DNA from: Monocercomonoides exilis PA203
Lineage: Eukaryota > Protista > Preaxostyla
Direction: 5' to 3'
Assembly: GCA_001643675.2 (NCBI GenBank)
Contig: LSRY02000061.1
Location: forward strand, 186,001-250,000
Length of the DNA stretch: 64,000 nucleotides
The notes under the pieces were generated by a model, which was not told the origin of the DNA, searched no databases, and saw only the letters and a program-made list of their open reading frames with translations. This document shows positions 1 through 64,000 of this stretch, one piece after another. Made by a program: the position numbers and the translations under genes. Every line of letters starts with the position of its first letter. Within the stretch, counting starts at the first letter, position 1.

Positions 1-2
1 TC

Positions 3-3000
3 CACTTCACTCGCTCTCTTCTTCTCGGCCTTCTCTTTCTGCACAGCCACAAGATCATTCACAGAGACATCAAGCCAGACAACCTGCTGCTCAATTCAAA
101 AGGAGAGCTGAAGATCTGTGACTTCGGCTCATCGCAGCTGCTGAAGCACCACAAGCAGCTGCTGCATTCGACTGAAGGCACTTTTGCCTTCCTGTCTCCT
201 GAAGTGGTGAAAGGAAGAGGGTTTTTGGGAACAGCTGTGGATGTGTGGGCGATGGGTGTGTGCGTGTATGTGTTCTGCTATGGCGTGCTGCCATTTGGGA
301 ATGGCATTGGGAGAGGAGGAGGAGGATGTGGTGGTGGAGGAGGGGAGAAGGAAAGAGGGAGAAGTCACAGAGAGACGGTGGATGAAAACGGAGAGAACAG
401 GAAATCAGACAAGCGTTTGGTGTCCTTTTCCTCTTCTTTATCTCCATCTCCGTCTCCTTCTTCTTCTTCCTCTTCTTCCAGCTACACCTCTTCTCTTCCT
501 TATCCCTCCAAAAGCGATATCAGCATCCTTCAAAGTGAGACAGACGAGACGAAAGTGACCAACCAGCAGCTGTTCAGCGAGATCAAGCACAAACCTCTCA
601 TCTTCCCAGACATGGCATCGATTGAGGCATTCGAACGGAACAACTGCCCTGGCTCTGTCAAAAGAGAGTCTTATGCGTCTTCTCTGCTTCCTCCACAAAG
701 TGCTTCAACTTCATCTGCTTCTTCTTCTTCTTCCTCTGTTGATGCTTCTTCTTCTTCTTCTCCTGATTCTTCTCTTTCCTCTTCCTCTTCCCCTTCCCCA
801 TCTCTTCTTCTCCAGCAGCACTTCATTTCTCTTCTCCTCAACAAGAACCCTTCCCTCCGTCTGCATTTATGTGAGGCAGTTGTGCACCCCTGGATCACCT
901 CTTCCTATTCGAAGCCATTTGAAGAGGAAGAGCTGAAGAAGGCAGGGTTGTTCGGGCTGAGGAAGTACATGTACATGAAGATGCTCCATTGGAGGGAGAA
1001 GGAGATGCTGAAAGAGAAGGTGAGGGCAGCTGGAAGAGACGAAGCTGTGTTGTCTTCTGCGATGAATGGGAAGATGACACAAATATCAGATCTTTCTTCT
1101 TCTTCCTCTCCTTCTTTTATATCTTCTCCTTCTCCTTCTCCTTCTTCCTCTCCTGTTCCCTTCTCCACCACACTCACTGAGAAAGAGCAGATATCCATCT
1201 TTGAAGAGTGGAAGGGAGAATACAGAGCAATTGTGGAGCTGGTGAGGCTGAAGGAAATCAGCTTGGGAATCAAAACAAACAGCGAAAAGAAAACTTTTCC
1301 TTCTTCGGCATCACTTTTGAGTGCATCGGGTGCTCAAAATGATGGAGCTTCGATTTCTTCCGCTTCTGCCTCTGCCACTGCCTCTGCAGCTAATTCTTCT
1401 TCTTCCTCCTCCTCTTCTTCTACAAATTCTGTCCATTTCCATTCAAAAAGCACTCACCAAGTGTATTTTGAGCCATCTGACATGCCACAACAATCTGACA
1501 TCTTCACAAATGCTGACAATCCTTTGCTTCCTTCCTCCTCTTCCTCTCCTTCTCCTTCTCCTCCTTTCTCTTCTTCTTCTTCTTCCTTTTCCTCCACCAC
1601 TTCTTCTTCTGCTTATTCCACCCCTTATTCTCAATCTCCTGCCCCTTCTCCTTATGCTCTCTATAACACACCCTTCGTCAGATATTATGTTCGCCCTTTT
1701 CCTCACGTTTATTCTTCTTCCTCCTCATCAAATAATACTTCATCATCATCATCTTCTTCCTTTTCCTCCTCTTCCTCCTCTTCCTCCTCTTCCTCTTCCT
1801 CTCTCTCCCATCCTTCCTCTCCTTCTCCACTTCCTTATGCTTCTCCTTCTTCTGATATATCTCCACAATACTCTTGTGCTTCTTCTATGTTTGCTCCTTC
1901 TCCTTCTCCTTGCCCTTCCTCATCTTTCTCTTCTTCTTCTGCACTGAAATTCTGTTCTTCTCCTTCCACAACATCTTCTTCTTCTTCTTCTTCTTCTTCT
2001 TTCTCTTCTTATGCTCCTTCGCCTGCTGAATTTGCGAATAATAACAAGAATAATAGTAATAAACAAGATATAAAAGCGCAATCAACAGATTCATTGAACA
2101 AAACAAACAAACATTCAGAGATTTTATCGTCACAATCTGCACAGTTGAACATGAATACATCTTCTTCTTCTTCTTCTTCTTCTTCCTTTTCTTCTTCTTC
2201 CTCCTCATCTTCTTCTTCCTCTTCTTCTCTTCCACATAATCTTCCTCCATTCAGCTGCCAGCCAGATTTCATGCAAAATCCACTGAATATACCTGATTTA
2301 TTACCAGAGATGATGAATGAGGGAGATATTGTGGTGGATTTGGTACCTTTTGGAGAGAATAAGCAGAATGGAAACGGAGAAAGAAGTGTGTTAATGTTAA
2401 TGTTAATGTTAATGTTATTATTTGTTAAATTTATTTATTTATTTATTTATGAATTGTTATCTTTTTCAATCAATTTCTATTTATTTTTACTCTTCTCTCT
2501 GTATCTTGTTGTGAATTATTTCCGTTCAGACAAACAACAATCATCAACCAACTCCAATGAAAAGAAGACGAAGGAGAATTCTTCTTCTTCTTCTTCAAAT
2601 GAACAAGATTCAAAGGAAAATTCTGTGAAAACAACAAAAGGAGCAAAAGAAGAGAAAGAGCAAAAAGATCAAAAGGAAACAGATAAAGAGAAGAAAGAAG
2701 GAGAAAAAGAGAAAGAAGAAGAGAAAGAAGCGATCAAAGTGTCATTTGCAGAAGATTACAATAATAACAATAACAATGGCAATACAATCCATCTCTTCCT
2801 CAACAACCTCAACGATGAAGACTCGCTTGATGATGAAGAATGCTACCATCTGAACTCATTCACTGTGCAGCCATCAAATTACTCGAAATACAAACACAGC
2901 AGACCACACAAGAGTTTGGATGCGATTTTTGTGTCTCCTTCTTCGCTTCCGCTGATGAAGCATCCAAATGGAGAAGATAAACTGCCTTCTGCTTCTTCTT

Positions 3001-6000
3001 CTTCTTCTGTTTCTTCTTCGGTGAGTAAAGAAGGGAAGAAGAAGAAGAAGAAGAAGAAGAGGAATGGAAGTAATAACAAAGCAGAAGAAGGAATGGAAGA
3101 GGAAGAAGGAGAAGAGGAAGAAGGAAACAGTTTTGCTAATAAAAAAAGGAGAGGAAACCAAAGTATGATATATGAGCATAAGGAAAGATTGTACAAGTCA
3201 GAAGATAAACTTAGATCAGATGGAGGAGAAAGAAAGGAACAGGGAAAAGAGGAAGAGAAGGAAGAAGAAGAGGAAGGGAATGAACAAGTTATGATGGATG
3301 ATAATGAAGCAAAAGAGCAACAACAAGAAGAAGATAATGATGAAAGCGAAGAAGATGAAGAAGAAGATGAAACAGAAGAAGAAAACAATAACAACAGCAA
3401 TAATAACAATGAAGAAGAAGAAGATGATGATGAAGAGGAAGAGGAAGAAGAGGATGAAGAATTGTTTGTGGAGAAAGCAGAGAAGAACGGGAATGACGAT
3501 TTTCTGGTGAAGAAAGTGGAAGGCGATGATGACGATGATGATGGATCTAGTTCTTCTTCTTCATTGACAGATGAAGATGAAGAGGAAGAGGAGGAAGAGG
3601 AGGAAGAAAGAGAAAGAGAAAGAGAAAGAGAAAGAGAAAGAGAGAAAGAAGAAGGAGGAGAAGGAAATGAAAAGAAGAATAATGATCAAACAGCAAATGA
3701 AGCAAATGCTGCTCAACCAAATACAACAACCTCATCTGATCCAATCAATCCTCAATCATCATCATCATCATCCTCCTCCTCCTCTTCTTCTTCTTCCTCT
3801 TCTTCTTCATCCAATCTTGTCACCTCTGTCTCTCTCTCTTCTTCTTCCTCTCTTTTCCCTCCTCGCCACTTCCGCCACCATCGCCTAGGTATTCGAATGA
3901 GGATGGAGATTATGAAGAGGAAGAAACAGAAGCTTCTGATGAAGATGATGTCGATGAATGAAAACAACGCGAATTCTGCTGTTTCTTCTCTGTCTGCTGC
4001 TTGCAAGCACTCTATTTCTATCTCTTCTTCTTCTTCCACCCCACTAGCTTCTCCTCCTCTATCTCCTTCTTCTCATTCTTCTTCTCATTCCCATTCTTCA
4101 AAGACACTATCACACACTTCTTCTGCTTCTTCTCCTTCTTTCTCTCCGTCTCCCTCGCCTTTAGCGTCTTTTTGTGCTTCTCTAACAAACACTGAAGAGA
4201 ATGACATATTGAATGTTAACAATAATAAAATCACTAATGAAAATTCAGAAAGTGAAGTAAATAACAAGAATGGAACCAATTCTTCTGCCTCTTCTGCTTC
4301 AAAGAACATCAAATCTGATGTTTCGAAAGAAGAAGAAGAAGAGAAAAAAGAGAAAAAAGAGAAAGAAGAAGAAAACAAGGAAAACATTACAGACACCAAA
4401 GATTTACTTCCTTCTTCATCCACTTCATCTTCTAATTCTCCTTCCACTCCATCCATTTCAAACACCCAACAACGTTCTGTCACTTCACATTCTTCTTCAT
4501 TTCATCCTTCTCTTTCTCCTTCTTCCTCTTCCTCTTCCTCTTCCTCTTCTTCCTCTTCTTCCATTCCGTCTCAATCAAACATTCCATCCACATCATCATC
4601 ATCATCTTCTTCTTCTTCTTCTTCTTCTTCATTTCCCATTTCAAACAACATTGTCTCTTCATCTGCTAATCCAATCCATACACCTTCTGATTGTTTATTC
4701 AATGAATCAAATCATATCACTTCTGCTGCTGAAATAACTGCCTCTTCCACTTCATCTTCCTCTTCCTCCTCTTCCTCTTCCTTCTCCATCCCCTCTTTGT
4801 CACCCACACCCTCTCCATCTTCTTCATCTCCATCTCCTTCTCCTTCTCCTTCTCTTCCTCCTCTTCCTTCTTCTCCTCTTTCTCCTCTTTCTTCTCCTTC
4901 TTCTCCATCCACCAACCCAACCACTTCCTATTCTGTTCTCTTGTCTCGTCATTCTCCTCCACCACACGATATCCCTTCCTCCTCCCACACCCCTTCCAAT
5001 CAAACCTATCCTCCTTCCCCTTCCTCTGCTTTTTCTGCCTCTTCTGTATCAACCTCCTCCTCTTCTCCTCCTCCTTCCTCTCCTTCTTCCTCTCCTCATC
5101 CTCTTCTTTCTTCTTCCTCTTCTTCTTCTGAACTCGATCTTTTTTATTCTCCTTTCCGCCCAACTGAGTCAATGATATTGGAACAACAGAGCAATAACTA
5201 CAATGGATTTGAGAATAACAATGTGGCTATCATCGGAAACAGACCAAAGATTGAAACAAACAACCGCTCTATCACTTCTGATGCATCTAACATGAATTCT
5301 TCTTCCTCCTCCTCTTCTTCCTCCTCCTCCTCCTCTTCTGCTTATTCTTATGCTTCTAACACATCATCTGGTTATTCTTCATACCCATACAATCAAAACA
5401 CGAAGAGGAAGCCATTCATCCGCACACCACAACCATATGGCCCTGCGTATGTTCCTCTTTCTCCTCAATATGCCTCTTCTTCTTCTTCCTCTTCCTCTTC
5501 TTCCTCCTCTTCAACCACCCCCACCTTCTCCGCCTTAAGTGACTTCCCTCCCACCATCTCCCCCCGCCTCCTCCCTTCCTCCTTCTCTGTCTCTTCCTCT
5601 GTCTCTTCCTCTCCTCCTGTCTACTGCCATTTTTCCCTCTCCAACACTGCCCCTTCTCCTTCCATGACACCTTCTTCCTCTTCCTCTGCCATTCCTCTCG
5701 TTCAGCCTTCTTCGCTCTTCGAGTCAGTCACCACACAATCTGGCCCTACCCCTTCTTATCCCTCGTCTTCTCTCTCTTCTTCCACAGCTTCTTTGCCTCC
5801 GGTTCACCCTTATCAAGTTTCTTATCCTCATCCTTATGCTCCGAATTCATCATCTTTATCTTCTTCCTCTTCTTCTTCCTCTTCTTCTTCATATTCACAA
5901 TATCCTTCTCACTCCACACAGAATCCAGCCTTCACACCCTTCATCCCATTCGCCCCATTCTCCTCCTTCTCCCCTTCTCCTCTCCCTTCTCCTCTTCCTT

Positions 6001-8501
6001 CTCCTCCTCTTTCTTCCTCTCTTCCCTTTGCTCCTTCGCCTTATGCCTCTCCAATGGAATATTCAGCAGCTGCTCATCCAAATCCCATCCAGCCGAGAAT
6101 TAAAAGAGACCAATTGTTAACACTGCTGAAGGAGAAGGAGAGGCAGCAGAGGAGAGAGAGGAGAGAGAAGAAAGAGAAGAAGGAGGAAGAGAAGAAGAGA
6201 AGAAGAGCAGAGAAGGAGAAGGAGATGAACAAGAATGGTGCTGATGGTAATGATGCGAATGAGCAAGTGATTCAAAAGGAGAAAGATGCTACAATAAATG
6301 AAGATGAAAAAATAAGAGCACAAACTGATATTATAGAAGAAGATGATGACGAAGAAGAGGATGAAGAAGAGGATGATGATGATGATGACGACGATGACGA
6401 CGATGATGATGAGAACGATGAAGAGATAGCAGAATTGGGAGAGTATGCGAATGATGAAGACGACGATGCGAATGACGACAACGATGATGAAGATGAAGAT
6501 GATGAAGCAGACATTGCCAGCAACTTGGCTCTGAGTGAAGCTGGACTAAGCGACAGAGGGAAGATGTATGCACAGAACATGGCAACACCCAGTAACATCT
6601 ACACTTATGCGAATAATGCAAGAAAAATACCCTTTGAGAAGGAAAGAGCAGCTATGTTTCTGCCTATCCAAATGGCTATGCCACATATGCGAACTCCTCC
6701 CTTGCCATCTTCTTCATATTCCATTGCCTCCCCTTCCTCTGCCTCTTCTTCTTCCTCTCCTTCTCTTTCTCCCTCTCCTTCTCCTTCTTCCTCTTCTTCT
6801 TCTCATCCTCCCTCTTCCACTGCATCTCCCTCTCCACTCACCCCAATGATGCCTCTCTCCAGCACTCCACCTTCTTCACTCCCTTCCTCCTCCTCTCCTT
6901 CCCCTGCGCCTATGAACAACTACCCATGCTTCGACAGAAATGGCATTGTTGTTGTGGAAGGGGAAGAGTATTTGGAAGACGGAGGAGAATTCGATGAGGA
7001 AGATTTGGATGTGCTGGATCCAAGTGAGGTGGTGATGGGAGCAGGTGTGGTGATACCAGAGGTGATGAGAGAGGGAGACAGAGAAGATGGAGATGGGGAT
7101 GGGGATGCTGATGCGGGAGAAAAGGAGGAAGAGAATGATAAAAATGAAATCGATTTGGATGCTGCAAATACAAACAAGAAGAAAGGACTTCCACCAAGAC
7201 CGAGAAATAGAGGAAGCACAGGAAAATCATCATCAATTTCTTCTCCATATGCAACTTCCTCTTCTTCCTCATCTTCCTCCTCATCGTCTTCTGCCTCTTC
7301 TGCTGCCTCCACACTCAAAAAGGGCATAATTACTTCGCATTTCAATGCGCTCATGAAAGCACGAGGGCTGGAAAGCAAAGTGATTCCGTATGTTCCGTCG
7401 CATCTTGCTCTTGATTCGCACCCGTCGTTTGTGCTGTTCCAAAAGAATGAGAGAGACGGAGGCGAATGGGGATGGGGTGGTAGCAGTGGAGGAGGAGGAG
7501 GAGCGAATGCAAACAGTGGTAGTCTGTATAATTACAGCAGCTCATCTTCGCAATACTCTTCGTCCTCATCCTTTTCTAGTTCGTCTTCTTCATCTTCCTC
7601 CTCCTCATCATCTGCCTCTGCCCAAAAGAGCCAGCCATATCCTCTTCCACCACAGCACAATCCTTCCTCTGACAACCGGTTTGGAAGCTTGAGAGGAGCA
7701 AATAACACACAAAACAATGCTGTTATGCAGACAGAAACACCAATTCATTCTCCATTTGTTAGTAATTCTGTTGCTCATCCTATAACCCCTGGCCTTCTGC
7801 CTCCTTCTGCCTCTTCTTCGCCAAATCCTGTTCCTTCCTCAAACATCACCATCGGAGCTACACTCTCAATGCTATCGTTCCCTGAGGCTACCCCTCCTTC
7901 TGTTGCATCGTCTGCGTCTGCCCAACGCCACACACAAGCACACTACACCCAGAACTCTTCTTCCTCTTCTCTTTCTGTCTCTTCTGGCTCCCCTTCTTTC
8001 TCTCCTGCTGCTGCCCGTTCACTCTCTTCGTCTTCACTCACACCCACACTCACTCCTGCACCAGCCACAGCATTTCTTTCACCGCAGCCTCAGCACTCTC
8101 CGCCTGTCAGCGTGCAAGGAATAGAAGTGAGAAGCAGCTCACACAACGACATTCAGACACAAGGCCAACATTTGCTGGAATCTTCTGTCGCCATCACAAA
8201 CACAACAGACAATAGCCATTTCATCCACAATGCAAGTGCAGATGATGGCATTGTGGTGAGCGGGTATGAGGTGGTTGGGAATGTGATTGGATGCGATCCG
8301 TATCAGTTCCCTATTCATGTTCCAATTGCCTCTTCATCCTCATCTGCTTCGTCTTCCACTTATCCTGTGTATACTATCCCTCCTCTGGGCTCGAATTATC
8401 CTATTTATCATTCAGATGCTGAGGAAGACGAAGAGCTGCCTATGTTTCCATCGTCCCTAACTTTGCCACCAACATTTTCTGTTTCTCCTTCTCCGCTTTG
8501 A
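3..8501 (+). CDS. Ser/Thr protein kinase, CAMKK-like, 5'-truncated by the window edge, with a very long low-complexity C-terminal tail; probable intron 2386..2529
   Basis: The frame is open from nt 3, upstream of the ORF-track start at 204. It reads HRDIKPDNLLL, ICDFG, TEGTFAFLSPE, AVDVWAMGVCVYVFCYGVLPF and later LLNKNPSLRL..HPWIT (subdomains VIb-XI). The GTxAFxxPE and DVWAMGV...G.LPF pattern resembles the CAMKK family. Stop is TGA at 8499-8501. Confidence 0.88.
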   Translation, partial: HFTRSLLLGLLFLHSHKIIHRDIKPDNLLLNSKGELKICDFGSSQLLKHHKQLLHSTEGTFAFLSPEVVKGRGFLGTAVDVWAMGVCVYVFCYGVLPFGNGIGRGGGGCGGGGGEKERGRSHRETVDENGENRKSDKRLVSFSSSLSPSPSPSSSSSSSSYTSSLPYPSKSDISILQSETDETKVTNQQLFSEIKHKPLIFPDMASIEAFERNNCPGSVKRESYASSLLPPQSASTSSASSSSSSVDASSSSSPDSSLSSSSSPSPSLLLQQHFISLLLNKNPSLRLHLCEAVVHPWITSSYSKPFEEEELKKAGLFGLRKYMYMKMLHWREKEMLKEKVRAAGRDEAVLSSAMNGKMTQISDLSSSSSPSFISSPSPSPSSSPVPFSTTLTEKEQISIFEEWKGEYRAIVELVRLKEISLGIKTNSEKKTFPSSASLLSASGAQNDGASISSASASATASAANSSSSSSSSSTNSVHFHSKSTHQVYFEPSDMPQQSDIFTNADNPLLPSSSSSPSPSPPFSSSSSSFSSTTSSSAYSTPYSQSPAPSPYALYNTPFVRYYVRPFPHVYSSSSSSNNTSSSSSSSFSSSSSSSSSSSSSLSHPSSPSPLPYASPSSDISPQYSCASSMFAPSPSPCPSSSFSSSSALKFCSSPSTTSSSSSSSSSFSSYAPSPAEFANNNKNNSNKQDIKAQSTDSLNKTNKHSEILSSQSAQLNMNTSSSSSSSSSFSSSSSSSSSSSSSLPHNLPPFSCQPDFMQNPLNIPDLLPEMMNEGDIVVDLVPFGENKQNGNGERSVLMLMLMLMLLFVKFIYLFIYELLSFSINFYLFLLFSLYLVVNYFRSDKQQSSTNSNEKKTKENSSSSSSNEQDSKENSVKTTKGAKEEKEQKDQKETDKEKKEGEKEKEEEKEAIKVSFAEDYNNNNNNGNTIHLFLNNLNDEDSLDDEECYHLNSFTVQPSNYSKYKHSRPHKSLDAIFVSPSSLPLMKHPNGEDKLPSASSSSSVSSSVSKEGKKKKKKKKRNGSNNKAEEGMEEEEGEEEEGNSFANKKRRGNQSMIYEHKERLYKSEDKLRSDGGERKEQGKEEEKEEEEEGNEQVMMDDNEAKEQQQEEDNDESEEDEEEDETEEENNNNSNNNNEEEEDDDEEEEEEEDEELFVEKAEKNGNDDFLVKKVEGDDDDDDGSSSSSSLTDEDEEEEEEEEEEREREREREREREKEEGGEGNEKKNNDQTANEANAAQPNTTTSSDPINPQSSSSSSSSSSSSSSSSSSSNLVTSVSLSSSSSLFPPRHFRHHRLGIRMRMEIMKRKKQKLLMKMMSMNENNANSAVSSLSAACKHSISISSSSSTPLASPPLSPSSHSSSHSHSSKTLSHTSSASSPSFSPSPSPLASFCASLTNTEENDILNVNNNKITNENSESEVNNKNGTNSSASSASKNIKSDVSKEEEEEKKEKKEKEEENKENITDTKDLLPSSSTSSSNSPSTPSISNTQQRSVTSHSSSFHPSLSPSSSSSSSSSSSSSSIPSQSNIPSTSSSSSSSSSSSSSFPISNNIVSSSANPIHTPSDCLFNESNHITSAAEITASSTSSSSSSSSSSFSIPSLSPTPSPSSSSPSPSPSPSLPPLPSSPLSPLSSPSSPSTNPTTSYSVLLSRHSPPPHDIPSSSHTPSNQTYPPSPSSAFSASSVSTSSSSPPPSSPSSSPHPLLSSSSSSSELDLFYSPFRPTESMILEQQSNNYNGFENNNVAIIGNRPKIETNNRSITSDASNMNSSSSSSSSSSSSSSAYSYASNTSSGYSSYPYNQNTKRKPFIRTPQPYGPAYVPLSPQYASSSSSSSSSSSSSTTPTFSALSDFPPTISPRLLPSSFSVSSSVSSSPPVYCHFSLSNTAPSPSMTPSSSSSAIPLVQPSSLFESVTTQSGPTPSYPSSSLSSSTASLPPVHPYQVSYPHPYAPNSSSLSSSSSSSSSSSYSQYPSHSTQNPAFTPFIPFAPFSSFSPSPLPSPLPSPPLSSSLPFAPSPYASPMEYSAAAHPNPIQPRIKRDQLLTLLKEKERQQRRERREKKEKKEEEKKRRRAEKEKEMNKNGADGNDANEQVIQKEKDATINEDEKIRAQTDIIEEDDDEEEDEEEDDDDDDDDDDDDDENDEEIAELGEYANDEDDDANDDNDDEDEDDEADIASNLALSEAGLSDRGKMYAQNMATPSNIYTYANNARKIPFEKERAAMFLPIQMAMPHMRTPPLPSSSYSIASPSSASSSSSPSLSPSPSPSSSSSSHPPSSTASPSPLTPMMPLSSTPPSSLPSSSSPSPAPMNNYPCFDRNGIVVVEGEEYLEDGGEFDEEDLDVLDPSEVVMGAGVVIPEVMREGDREDGDGDGDADAGEKEEENDKNEIDLDAANTNKKKGLPPRPRNRGSTGKSSSISSPYATSSSSSSSSSSSSASSAASTLKKGIITSHFNALMKARGLESKVIPYVPSHLALDSHPSFVLFQKNERDGGEWGWGGSSGGGGGANANSGSLYNYSSSSSQYSSSSSFSSSSSSSSSSSSSASAQKSQPYPLPPQHNPSSDNRFGSLRGANNTQNNAVMQTETPIHSPFVSNSVAHPITPGLLPPSASSSPNPVPSSNITIGATLSMLSFPEATPPSVASSASAQRHTQAHYTQNSSSSSLSVSSGSPSFSPAAARSLSSSSLTPTLTPAPATAFLSPQPQHSPPVSVQGIEVRSSSHNDIQTQGQHLLESSVAITNTTDNSHFIHNASADDGIVVSGYEVVGNVIGCDPYQFPIHVPIASSSSSASSSTYPVYTIPPLGSNYPIYHSDAEEDEELPMFPSSLTLPPTFSVSPSPL
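2386..2529 (+). other. Probable spliceosomal intron, 144 nt, in frame and stop-free
   Basis: GTGTGT donor at 2386 and TTCAG acceptor ending 2529. The stretch switches abruptly to T-rich composition with TTAATG and TTTA repeats. Removal keeps the reading frame. Confidence 0.75.
3607..3647 (+). repeat. (AGAGAA)n coding microsatellite (ER dipeptide run)
   Basis: Tandem AGAGAA units translate as EREREREREREREK. Confidence 0.85.
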
Positions 8502-9187
8502 GTTTCGTTTATCGCTTTTATTGCTTGTTATTTTATCTTTTTTGGAGTGTATATATTTCTCACTCAGCAGAACTTACCAACCACAACAATTATTAGCTTA
8601 TCTGTATTTTTATTCCTGTTTATTTACAAATGAGCAGTCCAGAGTATTTTTGCTTTTGTGTTTTATATTTTAAGTTTTATATGGTAGTTTATTAGCAGAT
8701 TTGCTGTTTACAAACGATATATTTCGTTGTATCTTGTAATATTCCTTTCATCAGAATGATGTTATTACCAAATGTTTTAGTGTGTCCACATCACACTTGC
8801 ATATTCACATTTGCTTTTCTTTTTGTTTCCATGTTTTTATAAAAGCATTTTGTTCTATTTTCAATCGGAATCATAGTTGAAAACATTTGCTAACAAATAT
8901 AATTTTTAATGATAATTTCTTCTTCTTCTTCAAAAAAAACATACTAAAGTGCTCAAAATCCCCCACAAAAAGAGATGCTACAAATAGTGAATGAAAATGA
9001 AATACTATAAAACAAGGGAAGTTATTCAGCACTAAAAAAATTTGGTTTGAGGATAAACAGAATTTCGAAAAAAAGGATAAATAATACAAATAAATATAAA
9101 ACTACAAGTTTTTTGTTAAAAAACAAGAATGAATTATTTTCAAGGAATGAGTGAAAAATTTTTAAAGTTCAAATCCCATTGTTTTTA

Positions 9188-12100
9188 TCACCCATTTTCT
9201 CTCAAAGATGCTACAACCTCTTTCAACGAGCACCTTTCATTTGGATCATCTGCCCACATCTTCTCCATCAGTATAACCATTTCTTCTTCCTCTATCCCTT
9301 CTGTCAGTGGCCGAACGCCATCTCTCATCATCTCCTGTGCTTCTTCTGAATTGCACTCGCTCAAAGGAACTTCTCCTGTTATCATTTCATGAAGAATCAG
9401 TCCCAGCTTGAAAACAACTGCCTGTTCAATTCCTTCATCTTCCACTTCTTCATCTTCATTTCCCACTTCTGGTGCTTTCCATCGCTTTATTTCTTCTATT
9501 TCCTTTTCATCTTTCAATTCCTCTGTCAAAATGAATATTTCATTTGTTTCTTCCTCAACAAAGATCGAATATGTGCACAATTGTTTCCCCATCATTTCCA
9601 CTCTTTCGTCTCCAACAGTAATCAAATGTTCAAAAAGTCCTGCAATTGCCAAAATCACTTCCTTCCCATCAACAACATCCATCGCTCTTGTTCCCAGTGT
9701 GAAATTACCTTGAACTGAATGAATCGCAGAATGCAATGTTTTGATGTTCTTTTTCTCCTTTTCTCGAAATGGCTTCTTTGCTGATATCACATTGAGTGAG
9801 TGAGATTGTGACACTCCAGAAGCAGAAGCATTCTCAGAAAAAGGTACTGGAGATTCCAAATCTGGAAGATCATTTTCATTCAGTATTCCATCAGTCATTG
9901 AAGGAGGCTCTGGAAGATCTTCTTCATCGTTGTCAATCAGTAAAGGAATTTGACTTGACATTCCTTCCAGTAATGTGGATGGCATTTCACTCATCTCAAA
10001 GCTTCTTCCTTCGTTCTCTCTTCTCCTTTCTGCATTCCTCATTATCTGCTCATTTTCTAATCTCTCTTTTATAACTTTATTTTTTGCTTCCTTTAGTTTC
10101 TTTTGCAGCAGCACAACCACCACAATGAAAGCAATCATGGATATTAAAAAGAATGCTGCAAAAACAATCATCCCAATAATGGGCCACGAAAATTCAATTT
10201 CATTGTCTCCTTCAACAATGTTCCCTTCTTCATTTGAATGCGGATCGCTTCTGTTTTTTAGAACGAAAGCAACTGTGGAACTCAAAGCAGCAGGATCTCC
10301 AAATAGAATGCACACCGACACTTCTGTCTCCTCTCCTGCCTCATAAATCGTCTTTGAAGGCACTGCCCCCAACACTTCCGCCTCCGACACAAACCTTCCC
10401 TCTTCAAACGAGTATCTCTCCACCAACGCCTCCGACCCAACCCTCTTCACCACCCGAAACGACAGATTGCACGGCACAAGAAGTGATCCCAGGAACTTTA
10501 ACGTTGTCTCGCCTCCATTTTCTTCAGATTCCACTCTTTCCAGTTGTGGTATAAAAAACGCTGATTCTCTTTCTTCCGCAATCCCTTTCAGTGTGCATCC
10601 TTCATTTAGAATCCACAGCGACGACCCCTCCTTCACTCCGTCTTCTCCTTTTACACTTGCCACCTTTAACAACCCAGAGCCTGCACAAACGATATTTCTC
10701 CGAATTGACTGATAATTTTCTATCTTCGGATTGTTGTTTATGAATTTTCCATCCTCAATCATCATGCTCCCTCCAAACACGCTCATTCCTCCTATTGAGC
10801 TGTTTGCAATCGTGGTATCTTTCATCGTAGAGGTGCTGTTTTGCACGTCTGCAAGTGAGCCATTCCATGAACATAGCTCATTTGTATTGCAGACGCTGTT
10901 GTCCAAAACTTCTGAATTCTTATTTCCTTCAAATATGCAAAAATCAAATAGAACTTTAGAACTCGAACTAATTTTAACGAGAATTCCTCTTTTCAACGTT
11001 TGTGGTAATCCACAAAACGAACAATTTGTAAGAGTTAATTCCTCGACTGAAGTTGCAGATAGAAATTTAAAAGGATTAGCTGTAGAAGAAGCAAAAGATG
11101 AAGCAAGCGAGTTGTTTGCAAACTTCGAATGAGAAACATTGATTTCTTTGCTGTTCTCACAAACTATTGCTCCGTCGGAAGAACACATCGAGCTGAACTC
11201 TGAATAGGTCACAGAAACAGAACACGAAGAAGAGACTTGGATGACAGAATACAGCAGAGTTAGCGAGGAGAATAAGCAGGAGTTAATAGTTCCGTTCCCC
11301 TCGCTGAAGTCTAAAAGAGAAAACAGCGGAAGGCTCGATTCAGATGAAAACGAGCAGTTTGCCAGCTCAACCACTCCACAACGAGGAGAGATGAAAGACA
11401 AATGCGAACACACAAAATCTTGCTCAAAAATAAACCAAAGATTCGCAATCGAAACAACTTCCAAAGTTGCAATCACAGCTTCATTGGCTGATGATGCGAT
11501 GGAATTTATTGTTACATTGCTCTGAGACTTCGATCTCGAAGCAAGAAGAAGCCTATCCAGCGTGAGCTCTTCTTCAATGAAGGTCCCTCCGTCGACAATC
11601 AGACGCGAATCAAAATCTGAAGTCACATGCGAAACAGCATAACCCAGCGACAAGCAAGGCTGTACATATGTGCCACACCTCCTCTCGTTCTTCCCTCCCT
11701 TTCCGCTAACTGATGACACCACAATCGTGTCTGCCTGGAAGATTGTGATAAAATCCATCAGATTTGTATCTACTATGTGATCTGTTGTGTCGATCCCATA
11801 AATTGCATTCAGTCTCACATAAATGCTTTCCCGCATATCGAACCTGAACTGCGCTTCGTTGATCTGTTCTGAGATGCTGTTGCACGACACATAAATATCG
11901 TTCCCCACCTTTGCACTGTTCCCTGCAAACGACACGCTCTGGAACACGAAGTCCAGCACCCCGCTTCTCATTGCCTCGATGTAAAATACACCCCCTCTCC
12001 CTTCATCCGAGCAGCAACAACGAATTATCGTTGATTTCAAAACAGAAAATGAGCCCTCTTCTGGAAGTATGACAAACACAGCCCCTCCTTTTTGGCTTTG

Positions 12101-15100
12101 CCCCGCAATGCAATCGCTCACTGAAGTCCCATCTATCTCAATCCAAAAATTTCTTTCTCTTTTGCTGTTGATAACTGATGCCCCGTTGTCTGTTCTGCTC
12201 ACTGATAATATTGCCGACGAGTTCAGTCTCAATCCGCTTTTTTCATTTGCATTCACCCCCTTTGCTGAGCCTGCCACTTCCATAACCTCAAAGATGCTCC
12301 CATCTGAAATGTTCACAAATGTACACGTGAAATTGTTTGCCATGCAAGCTACAGACCCAATGAAAATGGCGCTTTTCCCAAGACTTGTCAACTCCATTGA
12401 CACTTCTGCAAGCAAAAGCTGCCCTCTAACGCAGACAATAAAGCTACACCTGCTAATTTGCATCCCTCCCAACATAACTTCTGCTCCCAACGAGCACTGC
12501 CCCAAAGACACCATCCCACTTTCACTCAAAATCACTTCCGAAGCAGAATTATCGAAGCTCGATGCAATGATCAATGAAATATACTTTAGGGACAGTTCCG
12601 CTGTGCATCGCAAAAACGGCTCTGATACTTCTCCTGCCTTTTCCCTAAACAGAAGCATCGACTCCTGTTTTTCTTCTTCCTCCAACGAGCTTGATTGGAT
12701 GGTGAAGTTGGAGAGAGTGAAGGTGTCCGCAACTTCAGTGGATTTGGTAATGGAGATGAGCTTTGGCGAGGCCTCGTTGCTGATCTGCTGCATCCCTTTC
12801 CAGAACGAGCAGCATGGATCAGCTGAGCTTCCACATCTCATCACATCCTCTCCGTCCGCCGATAGAAAAATTGAAGATGAGGTATAAGAAACCAAATATC
12901 TGAATAAATCCAGTTCTTCGCTTTCTCCTTCAATCCCCACAAACGCGTTGCTGTCTTCTTTCATCGACTCGAATGAAAATGCAAATGTTGCCAAAGTGAC
13001 TGAAGCGTTCAATTCAGTAGATGCAATAAATATGTTTTTCCCTAGCTGCGCATCATTTCTCTCAAACGTCATTTCACCTTCAAATCGTAGTGGTGTTGTT
13101 GCTGTCGATTTCGAGCAATCTACATATAAAAATCCCCCTTTCCCGTTTTTGATGGAGCATTTGCACAGCTCTGCTTGGCAGCTCTTTACACGCAGCAGGT
13201 CTGATCGCTCCAGACAGACAGACATTGCACCGCCTTCTGTGCTCGTGGGAGAGCAAATGTTGTGGAAGCAGCACTCCTCGAGTGTAACATAAGACGAAAG
13301 TGCGAAGGGGCAGCGTGCAAACACCAACGAAGAAACAGACACATTCAGCAGCTCAGCTGTTCCTCCTTTGTTTGACAGCAGAACATATTCCAGCACAGAA
13401 GTTGCATCAGAATGGAACGAGGTTGAGTTGAAGATGAGATACCCATCAGACGATGAAACAACGGAAGATCGTTCATTTGAAAAGAACGCAGGAAGATGGA
13501 ACTGCACAGAAGAAAATGAAAGCGAATTGTTCGAGCTGAAAATAGACTTGCTCGAGCCGTCTGATGTTTGAGAAATTGACAGTCTGGCGAATTCATTTGA
13601 AGCAGCTGCAGAAGACAATCCAATGCTGAGCTGAGAAAGGCCAAATTCATAGCACTCACATATTGCTGCCTCGTCCAGAATTTCAACAAAACATGGCTGC
13701 GAGTCTTCAATTGCTTGCAAGTTGTTGATGCCCCGCCACAACGAGTGGCAAGGTGTTTCTGCCTTTCCACACCCGATAAAGTCGATTCCAGCCGATCCAA
13801 CGCTTATCATCGATGAAGAATATTTCACCAAAAAATACAGCAGATCTGCTGAAACACTCACAAAATGCGTTTTGTCTCTTCCTTTCAGATCGACTTTTGT
13901 CTCTCCGTCTGCTCCAAAATACTCGAAATCAAACAGAGATGGAATGATTGACGCGTTCAAATCAGCGCTTCTCACAAACATGTCTTTCCCTTCAAATGCA
14001 TCATTTCCGCTGAATGTTAAATCAGAAAACAAATAGGCATTGACATTCTCCTTCAAATCGAGATAGATTCCGCCTCCTTTCCCATTAACCGCATTCACTT
14101 CACAAGATACAATTGATGTTTTGTTCACAATCAAAGATCCTTCTGCTTCAAGAATACAATTTAGAATTCCTCCATCTCCTTTTATCGAAGAACATCCATC
14201 AAATGTGCATGCTCCGCTAACATGTACTGATTTCGGGCAAATAATTTCCAATACATGTCCGTTTCTTGTTTCACAGTTAACGAATTCGGTGTTCTTAAGT
14301 GTAATATCACAATTGTCTCTTCCAACAATTAATCCGTTTGGAGCATCAGATGAAACAAAAGAAAAACTGCAAGACTCCAAAGAGAGTGATGCACCTTCAA
14401 TCGAAGCTATTCCGCCTGACAGAAATGGAATCTCTCCAAGAGCGCAAGAGGAAAAATGCACAACTCCGCCTCCTCCTGAAACAATCCATTTCGAAGGATT
14501 GGAATTTCTGCTGCTTCCTTGCTCAAATGAGCAATCGAAGAATGAGCATTGGCCAATGCTAACTTCCACAAGTGAACTCATTTCTGGTGAAGGATTGGGA
14601 GACGATGGAAGCACAAAGCAAAGCTTGGAAAATGTGAGGGTGGTTGAGCGAGTTCCTTCGACAAGCTCAAATTTTCCATTTCTTCCAAATATCATCGCTT
14701 TTGTTGTTGTATAACTTTGAATGGTGAGGGAGATTCCGCGCCTGTTCACAACAGCATCAATGGGGCTGTTTCCTACGAGCTGTATGATCGATTGAGAAGA
14801 ATTCATTTTATAAAAGCCCAGCTCCACTGAAGTGCATGGGTTCATCTCCAATCCACAGTTCATAGCAGCTGATGCACCTCCATCCACAAACACAAACGAG
14901 GTTGATGGAGGGAACAGATAGTCGATCATTGTGACACCTCCATCTGCCGGCTCAGACAGACGGCGCACCCACAGCCGGTCAGAGGCAGTGTCTTCAGATG
15001 CTGACCCATTCCAATACATCAGAAGGATTGCTGCCCCTGGCTCTTCGCAGACAACATACGCATCCTTCCCGCGCAATGCTCCGTTGTTCTCGAACGTGTT

Positions 15101-18100
15101 GTTCCTCATCGAGTAATCGAGATGGGAAGAGCCAAATGTGAGGAACAGCCCTCCCCCATATCCATCTCCACTGGACACAATGCAGAACTCCACTTTGTTT
15201 CTCTCGAATCGGAAGATGCCCCCTTCTTCCACATCCATCAGCACACACCCTCCAATCGTTCTTGCCGAATAGCATCCACACAGCTTGAATGAGCAGTTCT
15301 CCTCACCCAATACCTCGCCAGTACCCATTTCACCCACAATCACTCCTCCATCTCCGTTTGTTCTGCTCAGATTCGAAAATGTCACATTCTTCAGAAGACC
15401 ATTTGCCAGTGAATTAATTGTGATGTGGTTGTTGTTAGCCATCGTAGAATTTTCGATGTTGCTGTTCTCAATTGTCAATTTTTTCCCACTCGTAATCAAA
15501 ATCATAGCTCCCTCTTCTTCTCGGCTCAGCTTTGATGCTTCCATTCCTTCAATCGAACATTCAGCATTGTTTCCATTGAGTACAATAATCTCTGCATTTC
15601 CCATTGCAAAGTCCTTTATTTTACATCCATTCAATTCCACTTTCCCACTTGTTATGTGTATGATCCTGTACTCAACGGCTGAGCTGCTGCTGTTCTGAAA
15701 CTCACATCTGTGAATGGTAAGAGTGGCCGATGAGCACAGGAACAGAGTAGTGCGTGAGAGCTCGTCGAATGATCCTGGCAGTCCAAACACAATTTCACTG
15801 AACTTCACATTCACCGAAGAGCACAACAATCCGGCGCCTTCTCCAATTCCATCACTCCTCACGTCAGTTACGCCTCCAATCTGCTCAGCATTCACTTCGG
15901 TTGGCTGTGTGTCAAAAGATATTGCATCCTTGAAGGAAAAGTCCGCTGTCAGCCTGATGGATGCGCCAGATGAATTTGATGCTGGAAAGCGCTTGTAGAT
16001 CGTAAAGGGGATTGTTGCACAAGGGTATATAGAAACACCGCACATGCGATAGTCAAATCCAGTGTTTCCTCCTACAGTTGCAGGAGGCTCAAACGTCAGC
16101 AGAAACACAACCAAAGGAATAGCATACGAAACATTCCCATCTTCAAACCCACACAGCTTCCCAAACTCAGCTGTTGACTCTTTATCGATATCAAACTTGA
16201 ATGACTGGTTGGTGACGATTTTGTCCAGGCTGTATCCTTCAACAAACGCATTGCTTCCACCTCCCTCTGCTTCGTTGCTTGTGCCATCTCCCTCGGTTCC
16301 AAAGGATACAGCTGTGAGGACAAGATCAGCCAGCCAGTCTGCACACTTCAGAAATACTCCTCCCCCAAATCCACATTTTGGCAAGGTGCCTTTTGCACTG
16401 CATCTGGCAAATCTTGTGGCTGTGCCTTCCTTGCCAATCCGAATTTTTGCAGTGGAGCTTGTGCTGATGTATACCCCTCCACCACATCCCCTCACCGAAG
16501 AACAGCTATCAACTGAGACATCGTTCAGCTCCAGTGACTCGTTTTCACCAATGTCTGCCTTGATCACGCTTCCATTTCCTTCGTTTCTGGTGATCCCTGA
16601 AAAGGTGTTGTTTTCAACAACCAGACTTTTGCCATGCTTGCCTTCCACAAATGAGCAGCATGAAGAGGCAGATTGGCTGATTGTTGTGTTGTGCATGCTC
16701 AGTGTGCCAGCTGATGAGTATGCGATGATTCCTGTCTCAACAGCAGATGTGACATTTGTCCATGTGCACGAGTCAATTGCTCCACTCCCTTTGCTGCACA
16801 CTTTCACCATCTCGGCTGACTGAAGCCCGATTGAGTTCACTGTGAATCTGGTCATCGCAAACGAGCCTTCAACAACAGCCAAAAACCCAAAAGCGCATTT
16901 TTCTTCACCTTGTTCAGATAGTATTGAGCAGTCTTCCAGATTGAGCATCGCATTTGCACTGCACACAAGATACACCGATGATTGAGGGCTGGGGATTGTT
17001 GGCTGCAGGCAAAAGGCGAGATGTTTCCATGCTGATGCTTGCTCGATTCTTATCATCGCTTCTGATGCTCCTGTCTGGGCACCAATCATCCTCATCTTTG
17101 TTTCTGCCACTGTGCCTTTAAATGTGATCTCGTTGGTGCCTGAGAGGGTGATTGCCTCGCTGAGTGCATAGACTGGATGCACAATCAGTTCTCCTGACTC
17201 GTCTGTTCGCTGCGTCAGAGCAAAGGTAATCGTCTGGCACCCATAATCTGCGAATCCGCATGCAGACACATCGTTTCCTTCTGAAAGCACATGCACATCT
17301 GATTCACGAGGCAGCAGATAAAACACAAGAGGGATAGCAACACTCGGCCATTTGGAATCGGTTCCAGCACAGCTTTCAGGAGCAAATGGCGCATCTTGAT
17401 GGAAGAACTGGAAGGCAGCTGTGGTGATGCTGGATGTCAGATCGGCAGAGGACACAAACAAATCATTGCCATGCTCAGCTGTGTTTGAGGCAAAACTCAG
17501 GGTATTTGCGAGAAGATATCTGGTGTTGACTTCAGAGAAATCAATGAGAACGGCGCCTCCCTTCCCTTTTGAGCCTGCACTTGGCTTTGGTGCCTGGCAC
17601 GATGTGAATGCAGATGACTCGAGTGTGAGTGCTGATTGGCTGCTGATGTGAAGCGCAATGGCTCCACCTCCTTTGCCATTTTCAGTCGCTGTGCATTTTG
17701 TGAATGTGCAGTTGCTTGCTGTGAACGAGCTCGCAAAGCCACTTCTGGTGTTCAGAAACACACATGAACCATCTCCTGCTGTTCTTTTGATCTCTTCAAA
17801 AGTGGTGTTCTTTATAGTTATCGAATATGTTCCTGAGGAACTGACGATAAATGCAGAACTTGTCAAATTTGAGCTACGAAATGTGCTGTTGTTGATTGTT
17901 GTGATGTTCCCTGAGTCGACAGATATCAGCCCATTGCTACAAGATGTTGTCATTCCATTTGCATCCAAAGCGTCGAAATCTGCAGAGGCGCTTCCGCTGA
18001 TGGCAACAAACGGTGCATTGCCAAAACTCAGCTTCTGTGCAAGAGGAGCAGCAAAGTGAGTGATTGACAGTTTTCCACTTGTGATCTTCACGAGGCAATA

Positions 18101-21100
18101 CGAAACAGAAGCACCCGAAGCAGCTGGCACAGCCGCGCAGTCAGTCACCGACAGCACATTAGCATTCGAGAGGATAAAGGCGCTCCTCCCATTCAAAGAT
18201 GCCTCGAGCACAAACTTGATTCTGCTGAAACTTGTCTCCACAGAATTGATCAGAAGCCCCTCACTCACTTTCGCTTGCGAGGAGCCAACATTGATGGGCA
18301 TGCTGTCTTCTTCAGCATCAAACGAATATGATTGACTGTTGAGGAGCGTTTCTGTTCGGAAGGAGAAGGAAGGCAGAAAGCGAATATTTCTCTTTGTGCT
18401 GGCAAATCGCGCGGCTGAAGCGCCTTCCACGCTCTGGCACGGATAGTCGCTGTATCCGCAAAAACGATAGTTGCTATCAGTGCTCTGTCCAGACACATAT
18501 GCTGGAGAAGTGAAGTTCCTCAGAAACACAACAAGCGGGATGACCATGTTTTGATCTACGTTCTCCATCCCGCTCAGTTCATCCAGATCTGTCGAATCAA
18601 CAGCAACAGAAGGGTTGAATGCCAGCGTTGCTGCGTTAATAACCTTTGACAAATTTTTGCTTTCAATAAATACTTTTTTCCCTTTCCAGCCGTTGCACAC
18701 AATAAACTGAAGCATTTTGAGCTTGAAATCATCGGCTCCCTCCATAACCTGTATATAGATTCCTCCTCCTTTTCTCTTTTTCTGGCTGTCTGTAGGAACA
18801 GTGCATGTGTCGAACATACAGTCAGAATCCGCCCCAATTTGCGCATTGCTAAGTGCATCTAGCTCCAGATACAACGCACCTCCATTCCCATCCAAGCACT
18901 TGCAGTTCTTCATCGAAACATTTGAAAGAACAAAGCTCTCTTCTGCTTGGACAGCCTTGCTGAATACTGAGCCATCGCCTGTCCTGCGACTGATCATCGA
19001 TATCTTCGCATTGCTCAGCACAAGATGCGCCTGCTGCTCCGTGGCAAACAACGATGTGCTCTCAAAAAGCACAGAAGATATCTCACAACTCTCGAGAGTG
19101 GCCCTGCCCTTTGTCAGCACAAAGAACGGTTTGTTGAATGCAGCTGAAGTTGAATCAGCCTTCAATGTGCATTCATGCAGCGCAAGCACAGAATCCTCGC
19201 TGTTCTCAGCAAATAGGCATTTATCTGGAGAAGATGTCGAGCTGTGAACAATCTGCATTCCGCGCATGGTCAACGATCCACCAAGAAGAGTGCAAAATGC
19301 GCTACTAGATGGTATTGTACGTATTGTTATACTCGATGAAGAAGTGTTCTTTTCAATGATAATGTTTTGAAAAGTGAGCGGAATTGAGGCCTCTGAATAT
19401 TCTCCAGAATAGAGCTTGATCGATGTGTGAAAAGAGTTTACCCAGTGATCGCAAGAATAGCCCAATGTGCCGCATTCATTTGAAAGATCGCCACATCCAG
19501 CCACATCTCCAGACTCTCGCATTGGATCCACATGAATAACAGTTCCAGATGGATTCGGGGTTAGATTGTTTCGCTCTTCTCCACTTGTGCACTTGCGAAG
19601 CCCTTGTGTGCACATCCAAACTCTGTTTTGTTCACTCAACGAAAAGCAAAATTGGAAACAAGATGAGTTCATAAGATTATAATAATTTTCTGTGAAAGCA
19701 ATATCATTTCCGATTTGTGCTGTGTTATTAGCAAAAAAGCAAAATGAAAATTGCAGCGCATAAACAGCTTTGCTATCTTCCCTCATTACATATATTCCGC
19801 CTCCAATTGTATCAGCAAAGTTAGAATTGACAAGCCAGTCACTGGCAGTCATCGAAGAAAAAGTGTTGCACAACATAATTGCTCCTGCTTCACCGTTCCT
19901 GCTTTTGCTTTGAATCATTTTTAAAGTTGAACAAACAATAGGAGCTGTTGATCCATAAATAATTCCAATTCCTCGGAGATCAGCATCACATTGAGAAGCA
20001 TTTAAATTTGAGATTGTGACGGAAGAATTTAAATTTTCTATTCGCATAAATGCTTCCGTTGAAATAGCGAAACATTTTTCAGCTGAGCAATTCTGAATTA
20101 ACAATGGTCCAACATTGTATAAATATAGAGCTCCTCCGTATCCATCTGTAATGGTATTGTTGCATCTATCAAAGAAGCATTCTCTCATTGTGAACGAATT
20201 CGTTTCACGTGCAAAAACAGTTCCTCCATGCGTATCATTACCATTAACATTGAATATTGTCTGCTCAATCACAACGTCCCCGTCTGAGCTGTAAAATACT
20301 TGCCTGTTTTGCTCAGTTACTGTGCAAGCAAAAAAGGATGTGTTGTGACAAACAAATGACGATAGCGGCTTGCCAATTACAAGCACAGAGCAGAATGGAT
20401 CCTCCACCTTTGAAATTTCGCACTCAACAACTGAACTCTCTCTTGTCTTCAGTAAAAATTGTTTGTTAACGGTGTTGGAACTGCAATGGCTTATGTTTCG
20501 AAATGTGCATCCCATTATGAAAAACTTATCAATGTTTCCCGAAGCAGCAAGTGGATAAGCTGTTTTAACAGCAAGAGAAGAAAACGCAGAAGACTGCAGA
20601 CAGAGCGAGCTTTCATTGTGCAATTCTGCAATGGCACCTCGAACGATATTTTGCTTTTCAAAATAGGAGATGGAGATGTTGGACAGTTCAAGCACACTGG
20701 ATAAAGAAGAAAATGGTGCGGTATTACAATTGGACAAAATCAACATGCAACTGTGAACAGTGCACTCTGATCCTTGCACAATGGAAAATAAAGAATTATC
20801 TCCCTGTTGAAGAAGAATTGTTTGTGACGCATCCAATGAAGAATTAATTGTGCTGATGGATGATGAAAGAACGCTTGAAGCCTCATGGGCGTTGGGATTG
20901 TTGATTGAAGAATAAGACTGAATTGATGAAATTTCCAGTTGTTCTCTTCCTTTGAATTTTTCGCTTGGTTCATGATTTTTAATGAAGGAAATGCAAGAAT
21001 AGTAAGAAATGGCACAATCAGTTGTTGTAATTGGTAATGCACAAAAACTTGACTTTATCTCCGTAGTAAATCGAAATTGAAGCAAAATAAGAAGGGCTAC

Positions 21101-21109
21101 AAATTTCAT
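9188..21109 (-). CDS. Giant (3973 aa) single-pass receptor-like protein: signal peptide, Pmp-like/right-handed beta-helix ectodomain with 8 tandem modules, TM helix, cytoplasmic TKL-type pseudokinase C-lobe
   Basis: Uninterrupted ORF. Hydrophobic N-terminus MKFVALLILLQF. Repeated GGA(L/I)Y, GGG(I/V)Y and FxxNxA motifs. Eight CGxxxxxC (mostly CGxxxxPC) motifs. TM WPIIGMIVFAAFFLISMIAFIVVVVLL at ~10110-10185. C-terminus RWKAPE..VVFKLGLILHEMITGEVP..GVRP..MWADDPNERCS without HRD or DFG. Confidence 0.88.
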   Translation of the reverse strand: MKFVALLILLQFRFTTEIKSSFCALPITTTDCAISYYSCISFIKNHEPSEKFKGREQLEISSIQSYSSINNPNAHEASSVLSSSISTINSSLDASQTILLQQGDNSLFSIVQGSECTVHSCMLILSNCNTAPFSSLSSVLELSNISISYFEKQNIVRGAIAELHNESSLCLQSSAFSSLAVKTAYPLAASGNIDKFFIMGCTFRNISHCSSNTVNKQFLLKTRESSVVECEISKVEDPFCSVLVIGKPLSSFVCHNTSFFACTVTEQNRQVFYSSDGDVVIEQTIFNVNGNDTHGGTVFARETNSFTMRECFFDRCNNTITDGYGGALYLYNVGPLLIQNCSAEKCFAISTEAFMRIENLNSSVTISNLNASQCDADLRGIGIIYGSTAPIVCSTLKMIQSKSRNGEAGAIMLCNTFSSMTASDWLVNSNFADTIGGGIYVMREDSKAVYALQFSFCFFANNTAQIGNDIAFTENYYNLMNSSCFQFCFSLSEQNRVWMCTQGLRKCTSGEERNNLTPNPSGTVIHVDPMRESGDVAGCGDLSNECGTLGYSCDHWVNSFHTSIKLYSGEYSEASIPLTFQNIIIEKNTSSSSITIRTIPSSSAFCTLLGGSLTMRGMQIVHSSTSSPDKCLFAENSEDSVLALHECTLKADSTSAAFNKPFFVLTKGRATLESCEISSVLFESTSLFATEQQAHLVLSNAKISMISRRTGDGSVFSKAVQAEESFVLSNVSMKNCKCLDGNGGALYLELDALSNAQIGADSDCMFDTCTVPTDSQKKRKGGGIYIQVMEGADDFKLKMLQFIVCNGWKGKKVFIESKNLSKVINAATLAFNPSVAVDSTDLDELSGMENVDQNMVIPLVVFLRNFTSPAYVSGQSTDSNYRFCGYSDYPCQSVEGASAARFASTKRNIRFLPSFSFRTETLLNSQSYSFDAEEDSMPINVGSSQAKVSEGLLINSVETSFSRIKFVLEASLNGRSAFILSNANVLSVTDCAAVPAASGASVSYCLVKITSGKLSITHFAAPLAQKLSFGNAPFVAISGSASADFDALDANGMTTSCSNGLISVDSGNITTINNSTFRSSNLTSSAFIVSSSGTYSITIKNTTFEEIKRTAGDGSCVFLNTRSGFASSFTASNCTFTKCTATENGKGGGAIALHISSQSALTLESSAFTSCQAPKPSAGSKGKGGAVLIDFSEVNTRYLLANTLSFASNTAEHGNDLFVSSADLTSSITTAAFQFFHQDAPFAPESCAGTDSKWPSVAIPLVFYLLPRESDVHVLSEGNDVSACGFADYGCQTITFALTQRTDESGELIVHPVYALSEAITLSGTNEITFKGTVAETKMRMIGAQTGASEAMIRIEQASAWKHLAFCLQPTIPSPQSSVYLVCSANAMLNLEDCSILSEQGEEKCAFGFLAVVEGSFAMTRFTVNSIGLQSAEMVKVCSKGSGAIDSCTWTNVTSAVETGIIAYSSAGTLSMHNTTISQSASSCCSFVEGKHGKSLVVENNTFSGITRNEGNGSVIKADIGENESLELNDVSVDSCSSVRGCGGGVYISTSSTAKIRIGKEGTATRFARCSAKGTLPKCGFGGGVFLKCADWLADLVLTAVSFGTEGDGTSNEAEGGGSNAFVEGYSLDKIVTNQSFKFDIDKESTAEFGKLCGFEDGNVSYAIPLVVFLLTFEPPATVGGNTGFDYRMCGVSIYPCATIPFTIYKRFPASNSSGASIRLTADFSFKDAISFDTQPTEVNAEQIGGVTDVRSDGIGEGAGLLCSSVNVKFSEIVFGLPGSFDELSRTTLFLCSSATLTIHRCEFQNSSSSAVEYRIIHITSGKVELNGCKIKDFAMGNAEIIVLNGNNAECSIEGMEASKLSREEEGAMILITSGKKLTIENSNIENSTMANNNHITINSLANGLLKNVTFSNLSRTNGDGGVIVGEMGTGEVLGEENCSFKLCGCYSARTIGGCVLMDVEEGGIFRFERNKVEFCIVSSGDGYGGGLFLTFGSSHLDYSMRNNTFENNGALRGKDAYVVCEEPGAAILLMYWNGSASEDTASDRLWVRRLSEPADGGVTMIDYLFPPSTSFVFVDGGASAAMNCGLEMNPCTSVELGFYKMNSSQSIIQLVGNSPIDAVVNRRGISLTIQSYTTTKAMIFGRNGKFELVEGTRSTTLTFSKLCFVLPSSPNPSPEMSSLVEVSIGQCSFFDCSFEQGSSRNSNPSKWIVSGGGGVVHFSSCALGEIPFLSGGIASIEGASLSLESCSFSFVSSDAPNGLIVGRDNCDITLKNTEFVNCETRNGHVLEIICPKSVHVSGACTFDGCSSIKGDGGILNCILEAEGSLIVNKTSIVSCEVNAVNGKGGGIYLDLKENVNAYLFSDLTFSGNDAFEGKDMFVRSADLNASIIPSLFDFEYFGADGETKVDLKGRDKTHFVSVSADLLYFLVKYSSSMISVGSAGIDFIGCGKAETPCHSLWRGINNLQAIEDSQPCFVEILDEAAICECYEFGLSQLSIGLSSAAASNEFARLSISQTSDGSSKSIFSSNNSLSFSSVQFHLPAFFSNERSSVVSSSDGYLIFNSTSFHSDATSVLEYVLLSNKGGTAELLNVSVSSLVFARCPFALSSYVTLEECCFHNICSPTSTEGGAMSVCLERSDLLRVKSCQAELCKCSIKNGKGGFLYVDCSKSTATTPLRFEGEMTFERNDAQLGKNIFIASTELNASVTLATFAFSFESMKEDSNAFVGIEGESEELDLFRYLVSYTSSSIFLSADGEDVMRCGSSADPCCSFWKGMQQISNEASPKLISITKSTEVADTFTLSNFTIQSSSLEEEEKQESMLLFREKAGEVSEPFLRCTAELSLKYISLIIASSFDNSASEVILSESGMVSLGQCSLGAEVMLGGMQISRCSFIVCVRGQLLLAEVSMELTSLGKSAIFIGSVACMANNFTCTFVNISDGSIFEVMEVAGSAKGVNANEKSGLRLNSSAILSVSRTDNGASVINSKRERNFWIEIDGTSVSDCIAGQSQKGGAVFVILPEEGSFSVLKSTIIRCCCSDEGRGGVFYIEAMRSGVLDFVFQSVSFAGNSAKVGNDIYVSCNSISEQINEAQFRFDMRESIYVRLNAIYGIDTTDHIVDTNLMDFITIFQADTIVVSSVSGKGGKNERRCGTYVQPCLSLGYAVSHVTSDFDSRLIVDGGTFIEEELTLDRLLLASRSKSQSNVTINSIASSANEAVIATLEVVSIANLWFIFEQDFVCSHLSFISPRCGVVELANCSFSSESSLPLFSLLDFSEGNGTINSCLFSSLTLLYSVIQVSSSCSVSVTYSEFSSMCSSDGAIVCENSKEINVSHSKFANNSLASSFASSTANPFKFLSATSVEELTLTNCSFCGLPQTLKRGILVKISSSSKVLFDFCIFEGNKNSEVLDNSVCNTNELCSWNGSLADVQNSTSTMKDTTIANSSIGGMSVFGGSMMIEDGKFINNNPKIENYQSIRRNIVCAGSGLLKVASVKGEDGVKEGSSLWILNEGCTLKGIAEERESAFFIPQLERVESEENGGETTLKFLGSLLVPCNLSFRVVKRVGSEALVERYSFEEGRFVSEAEVLGAVPSKTIYEAGEETEVSVCILFGDPAALSSTVAFVLKNRSDPHSNEEGNIVEGDNEIEFSWPIIGMIVFAAFFLISMIAFIVVVVLLQKKLKEAKNKVIKERLENEQIMRNAERRRENEGRSFEMSEMPSTLLEGMSSQIPLLIDNDEEDLPEPPSMTDGILNENDLPDLESPVPFSENASASGVSQSHSLNVISAKKPFREKEKKNIKTLHSAIHSVQGNFTLGTRAMDVVDGKEVILAIAGLFEHLITVGDERVEMMGKQLCTYSIFVEEETNEIFILTEELKDEKEIEEIKRWKAPEVGNEDEEVEDEGIEQAVVFKLGLILHEMITGEVPLSECNSEEAQEMMRDGVRPLTEGIEEEEMVILMEKMWADDPNERCSLKEVVASLRENG

Positions 21110-21926
21110 TGTAATTTTTAAAAAGGAAAAATAGAAAAATAAAACACTTAAAAAACAAATTTTTATAATGACACAATTGATCTTTTCAAAGATTTAAAAC
21201 AGTTATTTTATTCAAAAATATAATTAAAATCTGCATTTGCATTCAACAATATGCAGTTTGTCCTTCGGAATTGTAGAAACAAAATAGCTGAATTAATTTC
21301 AAAAATTTATGATACACTTATTTTTCGATAAAACGGCTTATTCTTTTAAATAAAAAAAGTGAAGGAAAAAAATCAGCTTCAAAAATAGAAACAAAAATTT
21401 ATCGTTTGTGAATTTTCTTTTAAAAAAAGTTGTGTATGATTTCGTCTGAAATTTTTAAAAACTGCAAACAAGTCGGAAAAAACAAGAGTTGTTGTTTCAT
21501 TTCTTTTCATCTCAAAGCGAAAAGCCATTTGCCGAAAACAAGCAAAAAGAATATCAATAAAAAGCACACAAAATGTCTGTCAATTGGAAAATTCGTTGCC
21601 TTTCAACGAAGATGAAAGCGAAGACATCCCAAAGACGAAGTGAAAGCAAAACAAAACAATTTGGCAGACATTTCATGACCATTCTCTCAAAACAGCATTT
21701 TCTGCAAACTTCACCCAAATTATCTTCAATCTTTCTGCCTCAGCAGCACATGATCTTTTGCTTCAGTCTTCTTTGCTCTGCCTTTTGTGTGCGTCATTTC
21801 TTTGCTCTTTCTTCTTCTTCATCTTCTTCATCTTCTGTTTTCTTCTATTTCCCCAGCTTTTCCTTTTTTTTCTTCTTTCATCTTTAAAAGTCAAAATATA
21901 CTTCATTCTTCTTGCTCAGTTGTAAT

Positions 21927-21930
<4 letters not shown>

Positions 21931-22004
<74 letters not shown>
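21931..22004 (+). repeat. (TC)37 microsatellite
   Basis: Perfect TC dinucleotide run of 74 nt in the spacer between the two divergent receptor genes. Confidence 0.97.
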
Positions 22005-22011
<7 letters not shown>

Positions 22012-24937
22012 TCTCCAACTTTTTATTCAGCTGTTCCATCGTGTCTTGTCTCCTAATTGCGAGTCTCGTCTCTTCCACTCTGCCCACAAGCCATCACATT
22101 TCAATGAATCAATCTGATTCCTTCGCCCAGTTTATGACAGATCGCTAATTCAAACTGAATGTTGATTCAAATGACAGAAGATTGTGTGTGTCGATGAAGA
22201 ACAAGAAATATCACCTTTCTGAGTGTTGGCAATCGATTGGCAATCATCAGACAAAATCATCAAGAAGAAATGTGAAACAGATGCAAAGATGACAGCGGAG
22301 TGTGCTGCTGAAGAAACGCAATTTCATCTCAGAGTCTGATTTGACAGAGACTCAAATAAAAATACTTCTTGAAAGTTGAGGAAGATGGTGATGAAGTTGA
22401 TGATTAAGCGAAAGCTAAAGGAGGTTATTCGCTTTCCAGCAAAATTCAGATGCGGATATTTGGCGTGCAGTTTCCATTTGTGTTGAATTATCTTTCGATC
22501 TTCTTTGATTCTTTTCTTTTTTTCTTCCATTATTCCTCACTTTATTTCTTTTTTGTTGCTATCAGCATCCATCTTTCGATCATCAAAACCCCATTGAAAG
22601 TTATCATCAATCCACTCACAGACACGAAACATCAGATGCGCAGTTGATATCTCTCGTTAATACACATTCAGAAAATCGTCTTCTAAAGCGAACCTTCGCG
22701 TCTGTAATGAAGGTTATCTTTCACGAGCGAACCAAATGCACCTTGAACATATCCTGAAATAATAATGCTTTCATTAAACATTCATCAAGATAATAAGTGA
22801 TGATTGTGCAGTCTTCGCAAACCTTTTGTTGCAAAATCAGCGTGTGCCCATGAGACATCACCGATGAATGCACACTTGCCATTTCCTCTAAGCGTTGCTC
22901 AAAGCAATCCTCAGAAGCAATACCTTTTTTTAAAAAGTGATTTCACAAAATACCTCCACGAAACCGCTGAATATCAGCTTTATAAATAAGCAGCCGTACA
23001 ACAAAAGAAAAAATAAAAAAAATAAGTTTGCTCAAAAAAGCGTTATCCGCCACACACTTCACTTCGCGGGATGTCTTTTTTTTTTTTAGAAACTAAAAAA
23101 CTGCGATTTCTTCTTTGAGTTGCAATACATCCATTCAATTGCAACAAAAATGCAAATTTGACCTTCATTGTTGCGTTTGCAGACAATTCGTTTCCCCTTT
23201 CACTTCGAAGTTTTTCCCTTTAACTTGAAATAATGCATTTTAAAGCATTGGACGAAAAATATTATAAAATCAATGCTGATTCCCGTTCAACGTTGTCAAA
23301 CTCTTCTGCCCACAATTTATTAGCATTACGCATTATAATGATCATCCATCCATCTCTATATTGCTTTTTAGCAACAATTTTGCAAATAATAAAAACATCA
23401 TGCAACTTATTGGATTGATCAAGTTTGAGAACGTTTAATATCCTTTTTGCCAAGCGTTTTGATGTTGGTGCCTGCAACCTCTTCAAATGGAAAGTTGAGC
23501 AATTATGCTATTTTCATGGGTAAAGAGACTTATATTTGCTTGGCTATCGGTATATTTGATGAAATATTCACTTGGCTGATTCCTCAATAAAGAATGACTC
23601 AAAGACAAAATTCTTCGTAAAAACATTAGACAAACGCTTGACAAACATGCACGCACGATATAATTATATATTTATTTTCAATATTGCCATTTTTTCAATT
23701 GAAAGAACTTATTTTGGAGTTTGTTGAAAATTCATAAATCAACTCAAATGAAAGACATGAAAATTGTGGTTATGGAAATACACACCGAGTTTGTTTTACA
23801 ACAAAAAGAAGCGAGAATTTAAGATTTTTGAAGAACAGAAAAGAGACATTTCGAATGAAAACATTTAGGCAACAGGACGGACATTAGGCTGGAAATGAAG
23901 CAGTTCAAAAATAATAAACTGGCAGAATAACCAGGGAGGAACATCTCAAAATGCCTTTTGAACAATGTTCATTGCGAATTAATAAACAAGTTCGTTTGTT
24001 CCATTCTTAATTATTTTTTTTTTTTTGAAGTTTAATGAAACTCCTTTTTTTTCCACATTTATTTTTCTGATTGAAAACAAAAAGTGAAATTAATTCGATC
24101 CAGGGAAAGAGATGCAACAGAGAGTGGGCAAATAGGTGAGGAAATGCGTTTTTTGATGACGGATTTACTGTGACAAATATGTTGTTGAATTCTTCGAATC
24201 TTTATATTTATTGGAAGAATATTTTTTGTAGTTTCCCTGTGATCCACGAGAAGAGATGAGAACCATCCTGATCCTCCAACAATTCTGAAACTCCTCAAGA
24301 AAATGAGGATTGAGGGCAATTTTTCTTTGGCGGTTGTGTATTCGTTTTGACTCAATTACGCTGTGAGATTATCGAAAGTGGAGTACAAATGAGACAACAT
24401 ATTCATTTTCAGGCAACTTATGTGGAATTTGGCTTTGAAAAACAAGAGCTGCAATAGTTTTTTGAAAAAAAAAAATACGAAGTGTGTTGCTAGAAGATGT
24501 GCTTTGCAAAGAGGATAAAAGAGGAAAAAAGCCCAACAAAAAATTGTTATTTCAAGTTCGAAAGAAAATTCCGACAACTGAGTCAAAGAATTGAGTGAAT
24601 ATTGTTGATTTGAAAAAATCAATGAAAAGAAACAAACGTTATTTTTCTCATTCTCCAGTATTTATTGAAAAGGCTCAAATAACACTCAATAAAAATGTTG
24701 GATATTCCTGCTTTCCGAATGAGAAAAATCGAAAAAAGAATATTTCATTGAGCTGATTGAATTGTGTGAAGAAAATGTCACATAATGCAAAGGCGACAGT
24801 TGAAAAGAAATTTGGTGAATTGAAGAAAAGGGAAATAATTGAAAAAATGATATGATGAGAGAAATGAACCCATAATGCAAAGAACAAAAAAAGCAGGAAA
24901 TTGGAGAAGTTCCAATTTTTGTTCAAGCAAAGCACAA

Positions 24938-27900
24938 ATGATGTCTGGAATGTGTTTGCTTGTTATCAGTATTTGTGTGCATTGCACGCTCAATTATGCC
25001 ACAAGCGAAGAAATGGGGAAGATGGAAAAAAGTGTGAGAGAAGAAAAAATGAGTTGTTGGCCCAACGATCGGTTAAATTCTTTCCAAAAGAGTTTTGAAG
25101 AAAAAGAAATTGCATTGAGAATGGAAGCAAGAAGTTCTTCCAATGAAATGAAAAGGATTGAAGATATTGAAAATAATGGAAGAAATGATTGCGAGGATGC
25201 GAACGATGAATCTCATGAACGCAATGAAAGAGGAAATTTTCTAAAAAGCAAAGAAGAAATTATGAAAATTGGAAAAACCCATGAAAAAAGTGAAATTGAA
25301 GGAAATTTTAATTCGCCAATTCTTCATCAAGACTCATTTATTTGTCGATGAAGGGAGAAAGAAATGGAAGAGTAATTCAGGCAGGAAATGGAAGTTTTGT
25401 TGAAATGAGCGAATGTGAGCTGTCAGTTGAATCTCCAGAGCCTCCAATTGCTATTCGTGGGTGTTGTGGGACGATAGTTAATATTTCACTTTATTCATCA
25501 GTTTGGAACTTGCATGATTTTCCTTCTCTTTTTGCTTCAGAAGCAACAACCAGCTGTTTTCTTGAGGAAGGAACTGCTTCAGTGAGTGAATCTCGTTTCT
25601 CATCTTTTTGTGTTTCGTCAGACCCGTTTTTATCATCTTCCAGCATATCCATTTTTTCGCTCGCAAATTTGGAATTTTTCAACATCTCGATTTCTCCTTC
25701 GCAGCAGCCTTCAGCACATGGATTTCCCTCAAAGAGTTCGACATTAATGAGTTGTTGCTCGTTTTCAAGTGTTTGTGATGTTTATGATGACGGGATTGTT
25801 CCTTCTCTGAACAACCCTTCAGCTTCGTTGTCTGCTTCGAACATATCATTTGTGGGATCCCGTCGGACAAGAAACGTTGAATTCATCGGGAGAGAAAGTG
25901 ATAAAAAGCATCCAGGGAGACAGAATGAAACGGACAATGGAATGAATATATTCACTTGGTGCGTATGGAATGACTCAAGAACCACTGGAGAAAATGCCAC
26001 ATTGGAAGATGGCGCTTCAAACGGTGGAGCAATTTTTATGAACGGTCTTCCATCAGGAATGCTTTCAGTGGAATGTTGTTCGTTCAATGATTGCTATGCA
26101 TATGGTTGTGGCGGAGGAATTTTGTGTGTTTCAATAAATTCTATCAAGATTGAAAACAATTCATTCAACGCCTGTACAATCCAAAATATTAATGGAGGAG
26201 GGATATGTGTTTTTGATATAACAACGTGTGTGAGGATTGGTGGTTGTGAATTCCAGAATTGTAAGGCAGATAGCTTTGGAGGAGGAATTCTTTTATCAAC
26301 TTTTCAAGTTTCTGGATCTGACTGTATTGGAACAGAAAATGGCAAAGGAGAGAGCGCTTGTGTGTTTGAGTGCTCATTCACTGCGTGCTCGCTTTCAAGC
26401 CAATATGGCGGAGGTTTGTATTGCTATTGTGTTCCGGTTGCATTCAAAATGAGGAGCCTCCAATTTATTTCGTGCTCGGCTGTATCATGTGGCGGAGGAT
26501 TGGATTTTGAACCACATCAATCAACAGCTCCAAGCAACAACACATATTGTTATTTTCTCTTCTTCCACAATTGCAGATGCACTGATTCCACTCCATATGG
26601 TCATGATGTGTTCATTTATGATGGATTCAATCTCTTTTATTCGAATAATCCGTTCTACGAATCGTTCACAATGAATAGCGATAATAGGAGAGTGTGTTAT
26701 GCTGACAGTAATTGGGTGTATCAGCACACAGAAAAGAAAGATTGGTTGAGTGTCGGGATGAAGTATCGGTATGTTGGGGTGAGTGGGGATGACACAAACA
26801 ATCTGTGTGGGATGATCGAGTCGGCGTCGTGCAAGACAGTGGGGCATGCGGTGGAGACAAGCATGGTGCAGCTGAGCTCGACAATCACTTTGCTGGGTGG
26901 GAAGCATGCGAGCGAAGAGAAGACGATCAGTGTTGGGGAAAAGAAGATTTCTATTGTTGGGAGAGGGAAGGCAGTGAGTGTGGTTGGGACAAGTGCTCTT
27001 TCTTCGACTTCGACAACGCTGTTAAGCATATCTTCTGGCCAACTGGAGGTGGGACATTTGGGGATCTACCACAATGCAGCAAGAAGTCCATCGCCGAGTG
27101 TGTTTGTGGTGTCACTGGAGAGCGGGGCTCTTTCGTTGGAGGATGTGATGATCTCATGTACAACTGGAGGAAGTGTTATATCAGCATCTGTGTTTGAAGT
27201 TGCACTGAAACAGCTGAAGATGGCTGATGTGGAGATCAAAAATATGAAAATAAATCAACCTTTGTTTGTCGAACCGTCATCAGGATCATCATCAGGAGAA
27301 AGTGTGCTGGGGAATGTGACAATTCGGAATGTGAATCGGACAACAGGTGATGGTGTTGTGTTGGCAAAAAGCGTGAAGGGAGGAGAGACATTTGCTGTGT
27401 GGAACACAACGATTGAGGAATGTGAGTGTGTGAATGGAAATGGAGGAGGCATTAAGGTTGAGTTGGAGTCATCAACAAGCAAGGTTCTGATTGGAGATTC
27501 AATATCAAACAGCGGAGGGACAACTTCGTTCAATCAATGCAAATGCAGTGGATATGGAGGAGGGGTGATGCTATGGCTGGCAGATAATTCGTTTAATTTT
27601 ACAATAACATCAGTGAGTTTTGTTGGATGTGCTGCAACGTTGGGAGGGAAGAATTTGTTTGTGGAATCACAGGATTTATCGGATGTTATCAACACCACTT
27701 CAATTGGATTCAATCCAGAAATTGGAATTAATGTTGCAGACTTGAATGAACTTTGTGGAAGAGAAAGAAACAACCTGGAGCTGATTGTTCCACTTGTTGT
27801 GTTTCTTCGAACATTTTCATCTCCAGCATATGTGAGTGGGAGAGAACAAGGAAGTGAATTCAGGCTGTGTGGATATGAAGATTTCCCATGCATAGGAATT

Positions 27901-30900
27901 GGGAGTGTTGGAGAAGTTCAGTTTCCGAGTTCAAAGAGAGTGATCAGACTGACAAGCACATTTTCATTTGTTGAAGAAGTTCAGTTGGATGAGCAGTCAT
28001 ATGAGATTGATTCAAGTGATGAAACTTTTGGAATAAAAATCGAGGCAACAGGAACAAAAACGCAAGAAGCGTTGGTGATGAACAGTGTTTTATCAACATT
28101 GACAGGGATATTATTTGAATTGGGAGGATCGATTTGGGAACATACATCATTTGTTCATTCTTCAGGAGGGACATTGAGATTTGCTGATTGTGGGATAAAG
28201 ATGGGAAGCGGGGTGAATTCTGCGAATTATGTGTTTGCGAGTGCAAGTGGAGGGAAAATTGAGATTGTTGGGACGAGGTGTGGAGGGAGTGTGGGGGAAG
28301 TGAGATTTGTGGGAAGTGTGATTGTTGTGAATGGAAGTTGTGAATGTCTGATGGATGAGGTGATAATCAACCAAACAACAACAAATGAAGTGAGTGGATT
28401 GGTTGAGATTGCAACAAGCAGCTCATTCACAATCCAGAATTGCTCGATCACAAATTGTGATCTGCCGAGTTGTGGAGCAATTCAGGTTGATAAGTGTTCA
28501 ACAACCACATTGAAGAACACCTCATTTGAGAACATCACGAGAGGGAAAGGAGATGGTGGATGCGTTTGTGTTGATTCAAATGAAGATGGGAGCAAATGCA
28601 CAATCAGAATTGAGAACTGTTCATTCATCTCATGTGAGGTGAATGAGAAAGGGAAAAGAGGAGGAGGATTGTCTATTTCATTGAATAATCCGTCTGAACT
28701 CTTTGTTTCATTAACAAGATTTGAGAAGTGCAGTGCGCTTTCAACGAGTGGAAGTGAAGGGAAAGGAGGAGGGATGATGCTTTCTGTGGCAGACGAAGAT
28801 ACAAAGTTTGAATTATCAGGAAATTTGATATTTGATCAGAATAAGGCAGAATATGGAAAGAACATGTTCGTTTCAACAACTGATTTGAACGAAAGTGTGA
28901 CAAATAACTCATTTAAGTTTGATTATTCATCAATGATAGATGATAACAATTTGTTTGTTGGAAGTGATGATTTTCATCAAGAAAAGGATTTGTTTATGTT
29001 TCTGATTCCGTTCAGCTCATTTGAGATATTTATCTCGTCAGAAGGATTTGATGTTGCAAGATGTGGAAGTGAAGAAGAGCCATGCTTCACAATGTGGAAA
29101 GGGATGGAAAATATGAAAGAGGGAAATAAAATGAAAACAATTCAGATTGAAAGATCAACAATTATTAGAGATTCATTCAACATGTCGAATTATTTAATCA
29201 AAAAGAGTGTAAAGATGGGAGAGGAAGAAGTGAAAGCAGAATTGAATTTTGAAAAGGCAATTGGAAATCAATTGGAATATTTCATCGAAAATGAAATTCA
29301 TCTTGAATTGACAAATGTCCAGCTGCAGCTTGCATCTGTATTTGACAATTCAGCCAAAACAATAATTTCAAACAAAAAAAGTGAGTTGATGATAACCAGA
29401 TGTTCATTCCATTCAGAAGCTCAAGTGAACAATGGATTTGATTGTGTGTTTGTCGATGCTATTGGAGGAAGTGTGGAAGTGAATGATTTGTCGATGGGGT
29501 CATGCAATGTTGGAAATAGTATTTTTGTCATTCATGATTCTGGAGTCTATTACCATTTTTTGAATGTTCAAGTGGAATCGTTGAATGAAAGTGGAGGATG
29601 CATTATCTCAATCATGAAATCTGAATCAGGATTGAAGATAAATGAAGAATGTGTAAATATTGAGATTGACAATTCATCATTTTCAGGAGTAAAGAGAAGT
29701 GACAATGGAGCGAGCATTTTGGAGTCAAAGAGTGAGATAAAGATTTGTTTGATTATGAATGAGAGTAACATCACAGAAGACAAAGCAGAATTGAGTGAAA
29801 AAGGAGGGGCAATATTCTTCACATTGGGTGCATCAGGATCAATGAAGATGATTGACTCAACAATCAGCCATTGCAGCTGCAGTGGCTCCACGGGGAAAGG
29901 AGGAGGAGTGTATTTGGCAGCAAAAGAAAGAGGTGATTTGAATTTCACATTTACGGGAATGAAATTCAGTGCAAACACAGCAAAAGTGGGGAATGACATT
30001 TTTGTCGAATGTTTCAACATCACGTCGCAGATCAATGAAAGCCAATTTCAATTTGATCTTCGAGAGAATCATTATTCACGAATAAATGCAATATATGGAA
30101 AAGATGAATGTGATTATCCAATCGATACAAATCTGATTGAATTTGTGACGATTCATCTGAGTGACACAATTGTTGTTTGCAGTGTGAATGGATCGAATGA
30201 CAGACAATGTGGAACAAATGCTCTTCCATGTGATTCAATTGAGCATGGGCTGGTCCATCTGACTTCAGAGCTAATAAGTCAAATACTCGTGATAGAAGAG
30301 AGTGTGGATGGTGATGAGATAAATTTGAAGGAAATGAGTCTGAGTTCAAAAAGCAGAGAGATGTGTAAAGTTGAAGTGAAATCAAACATTGGAAAAACAA
30401 AGGATTCTTTGATTTCAACAACAGGAGCTGTCTCATTGCTAAGAGTGAACTTTGTGTTTGATTTAGATTTCGTCTCTTCTCACGAATCACTGATATCACC
30501 AGAGGGAGGGATTCTTGAGATAATGAATTGCTTATTCACAACAAAACAATCAGCAGAAGAAGGAAATTCAGAATGTGCAACTATTCCATTTCACATTATC
30601 AACATGGAAAAAGGAGAATTACAACTTGATGGATGCACAATATCAAATCTCATTCTTCATGAGTCTGCATTAAATCTTTCATCGCCACTTCCATCGGTAA
30701 TTTATTCATTAACGATTTGCAATTCAACAATTTCTCGTTCTTTTGTTGAAATTATTGAATGTGGGCAGTTGAATATGGAAAAGTTGCATATAGAAAATAT
30801 CACAGTTGAAGGAGATGAAGAATCATTGACATTTTGCTTGTCAATGAAAAAGACGATGCATTTGGCAAATTGTTCAATATGTGGAGTCAGTTCAAAGATC

Positions 30901-33072
30901 ACAAAAGGAAAATTGATGAAATTGGAGAATTGTTTGGATGTGAAAATGGACAGCTGCGTTTTTGATGGAAGTGAAAAGGAAAGAAATGAGCAATATTTGA
31001 ATTCAGGAGAAGAGTTGTGCAGATGGGGTGGATCTGTCGTGGATGTTGTGAAGAGTTCTGTGATGATGAAAGACACAACAATATCGAATTCACCAGAAGG
31101 TGGAATAACAATTAGTGGAGGAAATGTGATAATTGAGAAAGGAGAGTTTTTGGACAACAATCCTTTCATCGAAAAATATCCCTCCCTTCATCGCAACATC
31201 ATCTGTTCAGATTCAGGAATATTGAATGTTTTGAGTTTGAAAGGAGGAGATGGATTGAAGGATAATTCTTCTCTGTGGATACTGAATGAAGGATGCACAT
31301 TGGGAGGGATTGCTTCAGAGAGGGATTCATCATTCTTCATCCCTGTGTTGGAGAGTGTGTCAAGCGAGGAAGATGAAGGAGAGATAAAGCTGACGTTCAC
31401 TGGGTCTCTGCTTCTGCCATGCAACTTGTCATTCGAGTTAATATCGAAAGTGGGAGATGTGGATGTGATTGACAGATACACGTTTTGTTCAGATGAGCAT
31501 GTGAATGAGAGCAGTGCAGTTGGAAGGATTCCGTCAAGTGTGGTGAAATCGGCTGCAGAGGAAGCAGAGGTGTCGGTGTGCATCTTGTTTGGCAAGGCAG
31601 ACTCTCCTTCGTCAACACAATCTTTCATTCTTAAGAACAGAAGCGAGCCCAAGGCTAATGGAGATGAAAGGATTGTTGAAGGAGGAAAAGAAGGGAAATT
31701 ATCTTGGGCTTTTATAATTGCAATAATATTTGTTGTTTTGTTTTTGATTGTTCTTTTCGTTGCAATTGCCTTTATTGTTCGTTGGAAAAAGCAAAAGAGA
31801 AGAACAAAAGAGCTGGAAGTGATTGTGGAAGACACCGTGAAGAAGGATCCAAAAGCATTTGAGATGGTGACGATGGAGATGTCACCTGAGGAGCAGTGGA
31901 GGAGAGCAGAGAGAGAAGCTGAAAAGAAGAATGAAGAAAACATGAAGAAGAGGGCGTATGACAAGACATTGGGACATTCTGAGTCATCTGAGCATTTGTT
32001 GAGTGAGAGTGGATCGACTGAATATATTCTGGGGAAGGACTCAGACAAGATCCCTCAATGGGTGCTGGAGAAAGATGAAGAAGAAGAGATAAGGAAGAGA
32101 ACACCATCTCCATCCGTCTCATCCACTTCAACCACAGACACTTCAGATACAGACACAACATTTGTTCGAGGGGAGGACCTGTGCCCAACAACATCATCGA
32201 TGTCGAATCTTGTCGATGCCATGGCCTGTTCATCACCTCATGAGAAGCTGATTGTGGATTTGAGGGATTCTTTGTTCATGCTGCTTCATGGAAAGAATAA
32301 GACAAAGGAAATGGAGATTGGCACCCTGCAGGAGAGGGAGATGACAGCTGCCCAAATCCTATTCTGGGTTGCGAATGGAGCACTCCATTCATTTGATGAA
32401 ATGGAAAACCCGCTTCAGTCATTGGACAATCTGAGTTCTCATATTGTTCTTTTCTCTGAGCACATGGTCATCTGCCTTGCGATGCACTCTGGCTATTCTT
32501 CTGATGATTCAGATTCCTCCTCAACTTCCTCGTCCTCCACCATTGCTACATCATCATCTGACATTTCGTTGATGAGCGAGAGATTCACAGACTCACCTCC
32601 GCCCTCATCTGCCTTTGAGGACGAGCTTGACAATAGAGATGAGTGTTTGAGATGGAAGGCGCCAGAACTGTTGAATGGACAAAAGAAGCACGCAACGAAG
32701 AAGACGATTGTGTTCTCGATTGGGATGATGCTGTGGGAGTGTCTGACGCTTCAGGTTCCATTTGGGGAGTATGAGGCAGAGGTGGCTGGACAGAAGATTA
32801 TGAATGGTGCAAGGCCAGAAATTGAATCGATTCAAAACTCCAAACTGGCAAATCTTGTGAAGAGCACGCTTTCGTCAACAGTGTCAGACAGACCATCTCT
32901 TGCGTTTCTCAAAAGCGAATACATCCGACTTTTCCCTCAAAACGCATCCAGATTCACAGTTTCTGATGCAATAAACTTGATGGTTGAGTCGAATTGCAGC
33001 GAATACAACAATGGTAGCTGCTCGACAAAGAAAGCCAGCAGGACCACAAATCAAACATTGTTTGAGCAGTAG
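24938..33072 (+). CDS. Giant receptor-like protein paralogous to 9188..21109 (4 ectodomain modules, TM, pseudokinase C-lobe); reading frame broken by a -1 shift at ~25312-25349
   Basis: The signal-peptide-like start MMSGMCLLVISICVHCTLNYA at ATG 24938 lies in ORF 24875..25351, while the body is ORF 25342..33072 in another frame. Four CG..C motifs. Membrane-proximal block KGGDGLKDNSSLWILNEGCTL..FFIP.LE..GSLLLPCNLSF is highly similar to the paralogue. TM WAFIIAIIFVVLFLIVLFVAIAFIV. RWKAPELL..IVFSIGMMLWECLTLQVPF..DRPSL. Confidence 0.85.
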
Positions 33073-33865
33073 AAATCAGTTAGGAAACTTCATTAAATGA
33101 TATTTTTGTTTCAATGCCAAAAATTCAAGAGAAGTATCGTAATTGGAAATGCCGACTCAAGTGAATTGAAAGAACTTTGGCATTCTGTTATCTTAATTTG
33201 CAAAAAGAAAATGATGAAGCTGTGATAACTTCATTGAGCATGAATCAGAATTAATCGCGATCAGGATATGCAACGTTATGCATTTGTTAATGTTTCTAAT
33301 TTAAAAAAGAAAATAAGCTTGATTGAAATAATAGCTGAATTCAAGTTTATTTCTATTATGTAATTTGAACACTTATGTTTGTTTTGTTTTGTTTTTGAGA
33401 AGGCAGAATGGTTTTTGCAGAAGAATCGACATTCTCAACGGCAGAATGTGTTTTTTCTGTAAAATATGTTTTTTGTCTTTTCCTCTCCAAGGAGAAGTTT
33501 TTTTGTGTGTTTGTATGTATATTCATTTATTAATATGTATTTTTTCAAACAAACCTATTTCTTTATGATTGAGTTGCATGACATGCAATGATTCATCAAA
33601 GCATTCTGGTTATGTATTTATAAAAGAGTATGTATTTTATTCTCCTTTGCTACTCTTTGATGTGACGTATTGTCAGTAACATATGTGTATGTTATTTGTT
33701 CTTCTTATGTTATGAATCATTATCACAAATGCAGTTTATATCAATATTTGATTAGCCAAATATGGATAACTATTCTCTATCACTTCATTCTTTTCAAAAT
33801 CAATAACTACACTATTTCCTCATCAATTTCGAATCTTGCATTTGTTTATCACCACGAGCGAATCT

Positions 33866-33969
33866 GGAATAAGGGTATGATATATGAGTTCTCAAAACAC
33901 ATCAAAACATATTTATTTGTAATTAATATGATAATTAATCATAATTATTCATGTTTATAATCATCGGAA
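33866..33969 (+). repeat. Left terminal inverted repeat of the Merlin-like element
   Basis: GGAATAAGGGTATGATATATGAGTTCTCAAAAC...ATCATCGGAA. Confidence 0.88.
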
Positions 33970-34054
33970 ATGCATCATTATGAATTAATAATTTTTTTCA
34001 AAAAAGGGACAATTTCAAGTTGCCATGGGTTGTGATCAAAATAGATAAATTGAA

Positions 34055-35101
34055 ATGGCAATGATGGATCTTCAGATAACAAAGATTCATCAGCTGGATA
34101 TTGTTTTCACAGACGAAGACGGAACGTGGTGGTGGTAAAACGAAAATGTTTTCAAAAACGAAGCGAAAATTTGTGTATGTTGCAGAAGAAAAAATGTTTG
34201 TTCTAAAAGGTGAAAAGTTGAACGGATATTTGCACTGCCCAAAATGCAATAGAAACAAATCTGCATATGATAACACAATTTTCTCTTGGAACAAATTGAG
34301 ATTTGGTGAAAGTTAAAGAATCAATTTATGGAATTGAAAGGGGACATATATCAAGTTCATTTCGAAAATGCTGGAAGTGAATCGGAAAACTGTTGGATTT
34401 TGGTGTTGCATCGTCAGAGTTTCTTGAATAGAAATTTGGAATTCCCATCAAAACGTAATAGAAGGAGAAGAGAAAGTGGAAACATTGATGAGGCTGTGTG
34501 GAGGAGAAGAAAAAACAAGAAGGGAAGAATAAAAGAATAAATATGGAAAATTGGTGTAGTTAAGAGGTTGGAGGGATGTGGAGCTGGTCCAAGTTGTGTG
34601 TGAGTTGTGCCTGACAGAAAAAGGGAAACTCTTCTTTCCATCATGAAAGAAACAATTCGAAGCAGTTCAACAATTATGAACATCGAGTGGAAAGCATTCT
34701 CCACTTTGGATCAATATGATTACACTCACAAAACTGTCTGCCATAAAAGACATTTTGTTGACCTTGTTTCAGGTGCATATGCCAGTACGATAGAGGGATT
34801 GTGGGGTGCATTGCGCAAATTAGTCCATCAGAATGGAGTGAGAAAATCATTGATTGCAGATCATTTGAGAATGTTTCTGTTGAAAAATTCTATGAAATTT
34901 CAATTCCAAGATATTTCACATTCTATCGTTAAGGATAAAACAGTAGAAAAACCAGAAGAAGATCTTGATGAAGAGGGAGGAGAAGAAGAAGATTCCGAAA
35001 TCCCTCAAATTGAAGATATTTTGGGAGATGAAGAAACCGAGGAAGAATCGTCAGGGCTCGAGACAGAAAAAGAAAAACTTCAGATTATGAATCATAATTG
35101 A
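34055..35101 (+). pseudogene. ISXO2/Merlin-like DDE transposase pseudogene
   Basis: Stitching frames gives a zinc ribbon CVCCRRK/MFVLKGEKLNGYLHCPKC, then SAYDNTIFSWNKL, IDEAVWRRRKNKKGR..*IWKIG, V*VVPDRKRETLLSIMKETIRSSSTIMNIEWKAFSTL..YTHKTVCHKRHFVDLVSGAYASTIEGLWGALRK. This follows the ISXO2 pattern (EIDE, VPDR, TDxWxxY, HxTVNH, TNTIE.LW). There are several stops and frameshifts, and the second catalytic Asp appears lost. Confidence 0.9.
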
Positions 35102-35145
35102 TTTTTTAATTTTTTTCTCATTTTTTATTTTTTATCCACACATAC

Positions 35146-35249
35146 TTCCGATGATAAAAAGCATGAGAAATGATGATTAATAATCATATTTAAAATAAAT
35201 AAATAAGTTTCAAGATGTTTTGAAAACTCGTACATCATACCCATATGCC
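35146..35249 (-). repeat. Right terminal inverted repeat of the Merlin-like element
   Basis: Reverse complement reads GGCATATGGGTATGATGTACGAGTTTTCAAAAC...ATCATCGGAA. Confidence 0.88.
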
Positions 35250-35391
35250 ACAATATTCTTCTTTGAATGTGATGCTCAAAAAATAAAAATGAACTGCTAA
35301 TTCAACATTTTTTCTACAAGAATATATATTTATGGGACAGCAAAACAAAAGAAAATCAGATATCTTTGCTATTTAGCTGCGCCATTGTTTT

Positions 35392-38300
35392 ATGAATGCT
35401 GCATCCTCATGCAGAGATGGAATGGTATCGCGCTTATTTGATGCCTTTGTGCATGTGTCGTTTGCAGACTGCCAGCCGATGAAAGAATCACTTTTGCAAG
35501 CAGGACCCGCACCAGGTGGGAAAGAGTCAATTGTAGATGAGCACAGAGAACTACATGAAATGTGTTGGTGGGATTGGAAGCCATCTGTGCTGTATGGGTT
35601 TGAAGCCAACAAGCGGACCAATTTAGCATCAATTTGCGAGTTTTGCTTCCCCGAGCGAAGGTCTTGCTTGACGCGCAAATTCCAACCAAAGTGTGCATTG
35701 CCATTTTGTGTTGCATGAACTTTAAAGATTTATCCTGCGAATTCTCTTTCTTTCTTTTTTTTCTTTCATTTTTTCAATTTCTCCAATATTTTTTGCTTGT
35801 GTCTTTGAGCAGTGACCGGTTTGTATTCTGCTTGACGAACGAGGAAGATGAGAAGCAGTATGGATTTTGTCTTCGCTTTTCTCTGTCGGAGCAGCGCCCG
35901 CCAGAGTGCCTGTGCCTTGTGACGGAGTATATGTGGGAAGAGCCGATGTTCCAGCTGCTGTCGCGTCTTCAGTCGCTTTATCTGGGGTCTGATCTCTTTT
36001 GCCGTGCAGCGTTACCTACGTCTGCAGAACTGTCTGTGCTGTACGGAGCGGTGCTGGAGGATGTGGCAGCCAGCTGCGCTTGGGCTGGAGGAGAGCAGGT
36101 TGTTGGATTGAAGCTTCCTGTCCAGTCGTCGAAAGCATTGTCGAACTGCAGAGGCACATCGAGGCTTGAAAGGAGCTGGAGGGAGATTCCGAGCATGCCA
36201 TTTCTGGAGGTGAACGAAGTGGACGTGGAGTGGATTGTGACGCAAGTTCCGGCGAGCTGTGTGGTGCAGCTGCATTTGTGGATGCTGGCAGAAGGGTCTG
36301 TTCTTGTTGTATCGTCTTCTGCGGCAAAGACACCGCTTTGTGCAGCGAGTGCAGCAGCAACAGCGCTGCGGAGTCTTCTGTGTCCGCTGCGATGGAAAGG
36401 GGTGTTCATCCCTGTTCTGCCCGATGGGCTGCACGGGATGGTCGGGGCACCTGTGCCGTATGTGATTGGGATGCTGGACAGCAGCCTGAGCGGCAGAGAG
36501 GTGCTTGTGGGCGACAGCGTGGCAATTCTGTGGCTCGAAGGACGGACGGTGCTGTGGCCGTCAGCTGCACACTCCAAGCAAGGAATGGCTGGTGCAGCAG
36601 AGTCAGCGAGGCAGCTGGGAAAGCAGAGGCTGATGAGACAGACAAGCCTGTCTGGGCAGAACTCGTCGCCGCAGCTGGACGATCGCGCTCTGCTGTCGTC
36701 TTCTGTCATCCGCACGCTGCTTGCCTCAACCCGCTTCACACTCTCTGCGCCGCCACTTGTCACTGTCTCGTTTCCAGCGCTGGACAGACTTTGCGAAGCG
36801 CTTCGTGGAATAGCCGGGGAGCTGCAGCTGATCAACTCTCGCTCGCTCAACACCTCGCGAAAGATGCACTCTCAGCTGCCTGCACATTCTCCTTCTCCAC
36901 TGCCTTTTTCCTCATCCAATGCACATCTACCTCATTCACCATCTCCAGGCACACGAACTGGGGCAGTGGATTCTCCTTCACCTGAACCTGCTCTTTTGTC
37001 TGCATCTGCATCCACGTTGTTGAGAAGTGATGTGTCTGAGATGCACATCTCAAATGCCGAGAAGTTACCATCATCGATGCAATGTGTGGAGTTATCTTCA
37101 ACTAATTCTGCTTCTGTTGATGCTTCTCTTCTGTCTTCCCGTGAAATGGCCTGCCAGCCAAATGACAGTTCAGCAGTGAAATTTTCTGATGCTTGGCAAC
37201 AATCACCCAAGAGATCTCCTTCTGCTTTGTCTTCTTCGTCTTTTGCACAACCTCCAAAAGCTGAGAATGTGCCTGGTGAAAGGTCCAGCTCAAAAAGAGA
37301 AAAGAATTCACGCGAAACTGCTGAAGGCAGAAGTCAGAGTGAAAAGTCTGCTTTGATGCAGGAAGAAAACAGAAGAGACGAAAAGGATGAGGCCGCGAAG
37401 GACAATGAGAGAAATTCAGAAGAGCCAAACGAAGCAAAAAACAACAAGATTTCAGTTCGTTTTATGAAACAGACAGAAGAGCGAACAACCGAGCAGAAGA
37501 AAACGGACACAACAGCCGATTTGAGCAGAAGGATGGAAACGAAGCCAAATCGCTCTATTTGTTCATTTTTGAGGCAGGCTGAACGAGTGAAGTGGCTGCA
37601 GCGGTGCATCTTCTATCACTTCTTCTCGTTCCACGCTTTTCTTCTGATGCCTTCTGTTGGCGCTGCGAAGGGAAAACAGGCAGAAACACCAGGACAAAAC
37701 ACAAGGCAAAGCGAAGGCATTGCAAATGGAGCAGAAAATGAGATGAAGAATAGAAGCGTTCGATGCAGAGGCATTTCTGAATGTGTGCTGACAGAATTCA
37801 AAAAATGCAATTCTCATTGTCACAACGTGGGGAGTGACAGAAGTTGCCCAACAGACTTTGGAGAAGAAGAGCAGCTAAATGGTGAATGGGAGAGGGAGAT
37901 GCATTCAGTTCTGGATGAGTTTGGGTGCAGGCACAGCACACAGTTCTTCAGTGGCTGGAGAGGCATTTGCAGACAGCACAGTCGGTTGGGCAGGAGATGG
38001 AGTGCGTGCAGTGCGAGTGTGTTGGACGAGCTGCCGTGCAAGCGCGTGCTGATGCCGACATTTGGAGCAGCGAGACGGAGCAGAGCAAAGCTGAAGGAGC
38101 TTCGAGAGAGGAGGAGGAGAAAGGGAGAGGGAAAAGGAGGAGTGAAGGGGAAAAGTGCAGGTGCGAAAGAGAAGTGGCGAGTGGCTGTGAATGAAGAGAG
38201 ATATGTTGCAGCACTTCTGAAGAACTGCAGCATTCAGCTGCCATCCCCTTCGCCATCTCCTGCTTCATCTCCTTCATCATCTCTATTCCTTTCGCCTTCT

Positions 38301-41300
38301 CCCTCAGCAGCTCCCTCAGCATTGTCGATGTCTGACGAGTTGCGTGTGTCTCCGCTGTGCTCGTCGCCTTCTGCGCTGCGATGCTTTTTAGAGGCATTTG
38401 TGTCGACGAGTCTGTTTCGGGATGCAGTCGACACAGTCGTTCGCCTCCGAAAAAAAGCAGCTGAAGAAGAAGAGAAAGAAGAGAAAGAAGAGAAACAGAA
38501 AGAGAAAGAGAAACTTGGAAAGATAAGCTCTGCCAGACATACTCCAATCACAAAAGATTGCTCTGCATTGGATGCGTTGGGTGTTCTGAAAGACGATGCA
38601 GATGAGCAACAAGAGAATGAACCAGCTGAGCTGATCAGTGCAAATGCAGCAGAAAGCAGACGTGACAGGCAATTGGACCGAATGGCATCTGCAGACGAAC
38701 CAACTGAAGAAGCAAAGAAAGACAACAAAAAGAAGAGAAGAAGCCATTCGGTGGATGTGGCTGAGCTGAGCGCTGCTGAGAAGCAGAGGCAGGGTGGCAC
38801 AGCGATGCTGCCTGAGGAAGGCAGGGCGGGTGCTGCTGTGTGGTGTGGGTGTGCTGAGGATGTTGTGCTCAGCGAATACGAACTGGCAGACTTTGTGGAC
38901 GAGGAGATTGTCTTCCTCAACGCCATCTGCCACCACAGCAGCACCAAAAAGGCACATCCAAAGCGGAGGAAAGAGCAGACGCAGAGTCAGTCACAAATCG
39001 TGTTTTCGTGCTGCAATTCAACAGATCCTCATTCGCTCTCGCTTTCCTTCGCCCTTCCGCTCGCACAAACTTCGTCTTCTCGTGCTTCACCTCCGTCTTC
39101 GCTGTGCCCTCCCGCCAGATCAGCTGGCACTCCGCCGCACCTCCTCCAGTCTTCCTCTTCTTCGCCATCGCTTTTGCCGAAAGGAATGCCGTCGTCTTCG
39201 CCGCTTCATTTTCAGCAGCAAAAGGCAGATGAACCGTCTCATTCTGAATGGCTTGACTTGGGCGCATTGGATTCAGACACTGCAAAGTCTGCTTCATTGG
39301 CCAACAAAAACAGCATTTTTGCTTCTTCTTTTTCTTCTTTGCCAACGATCAATTCATCTTCATCCATTCACTCACAAACAAAACAGCTGAAACAAGATCA
39401 ATCATCCTCATCACATCGTCCACCACATCGTCCATCTCCTTCGTCATCTCCTCTTCCACCTTCTCTTCCGTCTCCTCCGCCGCGTTCTTCTGCTCGTCCT
39501 CCTCCGCCACCTCGTGTGCTGCCTGCTCAGATGCAGCCACCGTTTGTGTCGCATCTCTTTGCGATGTTTGCTACTGGGCGCATCGACCACCATCCGCTGC
39601 ATCTTCCACAGCCATCCGCTCGCAGAGCAGCAGGCAGCGTGTCTGGGAAGAGCGAAGAGAGCACACCGAAGACAGACAAAGCAGCAGGTGCAGATGCAAG
39701 TGCAGATGATGCGACTGCTGTTCTCCTCCATCCCCATCCACATCGCGTGGCACCACCACCCACACCTCCTCCTCTGCAGCACTCGCACACAGCTGCTGGC
39801 AACACGCACAGCAGCAGCAGAGCACATTTGGCAGCATGTGCAAGCAGCTCTGACTTGAGTGTGCTGTCGGGTGGTGGCAATGCCCCGCCATTCCATTCGG
39901 CAAGCTCCTCTGCTTCAAGTTTTGGGAAGAGCGATCTGTCGCAGTCCAGCCAGCACCATGCAAAGTCGGCATCGCTCTCGTTTGCTGCCTTCAAGTCGTC
40001 ATTTGCATCGTCGCTGGCGTCGCTGAAGGAGATTCTGACTTCGCCGAGTTCTTCCACTCCAAACAGCATTGACACTCCAGCAGCTCATTCACAGTCATCT
40101 TCATATCGCTCATCTCACTCAACTGCATTTCAGTCAGCTCACCATCATCCTCCCTCTCCTTCTCCTTCGCCTTCTCCCTCTCCTTCCCCATCTCCTTCAC
40201 ATTCACAAGCTCGTCTGCGCCCACTTCATTCTGCGCCACCTCCACCGCCTCCTCCTCCTCCTCCTCCTCCACCTCCTCCTCCACGTCGCCCATCTTCCAC
40301 TCCAATCTCTCAGCCAGCGATGCACACTCGCTCGCTGACTGAGCTGCCTCATTCGTCGTCGTGTCTGCTGCAGTCAGTCCGAACAGCCACTCTGGCACCT
40401 TCATCTCCCTCGCCTTCTCCAAAGATATCTTCACCATCTTCACCATCCTCTCCCTCTCGTTGTGCTTCACAGCCAACTTTACCCCCTCCGCCTTATCGTC
40501 CAGCAGGAATGAAGAGCAACCAGATGAAGAAGATAGGATCGCTGCTCAAAATAACACAAACAGCAAACGATTCAGCTGGAGTGTCTTCGACAGACAGAAC
40601 AACGTGGAATGAAAGAGAGAGAAATACAGACACACAAATGCAATCAGATGGGAAGCAGAACGCATTTCCAAGCGAAACAGAAACTGGTCTGAATGAAAGC
40701 GATTCGAGAATCAGTGAAGATGCAGCCGCATCTTCTTCTTTTGTATCTTCTTTTTCTCCATCAACACTTTCGCTGGAGGGTTTTGCTGGAGGAGATGATG
40801 GCAGCTGCACGTCTGATTCGATGGGAGAAGGAAACGAGCAAAGAAAAGAAGAAAGAGAAACATCAGAGCAGACGATGGGGGAGCCACCAGATGAATGCTT
40901 TGAGACAAACAACAAAACACTTTCTGCAGAAGAAGAACAGCAGACTTTGAAGGAGCAAGCATTGTCTTGTGAAGAAGAACTGAATGAAGAGAAAGCAGAT
41001 GGTGCAGACACAAAAGCAACTGACTTGCATCAAACAGACAGCACACATTCACAGAATGAAGAATTGGCAAATGATGAAGGCGAAGAAGGAACAAATCAAC
41101 TGATTTGCCCTTCACGGTTTAATTCAGAAGATGGGAACGAGTTGCATTTACCGCATTCTTCAAGCGCACAACAAAAGGAGAGACCCACCGCCCAGCCAGC
41201 AGAGCAAATATTGTCTACGCTTGATGCACAGGAAAGCGCGATTGAACAGTCTTATTCTCCAGAAAGTGTGTCAGAAGCTGAAGCAACAACTTTGCCGAAT

Positions 41301-41495
41301 CAAACACTCAACGATTGCTCTTTCAGCATCTTTGAACATTCTCCGCTTTCTCTTTCTTTTGATTTGGCAAATGGCTCAGCTGAGAGAGAGGATGAAGAAC
41401 TTGTTTGTGGTGCGGCACAGACAATTGTGTCATCTGCTGAAAGAGCTGAGTGGTTGTCGCCACAATCATTTTCGATTGAAAGCGAGGTGGAGTGA
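35392..41495 (+). CDS. DENN-domain protein (putative Rab GEF) with long Ser/Pro-rich and acidic tail; intron 35691..35812
   Basis: Exon 1 (ORF 35392: RLFDAFVHV..ICEFCFPE) joins in phase through a 122-nt GTGTGC..CAG intron to DRFVFCLTNE..QYGFCLRF (uDENN). cDENN motifs CLCLVT, MLAEGSVLVVSS and LLCPLRWKGVFIPVLP..GAPVPYVIG follow. dDENN-like FLEAFVSTSLFRD lies far downstream. The start codon could instead be 35417 or 35422. Confidence 0.88.
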
Positions 41496-42551
41496 TTGGA
41501 TTGATCGAATACGCATCGGAAAGAGTTCCTTTTTTGCAATGTGCAGCAGGTGAACTATTCTGTTTTTGTTCTCATTTTCTTTCATTGTTTTACGTGTTTC
41601 GAATAAAAAAAAGAGGAACAAAAAAATACACTTCTTTTTTGGGAAAAAATTCAGTTTGAGTTTGATGCAAACAATATCAAAGAAATTCTCCATCTTTTCT
41701 TCCAAAGAGCCAAATGAAAGATAATTCACTGTCTTGAATCAAATATTAAAATCAACTCTTTCATTTGCCAAAACAAATGAAGTGAATCTCAACTGAAACT
41801 CTGAACAAAAGCCATAAACAGTGTTTAACAGAGAGAAAAGCAGAGTAATCTCAAAGCCAATTTGTTGTTCTTCCACATCTTCCCTGACAACTTGTTATTA
41901 TCAATTGCAAGCCTAGCGATATGAGAAACATAGAAAAGATTTAATTCCTGAAAATGCGCACAACTCTTCAAACAATTTTTCTGTTCAACATGTCGAATAG
42001 CTCATTTTCGTTTAAGTTTCAGTTAGTGCTAAACAAATGTTCGTTGGAGAAGTTATGAAAGGAAAAAGAATGAGATGTAATGTTTAGGACTTTTTTTGAA
42101 CGAACTTTAGAAATTTCTTGTTATCGACTGCTTTGCTTGTTTTGGAATTGCTAAAATGGGTATAAACTCGAGAAACTCATTCTTTTTTGAATCGAATTGA
42201 TATGTCATTTCTGCATGGATGCTTGTAGGTTTTCAAACATTTTTTTGACGAAAAACAGAAAAAGAAAAGATGATAGAACAGGTGACAAATAGCCAACATA
42301 GAAAAACAATTCTGAACATGATTAAGTATCTAGAATTGTTCAAAAAAACCAAACTCTCTTGTATGCTCACTTTTGTATCTTTGAATTTGAATTGATTGTC
42401 TATTGTTATCCATAATTTGTGGAGCTCTACTCTCCTTTTGAATCACTTTGCAGATACATGAATGAAGAATGATACTCAAGGAAAAAAAGATTAAATATTT
42501 CAATACTATTATCAGCATGTTGGGCTTTCTATTATGGAAAAAATAGCTTTT

Positions 42552-43976
42552 TTAAAAAAAGAAGAATGGATAATGTATATGATAATGCTCAGCTGAAATT
42601 CTTAGGTTTGGACGTGTATTCCTCATATTATGCTCATTGTGATTGAAATAATATTTCTGATTCGCTCCAAGTCTTATTGGCATCGTCCTTTTTCCCTGCC
42701 AAAAAGGATCAATTTCCTTCTCTTGAGGCACTGCTTCAATAAGATCGTGTATCCCTGATTCTTCCAAAGCGTCTTCCAGTTTACAATAAAGAACCGTTCC
42801 AGAGTCATCTTCTTTTTCAACTTCTTCTTCATCCTCAGGAAAATGCACTCCGTCATATTTCTCCAATTCGAGTAGGGTCCTTGGTTTTGAAAAGGTTTGA
42901 GGAATGCATTCCTCTTTCTCCAAATTAGAACGTGTGCCCCATCTGTCAAAAAGATAATGAATAGGTCGTCTCAAAATCAGATCAGGTTTCTTTTTAATTT
43001 TCTGAATCTCTTTGTTTATTGGCTCTATCAACATGAGGCGAAGAATACGTGACGGAAGTGCGTAAACGAGGCAAGCTTCTCTTATCTTAAGAATTCCTTC
43101 AGTAAGAAAATTTTGGGAGCAGATTGTCTGATCAGCCATCCAATCTGCCAAGCTCAGAATATAACCCATCTCGAACGCAAACGGGAGCTCTTTGAGAACG
43201 CTCACCAGAACTGTGGCCACGACAAACGATATCATGATTGGCACAGATTCCAAAGAAGACGGATAGAATAGACTGCTTGGAGGATACTCAGCATGCATCG
43301 GAGCGCATAATCGGAAGCGGCGTGATATCTTGTTCACGAGAAATCCAAAGAAAGGCCGAAGAACAATTAAATCTGCATTTTTCTTGCTTGAAACAATTGC
43401 TGATATAATGCAATTCATGTTGTGGTTAAAACGATAGGCAGTCAAGGAATAATGATACGGCTGTATACTTTGATCGGTATCATCAAGTCGCTTTAATAAA
43501 AAGGTTGATCTATTGTTAAATAAAACTTTCGAAGCTTGATGCAAAGAAACTGTAAATCCAAATGACAATGCTTCCATATAATATTTTTGTGCCACATCGT
43601 AATCACTTCCTGTCAAACATTCGTCAATATCAGGTTCAAAAGAAGTCAGACAAAGATCGTTTGGAAATGCCTTACATAATTTATTTGACTCCGCATCTCC
43701 TTCAAACAGATAGCATCGCATTCCTCTTGAAAAGGTCAATTGTGGTTGTTTCTGCAGATTGGCTTCTGCCATTTCCTTTTCGATCAAAGGGAGATCCGCT
43801 ACGATCTGCTTTTCGACAGAAGGCAAGCAGCGTAGTAGAGCTGAATCAGGCATAACCATGAACAATAATTCAATGCAGCACCCTGCCAAGGTATAAAAGC
43901 GGTTCAACGGAAAACTACAATTGAGTATTGGCAATAAAAAACAAAATGAATTTTCAGTAAACATAATTGAATTCAT
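42552..43976 (-). CDS. Large exon of a hypothetical multi-exon protein (probably the same gene as 44129..45670; more exons likely down to ~41800)
   Basis: 474-codon ORF with protein-like composition. Both ends run into T-rich intron-like sequence (ends YPFFFF*). No recognisable motif. Confidence 0.6.
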   Translation of the reverse strand: MNSIMFTENSFCFLLPILNCSFPLNRFYTLAGCCIELLFMVMPDSALLRCLPSVEKQIVADLPLIEKEMAEANLQKQPQLTFSRGMRCYLFEGDAESNKLCKAFPNDLCLTSFEPDIDECLTGSDYDVAQKYYMEALSFGFTVSLHQASKVLFNNRSTFLLKRLDDTDQSIQPYHYSLTAYRFNHNMNCIISAIVSSKKNADLIVLRPFFGFLVNKISRRFRLCAPMHAEYPPSSLFYPSSLESVPIMISFVVATVLVSVLKELPFAFEMGYILSLADWMADQTICSQNFLTEGILKIREACLVYALPSRILRLMLIEPINKEIQKIKKKPDLILRRPIHYLFDRWGTRSNLEKEECIPQTFSKPRTLLELEKYDGVHFPEDEEEVEKEDDSGTVLYCKLEDALEESGIHDLIEAVPQEKEIDPFWQGKRTMPIRLGANQKYYFNHNEHNMRNTRPNLRISAEHYHIHYPFFFF

Positions 43977-44128
43977 AGTTAAAATATGACTTCAATCTTT
44001 GAACAGAACAGCAAACTTCATAATTCTGCTCAGCCGATCTTTCAATGTTATAATCAACTGATCTTGTGCTGGTCGAATGTTGCCTTCACTCTTTACTTCA
44101 TCTATTAGAAAGATGACACGAAAAATTT

Positions 44129-45670
44129 TTAAAAAAAAAAGTAAATATCAACTAAAAATATCATACAAGCTTTTTTCAAGCAATGTGCTATTGTCAAAAG
44201 TGTTTTTTGAATCTGCTTCATAAAATCTGTTGTGTCGTATGGCGTCAACGGTATGCTCTTCTCGCAATTAAAATAACTGTCAATATCTGCGAAAACTTTA
44301 GCATCGGAATTGTCATAATCATCATCATCATCGCTAGCATTCTCTTGTTCACCCAATTCTGTTTTGCCCTTTAGTATGGATGAATATTTCGCTATTCTTT
44401 TTCTTTTCTCTTCCTCTTTCTCTTCTTCATCTGAAGATTCACTATCCATTTCTTCTTCCTTTGTATTTTTCTTTACTTTAAGCTCTTCCATTTTCTGAAA
44501 AAAATACTTGTCTTCCACTCCATCAGGCAACTTCAGCCCTTCCGAGAGAACTGAAAGAATCTTCCATTGAAGCGGATCCATATAAGAAGCACCTTCAAAC
44601 AAGAAGAATACATGAGCAGCTTCAAGACGCAGTGGCAAAGGAAGATATTGTTCATCCTCTTTTGTCGAAGGATCAGAAGAATGCTCTTCAGTTGGAGAAG
44701 ATGCAGAATGAATTGATGCATTTTGTTCATCGTCAATGATAATTACATCTTCATCATTGGAAGTCTTTGTCTTCTGCATTTTCTGACTACGTTTTGCTCC
44801 TGTTTGTTTTCTTTTGTTGTTCTTTGTTTGTGGTTCATTAGTCTTCTTAGCTTCTGGCTTCTCTATTTGCTTTTCTTTGTCTTCAACACGGACATCGCTA
44901 ATCATGAAATATTCTTTCATAACCGCTTCTTCTCCGAGTTCCAGACTCAACTTATCAAATATCTGTGGATCTTTAACATATTTCTCGAATGATTGAATTC
45001 TCTTCCGCATTCCCATCACTATTTCAAGAAGAGCAAATTTCAGGCAATATTCTTTCAATTTTTTGGAAATTACTTCGTAAGGCTGAAATGTCACATGATC
45101 CAACTTGGTCATAAAATGCAAAATGGTATTTAAAGCAATGTGGATCCCCTCAAGTAAATTACATTGCACCAGAATTGTTTGAATTCCTTCAAATAAGCCC
45201 TGATTAACAATATCCAAAAGTTCGGTTTTCCCAGCAATTGAAACCAAATGAAATAATAATTTTCCCAAAATAGTTAAAGTTTCATCGTTTTCTGCTGCGT
45301 TAATTCTGATGACAATCGCAGGAATCAACTTTCCATCCTTGATTACTTCATGTAACAAAGGCGAAGTCTGAAATTGTGAAACTGCGATGGTTCTTCTTAA
45401 GTCTTGATTACATTCAAATATGTATTGCTCTCTACTGTTTACAGCGATATTTTTATAATTTAAAGATCGGAAATTTTCTGAAAACGATTCAGGATTCAAA
45501 ATTATCTCCAAAATTGAGCCATATATTCCCACCTCTTTTTCGCTATTCGCAGAGTATAAAACAATGTAACCAGCATTCAGCAATGTATGCAATATTCTTG
45601 CTGGAATTACATCTATTGTCCCTCGGTATTTCATGATTATTTCATGAATTTCTTTGTAAACGTCAAGCAA
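44129..45670 (-). CDS. Large exon of a hypothetical helical (possibly ARM/HEAT-like) protein
   Basis: 513-codon ORF with an amphipathic Leu/Ile-rich N-half, a basic NLS-like patch KNNKRKQTGAKRSQK and acidic tracts. It has no ATG start and ends in intron-like VDIYFFF*, so it is probably an internal exon. Confidence 0.6.
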   Translation of the reverse strand: MLDVYKEIHEIIMKYRGTIDVIPARILHTLLNAGYIVLYSANSEKEVGIYGSILEIILNPESFSENFRSLNYKNIAVNSREQYIFECNQDLRRTIAVSQFQTSPLLHEVIKDGKLIPAIVIRINAAENDETLTILGKLLFHLVSIAGKTELLDIVNQGLFEGIQTILVQCNLLEGIHIALNTILHFMTKLDHVTFQPYEVISKKLKEYCLKFALLEIVMGMRKRIQSFEKYVKDPQIFDKLSLELGEEAVMKEYFMISDVRVEDKEKQIEKPEAKKTNEPQTKNNKRKQTGAKRSQKMQKTKTSNDEDVIIIDDEQNASIHSASSPTEEHSSDPSTKEDEQYLPLPLRLEAAHVFFLFEGASYMDPLQWKILSVLSEGLKLPDGVEDKYFFQKMEELKVKKNTKEEEMDSESSDEEEKEEEKRKRIAKYSSILKGKTELGEQENASDDDDDYDNSDAKVFADIDSYFNCEKSIPLTPYDTTDFMKQIQKTLLTIAHCLKKACMIFLVDIYFFF

Positions 45671-46962
45671 TTGCTGAGATTTTGAAAACTTTGGACTATT
45701 GGATAAAAAATAAAGAAAGAAAGAGATGGAAGCAAAATAGTCGCAAACGTCAACTTATTAGATAACTCTTCCAATCTATCAATCACTTTGATAAGATATT
45801 CGTCAAAAAAGCAATAATCGAATGAAATTTATTAAAAATCAACAAATAACAAACATGGACTTTTTTCTTCAAGTACTTGGAAATTCTAACTTTTTAAATT
45901 TTCATTTGAGTCAATTTATAAAAGCAAATTATTTGAAAAAAGCAGATAAGTGGTCAAAATAACCATATTCAAAATTATTTCATCGAAAAGGTTGCCTCAA
46001 AAAACTTAATAATAATTGCAACGCAAACTCCTGCAGCAAGTTTTATTTCTTTGCCTTTACTTATCGCTTCTTTTAACAAAAACATAAAAAATTATCTTGT
46101 TTATGGGTCTCATCAAATTCACTAATTTTTTTTAAAACTTTGCAAAGAATTTTTGTCAAGAAAACAATGAAAAAATCTATTCTGTATTTTTTTGAAATCA
46201 TAACAGATGTTTTTATACTAAACTTTGGAATTTTAATAGATTTTCATTTTTATATTTTCCAATTCTCCAAAAAATCGTCCTAACATTTAATTTCTAAAAT
46301 CATATTTCAATTATATATGATAATATTAAAATATAGCGTGTTAAGTAAAAGATAAAAAAGATAAAATAAATCTTAGCTGTTTTGAAAAGAAGAAAAAAAT
46401 TTTTCGTGTTTTTTTTCATGTTTACACTTGCAAATAAAGTTATGAAAATAGTTGAATGGTTAAATCAGTCAAGATGAATACCATAATTTTTCACATGTAT
46501 ATTGCGATTGTTCCTTTTTTGCGCTTCCATTTTCAATGTGATAATTGGAAAGAATTTCTTAGTCATTCGTTTTTTCAGCCATTTCATTTAGCAATTTTTG
46601 GTTCAACAATGTGCAATTGCATTTTTTATTCTGATATCGAAGAAATATGCTGATTTACCATCAAAAAATTTTCAGTTTGTGTCCAAATAAGTGTTGTTTT
46701 TTCCAACTGAAACAATTATTCATTTCATCAAAAAATAAAATAAAATAAAATAAAACTTGAATTATTTTTTGTGTTCACAATTTTGTTAATTTGATTCTGT
46801 TTGAAATAAATATTTCTATTTATTTTTTCCTTTTATTTTTATCCATAAAATTCCTTTAAAAATAAAAATATGTTACTAAAAGAGAAACTCCTTCTTTAAA
46901 TGGTGCGATGTGAATTTAAAAAACACTACTAAAGCTTATGACATCAACTTAAAACAAACCAG

Positions 46963-49900
46963 TTATGCAGATGACTGTTTTTCTTCAATTAACTTTTGAA
47001 AATCAGAATTTGACTTAAGTTTCTCGCTTGAATAATCGCATGCTGGTTTCTTTTGATTGTACTCGTTCTTTTTAAGCCAATTCAGTAAATCTACTGCTTC
47101 GTCAAATTGAGTGAATCCTTTTCCACTTGAAGAAGAAGAAGATGTTTGAGAAGAAGAAGAAGAAGAAGAAGGTGATGCAGCAGTGTCATCTGAGGGAGAA
47201 GCAGAAGGTGCAGCTGGGGTGAATGGAAAGTGTGGCGAAGACTCCTTCAAAGAGCGCTGCCACTCGTCCACCGCCTCCTTCACACGGGAGGGAGCATACG
47301 CTCTCGCAAAAAAGGCTGCCTCGGCATATCTCCCTGCGCCAAGCAGCAGGTCCACACACGCATCCACCTTCCGCTGGAGGAACAAGGTGAAGAAGGCGGT
47401 GTTGTCTTCGCCTTTTGCAAGCGCTGCTTTCCCCACCATCTTCACAAGCGATGCATCGCCATTGCACGAAGACAGCAGAAACAGCGAGGACAGATCCTGC
47501 GCTTCTGCATAGCACCTCTCAGCCACTGCAAACTTCCCTTCGCGAAGTGCTGCATCTCCAACACGCTTCCAGCGCTGTCTTTGCGCAGATTCGTTCAAAA
47601 GAGCAAATGAAGATGCTGACGAGGCTGATGACTGTTTTGCCTGTCCTGAAGCATCTTGCGCTGCAGATGATTTCGAGCTTGTCTGCGCTTTCTCTGTCGT
47701 TGTGCTCTGCTGCTCTTCCATTGCTCTTTGTGCTGTCTCCATCATCAGCACTGCCTTCTCCAGCATCCCCGCCCCCAGCGCCAGATCCAGCCTCAGATCC
47801 AAATCCTCCGCAATTGAGAGGGCAAGTGCTTTCCTGTCGGCTGTCTCCAAAAAGCGCGCTGCGGCGTTTCTCAGCTCAGCCGTGTTCAGCCGCTGGAAGT
47901 ATCTTTCTCTGATTTCGTCGTCGCTCATGTCGCTCGCCACTGCGCACTGCAGATCCAACACAGGCGCAAAAAGCGGGAAGCGCCAGATGGCCAGCGACTT
48001 TGTGATTAAATAGACAGCGTTTTCGCTGCGGGCATACCGCAGAATGTACGACAGAGAGTCCAGATGCGCTACAACACTCATGTGTGTCCCCACAAGTGTG
48101 CAGAGGCGGTTGTCTGCTGTGTTGAATATCAGAGCATCGCCTTCCCAGATAACACTTTTCACCTTCTCCACCTCTTCGTGCACAACTGTGAATATGTCTT
48201 CTCCTTCCTCTTCCTCGTCGTCCTCGCTCCTTCCTCCACTCAAAGCATGCTTTACAGCATTCTGGTTCACTTCGAGAATAAACATCGACTCCGAGCACAC
48301 AATCGCCACAAGTGTGCCTTCTTTGTTCCAGGCTATCTTTTTGGCCTCCGCGTCAATGCGCTCCAGCGGCTGCCCGCTCTCCCAGTCGTAGAAGCACACC
48401 TCCTCTGCCGAGCACACCGCAAGCATCTCTCCACCAAAGATGCGCTCTGCGGTGATTGCCGTGTCCAGCGTCCGCTCATCGGTGAAGTTGCTGTGGAGCA
48501 CAACTCGATTGCCTCCTCGCTTGCCGCTGCTGTCTCTCGTGGCAAACACGTTGTTTTCTCCTTTGCTCGCCCACACCAGCTCCTCTGCGCTGCCATATGC
48601 CACGTTCTTTGCCTGCCTCGCAGTGTACACCACAAACGACCCGCCGCCTGTCACAGCCACAAAACGAGCGTTGGGCGAGTGCAGAATGGCAGTAGGGTAG
48701 AACTCGCAGCTGGTCATCGGCTTCGCCTGCACAGAAAGCACCTCTCCGACACGCGGCGGGGGAGGGTAGACAACTTCAGACTCGAATTCTGCTGAAGAAG
48801 GCGTGGCAGATGAGGAAGGCATGGCTGAGCGTGCAACAGGAATGACAGGCGTCACGTGCTCCAGCTGTGTGTGCTTTGCCCAGATGATTTTGCCAGACGA
48901 GTCTGAGCTGAAGATCGGTCGCTCGTGGCCAAGCTTCAGCAGCGCTACTCCTTCGTCTGCGCCGACAGCTATCTTGTTTGACTCTGTTGACACTGCCATG
49001 CACCATAGCCTGCCCATGTCGTATTCGAGTGTGGACTCCAGTTGATACGACAGAGACGACCACACGCGAACAGTCCGATCCTCTAAGTGCATTTAGTTCA
49101 GCGAGAAAGTGAGAGAATTCATATTTATAAGAAAAGAAATGAAACAACATTCAGTTCAAAAATAATTATATTGAATGAATGTGTGTTCAATTTTGAAAAC
49201 AGAGAATTTTCAATTTATCAAAGTTCCATTAAAATAAAATAAATATTCTCAAATTAAATAAAAATCAAACCAGATCCAGTTATGATTACAGGCAAATGAG
49301 GATGATACATGCAAAAACTGATGTTATCCAGATGTCCTTCTAAAGTCGCAACGCATGTCTTTGTTTGATAATCCCATACCTTCACCTTTCTGGAATTTTT
49401 GATTAAAAACGCAAACAGAAAAGAAAGTAGATGAAATTTTAGTTTCAGAAAATATAAATATAAATAACTTACCCATCGTCTCCACCTGTAATAAGATGTG
49501 ATTTGTCCAGTCCAGGGTAAAAACTTGCAAAATTGGCACCTTGCTCGTGCGCCGGAAGTGAAAATTGAGGTGCAGATGAATTTAAGTTCCAAATCTTTAA
49601 TTTTTATATATTTTGTTAAATGAAATTGAAATTTTATTCATTCAAACTTTAACAGTCCCATCCACAGATGAAGTCAGAAAGATATTTGGATCTTTTGGAC
49701 TAAACACAACAGACATCACAAAATGTGTATGTCCTGAATATGTATTGATGCATGACCAATCCTTTTCCCAATCCCAACACTAATAAAGATAAAAAAAAGA
49801 GAGAGAAAGAAAGAAAGAAAGCACGGGAGAAATGTTTGAACTTGTTTATAATGGAATGAAAAAAAATTATCCTAACCTTCACCGTATAATCGTCTGAAGA

Positions 49901-50354
49901 AGTTAAGACATATGGTTGGGTTGGATGAACAGCAATCCAACGGACATAATCACGATGCGCTTCAAATTTCCGAATCAACTCACTTGTGTTATAATTATAA
50001 ACTCGAACAAAATTATCGTCACATCCAACAACGATCCAATTTTTCCGCGGTATCCATTTGCCACATCTAATTGGTACGTCTGATATTTCAATTGATTTAT
50101 ATAACTCCTAGAAAACATTTATTACTTTATTTTTAAAACAAAACATAATTACACTACCTCTTTTTCGTAATTCCATATTAAAATTGATCCACTGTAAAGT
50201 GTGGTTAAAAGCCATGGTTCGGTTGGATGGAGATCAACAGATTTGACCCTATCCGAACGTGCAGAAAATTTTTTCTTTAAAATGAACGTTTAACAGAAAA
50301 TCAAAAATTAGCAGAAAAGATATATCTTTATCACACTTGCACAGACTGTGGCAT
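46963..50354 (-). CDS. SEC27: Coatomer subunit beta' (COPI; SEC27/COPB2), 7 exons
   Basis: The spliced translation is MPQSVQ|[23 protein letters not shown]..|..[33 protein letters not shown]|..[24 protein letters not shown]..|[13 protein letters not shown]|[30 protein letters not shown]|[40 protein letters not shown], diagnostic of beta'-COP. Six GT-AG introns, e.g. 50336..50275 and 50157..50108. Confidence 0.97.
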
Positions 50355-50598
50355 AAATAAAAGAAATCTGCTCTTTACGAACTTATAATGTGATTTTTGA
50401 TCAAAATAGAAAAATATTTAATTAATTTTTGTTAAACTATTCCCTTTAAAAAAAAACATTGAATAAAATGTAAGGGCTAAATGTTTTTTTTTGTTGGGTT
50501 TGAAAAGAAAGTTATGAACGATCATTAAGTGTGAAATTTTGAAAAAAAACTTTATTCCTTTTTAATTTTGCTTAATCAACAAAGTTGAAATAAACAAA

Positions 50599-50634
<36 letters not shown>
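50599..50634 (+). repeat. (AAT)12 microsatellite
   Basis: Perfect trinucleotide run in intergenic DNA. Confidence 0.9.
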
Positions 50635-50640
<6 letters not shown>

Positions 50641-51097
50641 CAATAACTTACTATTGTTTTTTGATGAATTGAATGTTGAATATATTTCACTGTTTTTGAA
50701 GAATTAATTTTTCGCAATTGAAACTTTTTTATTGGTGTTGATAATAAAAAAGTTGTAACAAATTTGCAGAATATTTTTCCTTTCAATGTGTCAATCTTAT
50801 TCAAATCAAAGAAACATTTAAATGAGTTAATTGTTTGTTAATTCATTTGAAACAAATAAAATTTTCGGGTTGAGGAATGATAAAAAAAAAATGAAATAAA
50901 AAACAGCATGATTTTTTTTTTTGATGAAATACTCTCTTTTGAAAAATATAAATGTGACCTTCGCATAGGAAGCATTTACAAAAACACATCAATCGAATAT
51001 TTTTGAATAAAATATTTGTATTATTCTTCTTGAAAAGCCACAAATATTAAATCCAAAAATGAATAAAAGTTCTTATTTTAGATCATATTCACCAAAA

Positions 51098-51200
51098 ATA
51101 ATTCTAATTCGAAAAAAAAAAATACAATTTCGTAATTAATATTTCAATTTCGAAAAAAAATAATTCGAATTCGGAATTAATAATTCAAAATCGAAGATGA
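51098..51200. repeat. Degenerate tandem repeat, five units of 20-21 bp
   Basis: AA(T/A)(T)TCG cores with the CG at 51110, 51131, 51151, 51172 and 51192 (spacing 21, 20, 21, 20). The first four are followed alternately by an A-tract or AATTAAT. Confidence 0.55.
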
Positions 51201-52691
51201 ATATTTTTTTGGCAAGATGCTACTTTAAGGGCATCCGATTTTTTCATTTAATTCATGAACAAATGGGGGAAAATACGGACTTTCAAGATTTTTTTGCACA
51301 TGGCATTGAAAAATCACTTCACTCATAACTTAAAAAAACTTTATCAGATTTCAAAATTAATTTGATTTTCATTACTGCAAACAAGCACCGTTGATATAAT
51401 AACATAATGTTTTGTGACATCAAAAGTATTTAAAAAAATAAACCCATTTGTATCAAATTTATTGATCTCGAAATATCAATGGAGAGTTCATATTTTTTCA
51501 ATGAAAATGCATGAAGTCTAATTTTTTGTCCCAAATAGTCTCAAAAATAATCCCCAAAATGCACCAAAAGTTATTCAAAGTCGAAATCATTTCAACAAAG
51601 TCATAATAAAAAACAAATATATTCTACAAATAAATGTTAGCCATCAACTGATATTTTTTATTTTTGTTTTTGCTTTCATTTTTTGATTTGTTGAGCTAAT
51701 GTTTTCAAAAGAAATTATTGTTTGCCTCAAAAAAACACATTGACAAAGTGAAAACTTATTTTTACTAATTAGTCACATCTTATAAGAAATGACATTTATT
51801 TTTCAAAAAATAAAATTCAAAAGAAAAGTGTGAATTACGTTATAAGCACATTTCATTGGATATGAAGGTGACCATTTTTGAAGTCAAATTATTGCTGATC
51901 AAATATAAGGTTTGAATATTTGTTTTGAATATTCAAAAATGAACACAAAAAAGTGATAAATCTGTTCTTCGACGCATCTTATATTTTTTCATATCCAACA
52001 TTGGCTTTTGAAATAAGATCATGAATTTCACATTCGGATGAAAATAATTTGGCTAATCACGAAAAACCTTTGTATATTCAAAACACAGAAAATTTTTATG
52101 GTTTGAAAAATAATCATACATGTGGAAAAAATTTTTTTCATTTACAATTATTTGACAAACAATATTTTCACTAATATGTGGAAGTGAAAATTAATCTGCA
52201 TTTGATTCAAAAAAGATTTTTTACATTTGTTCGAAAATTGACTCAAATAATATTGGAAAAAAGATGAAAAATGATAGAAATTTCAAAGTTTGTTTTAATA
52301 ATTTTTAATTAGAATTATTTATGAAACATTTATTGATTTTTATCCTCTAATTGAATAATTGCAGTAATATCCTGGACTTTCCATTTCACTTGTGAGTTTT
52401 TTGATTTTCAATTATCATATGCGTATTAATTTTCTAAAGAAAAATTTGTATTACATGAATTCTTGAGATATCGATAATTTTTTTTTTTGCGTTTTGAAAA
52501 AATTATGATTTGTTTCTAACTTTTTCTGCAATCTAATCATCATAATGAAAATATTTGTAATTAAAAATGTATTGGAAAATTCTAAAATTGAGAAAAATAT
52601 GAGAAAATTTTTTGTGGAATAAAAATCTGAAATCATTAACATCGAAAAAAATATTCATGATAACCATATTTTTATTTCAAAAAATTGGATA

Positions 52692-53804
52692 ATGAACTAT
52701 CTATTTTTTTGTTGCAACATTTTGTTTTTTTCGAATTGGTGCTTGACTGACAATGAAAGCATTGAATGGGAAGTTATGTTGAAAGCTAGAAAGGACAAAT
52801 CTGATTATTTTGCCCCGATGCAGTTTGCAACTTTATTTAGCGATGGAAAGGGAATGCTTCTTTCTGGAGGAGGTTCAGATCTTCATCAGAATACATCCAG
52901 ACCAACTCTTTTTCGTTCATTGGATGATGGGATTAATTGGGCTCCTGTATTTGTTGGAAAGAAGAATCAATTTTCTCTTTATGCATTTCAGGAATTGGCA
53001 AATAAAAAGCTGATTGGAATAGTCCCAGATTCTCTTTTGTATTCTAGTGATTACGGTAAAACTTGGATAGAGAAAGTTATGCCTGGAACAGGATTGTCAA
53101 TGAATCAAGGGAATGGAGTGCTTCTTGTATCAAAAAATCCAAACGAGCTTTACAGAAGCACAGATAACGGTGAAACTTTTAATCGCGTTAGATACTCATA
53201 CGAAAGAGGATGCGACAATTTAAGAGCTATATCTTTTGTTGATGGAGTATTTTACATTGGAGTAGGCGATGAATCTAGTAAAACTTCTCGTCATGCAAGA
53301 GTTTTTCGATCAATTGATCTTGGAATGACATGGACGAAAATTTTCGACCAAACAGGAAGCGGGTCGGAGCCATTTATCGTATTTTCAATTTTTGCAGTGA
53401 ACAAAGATTGTGTATTGATTGGAACAGGGGGAACTGAGCAAGGAAAAGCTTCAATATACAAAACAATTGACGGAGGAAAAAGATGGGCAAAAGTACTTTC
53501 AACGGCAGACATAGATAAATCAATTACCATTGTGAGAAGCTTTTACAGAGATCCAGATAACAAGAGACTTTATGTTCTTCTTGATTGCTCATATGCTTCT
53601 TCGAATCCTTCAAGCGACGAACCAGACAATAACACGAATTCTTGTATTCTTTTTTCAACTGATGAAGGAAATACTTGGAAAATTTTTAGTAAAACGCACA
53701 CAAAGAGATTGTATTGGATGACAAAAACAAAAAGTGGCCACCTTTTATGCTCAACAGGCGAGTATGGTCAAATCCTGCGTTCAGCTCAGTTAGCCCCATC
53801 TTAG
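52692..53804 (+). CDS. Secreted Asp-box (BNR) repeat beta-propeller protein (sialidase/GH74/YCF48-like fold)
   Basis: Intronless 370-aa ORF with a hydrophobic N-terminus. Six Asp-boxes: SLDDGINW, SSDYGKTW, STDNGETF, SIDLGMTW, TIDGGKRW, STDEGNTW. Confidence 0.85.
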   Translation: MNYLFFCCNILFFSNWCLTDNESIEWEVMLKARKDKSDYFAPMQFATLFSDGKGMLLSGGGSDLHQNTSRPTLFRSLDDGINWAPVFVGKKNQFSLYAFQELANKKLIGIVPDSLLYSSDYGKTWIEKVMPGTGLSMNQGNGVLLVSKNPNELYRSTDNGETFNRVRYSYERGCDNLRAISFVDGVFYIGVGDESSKTSRHARVFRSIDLGMTWTKIFDQTGSGSEPFIVFSIFAVNKDCVLIGTGGTEQGKASIYKTIDGGKRWAKVLSTADIDKSITIVRSFYRDPDNKRLYVLLDCSYASSNPSSDEPDNNTNSCILFSTDEGNTWKIFSKTHTKRLYWMTKTKSGHLLCSTGEYGQILRSAQLAPS

Positions 53805-54082
53805 ATTTAAATCAGAAAATACGTTTTGTGAATGTGTTATAAAAACTTATAAATTTGTTTTTTATAATTGTTATAAGCGGTCAACACTTTTTTTTTTGAA
53901 AAATTATTATTATTGTTGTTATCATTATTTTAAGGCATATTTTTTTTATGAAACCTAATGGTGAGAGATTATTATTACAAAATATTTTATAATTTACCAT
54001 AAATTTTGTTTTTATTTTGTTTTTTATTCTTTCTTTCAAGAACATTTTATTGTTGGCTTTTTTAATTGGGACAACAGTAAAG

Positions 54083-56089
54083 ATGCCATTTTATTATACA
54101 ATTTTATTTATTACTTCATGTATTTATTCAACAAAAATTAACTTTGGTTCATTAAAAGGAAAGAGCAATAATTCAAGCATTCTTATTGCCAACAGTTCGG
54201 TAGAGTTTTTGAACGTATTTTTATCTTCAATCGATAATTCGGCTAATTTTATTACAACACATGATTCATCATTAATGCTTAATTCTTCAAGAATTTGCAA
54301 TTCTTTTCACGAACAAGGGATTATTGCAACCGAATCTTCAAATATTATTCTTTGCAATATAACTATTAAGGATTATATACAACCTGCAACATTTCCATGC
54401 ACTATTAATAGTTTTAAAAGAGATTCAGATGTAGTTGTGATGTCTTCCTCATTTTCGAACAAATATTGCTCCCGCAGGAAGCAACTTACATATTCTGGAT
54501 TATATAAGCAAATACTTTTTAGTGACTGCTATTTTGCTAACGTGAGTTCGGAAACAGATTTTGACCAAGATCCTTCTTTTTCTCAAAGCACAATTATTCA
54601 ATCATCATGTTTCAACTCATGCGATTATGTGCTATATAATTCACTGTTCCCAGCAATTGATTTATCCGATTCTTTAAATGTATTTAATTCCACATTTGGA
54701 AACATAAAATCTCATAGAATCTTACAGGAATACATTCACAAAAAATCGGCACAACCAATTATTCCCCATCAATTCATCTCATCAAAATTGTTTAAGTTTG
54801 AGGACACTACTTTCCATGACTGCTGCGCATCAGGTCATGGAATGGACGGATGCGGAGGAGCTTTATTTTTTCGCCCGAGTGTTAAAGTGGATGAGAACGG
54901 TTCAAAAGATGAATCAACTTACACCACCATTATTGTTTCCTGTTTATTCAATCGCTGTGCAGCAACAGATTGTGGAGGAGCTATATACATTGCGGATGGG
55001 CCCAGCACAACAATTAATCTCACCACATTTCATTCATGTCACACTAAGACGCTTGCTGGAAACGGAGGAGCGTGCCAGCTTGCAGGTATCTCTCGGTCAT
55101 TCACAATGGATTTCTCAACAATCATTCACTGCACTGCAGCAGGCAGTGGAGGAGCTGTGCATGTAGATGAAGGAGGTTTTGCAGGGAAGTGCATCCTGAA
55201 AAAAAATGTGTTTTCTTATTGCTTTTCGGAGAAGGAAAAAGGCGGTGCATTGAGCGTCCTATTTCCTTCAGATGAAGTTTATTTGTCAGAGCTTTTCTTT
55301 GCATTTTGTTCTGCTCCAACAGGCGGAGGGGGTGGGCTGTATTTGCTTTTAAGTGAGCAGTTTTCGGAAAATGAAGCTTCATTGTCTTTCTTTGATCATA
55401 CGGACAATGCCAACGTGGTTGGGTTATCTCCTTCAAACAGACAAAATCCATTGATATCATCGTGCTTGTTTTCGAGTTGTGAAGGAGGGAGTAAAGGTCA
55501 TGATGCAAATATCTGGAAATGGAACTCTCACGAATCCAATAAAAGAGGAAATCCAAATGCGTTCAGCAACTTATTTTATCAATGCAAATCCAACATTAAG
55601 AAAGGAAGAGTTTATCTTTCGTCGGAAAATAAAATGCTTGATGAATTAATTGAATTGGAAGAGATGAAAGTTGTTGAACCAACGCGCCCAACGTATAACG
55701 AAAGTCACACGATAACAACAACGGAAGAGCTGCTGAAAGACAGGAAAACTATGATAATAGTGATAAGCGTTCTTGGAAGCGTTATGGGCATTGCGCTTGT
55801 GGCTGTAGCGATAACACTTATCATATTGCTAGTTAAAAGTTCGCGAAGCAATTCGAAGAACGCAATAAAGTATCTTCCTCTTTTCGATGATAATACCACA
55901 GAGGAATTACCATCAGTTATTGATTTGTCTTCTAACAAAGAAAGTCAAGAAGAAGAAGAAGATTTTGAAGAAGATTTAGGAGTAGATGAAACTGAAGAGG
56001 AAAAACAAAGGAGAAAGGAACGAGGTCCACTTTTCCCAATTCAAGAAGTTGAAGAAAATAACGAATTGATAGAAAATTCAATAAGTTGA
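54083..56089 (+). CDS. Single-pass Pmp-like beta-helix surface protein; short kinase-less relative of the two giant receptors
   Basis: Likely ATG at 54083 (MPFYYTILFITSCIYS). Repeats of FxxC...GGA(L/I/C/V). TM MIIVISVLGSVMGIALVAVAITLIILLV. Short acidic tail with a YLPL motif. Confidence 0.82.
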   Translation: MPFYYTILFITSCIYSTKINFGSLKGKSNNSSILIANSSVEFLNVFLSSIDNSANFITTHDSSLMLNSSRICNSFHEQGIIATESSNIILCNITIKDYIQPATFPCTINSFKRDSDVVVMSSSFSNKYCSRRKQLTYSGLYKQILFSDCYFANVSSETDFDQDPSFSQSTIIQSSCFNSCDYVLYNSLFPAIDLSDSLNVFNSTFGNIKSHRILQEYIHKKSAQPIIPHQFISSKLFKFEDTTFHDCCASGHGMDGCGGALFFRPSVKVDENGSKDESTYTTIIVSCLFNRCAATDCGGAIYIADGPSTTINLTTFHSCHTKTLAGNGGACQLAGISRSFTMDFSTIIHCTAAGSGGAVHVDEGGFAGKCILKKNVFSYCFSEKEKGGALSVLFPSDEVYLSELFFAFCSAPTGGGGGLYLLLSEQFSENEASLSFFDHTDNANVVGLSPSNRQNPLISSCLFSSCEGGSKGHDANIWKWNSHESNKRGNPNAFSNLFYQCKSNIKKGRVYLSSENKMLDELIELEEMKVVEPTRPTYNESHTITTTEELLKDRKTMIIVISVLGSVMGIALVAVAITLIILLVKSSRSNSKNAIKYLPLFDDNTTEELPSVIDLSSNKESQEEEEDFEEDLGVDETEEEKQRRKERGPLFPIQEVEENNELIENSIS

Positions 56090-56223
56090 GGATTTTTGAA
56101 GTTTAAATTATAAAGCTCTTTTTCATTATTACTTCATTCATATTTTTTCCGCTTATTTTTAAATTATATTCGAAAGATTTTCTAAAACAATTTTTTTAAA
56201 GATCGTTCCCACTTTAAAAAATA

Positions 56224-57257
56224 ATGCTTATTGTTTATCCTTATACAGCAACAATACATATTCCTCCAAGTAAATTGAATGATAATAGAACAGTTTCTAT
56301 AGCTACTTCAATAATTGATACTTATACGAACATGGTTATGACGTGCTTAATTATTTTGCTGTTTTAGAATATTTTTTCATTCTCTTTTCATATAGCTTAT
56401 CCCAAATGTTGGTCTAGCAATAACTTTATTTGACATTCAAAGTTATGGAGAATTGAAAATACATCCTGGAGATGCAGATGCATATTGTGTTGCAAAATTT
56501 CGTCTAATTGTTTTTCGGCCATTTCCAAATGAAATATTGGTTGGGACCGTATTAGGCTGTCATGAAGAAATTGGAGTTCAACGTATGCCTTCATTTTTTA
56601 ATTAGAAAAAATATAATAAAAGAATATACCTCCTTAAAGTTTCAATGAAATTTTTCAAACACATTCTCATTCCAACTCTTTTTTTGCCTAATGGAGCAGA
56701 ATTGTTTGAATTTTTATTTTTCTTTTATATTAACCAACTTTTATTAAGTGATCCAATGTTGAAAGCATGGACTTGGCGAGATCCCGAGCGAAGAGAGCCT
56801 GTGACACTCTTACCTCAAACAATAATCAGATTTAAGGTGACATCTACATCTTTCTATTCTTTAAACAAACCACCAGTTAAAGAAGGCGAAGAAGCATCGC
56901 AAACCACTGGCTCTTCAACTGATTCACCAGAGAACCAATTAGACCAAAAGAATGATCCAGATCTTCTCCATTTTAATAAAAGAGTAACAGATGGTGATTT
57001 TCCTATGATCGTGCGAGTATGTTTTATTTTTAAAAAAATGCATAGCTAAGGGTATACTTCAATTTTATGTTAATGCGACCTTTTCACATTTTTCAGGGAA
57101 CCCTTCTCGGAGATGGCTTGGGTCTGGCAACAACTGATGTTTGCAAAATTTCATTTTTTATAATAGATACTTATACTCATTTATTTATTCTAAAAAATAA
57201 TTATTTAAACAATTTTTTTACAATTAGGGACGCCCTCTTTACGAGGACATATCTTAA
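56224..57257 (+). CDS. POLR3H: DNA-directed RNA polymerase III subunit RPC8/RPC25 (POLR3H), about 6 exons
   Basis: Spliced translation MLIVYPYTATIHIPPSKL..|LIPNVGLAITLFDI..IHPGDADAYCVAKFRLIVFRPFPNEILVGTV..GVQ|LSMKFFKHILIP..EF|DPMLKAWTW..IIRFKV..|GTLLGDGLGL matches the RPC25 pattern (NVGL, PGDG, FRPF..EIL.G, FF..I.IP, W.W, GLG). Introns include 56583..56639 and 56704..56748. The last exon and stop at 57257 are less certain. Confidence 0.9.
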
Positions 57258-57378
57258 ATTAATTGTCGAAATATTAAATTATTTGTCAATCATGTTCTTT
57301 TTTGTTGTATTTATGTTTTATTTTTTAATGGAAAAACAAAAATAAAAAAATTTGTAATGGTAGATTATTTTTATTTTA

Positions 57379-60300
57379 ATGAATTCTTCAAAATACATCT
57401 CAAAACACAGATTTCGAAGAAGTAGATCACGTAGTAGGAGTAGAAGCTACAGTCCAGAATGGGGAGAAGCATCAAATGATCATTATTACGAGCAGAATTA
57501 TTCAAAAGTTAATAATTATAATGTTGACTTTACTGCGGACTCTTGGGGAGAGGAAGCACAGCAACAAGAAAAGACTTCTACATGGGGAGATGTTGATGTT
57601 TTTTCTGATAAATCTTGGAAAATCAGAAAAGAATACGAAATTAAAAGAAATAAAAGAGAAATCGAAGAAAAAAATAAAGAATTACAAAGAAAAATGCAAA
57701 AAGAACGAGATAAATTGAAATACCTTAATTCTTTTGAGATAAGGAAAGTAGAAATTCCTTCTGAAAAAGTTGATAAACAAAAACCAAGGAGAATTGAAGA
57801 TAGTCGAAATCATTTTTTCAAAGAAGCTTCAAGGACACAAGATTCTACAACCGATCGAATATCAGTTCCTCTTTCCAAATCTGCTAAAACGAAAAACCTT
57901 CCAGTTAAGCTTTTCCCAACCAACACATTACAAAATATTTCTCAATTTCAATCATTTTCAGATCAAACAAAAATCACAAAGAAAAAAAATACTCAGTTGA
58001 ATTTAAGGTATAATTTTAATCAACAAACTAGTTCTTTTGTATTACCATCAGACATTATAAGAGCATTACATTTTAACAATGATCGATGGAGATCTTCTGT
58101 CATTAATGAATCTCGTGGTGGAATGGAGCGACATTCTTTCCTTGGTGCAGTTCCTCAGCTTCTTTCCAGCATTCCGCATAGTTCTCCTCCAAAAATTTCA
58201 AAAGAGCTTTTCGAAAAGTTTACAGTTAAAACATTGGAATACCCACCATCTTCAGAATTTTCAGCAAGGCCAGTTCTTTGCCAGTACAACCGAAATCCGT
58301 TCTGCGAAGTGCCCGAAGACGTTCTGCATCTGCTCCCACCAGCAGCTCAAGGCACACGCAAAATGTGCCGTATTGTTGTGCGAGACGACGAGTGTCGTTC
58401 TTTCAGTCTTTTGGGAGAAACACTGCTTGGCGAATACACAGACATGGAGGATTTGGAAGCGTTTGCAGAGGAAGGCGTTGTGATTGAGATAGAAGTGATG
58501 GATGTGCCTTCGGAAGAGATTGACAAAGCCAAACGATGGCTCAAAGAGAAAGAACGAAGAGATAGTAAAAAGGCGGCTGAATACATAAACAGAACAACAA
58601 ATGGAAAGCTGAAATTCAGTTATTTTGGAGATAATTCAGAAGACAACACAATTAACATGGAAAAAGAGGACGAAGAAGAGAAAGAAGAAGGAGAATTAAC
58701 AAGTTCATTTGAAGATGCTAATGTTAAAAATTCCGAAACATCTTCTTCAGACATGCCATCAGTTCAAGATGCTCCTACTTTTCCACTGATGCAGGACTCA
58801 CACAAAGATGAGCAAGATGCAAATCACATGCATTCAGAGGTAGAAGAAGCAGATGCCTGGTCAGACTCATACAACACAGAAGATTCTGAATTGAATACGC
58901 AGTTACAATCCGTGTTTTTGAAGCCAACGATGCCCAGTTTGGATTCTCCGAGGAAAGACTCTCATCTTTTAATTCATCCACCTACTCGGATGGAAATTGA
59001 AAGCAATCAAATGACAAATTCATTTGGCGGTATCACATCAAATATAGGACCATTGTCAACGGAAAGGACATTTAATCCATCTTTCACTGATAGTTATCAA
59101 CCCAAACAGAACAACAGCATCAATCAACCGCAACGCGATTCATCAGAAGCGCCTTCATTTCTTGCATTGCCAAGCTCAACAGATAACCTTGGAACAGAAA
59201 CATGTCAACGGCATTCTGAACATCACATTCCTTATGTGAAATTCACAACACAATCTGTTCCACTTTATCAGCAGATGCATTCGTCATTTGACAGACGAAG
59301 CACAGGTATTTCTCATCATCTTCAGGACTCATACGAACAATTCGATCAAAGAAACACAAACTCCACACAACAACAATTGAACTCGGCATCAACGTCTGCA
59401 ACGAATGATTCCTTATTCACAAACTCACATTCGTTGTTGACATCAACATCATCGCCATCTGATTTTACTGGAATATCAAACAACTCGAAAAAGGATGCAT
59501 TTTCTACTAAGCCTTTTGCTAGTTTTTCATCTTCATTTTCAAATGAGATTTATCAGCCTCCTCAAATTCAAGAAGGAAGCACAGCAGATTGCAAGTATTG
59601 CAAAAGGAAGGTCTTTGTCAATCAACTTGCCTCACACGAAAACGGGTGTAGAAATAAAATGCTTTATCAAAATGAATTGGGAACTTCCGTTCAGCCATCG
59701 CAAAGTCATCGAGAAGATTCTTTGGAAAATGAAGAACGAACGATTTTCTCTGCTTCTTCAAAGCAACCGCTTTTTGATTCAGACCAGCTTCTTACAGAAA
59801 CTCTTTCAACACATCCCTTTGCCAACATCATGGATGATTCTCATACACAAACGGACATTCAAACTCCTTCAACTTTGCATTCAACAAATCAAAGCAGTCA
59901 AATACTCAAATTCTCACAAAATGATATTTATAAGGATTCTATCTCAATTCCTCCATTTTTCATTGAGACTGTAAAATCAAACGCCGAACAACATAAGTCA
60001 ATTCCTGCACACTTTACTCCACATTCTCATCTCTTACAAGTTTCCACGCTTCATCCATCCATCACGCACGTGTTCGCAATGCCTCATCCGATGCCGCGTG
60101 AGATTTCAGCCGATACAGTTGAAATGGAGAAAGAGATCCTCGACAAGTGGAGCAAAACTATTCTGTTGGCCACGTTTGGAACAGATCTTGTTCTTCGAAC
60201 TTGCGTTCTATCGCCAGATGATTGGGAGTCTCCTGACAAAACAAACAGTGATACAGAATTTTCCTCTGCTTTGCGCTCATCCTCAGATGAAGCGGATGCT

Positions 60301-61863
60301 TTCTTTGTGCCTCAACACATTCCGGTTGTACCTAAGGAAATAGCAGCATCTTTTTCGTTCATTCCAGAAAGCTCAGTCTTTAAGAATAATTCCGAAGGAT
60401 ATGATACACCAGAAAATATGTTCGGGTCTTTGTATTCCATATCAAAATTGTCTGCTCACAAACAAGAACAGACAATCGCATCGTATTTCGATCTTTGTAC
60501 ATCAGTAGTTTGCTCATTTTTAATTCTTTTTTTCTGTAATTTGATATATGCTTTATTCATATTGCTAACCATCCTTTAAAATTCTCTCTTTTTTAAAATA
60601 TACTCATTCTCTTGAACTACTTACTAATATTTAACATAATTTCATTCATTTCCCTCCAAAAGAACAACGATGCCATTGTTGGATGTTGCTTTGGGCGAAT
60701 ATTCTTCTATGCAACAAAGCTCCGAAAGGTATTTGTTGACCCTAATTTCAGCGACGCGCATTGCATTTTTCCGCATTTTGAGCCGAATATTATTCCGTTC
60801 ATTCAACAGCACACACAACGATTACTAATTTCACGCTGTTTTCGTATTGATGTTGTTGTAAGGAAGAATGATACGCTTTCAATAAAGAAGAGAAAACACA
60901 ATGCATCAGACGATCCTATATACAAAGCAGCAACATTCGGAACTAAATCAAATACAAATGAAAAAGCTCAAAGTTATTCAGAAGAGGTTCAATTTGATCC
61001 AACAATTGCACGTCCATCTTTCCAGTCAAATGAGTTTGAATGTTCTGAAGGATTCTTTGTTCCAAAGGAGAATAATTTACCATCTCCTTCTTCTTCAGAA
61101 TCAAATATTCAATTGTATTATCCTCAAACTACATTAATACCATGCAAAGAAGGAAAATTAATGTTTATAAACACAAATGACGGAGATATTTTTGTGATTG
61201 CCATCGACCAAAAATGGACAATTAAATGCAAACTCCATCCATCTTTACTAAACATGTGCATGCGAACTGTCGTGAACGGAGAAAAGAACTTGTTTATTTG
61301 TTACAATTTGCATGAAATATGTATGCCTAAATTCTTTTTTCTTTCTTTTTTTAATAATTAATTAATTTATTTATTTATTAATTTTGTTGTTGTGAATATT
61401 GGCCAATTATCTTGACGGAATAATTTCTATTTCTTGCATATATTAATATTTATGATCATCTACTATTCGCAATTGTATTTTAGTCTTTTATTCGCTTGTA
61501 GTTGAACCGTCTTTTAAAATTGACCTGCTTGGAAGTCTAAATACAGAAAGTTTATCGCTTCACGTTTCTTCAGCTTCTTCTTCGATTTTATCTTCACATT
61601 CTAATTTGAACATAACGTTCTCATGCCTTAGCTTTAATGGTGAATTTCTGTTTGTTTCATTATCGAATAATTTGATTGCTATTATCGATAGTAAAACAAT
61701 GCAACTAAAGAAAACATTGAATTTCGAAGAATTTGTGGTGGGAGAGCATTCGGAAAATCATTTAAATTCTTATTCGATAACTTCAATGTCACCACATCCG
61801 TTCATACCAAATTCATTGTTTATTGGGACGCGATTTGGATTGCTTACGCAGATGAGTTTTTGA
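57379..61863 (+). CDS. Hypothetical multi-exon protein: N-terminal RS tract, C2HC-type zinc finger, possible WD40-like C-terminus
   Basis: Collinear ORFs 57379..60579, 60612..61361 and 61606..61863 are separated by T-rich intron-like segments. Motifs: RRSRSRSRSRSYSP; CKYCKRKVFVNQLASHENGC; SITSMSPHPFIPNSLFIGTRFG and LSFNGEFLFVSLSNNLIAIID resemble WD40 blades. Confidence 0.65.
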
Positions 61864-62398
61864 ATTTTGGATTATTATCAAATTTTTATTTTCATTGTAT
61901 AAAACAGAAATATTACAAAAAATAACTAATTGTGATTCATTATTTTTCGATTTTTTGAACAATCTTATGTAAGTAAAAAGCAAATTTTATTCTCGTTTCC
62001 TGAAGAAAAACAAAACAAACAAAAGCTAAAAAAACACTTCAACTTTGCTTTCAAAAGAATACGGAACCAACTCTTCTAATTGAGTTGTTCAAAATTAAAC
62101 AGAGGAAAACATAACATCAAACTCTAATAACACAATTCATATTCAAAAGATTCAACAAATTCAGAAAAGAAAACTGAACAACAATTAATAAATAGCAAAA
62201 TAAAGAATATATAATGAAACATTCACAATCATTTGACATTATAATTTTATAAATAGCTCCATCAAAACATAAAGAATTTTTAGATAAATAAAACAAAACA
62301 AAGCAACAATAATAATTAAAATAAAAAGGATTACAAACAACAAGTTACAGATTCAAACTCGTAATAAAACAATATTTAAACATAATCGAACTCTGTAA

Positions 62399-64000
62399 TT
62401 ACAGAATAATCACTATCACACTGATATTGTCCATCGACTCCAATGCATCGGCACACGACTTCAATCTGACTGCTCCCAGTTCTGCAAGCATCCCTTTCTC
62501 AATTGCACCGCATCTGCACCCAACCTTCCCATGACTTTCAGCAGTTCCAAAGTCCACTTGGTTGATTCCGTCAAACAAACCATCTTTGGCCTCATTGGAA
62601 GAGCTGTCCATGTCCATCTTCTCTTCATCAGGATCCCATACAGGAGATGTGCTCCTTCGTCTGACGTGCACCACACTCGAAGAAGGACTAATCCGCAGTG
62701 CATCCACAGCATCGTCGAAAACAGGGTCATTAAATACATCGTGGTTCCCTCCTTCCATCCAGGGACACACCATTTCTGCCACAAGCTGATTTGACACCAC
62801 ATCAAACACTCCGTCACATCCAATAACGATTGCAACATCTTCGCGCCACCAAGGCTGATCAAACTCATCGTCGTCCTCATCTTCGCTATCCTGTGCTGAA
62901 CAGTAGCGTTTCGCTCTGTCTATTCCATCATTTGCATTTGTCTTTGTTTCCATTCCTTTCAGTTTTCTTTTGTTTGATTTGCTAAGTGTGGGGCACATTG
63001 TTACAGGTGAATGTTCATAACCATGTGTGACAGATGGAGTAAATCTGTCTGTTGGAAAATACTCGTCAAACGAAACTGGCTGGCAGAAAGCAGGGCGGCG
63101 AGGAGGAGGATCATGAAGAAGCGATGGATGAGGTGCAAGTGGAAGCAAGAACTTGTCCAGAACTAGTCTCAACTTTGAATCAAGAATGAATAAAGTCGAT
63201 GGATTGACATCAGGCGGAGGATAGAGGCGTGTCAGATATGAAGCAGATGAACAGGAAGAGGAATCAGAAGAAGAAGATGACGAGGAATATCCATCATCTG
63301 ATGAAGAATACGAGCCATCTGATTTCTTTCCTTTTGATTTGTCTTTTCTGTGTCTGTGTTCTTTCTTTCTTTTTGCATTACGATTCTTTTTCACTTGATT
63401 CAATTGCCTTCTTTGTGAATGTCTGACCATCCAACCATTCCAACTGTCGTTTTCTTCGTGCTCTTCGTGCTTCTCCACAGCATTTGCTATTCTAATCGCA
63501 TCTTTCTCATTGCATCCAACATGAATCCCATTCCACCGCCTCAGATTCATCGTGTGCACATCTGGCTCTGATGAAACAGCAGGCACAGAATCCAAATCGC
63601 CGACAGAACGACCCACGGCAAGCATATTCTTCACTCGGCGCTCTCCACTCACATATCCATTCACAGACTTGACATAGTTTGCTTCTCTGCGTACAGTCGG
63701 CTTGTGGTCAATGGTCAGCGCTTTCCCACAGACAAACATTCCCAGAGGAAGAGAACTGGATGAGGATGAAGTGGAAGGGAGGACAGGAACTGAGTTGGCC
63801 AAGCTGGAAAATGAAGATGTGATGTGCTTTGCTTTGCTTGATGATGAAAGTAAAGAGGAGGAAGAGTTGAAGCCAGCTTTGTCCAAAGGCAGTGAAGAGA
63901 AATACATATTCATATATTTCCTGTTCTCTGAATCCTTCGTGTCTGTTGATGACAGCAGCAATGGCGCAGGAGGCGGAGGAGTGAACCAATGGGGTGGGCG
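62399..64000 (-). CDS. PP2C/PPM-family protein phosphatase, C-terminal part (5' end beyond the window)
   Basis: LTIDHKP, RVKNMLAVGRSVGD, VSSEPDV, IVIGCDGVFDVVSNQ and SMDNISVIVI are PP2C signature motifs. The frame stays open to nt 64000. Confidence 0.92.
   Translation of the reverse strand, partial: RPPHWFTPPPPAPLLLSSTDTKDSENRKYMNMYFSSLPLDKAGFNSSSSLLSSSSKAKHITSSFSSLANSVPVLPSTSSSSSSLPLGMFVCGKALTIDHKPTVRREANYVKSVNGYVSGERRVKNMLAVGRSVGDLDSVPAVSSEPDVHTMNLRRWNGIHVGCNEKDAIRIANAVEKHEEHEENDSWNGWMVRHSQRRQLNQVKKNRNAKRKKEHRHRKDKSKGKKSDGSYSSSDDGYSSSSSSSDSSSCSSASYLTRLYPPPDVNPSTLFILDSKLRLVLDKFLLPLAPHPSLLHDPPPRRPAFCQPVSFDEYFPTDRFTPSVTHGYEHSPVTMCPTLSKSNKRKLKGMETKTNANDGIDRAKRYCSAQDSEDEDDDEFDQPWWREDVAIVIGCDGVFDVVSNQLVAEMVCPWMEGGNHDVFNDPVFDDAVDALRISPSSSVVHVRRRSTSPVWDPDEEKMDMDSSSNEAKDGLFDGINQVDFGTAESHGKVGCRCGAIEKGMLAELGAVRLKSCADALESMDNISVIVIIL

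Follow-up and report, generated by a model that had tools for sequence, protein, structure and literature searches.

Genes A and B of Monocercomonoides exilis, a gut flagellate and a model eukaryote without mitochondria, are probably (at roughly 0.6) type-I receptors of a very large oxymonad family that combine a ligand-binding beta-helix ectodomain with a dead-kinase docking scaffold. The ectodomain consists of a head and a chain of whole right-handed beta-helix domains, followed by a stem of ~100 aa and one transmembrane (TM) helix. Rather than acting as enzymes, the beta-helix modules would be ligand-binding, with glycans of bacteria, mucus or food particles in the host gut as the most likely targets, and module number would set reach and valency. 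The dead kinase, together with a conserved Ser/Tyr-rich juxtamembrane segment, may form a docking scaffold that couples binding to cytoplasmic partners, for example in adhesion or phagocytic uptake, by analogy with pseudokinases such as ILK. That the family recognises bacteria or the host is something we purely infer. Both genes lie in the window, the whole stretch of 64,000 nucleotides that was analysed, as does a shorter relative, gene C. Gene A is laid out as follows.

9188-21109, minus strand: gene A, an intronless ORF of 3973 aa with signal peptide, head, eight predicted beta-helix modules, stem, TM helix and short-class pseudokinase tail
19562-21109, minus strand: signal peptide and head (aa 1-516), with a hydrophobic N-terminus; the head is a putative divergent beta-helix region
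18521-19561, minus strand: module A1, type 1 (aa 517-863); cap motif, BLASTP, module HMM
17321-18520, minus strand: module A2, type 2 (aa 864-1263); sub-threshold Pfam Beta_helix match, E 0.002
16103-17320, minus strand: module A3 (aa 1264-1669); cap motif, BLASTP, module HMM
14918-16102, minus strand: module A4 (aa 1670-2064); cap motif, BLASTP, module HMM
13832-14917, minus strand: module A5 (aa 2065-2426); cap motif, BLASTP, module HMM
12896-13831, minus strand: module A6 (aa 2427-2738), the shortest, without HMM positions ~190-259
11747-12895, minus strand: module A7, type 7 (aa 2739-3121); counterpart of B3
10487-11746, minus strand: module A8, terminal type 8 (aa 3122-3541); counterpart of B4
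10181-10486, minus strand: membrane-proximal stem, ~100 aa; no Pfam match
10106-10180, minus strand: TM helix (aa ~3644-3668)
9191-10105, minus strand: cytoplasmic tail, with a kinase C-lobe remnant at aa 3868-3969 (window 9203-9508)

Genes B and C lie on the opposite strand.

24875-25351, plus strand: upstream ORF of gene B, with signal peptide and K/E-rich linker, offset by one base from the frame of the main ORF
25342-33072, plus strand: main ORF of gene B, 2576 aa; the annotated model (P0001) has 2574 aa, an internal Met start and no signal peptide
25342-26742, plus strand: head (ORF aa 1-467); head HMM
26743-27807, plus strand: module B1, type 1; a mosaic of module 1 and the end of module 3 of the paralogue P0004
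27808-29001, plus strand: module B2, type 2, used for fold prediction; its last ~48 aa resemble the end of A6 more than that of A2
29002-30147, plus strand: module B3, type 7, counterpart of A7; BLASTP, module HMM
30148-31404, plus strand: module B4, type 8, counterpart of A8; BLASTP, module HMM
31405-31707, plus strand: stem; no Pfam match
31708-31779, plus strand: single strong predicted TM helix
31780-33069, plus strand: long-class tail, with juxtamembrane helices, a disordered Ser/Thr-rich linker and the pseudokinase; Pfam C-lobe match at 32632-32913
54083-56089, plus strand: gene C, with signal peptide, one head-like putative beta-helix (ORF aa ~131-445), TM helix (window 55757-55834) and an acidic tail of ~80 aa

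The modules are marked by a cap motif, CG.{5,6}C, found in gene A at window positions 19495, 18460, 17260, 16042, 14857, 13771, 12835 and 11677 and in gene B at 26806, 27868, 29062 and 30208. These positions fall within 6 nt of those from which the original prediction had counted eight and four modules; each gene contains one additional match that is not a cap. Gene A thus has nine motifs, against a mean of 0.7 and a maximum of 5 in 2000 shuffles, and gene B five, against a shuffle mean of 0.5. Caps in gene A are spaced by 312-406 aa, and module size is about 310-420 aa. The inter-cap segments are homologous by BLASTP (20-38% identity, up to full length), with A1 pairing with B1, A2 with B2, A7 with B3 and A8 with B4. 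Moreover, a 391-position module HMM tiles both genes without gaps (E 1e-99 to 1e-123 per module for the six unsplit modules of A), head to tail, reaching ~100 aa before the single TM helix. Across an alignment of 109 modules, columns C21, G22, C28, G321 and G350 are invariant, the conserved residues are exclusively C, G, P and L, and the C-terminal consensus reads G.GG.V ... FS.N.AS..G.D, in keeping with the predicted module end G(K)GG(G/A)(I/V)..FxxN.

The fold of the module is predicted with high confidence to be a right-handed parallel beta-helix, as had been proposed. The AF2 model of module B2 has a pLDDT of 91.5 and a pTM of 0.90, and DSSP assigns it 36 strand elements, most of them short. 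Its best VIA match is PfbA (3zpp; Z 25.0, rmsd 3.2 over 322 residues, 10% identity), a surface adhesin of S. pneumoniae with one beta-helix domain, whereas the M. exilis proteins chain 4 to 34. Z is at least 20 down to rank 43 and at least 18.4 in all 50 matches listed, and the recognisable ones are right-handed beta-helices. Structural neighbours in the Atlas are prokaryotic Beta_helix and Chlam_PMP adhesin-like clusters (PF13229, PF02415; TM 0.55-0.74), and the Foldseek matches in the PDB, at E 2e-3 or worse, are all beta-helices. As the VIA matches illustrate, this fold is just as characteristic of polysaccharide lyases and hydrolases: PL6 lyases, RbmB, the AlgE4 epimerase, polygalacturonases and phage depolymerase tailspikes are among the top matches at Z 20-25. 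The modules could then be surface-anchored polysaccharide-degrading enzymes (lyases, hydrolases or epimerases) acting on bacterial capsules, mucin or dietary fibre. We consider this very unlikely, given that none of the columns of the 109 aligned modules holds an invariant or near-invariant Asp, Glu, Lys, Arg or His, that the top match is a non-enzymatic adhesin, and that no CAZy-type Pfam family scores above threshold.

The likeness to chlamydial Pmp adhesins noted in the original prediction is real but remote. GGx(I/V) and FxxN motifs on a right-handed beta-helix are common to the M. exilis modules, chlamydial Pmp (PF02415) and prokaryotic and trichomonad Pmp-like proteins; however, each 370-aa module contains the motif once or twice, in place of the dense array of Pmp. 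No Pfam match to a Pmp-type autotransporter beta-barrel was found in A, B or C, which instead have a single TM helix, joined in A and B to a pseudokinase tail. With Pfam and NCBIfam, the modules and heads of the window gave nothing above threshold. The best window module for PF13229 (Beta_helix) is A2, with 18.1 bits against a cut-off of 25.9, and for PF02415 A1 and A5 reach 14.9 and 12.9 bits, below the cut-off of 20.6. Elsewhere in the genome, more than 100 giant ORFs pass the PF13229 cut-off; of two examined, one (L007) has module and tail matches and the other (L004), which ends with its stretch of DNA, module and head matches only. Six giant paralogous ORFs pass that of PF02415 (24-25.6 bits), and the one examined carries both module and tail.

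Length varies in whole-module steps, as anticipated. Over 157 paralogues, the span from the first module to the TM helix rises by 367 aa per module (r2 0.99), with a gapped histogram. Annotated proteins have 2 to 18 Cys-capped modules, and one ORF has 34. Module types, assigned approximately as the nearest module of the window, follow a fixed order, and types 7 and 8 almost always adjoin the membrane: gene A reads 1-2-3-4-5-6-7-8, gene B reads 1-2-7-8, and the strings 1678, 1278, 17678 and 12345678 occur in 25, 16, 8 and 2 proteins, respectively. Close paralogues differ by whole modules, and the breakpoints are in register and lie inside modules. B1, for example, is 62-92% identical to module 1 of P0004 over columns 0-360, beyond which it is 84% identical to module 3 and 30% to module 1; likewise, module 1 of P0002 switches from module 1 to module 2 of P0004 at column ~280. 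Such in-register mosaics, together with the whole-module differences, are the typical trace of exchanges between adjacent modules and adjacent genes, by unequal homologous recombination or gene conversion.

It is tempting to see in this a recombination-driven recognition repertoire, in which the ectodomains of hundreds of receptors would be shuffled continually, one module at a time, by in-register unequal recombination and gene conversion, while all would feed one conserved dead-kinase signalling hub and discriminate bacterial prey, symbionts and host surfaces. If so, the repertoire would be functionally comparable to the diversified families of innate immune receptors in animals and plants, but we rate it as a speculative and distinctly unlikely extension. 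No sign of diversifying selection appeared in the pairwise dN/dS between B and its closest paralogue P0003, which is below 1 except in one 100-codon window with very few changes. By NG86, this pair gives 0.25-0.39 for the ectodomain, 0.16 for stem plus TM helix and 0.07-0.14 for the tail, values blurred by gene conversion, since dS ranges from 0 to 1.15 along the gene. Purifying selection is thus far stronger on the tail than on the ectodomain.

The original picture of the ectodomain, a passive stalk that presents a special recognition head, found no support: in the B/P0003 pair the head has a dN/dS of 0.36, like the modules (0.25-0.39), and it is the more conserved part. Its sequence is indeed divergent, but the head itself, judged from profile comparison (hhalign against the modules, 95.9%, E 6e-9), is a divergent beta-helix related to them. 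The head HMM matches gene A at aa 156-509 (E 1e-84) and gene C with E 4.8e-11. In accordance with what had been predicted, gene C has the head domain and zero modules, with no CG.{5,6}C caps; Pfam finds no kinase remnant in it. We also considered whether many members are truly head-less and rejected this as unproven; the head-less gene models are probably 5'-truncated, because 57 of 60 also have no signal-peptide-like N-terminus.

One strong TM helix is predicted in each of A, B and C, as expected from the original prediction, which had also given all three a signal peptide; this applies to A and C and not to B as assembled. The ectodomain has 16-18 N-glycosylation sequons per 1000 aa, and Cys makes up 3.7-4.1% of residues outside versus 1.0-1.6% in the tails of A and B. 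An intracellular pseudokinase was likewise predicted for the family; A and B have it, as a C-lobe only, and the ~80-aa tail of gene C has no kinase remnant.

According to modelling, what the tails retain is a TKL-type kinase C-lobe that is well folded (helices F to I, with the APE motif). In the tail model, residues 142-240 and 283-400 are folded and helix E is preceded by just two strands; the best fold match of the model is ILK, followed by BRAF, TAK1 and RIPK1; the top PDB sequence matches of the gene A tail are MLKL and TAK1. The PF07714 profile scores 32-49 bits, above its cut-off of 23.1, which, together with the TKL classification in PMC6759080, would favour active receptor kinases of the tyrosine or TKL type, in line with the annotation. 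Yet the match covers only positions ~153-258 of the 258 in 17 of 18 matched tails (161-258 in gene A), and in one Blattamonas tail it extends back to position 97. HRD, DFG and VAIK were found in 0 of 114 tails and are likewise absent in Blattamonas; G.G..G occurs in 6 of 114, which is chance level. APE is present in 107 of 114, and the segment equivalent to the catalytic loop reads LSPH..(I/V)L. in both M. exilis and Blattamonas. Without a Gly-loop, the VAIK lysine, HRD and DFG, and with an N-lobe reduced to two strands at most, the tail is therefore no conventional kinase, and active kinases are scarcely credible. ILK and MLKL, TKL-related non-catalytic scaffolds, are the nearest to the tail by fold (ILK) and by PDB sequence (MLKL). 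However, these proteins, and the receptor pseudokinases of animals and plants, keep a bilobal fold, whereas the N-lobe of the M. exilis tail is a hairpin only.

A comparable design is found in the transmembrane kinases of Entamoeba histolytica, a large family of type-I receptors that pair an ectodomain of Cys-containing repeats with a kinase-like cytoplasmic domain; some of its members are catalytically dead and some tied to phagocytosis. In contrast to M. exilis, the Entamoeba ectodomains are CXXC-rich rather than built of beta-helix modules, and many members keep complete kinase domains.

A different function would be mainly that of a variant surface coat, a protective variable glycocalyx like the Giardia VSPs or trichomonad BspA/Pmp-like proteins, with few copies expressed at any one time and a tail that serves sorting or anchoring only. 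The hundreds of paralogues in M. exilis, their mosaics from recombination and the sequon-rich, Cys-rich ectodomain would suit such a coat, as would some members with 10-18 modules that have tails of only 32-49 aa, and the 34-module ORF, whose tail has no kinase remnant. Nevertheless, constraint is strongest in the pseudokinase and juxtamembrane region, both conserved as far as Blattamonas; this exceeds what an anchor needs, and we regard the coat as unlikely.

As assembled, B has no in-frame signal peptide, which may reflect either an inactive copy or a single-base error in the assembly. Its neighbour P0003 reads through in frame, with one extra T near 25310 relative to B. A 1.47-kb RNA contig with the extra T was considered as evidence of an assembly error in B, and this was rejected: the contig agrees with P0003 at 25 of 26 variant positions, is therefore a P0003 transcript, and is not evidence on the frameshift of B. 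P0003 is transcribed; the RNA contigs over the 5' end of B belong to it, and B itself is supported only by a few exact RNA contigs of <100 nt. No GT-AG joints were seen in the RNA comparison across 6 kb. The frameshifted signal peptide of B, the stop codons in several genomic matches and the overlap of the family with the 'unclassified repeats' described in the assembly paper could all be expected of decaying repeats, most copies of which, including B, would be functionless pseudogenes. This is highly improbable, since most matches are stop-free open frames of 2,300-4,500 aa, dN/dS is well below 1, P0003 is transcribed and the architecture is kept in Blattamonas.

By homology, genes A and B are members of what is known as the 'tyrosine kinase' family of M. 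exilis. Of 201 homologues matched, the best 120 are all from M. exilis, at no more than 81% identity, with MONOS_ names and PF07714, and several are annotated as 'putative protein tyrosine and serine/threonine kinase'. Karnkowska et al. 2019 (PMC6759080) and Treitli et al. 2021 (PMC8767320) describe 'protein tyrosine kinases' as the largest gene family of the species, with 332 predicted tyrosine kinases, 320 of them TKL, and note its overlap with the 'unclassified repeats' of the assembly. The kinase label used there rests on a C-lobe-only match. The passages of these papers that were consulted contain no description that we found of the ectodomain, its modules, the beta-helix fold, the quantised lengths or the missing catalytic motifs.

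The family forms a sizeable part of the M. exilis 'unclassified repeats' and is so far listed simply as tyrosine kinases. Recognising its members as giant surface proteins of many beta-helices, with dead kinase tails, would change how the kinome, surface biology and repeat content of this species are read, to which the whole-module quantisation and the design common to Blattamonas also contribute. The proteins would serve as a natural and tractable case of how a eukaryotic surface protein family generates modular length and variants, and as a candidate for particle recognition by a bacterivorous gut flagellate.

In the M. exilis genome (82.3 Mb, 101 contigs), a genome search scored ~100 of 11,038 first-pass candidates, so that our module and gene counts refer to a sample of the genome. 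When proteins of 219-696 aa were searched by words from the module profile, M. exilis alone was matched. Members also occur in Blattamonas nauphoetae, so that the architecture is kept in a second genus; the taxonomic scope of the large profile search is the best 150 of its 7,844 matches. The ~100-aa stem has no Pfam match in M. exilis, and a TIG domain is present in a single Blattamonas member only.

Two large members of one gene family lie in divergent orientation in the window, and a third gene was pointed out in the original prediction:

9188-21109, minus strand: gene A, uninterrupted ORF of 3973 aa
25342-33072, plus strand: gene B, uninterrupted main ORF of 2576 aa
54083-56089, plus strand: gene C, the third gene

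The original prediction described the ectodomains of A and B as tandem modules anchored by a CG..C motif, and every motif position was matched to within 6 nt, giving eight modules in A, four in B and none in C. The pattern has one additional, non-cap match per gene in A and B, and the mean number in shuffled sequences is 0.7 (A) and 0.5 (B). The modules are true repeats, as the inter-motif segments are homologous over their full length (20-38% identity by BLASTP), with A1 pairing with B1, A2 with B2, A7 with B3 and A8 with B4. An HMM of 391 positions tiles A and B continuously (best E-value 1e-123) as far as a point some 100 aa short of the single TM helix. When 109 modules are aligned, both cap cysteines, the glycine following the first of them and two glycines of the terminal motif are invariant, and that motif, G.GG.V ... 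F..N.A..G.D, is present at the module C-terminus as described. Taken together, motif positions, homology, HMM tiling and invariant columns indicate that the modules were correctly described.

The length of the ectodomain varies in whole-module steps, as had been proposed. Across 157 paralogues, stalk lengths, taken as the span between the first complete module and the TM helix, cluster in separated peaks at about 925, 1260, 1613, 1988, 2388, 2728, 3117 and 3406 aa for two to nine modules, and regression on module number gives 367 aa per module (r2 0.99, residual SD 50 aa). When each module is typed by its nearest counterpart in the window, the order follows a grammar: 1678 occurs in 25 proteins, 1278 (the pattern of B) in 16 and 17678 in eight, with 12345678 (the pattern of A), 1245678, 12678 and 178 being rarer. 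Types 7 and 8 are terminal in nearly all typed proteins, and giant members carry tandem runs of type 2 modules.

How such steps arise is visible among the close relatives of B, namely P0003 (four modules, 87% identical to B), P0002 (five) and P0004 (six). Over alignment columns 0-360, B1 is 62-92% identical to module 1 of P0004, but its last 40 columns are 84% identical to P0004 module 3 and only 30% to module 1. Likewise, the source of P0002 module 1 changes from P0004 module 1 to module 2 at about column 280. These breakpoints are in register and within modules, as expected from unequal recombination between adjacent homologous modules, which shifts length by whole modules. The same mosaic pattern may be faintly visible at the much greater distance between A and B, in the few residues at the end of B2 (the last 48 residues share 46% identity with the end of A6 and 26% with that of A2). 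In addition, the first 100 codons of the B main ORF (25342-25641) are, at the DNA level, 100% identical to P0003 (locus L001), as against only 84-85% in modules B2 and B3, and this stretch is a tract of gene conversion linking two genes some 100 kb from each other.

The prediction that the modules form beta-helices agrees with a confident model of the single module B2 built from the 109-module alignment (pLDDT 91.5, pTM 0.90), to which DSSP assigns 36 mostly short strand elements. Foldseek returned exclusively beta-helix enzymes, with weak E-values, and an exhaustive VIA search gave a Z of 25.0 to the pneumococcal adhesin PfbA. Matches with a Z of at least 20 extend down to rank 43 and include PL6 lyases, AlgE4, polygalacturonases and phage tailspikes, all right-handed parallel beta-helices; in the ESM Atlas the neighbours (TM 0.55-0.74) are adhesin-like proteins of archaea and bacteria with PF13229 and PF02415. 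That the modules are enzymes is the less probable reading, these enzyme matches notwithstanding, there being no conserved catalytic-type residue among the 109 aligned modules. The suggested analogy to chlamydial Pmp adhesins holds as a real though remote relationship, but not as membership of the Pmp family, since the autotransporter barrel is absent. The window modules fall below the Pfam cut-offs (Beta_helix 18.1 bits, Chlam_PMP 14.9 bits); genome-wide, over 100 giant ORFs exceed the cut-off for PF13229 and six do so for PF02415. Of three such ORFs examined, those at loci L005 and L007 each carry both the module and the tail of this family, and the one at L004, which is truncated where the retrieved sequence stops, has module and head matches only.

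Like the modules, the head is a beta-helix, though a divergent one, and hhalign relates it to their C-terminal coils (95.9%, E 6e-9, 148 columns). Gene C was proposed as a head-only member; its profile match to the head (E 4.8e-11) and its lack of modules bear this out, but its tail is short and acidic and shows no kinase remnant. A handful of small proteins are paralogues of C.

The intracellular domain of A and B had been called a pseudokinase, and this reading is well supported by the Pfam span, missing motifs, modeled fold and structural matches. In A, B, eight M. exilis paralogues and three of four proteins from Blattamonas nauphoetae, the Pfam kinase model matches only at profile positions ~153-258, the C-lobe; in the fourth Blattamonas tail the match extends back to position 97. 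HRD, DFG and VAIK are found in none of 114 tails, APE in 107, and both genera have LSPH.(I/V)L. in place of the catalytic loop. The AF2 model of the B tail predicts juxtamembrane helices, a disordered Ser/Thr-rich linker, only two strands before a confident C-lobe (pLDDT >90) and a disordered insert in the activation segment. In fold it most resembles the pseudokinase ILK, with BRAF, TAK1 and RIPK1 next, and the top PDB sequence match of the tail is MLKL. The label 'tyrosine kinases', under which the family appears in passages of the literature (PMC6759080; PMC8767320), covers the C-lobe remnant only. Neither the ectodomain and its module grammar nor the pseudokinase character of the tail is described in the sections consulted of the Preaxostyla comparison and of the two genome papers on M. 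exilis.

Codon-by-codon comparison of B with P0003, its neighbor on the same contig about 100 kb away, identifies the tail as the most constrained region of this pair, with a dN/dS of 0.07 for its juxtamembrane part and 0.14 for the pseudokinase. Stem and TM helix together give 0.16, and the ectodomain is relaxed (0.36 in the head, 0.25-0.39 across the four modules). The head, called divergent in the original prediction, is no more variable than the modules in this pair, and dN/dS detects no positive selection on its ectodomain. Values of dS along the gene start at 0 (first 100 codons) and go up to 1.15, indicating patchy gene conversion. The ectodomain follows a signal peptide, is rich in cysteine and dense in sequons; given also the adhesin-like fold and the lack of conserved catalytic-type residues, A/B-type proteins are probably exposed binding proteins. 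A role as a variant surface coat we rate lower. The strong conservation of the dead kinase and juxtamembrane segment points to a docking role in the cytoplasm.

A signal peptide was predicted for all three genes, but for B this fails in the assembly: the peptide is encoded by an ORF of its own (24875-25351), whose frame is shifted by one base relative to the main ORF, and an internal Met is the start of the annotated model (P0001). P0003 (G000:C60:320036-327997) has one extra T near 25310, through which the frame reads, leaving the gene intact. The break in B reflects a genuine frameshift or else an assembly error of one base, and we consider widespread pseudogenisation less probable than a family of exposed binding proteins. 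RNA contigs spanning 24883-26370 (four runs, one study) carry the P0003 letters at 25 of 26 variant sites and hence prove transcription of P0003, not of B; only a few short contigs (each <100 nt) that match B exactly, within divergent B2/B3 sequence, suggest transcription of B as well. No GT-AG joints were seen across 6 kb of RNA-contig comparison.

With B as query in a word search, the best 120 of 201 proteins are all from M. exilis. A profile search recovered 7,844 cluster representatives at E <=1e-3 and 464 at <=1e-30, and 20 sampled matches came from M. exilis (11), B. nauphoetae (8) and a Logan contig (1). Annotated members reach 7,986 aa and 14-18 modules, some having tails of only 32-49 aa. 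In the 82.3-Mb assembly searched (101 contigs, including the window), one uninterrupted ORF of 16,665 aa with a signal peptide (G000:C36:143885-193882; loci L011, L006, L012-L015) carries 34 CG..C-capped modules, the highest number among members examined, spaced 381-536 aa apart (mostly 420-480); its TM helix near aa 16,234 is followed by a charged tail of 411 aa without the kinase remnant. Of the Blattamonas members P0253 and P0244, one is named 'PPM-type phosphatase domain-containing' in UniRef and one has a membrane-adjacent IPT/TIG domain, indicating that tail and stem architectures differ between genera.

The remaining genes of the window are eukaryotic and include a DENN protein, a COPA/B-type coatomer subunit and a PP2C. 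ORFs of 1,066, 474 and 513 aa (57379-60579, plus; 42552-43976 and 44129-45670, minus) have no Pfam match. A 370-aa ORF (52692-53804, plus) matches Pfam Sortilin-Vps10 (E 1.2e-14) and BNR/Asp-box repeats; Karnkowska et al. (2019) report that they were unable to find the cargo receptor Vps10 in M. exilis. At 204-8501 (plus), in a 2,765-aa ORF, the window edge falls within the C-lobe of an ordinary kinase, and the other ~2,700 aa are Ser-rich/acidic low-complexity sequence with strongly negative GC skew.
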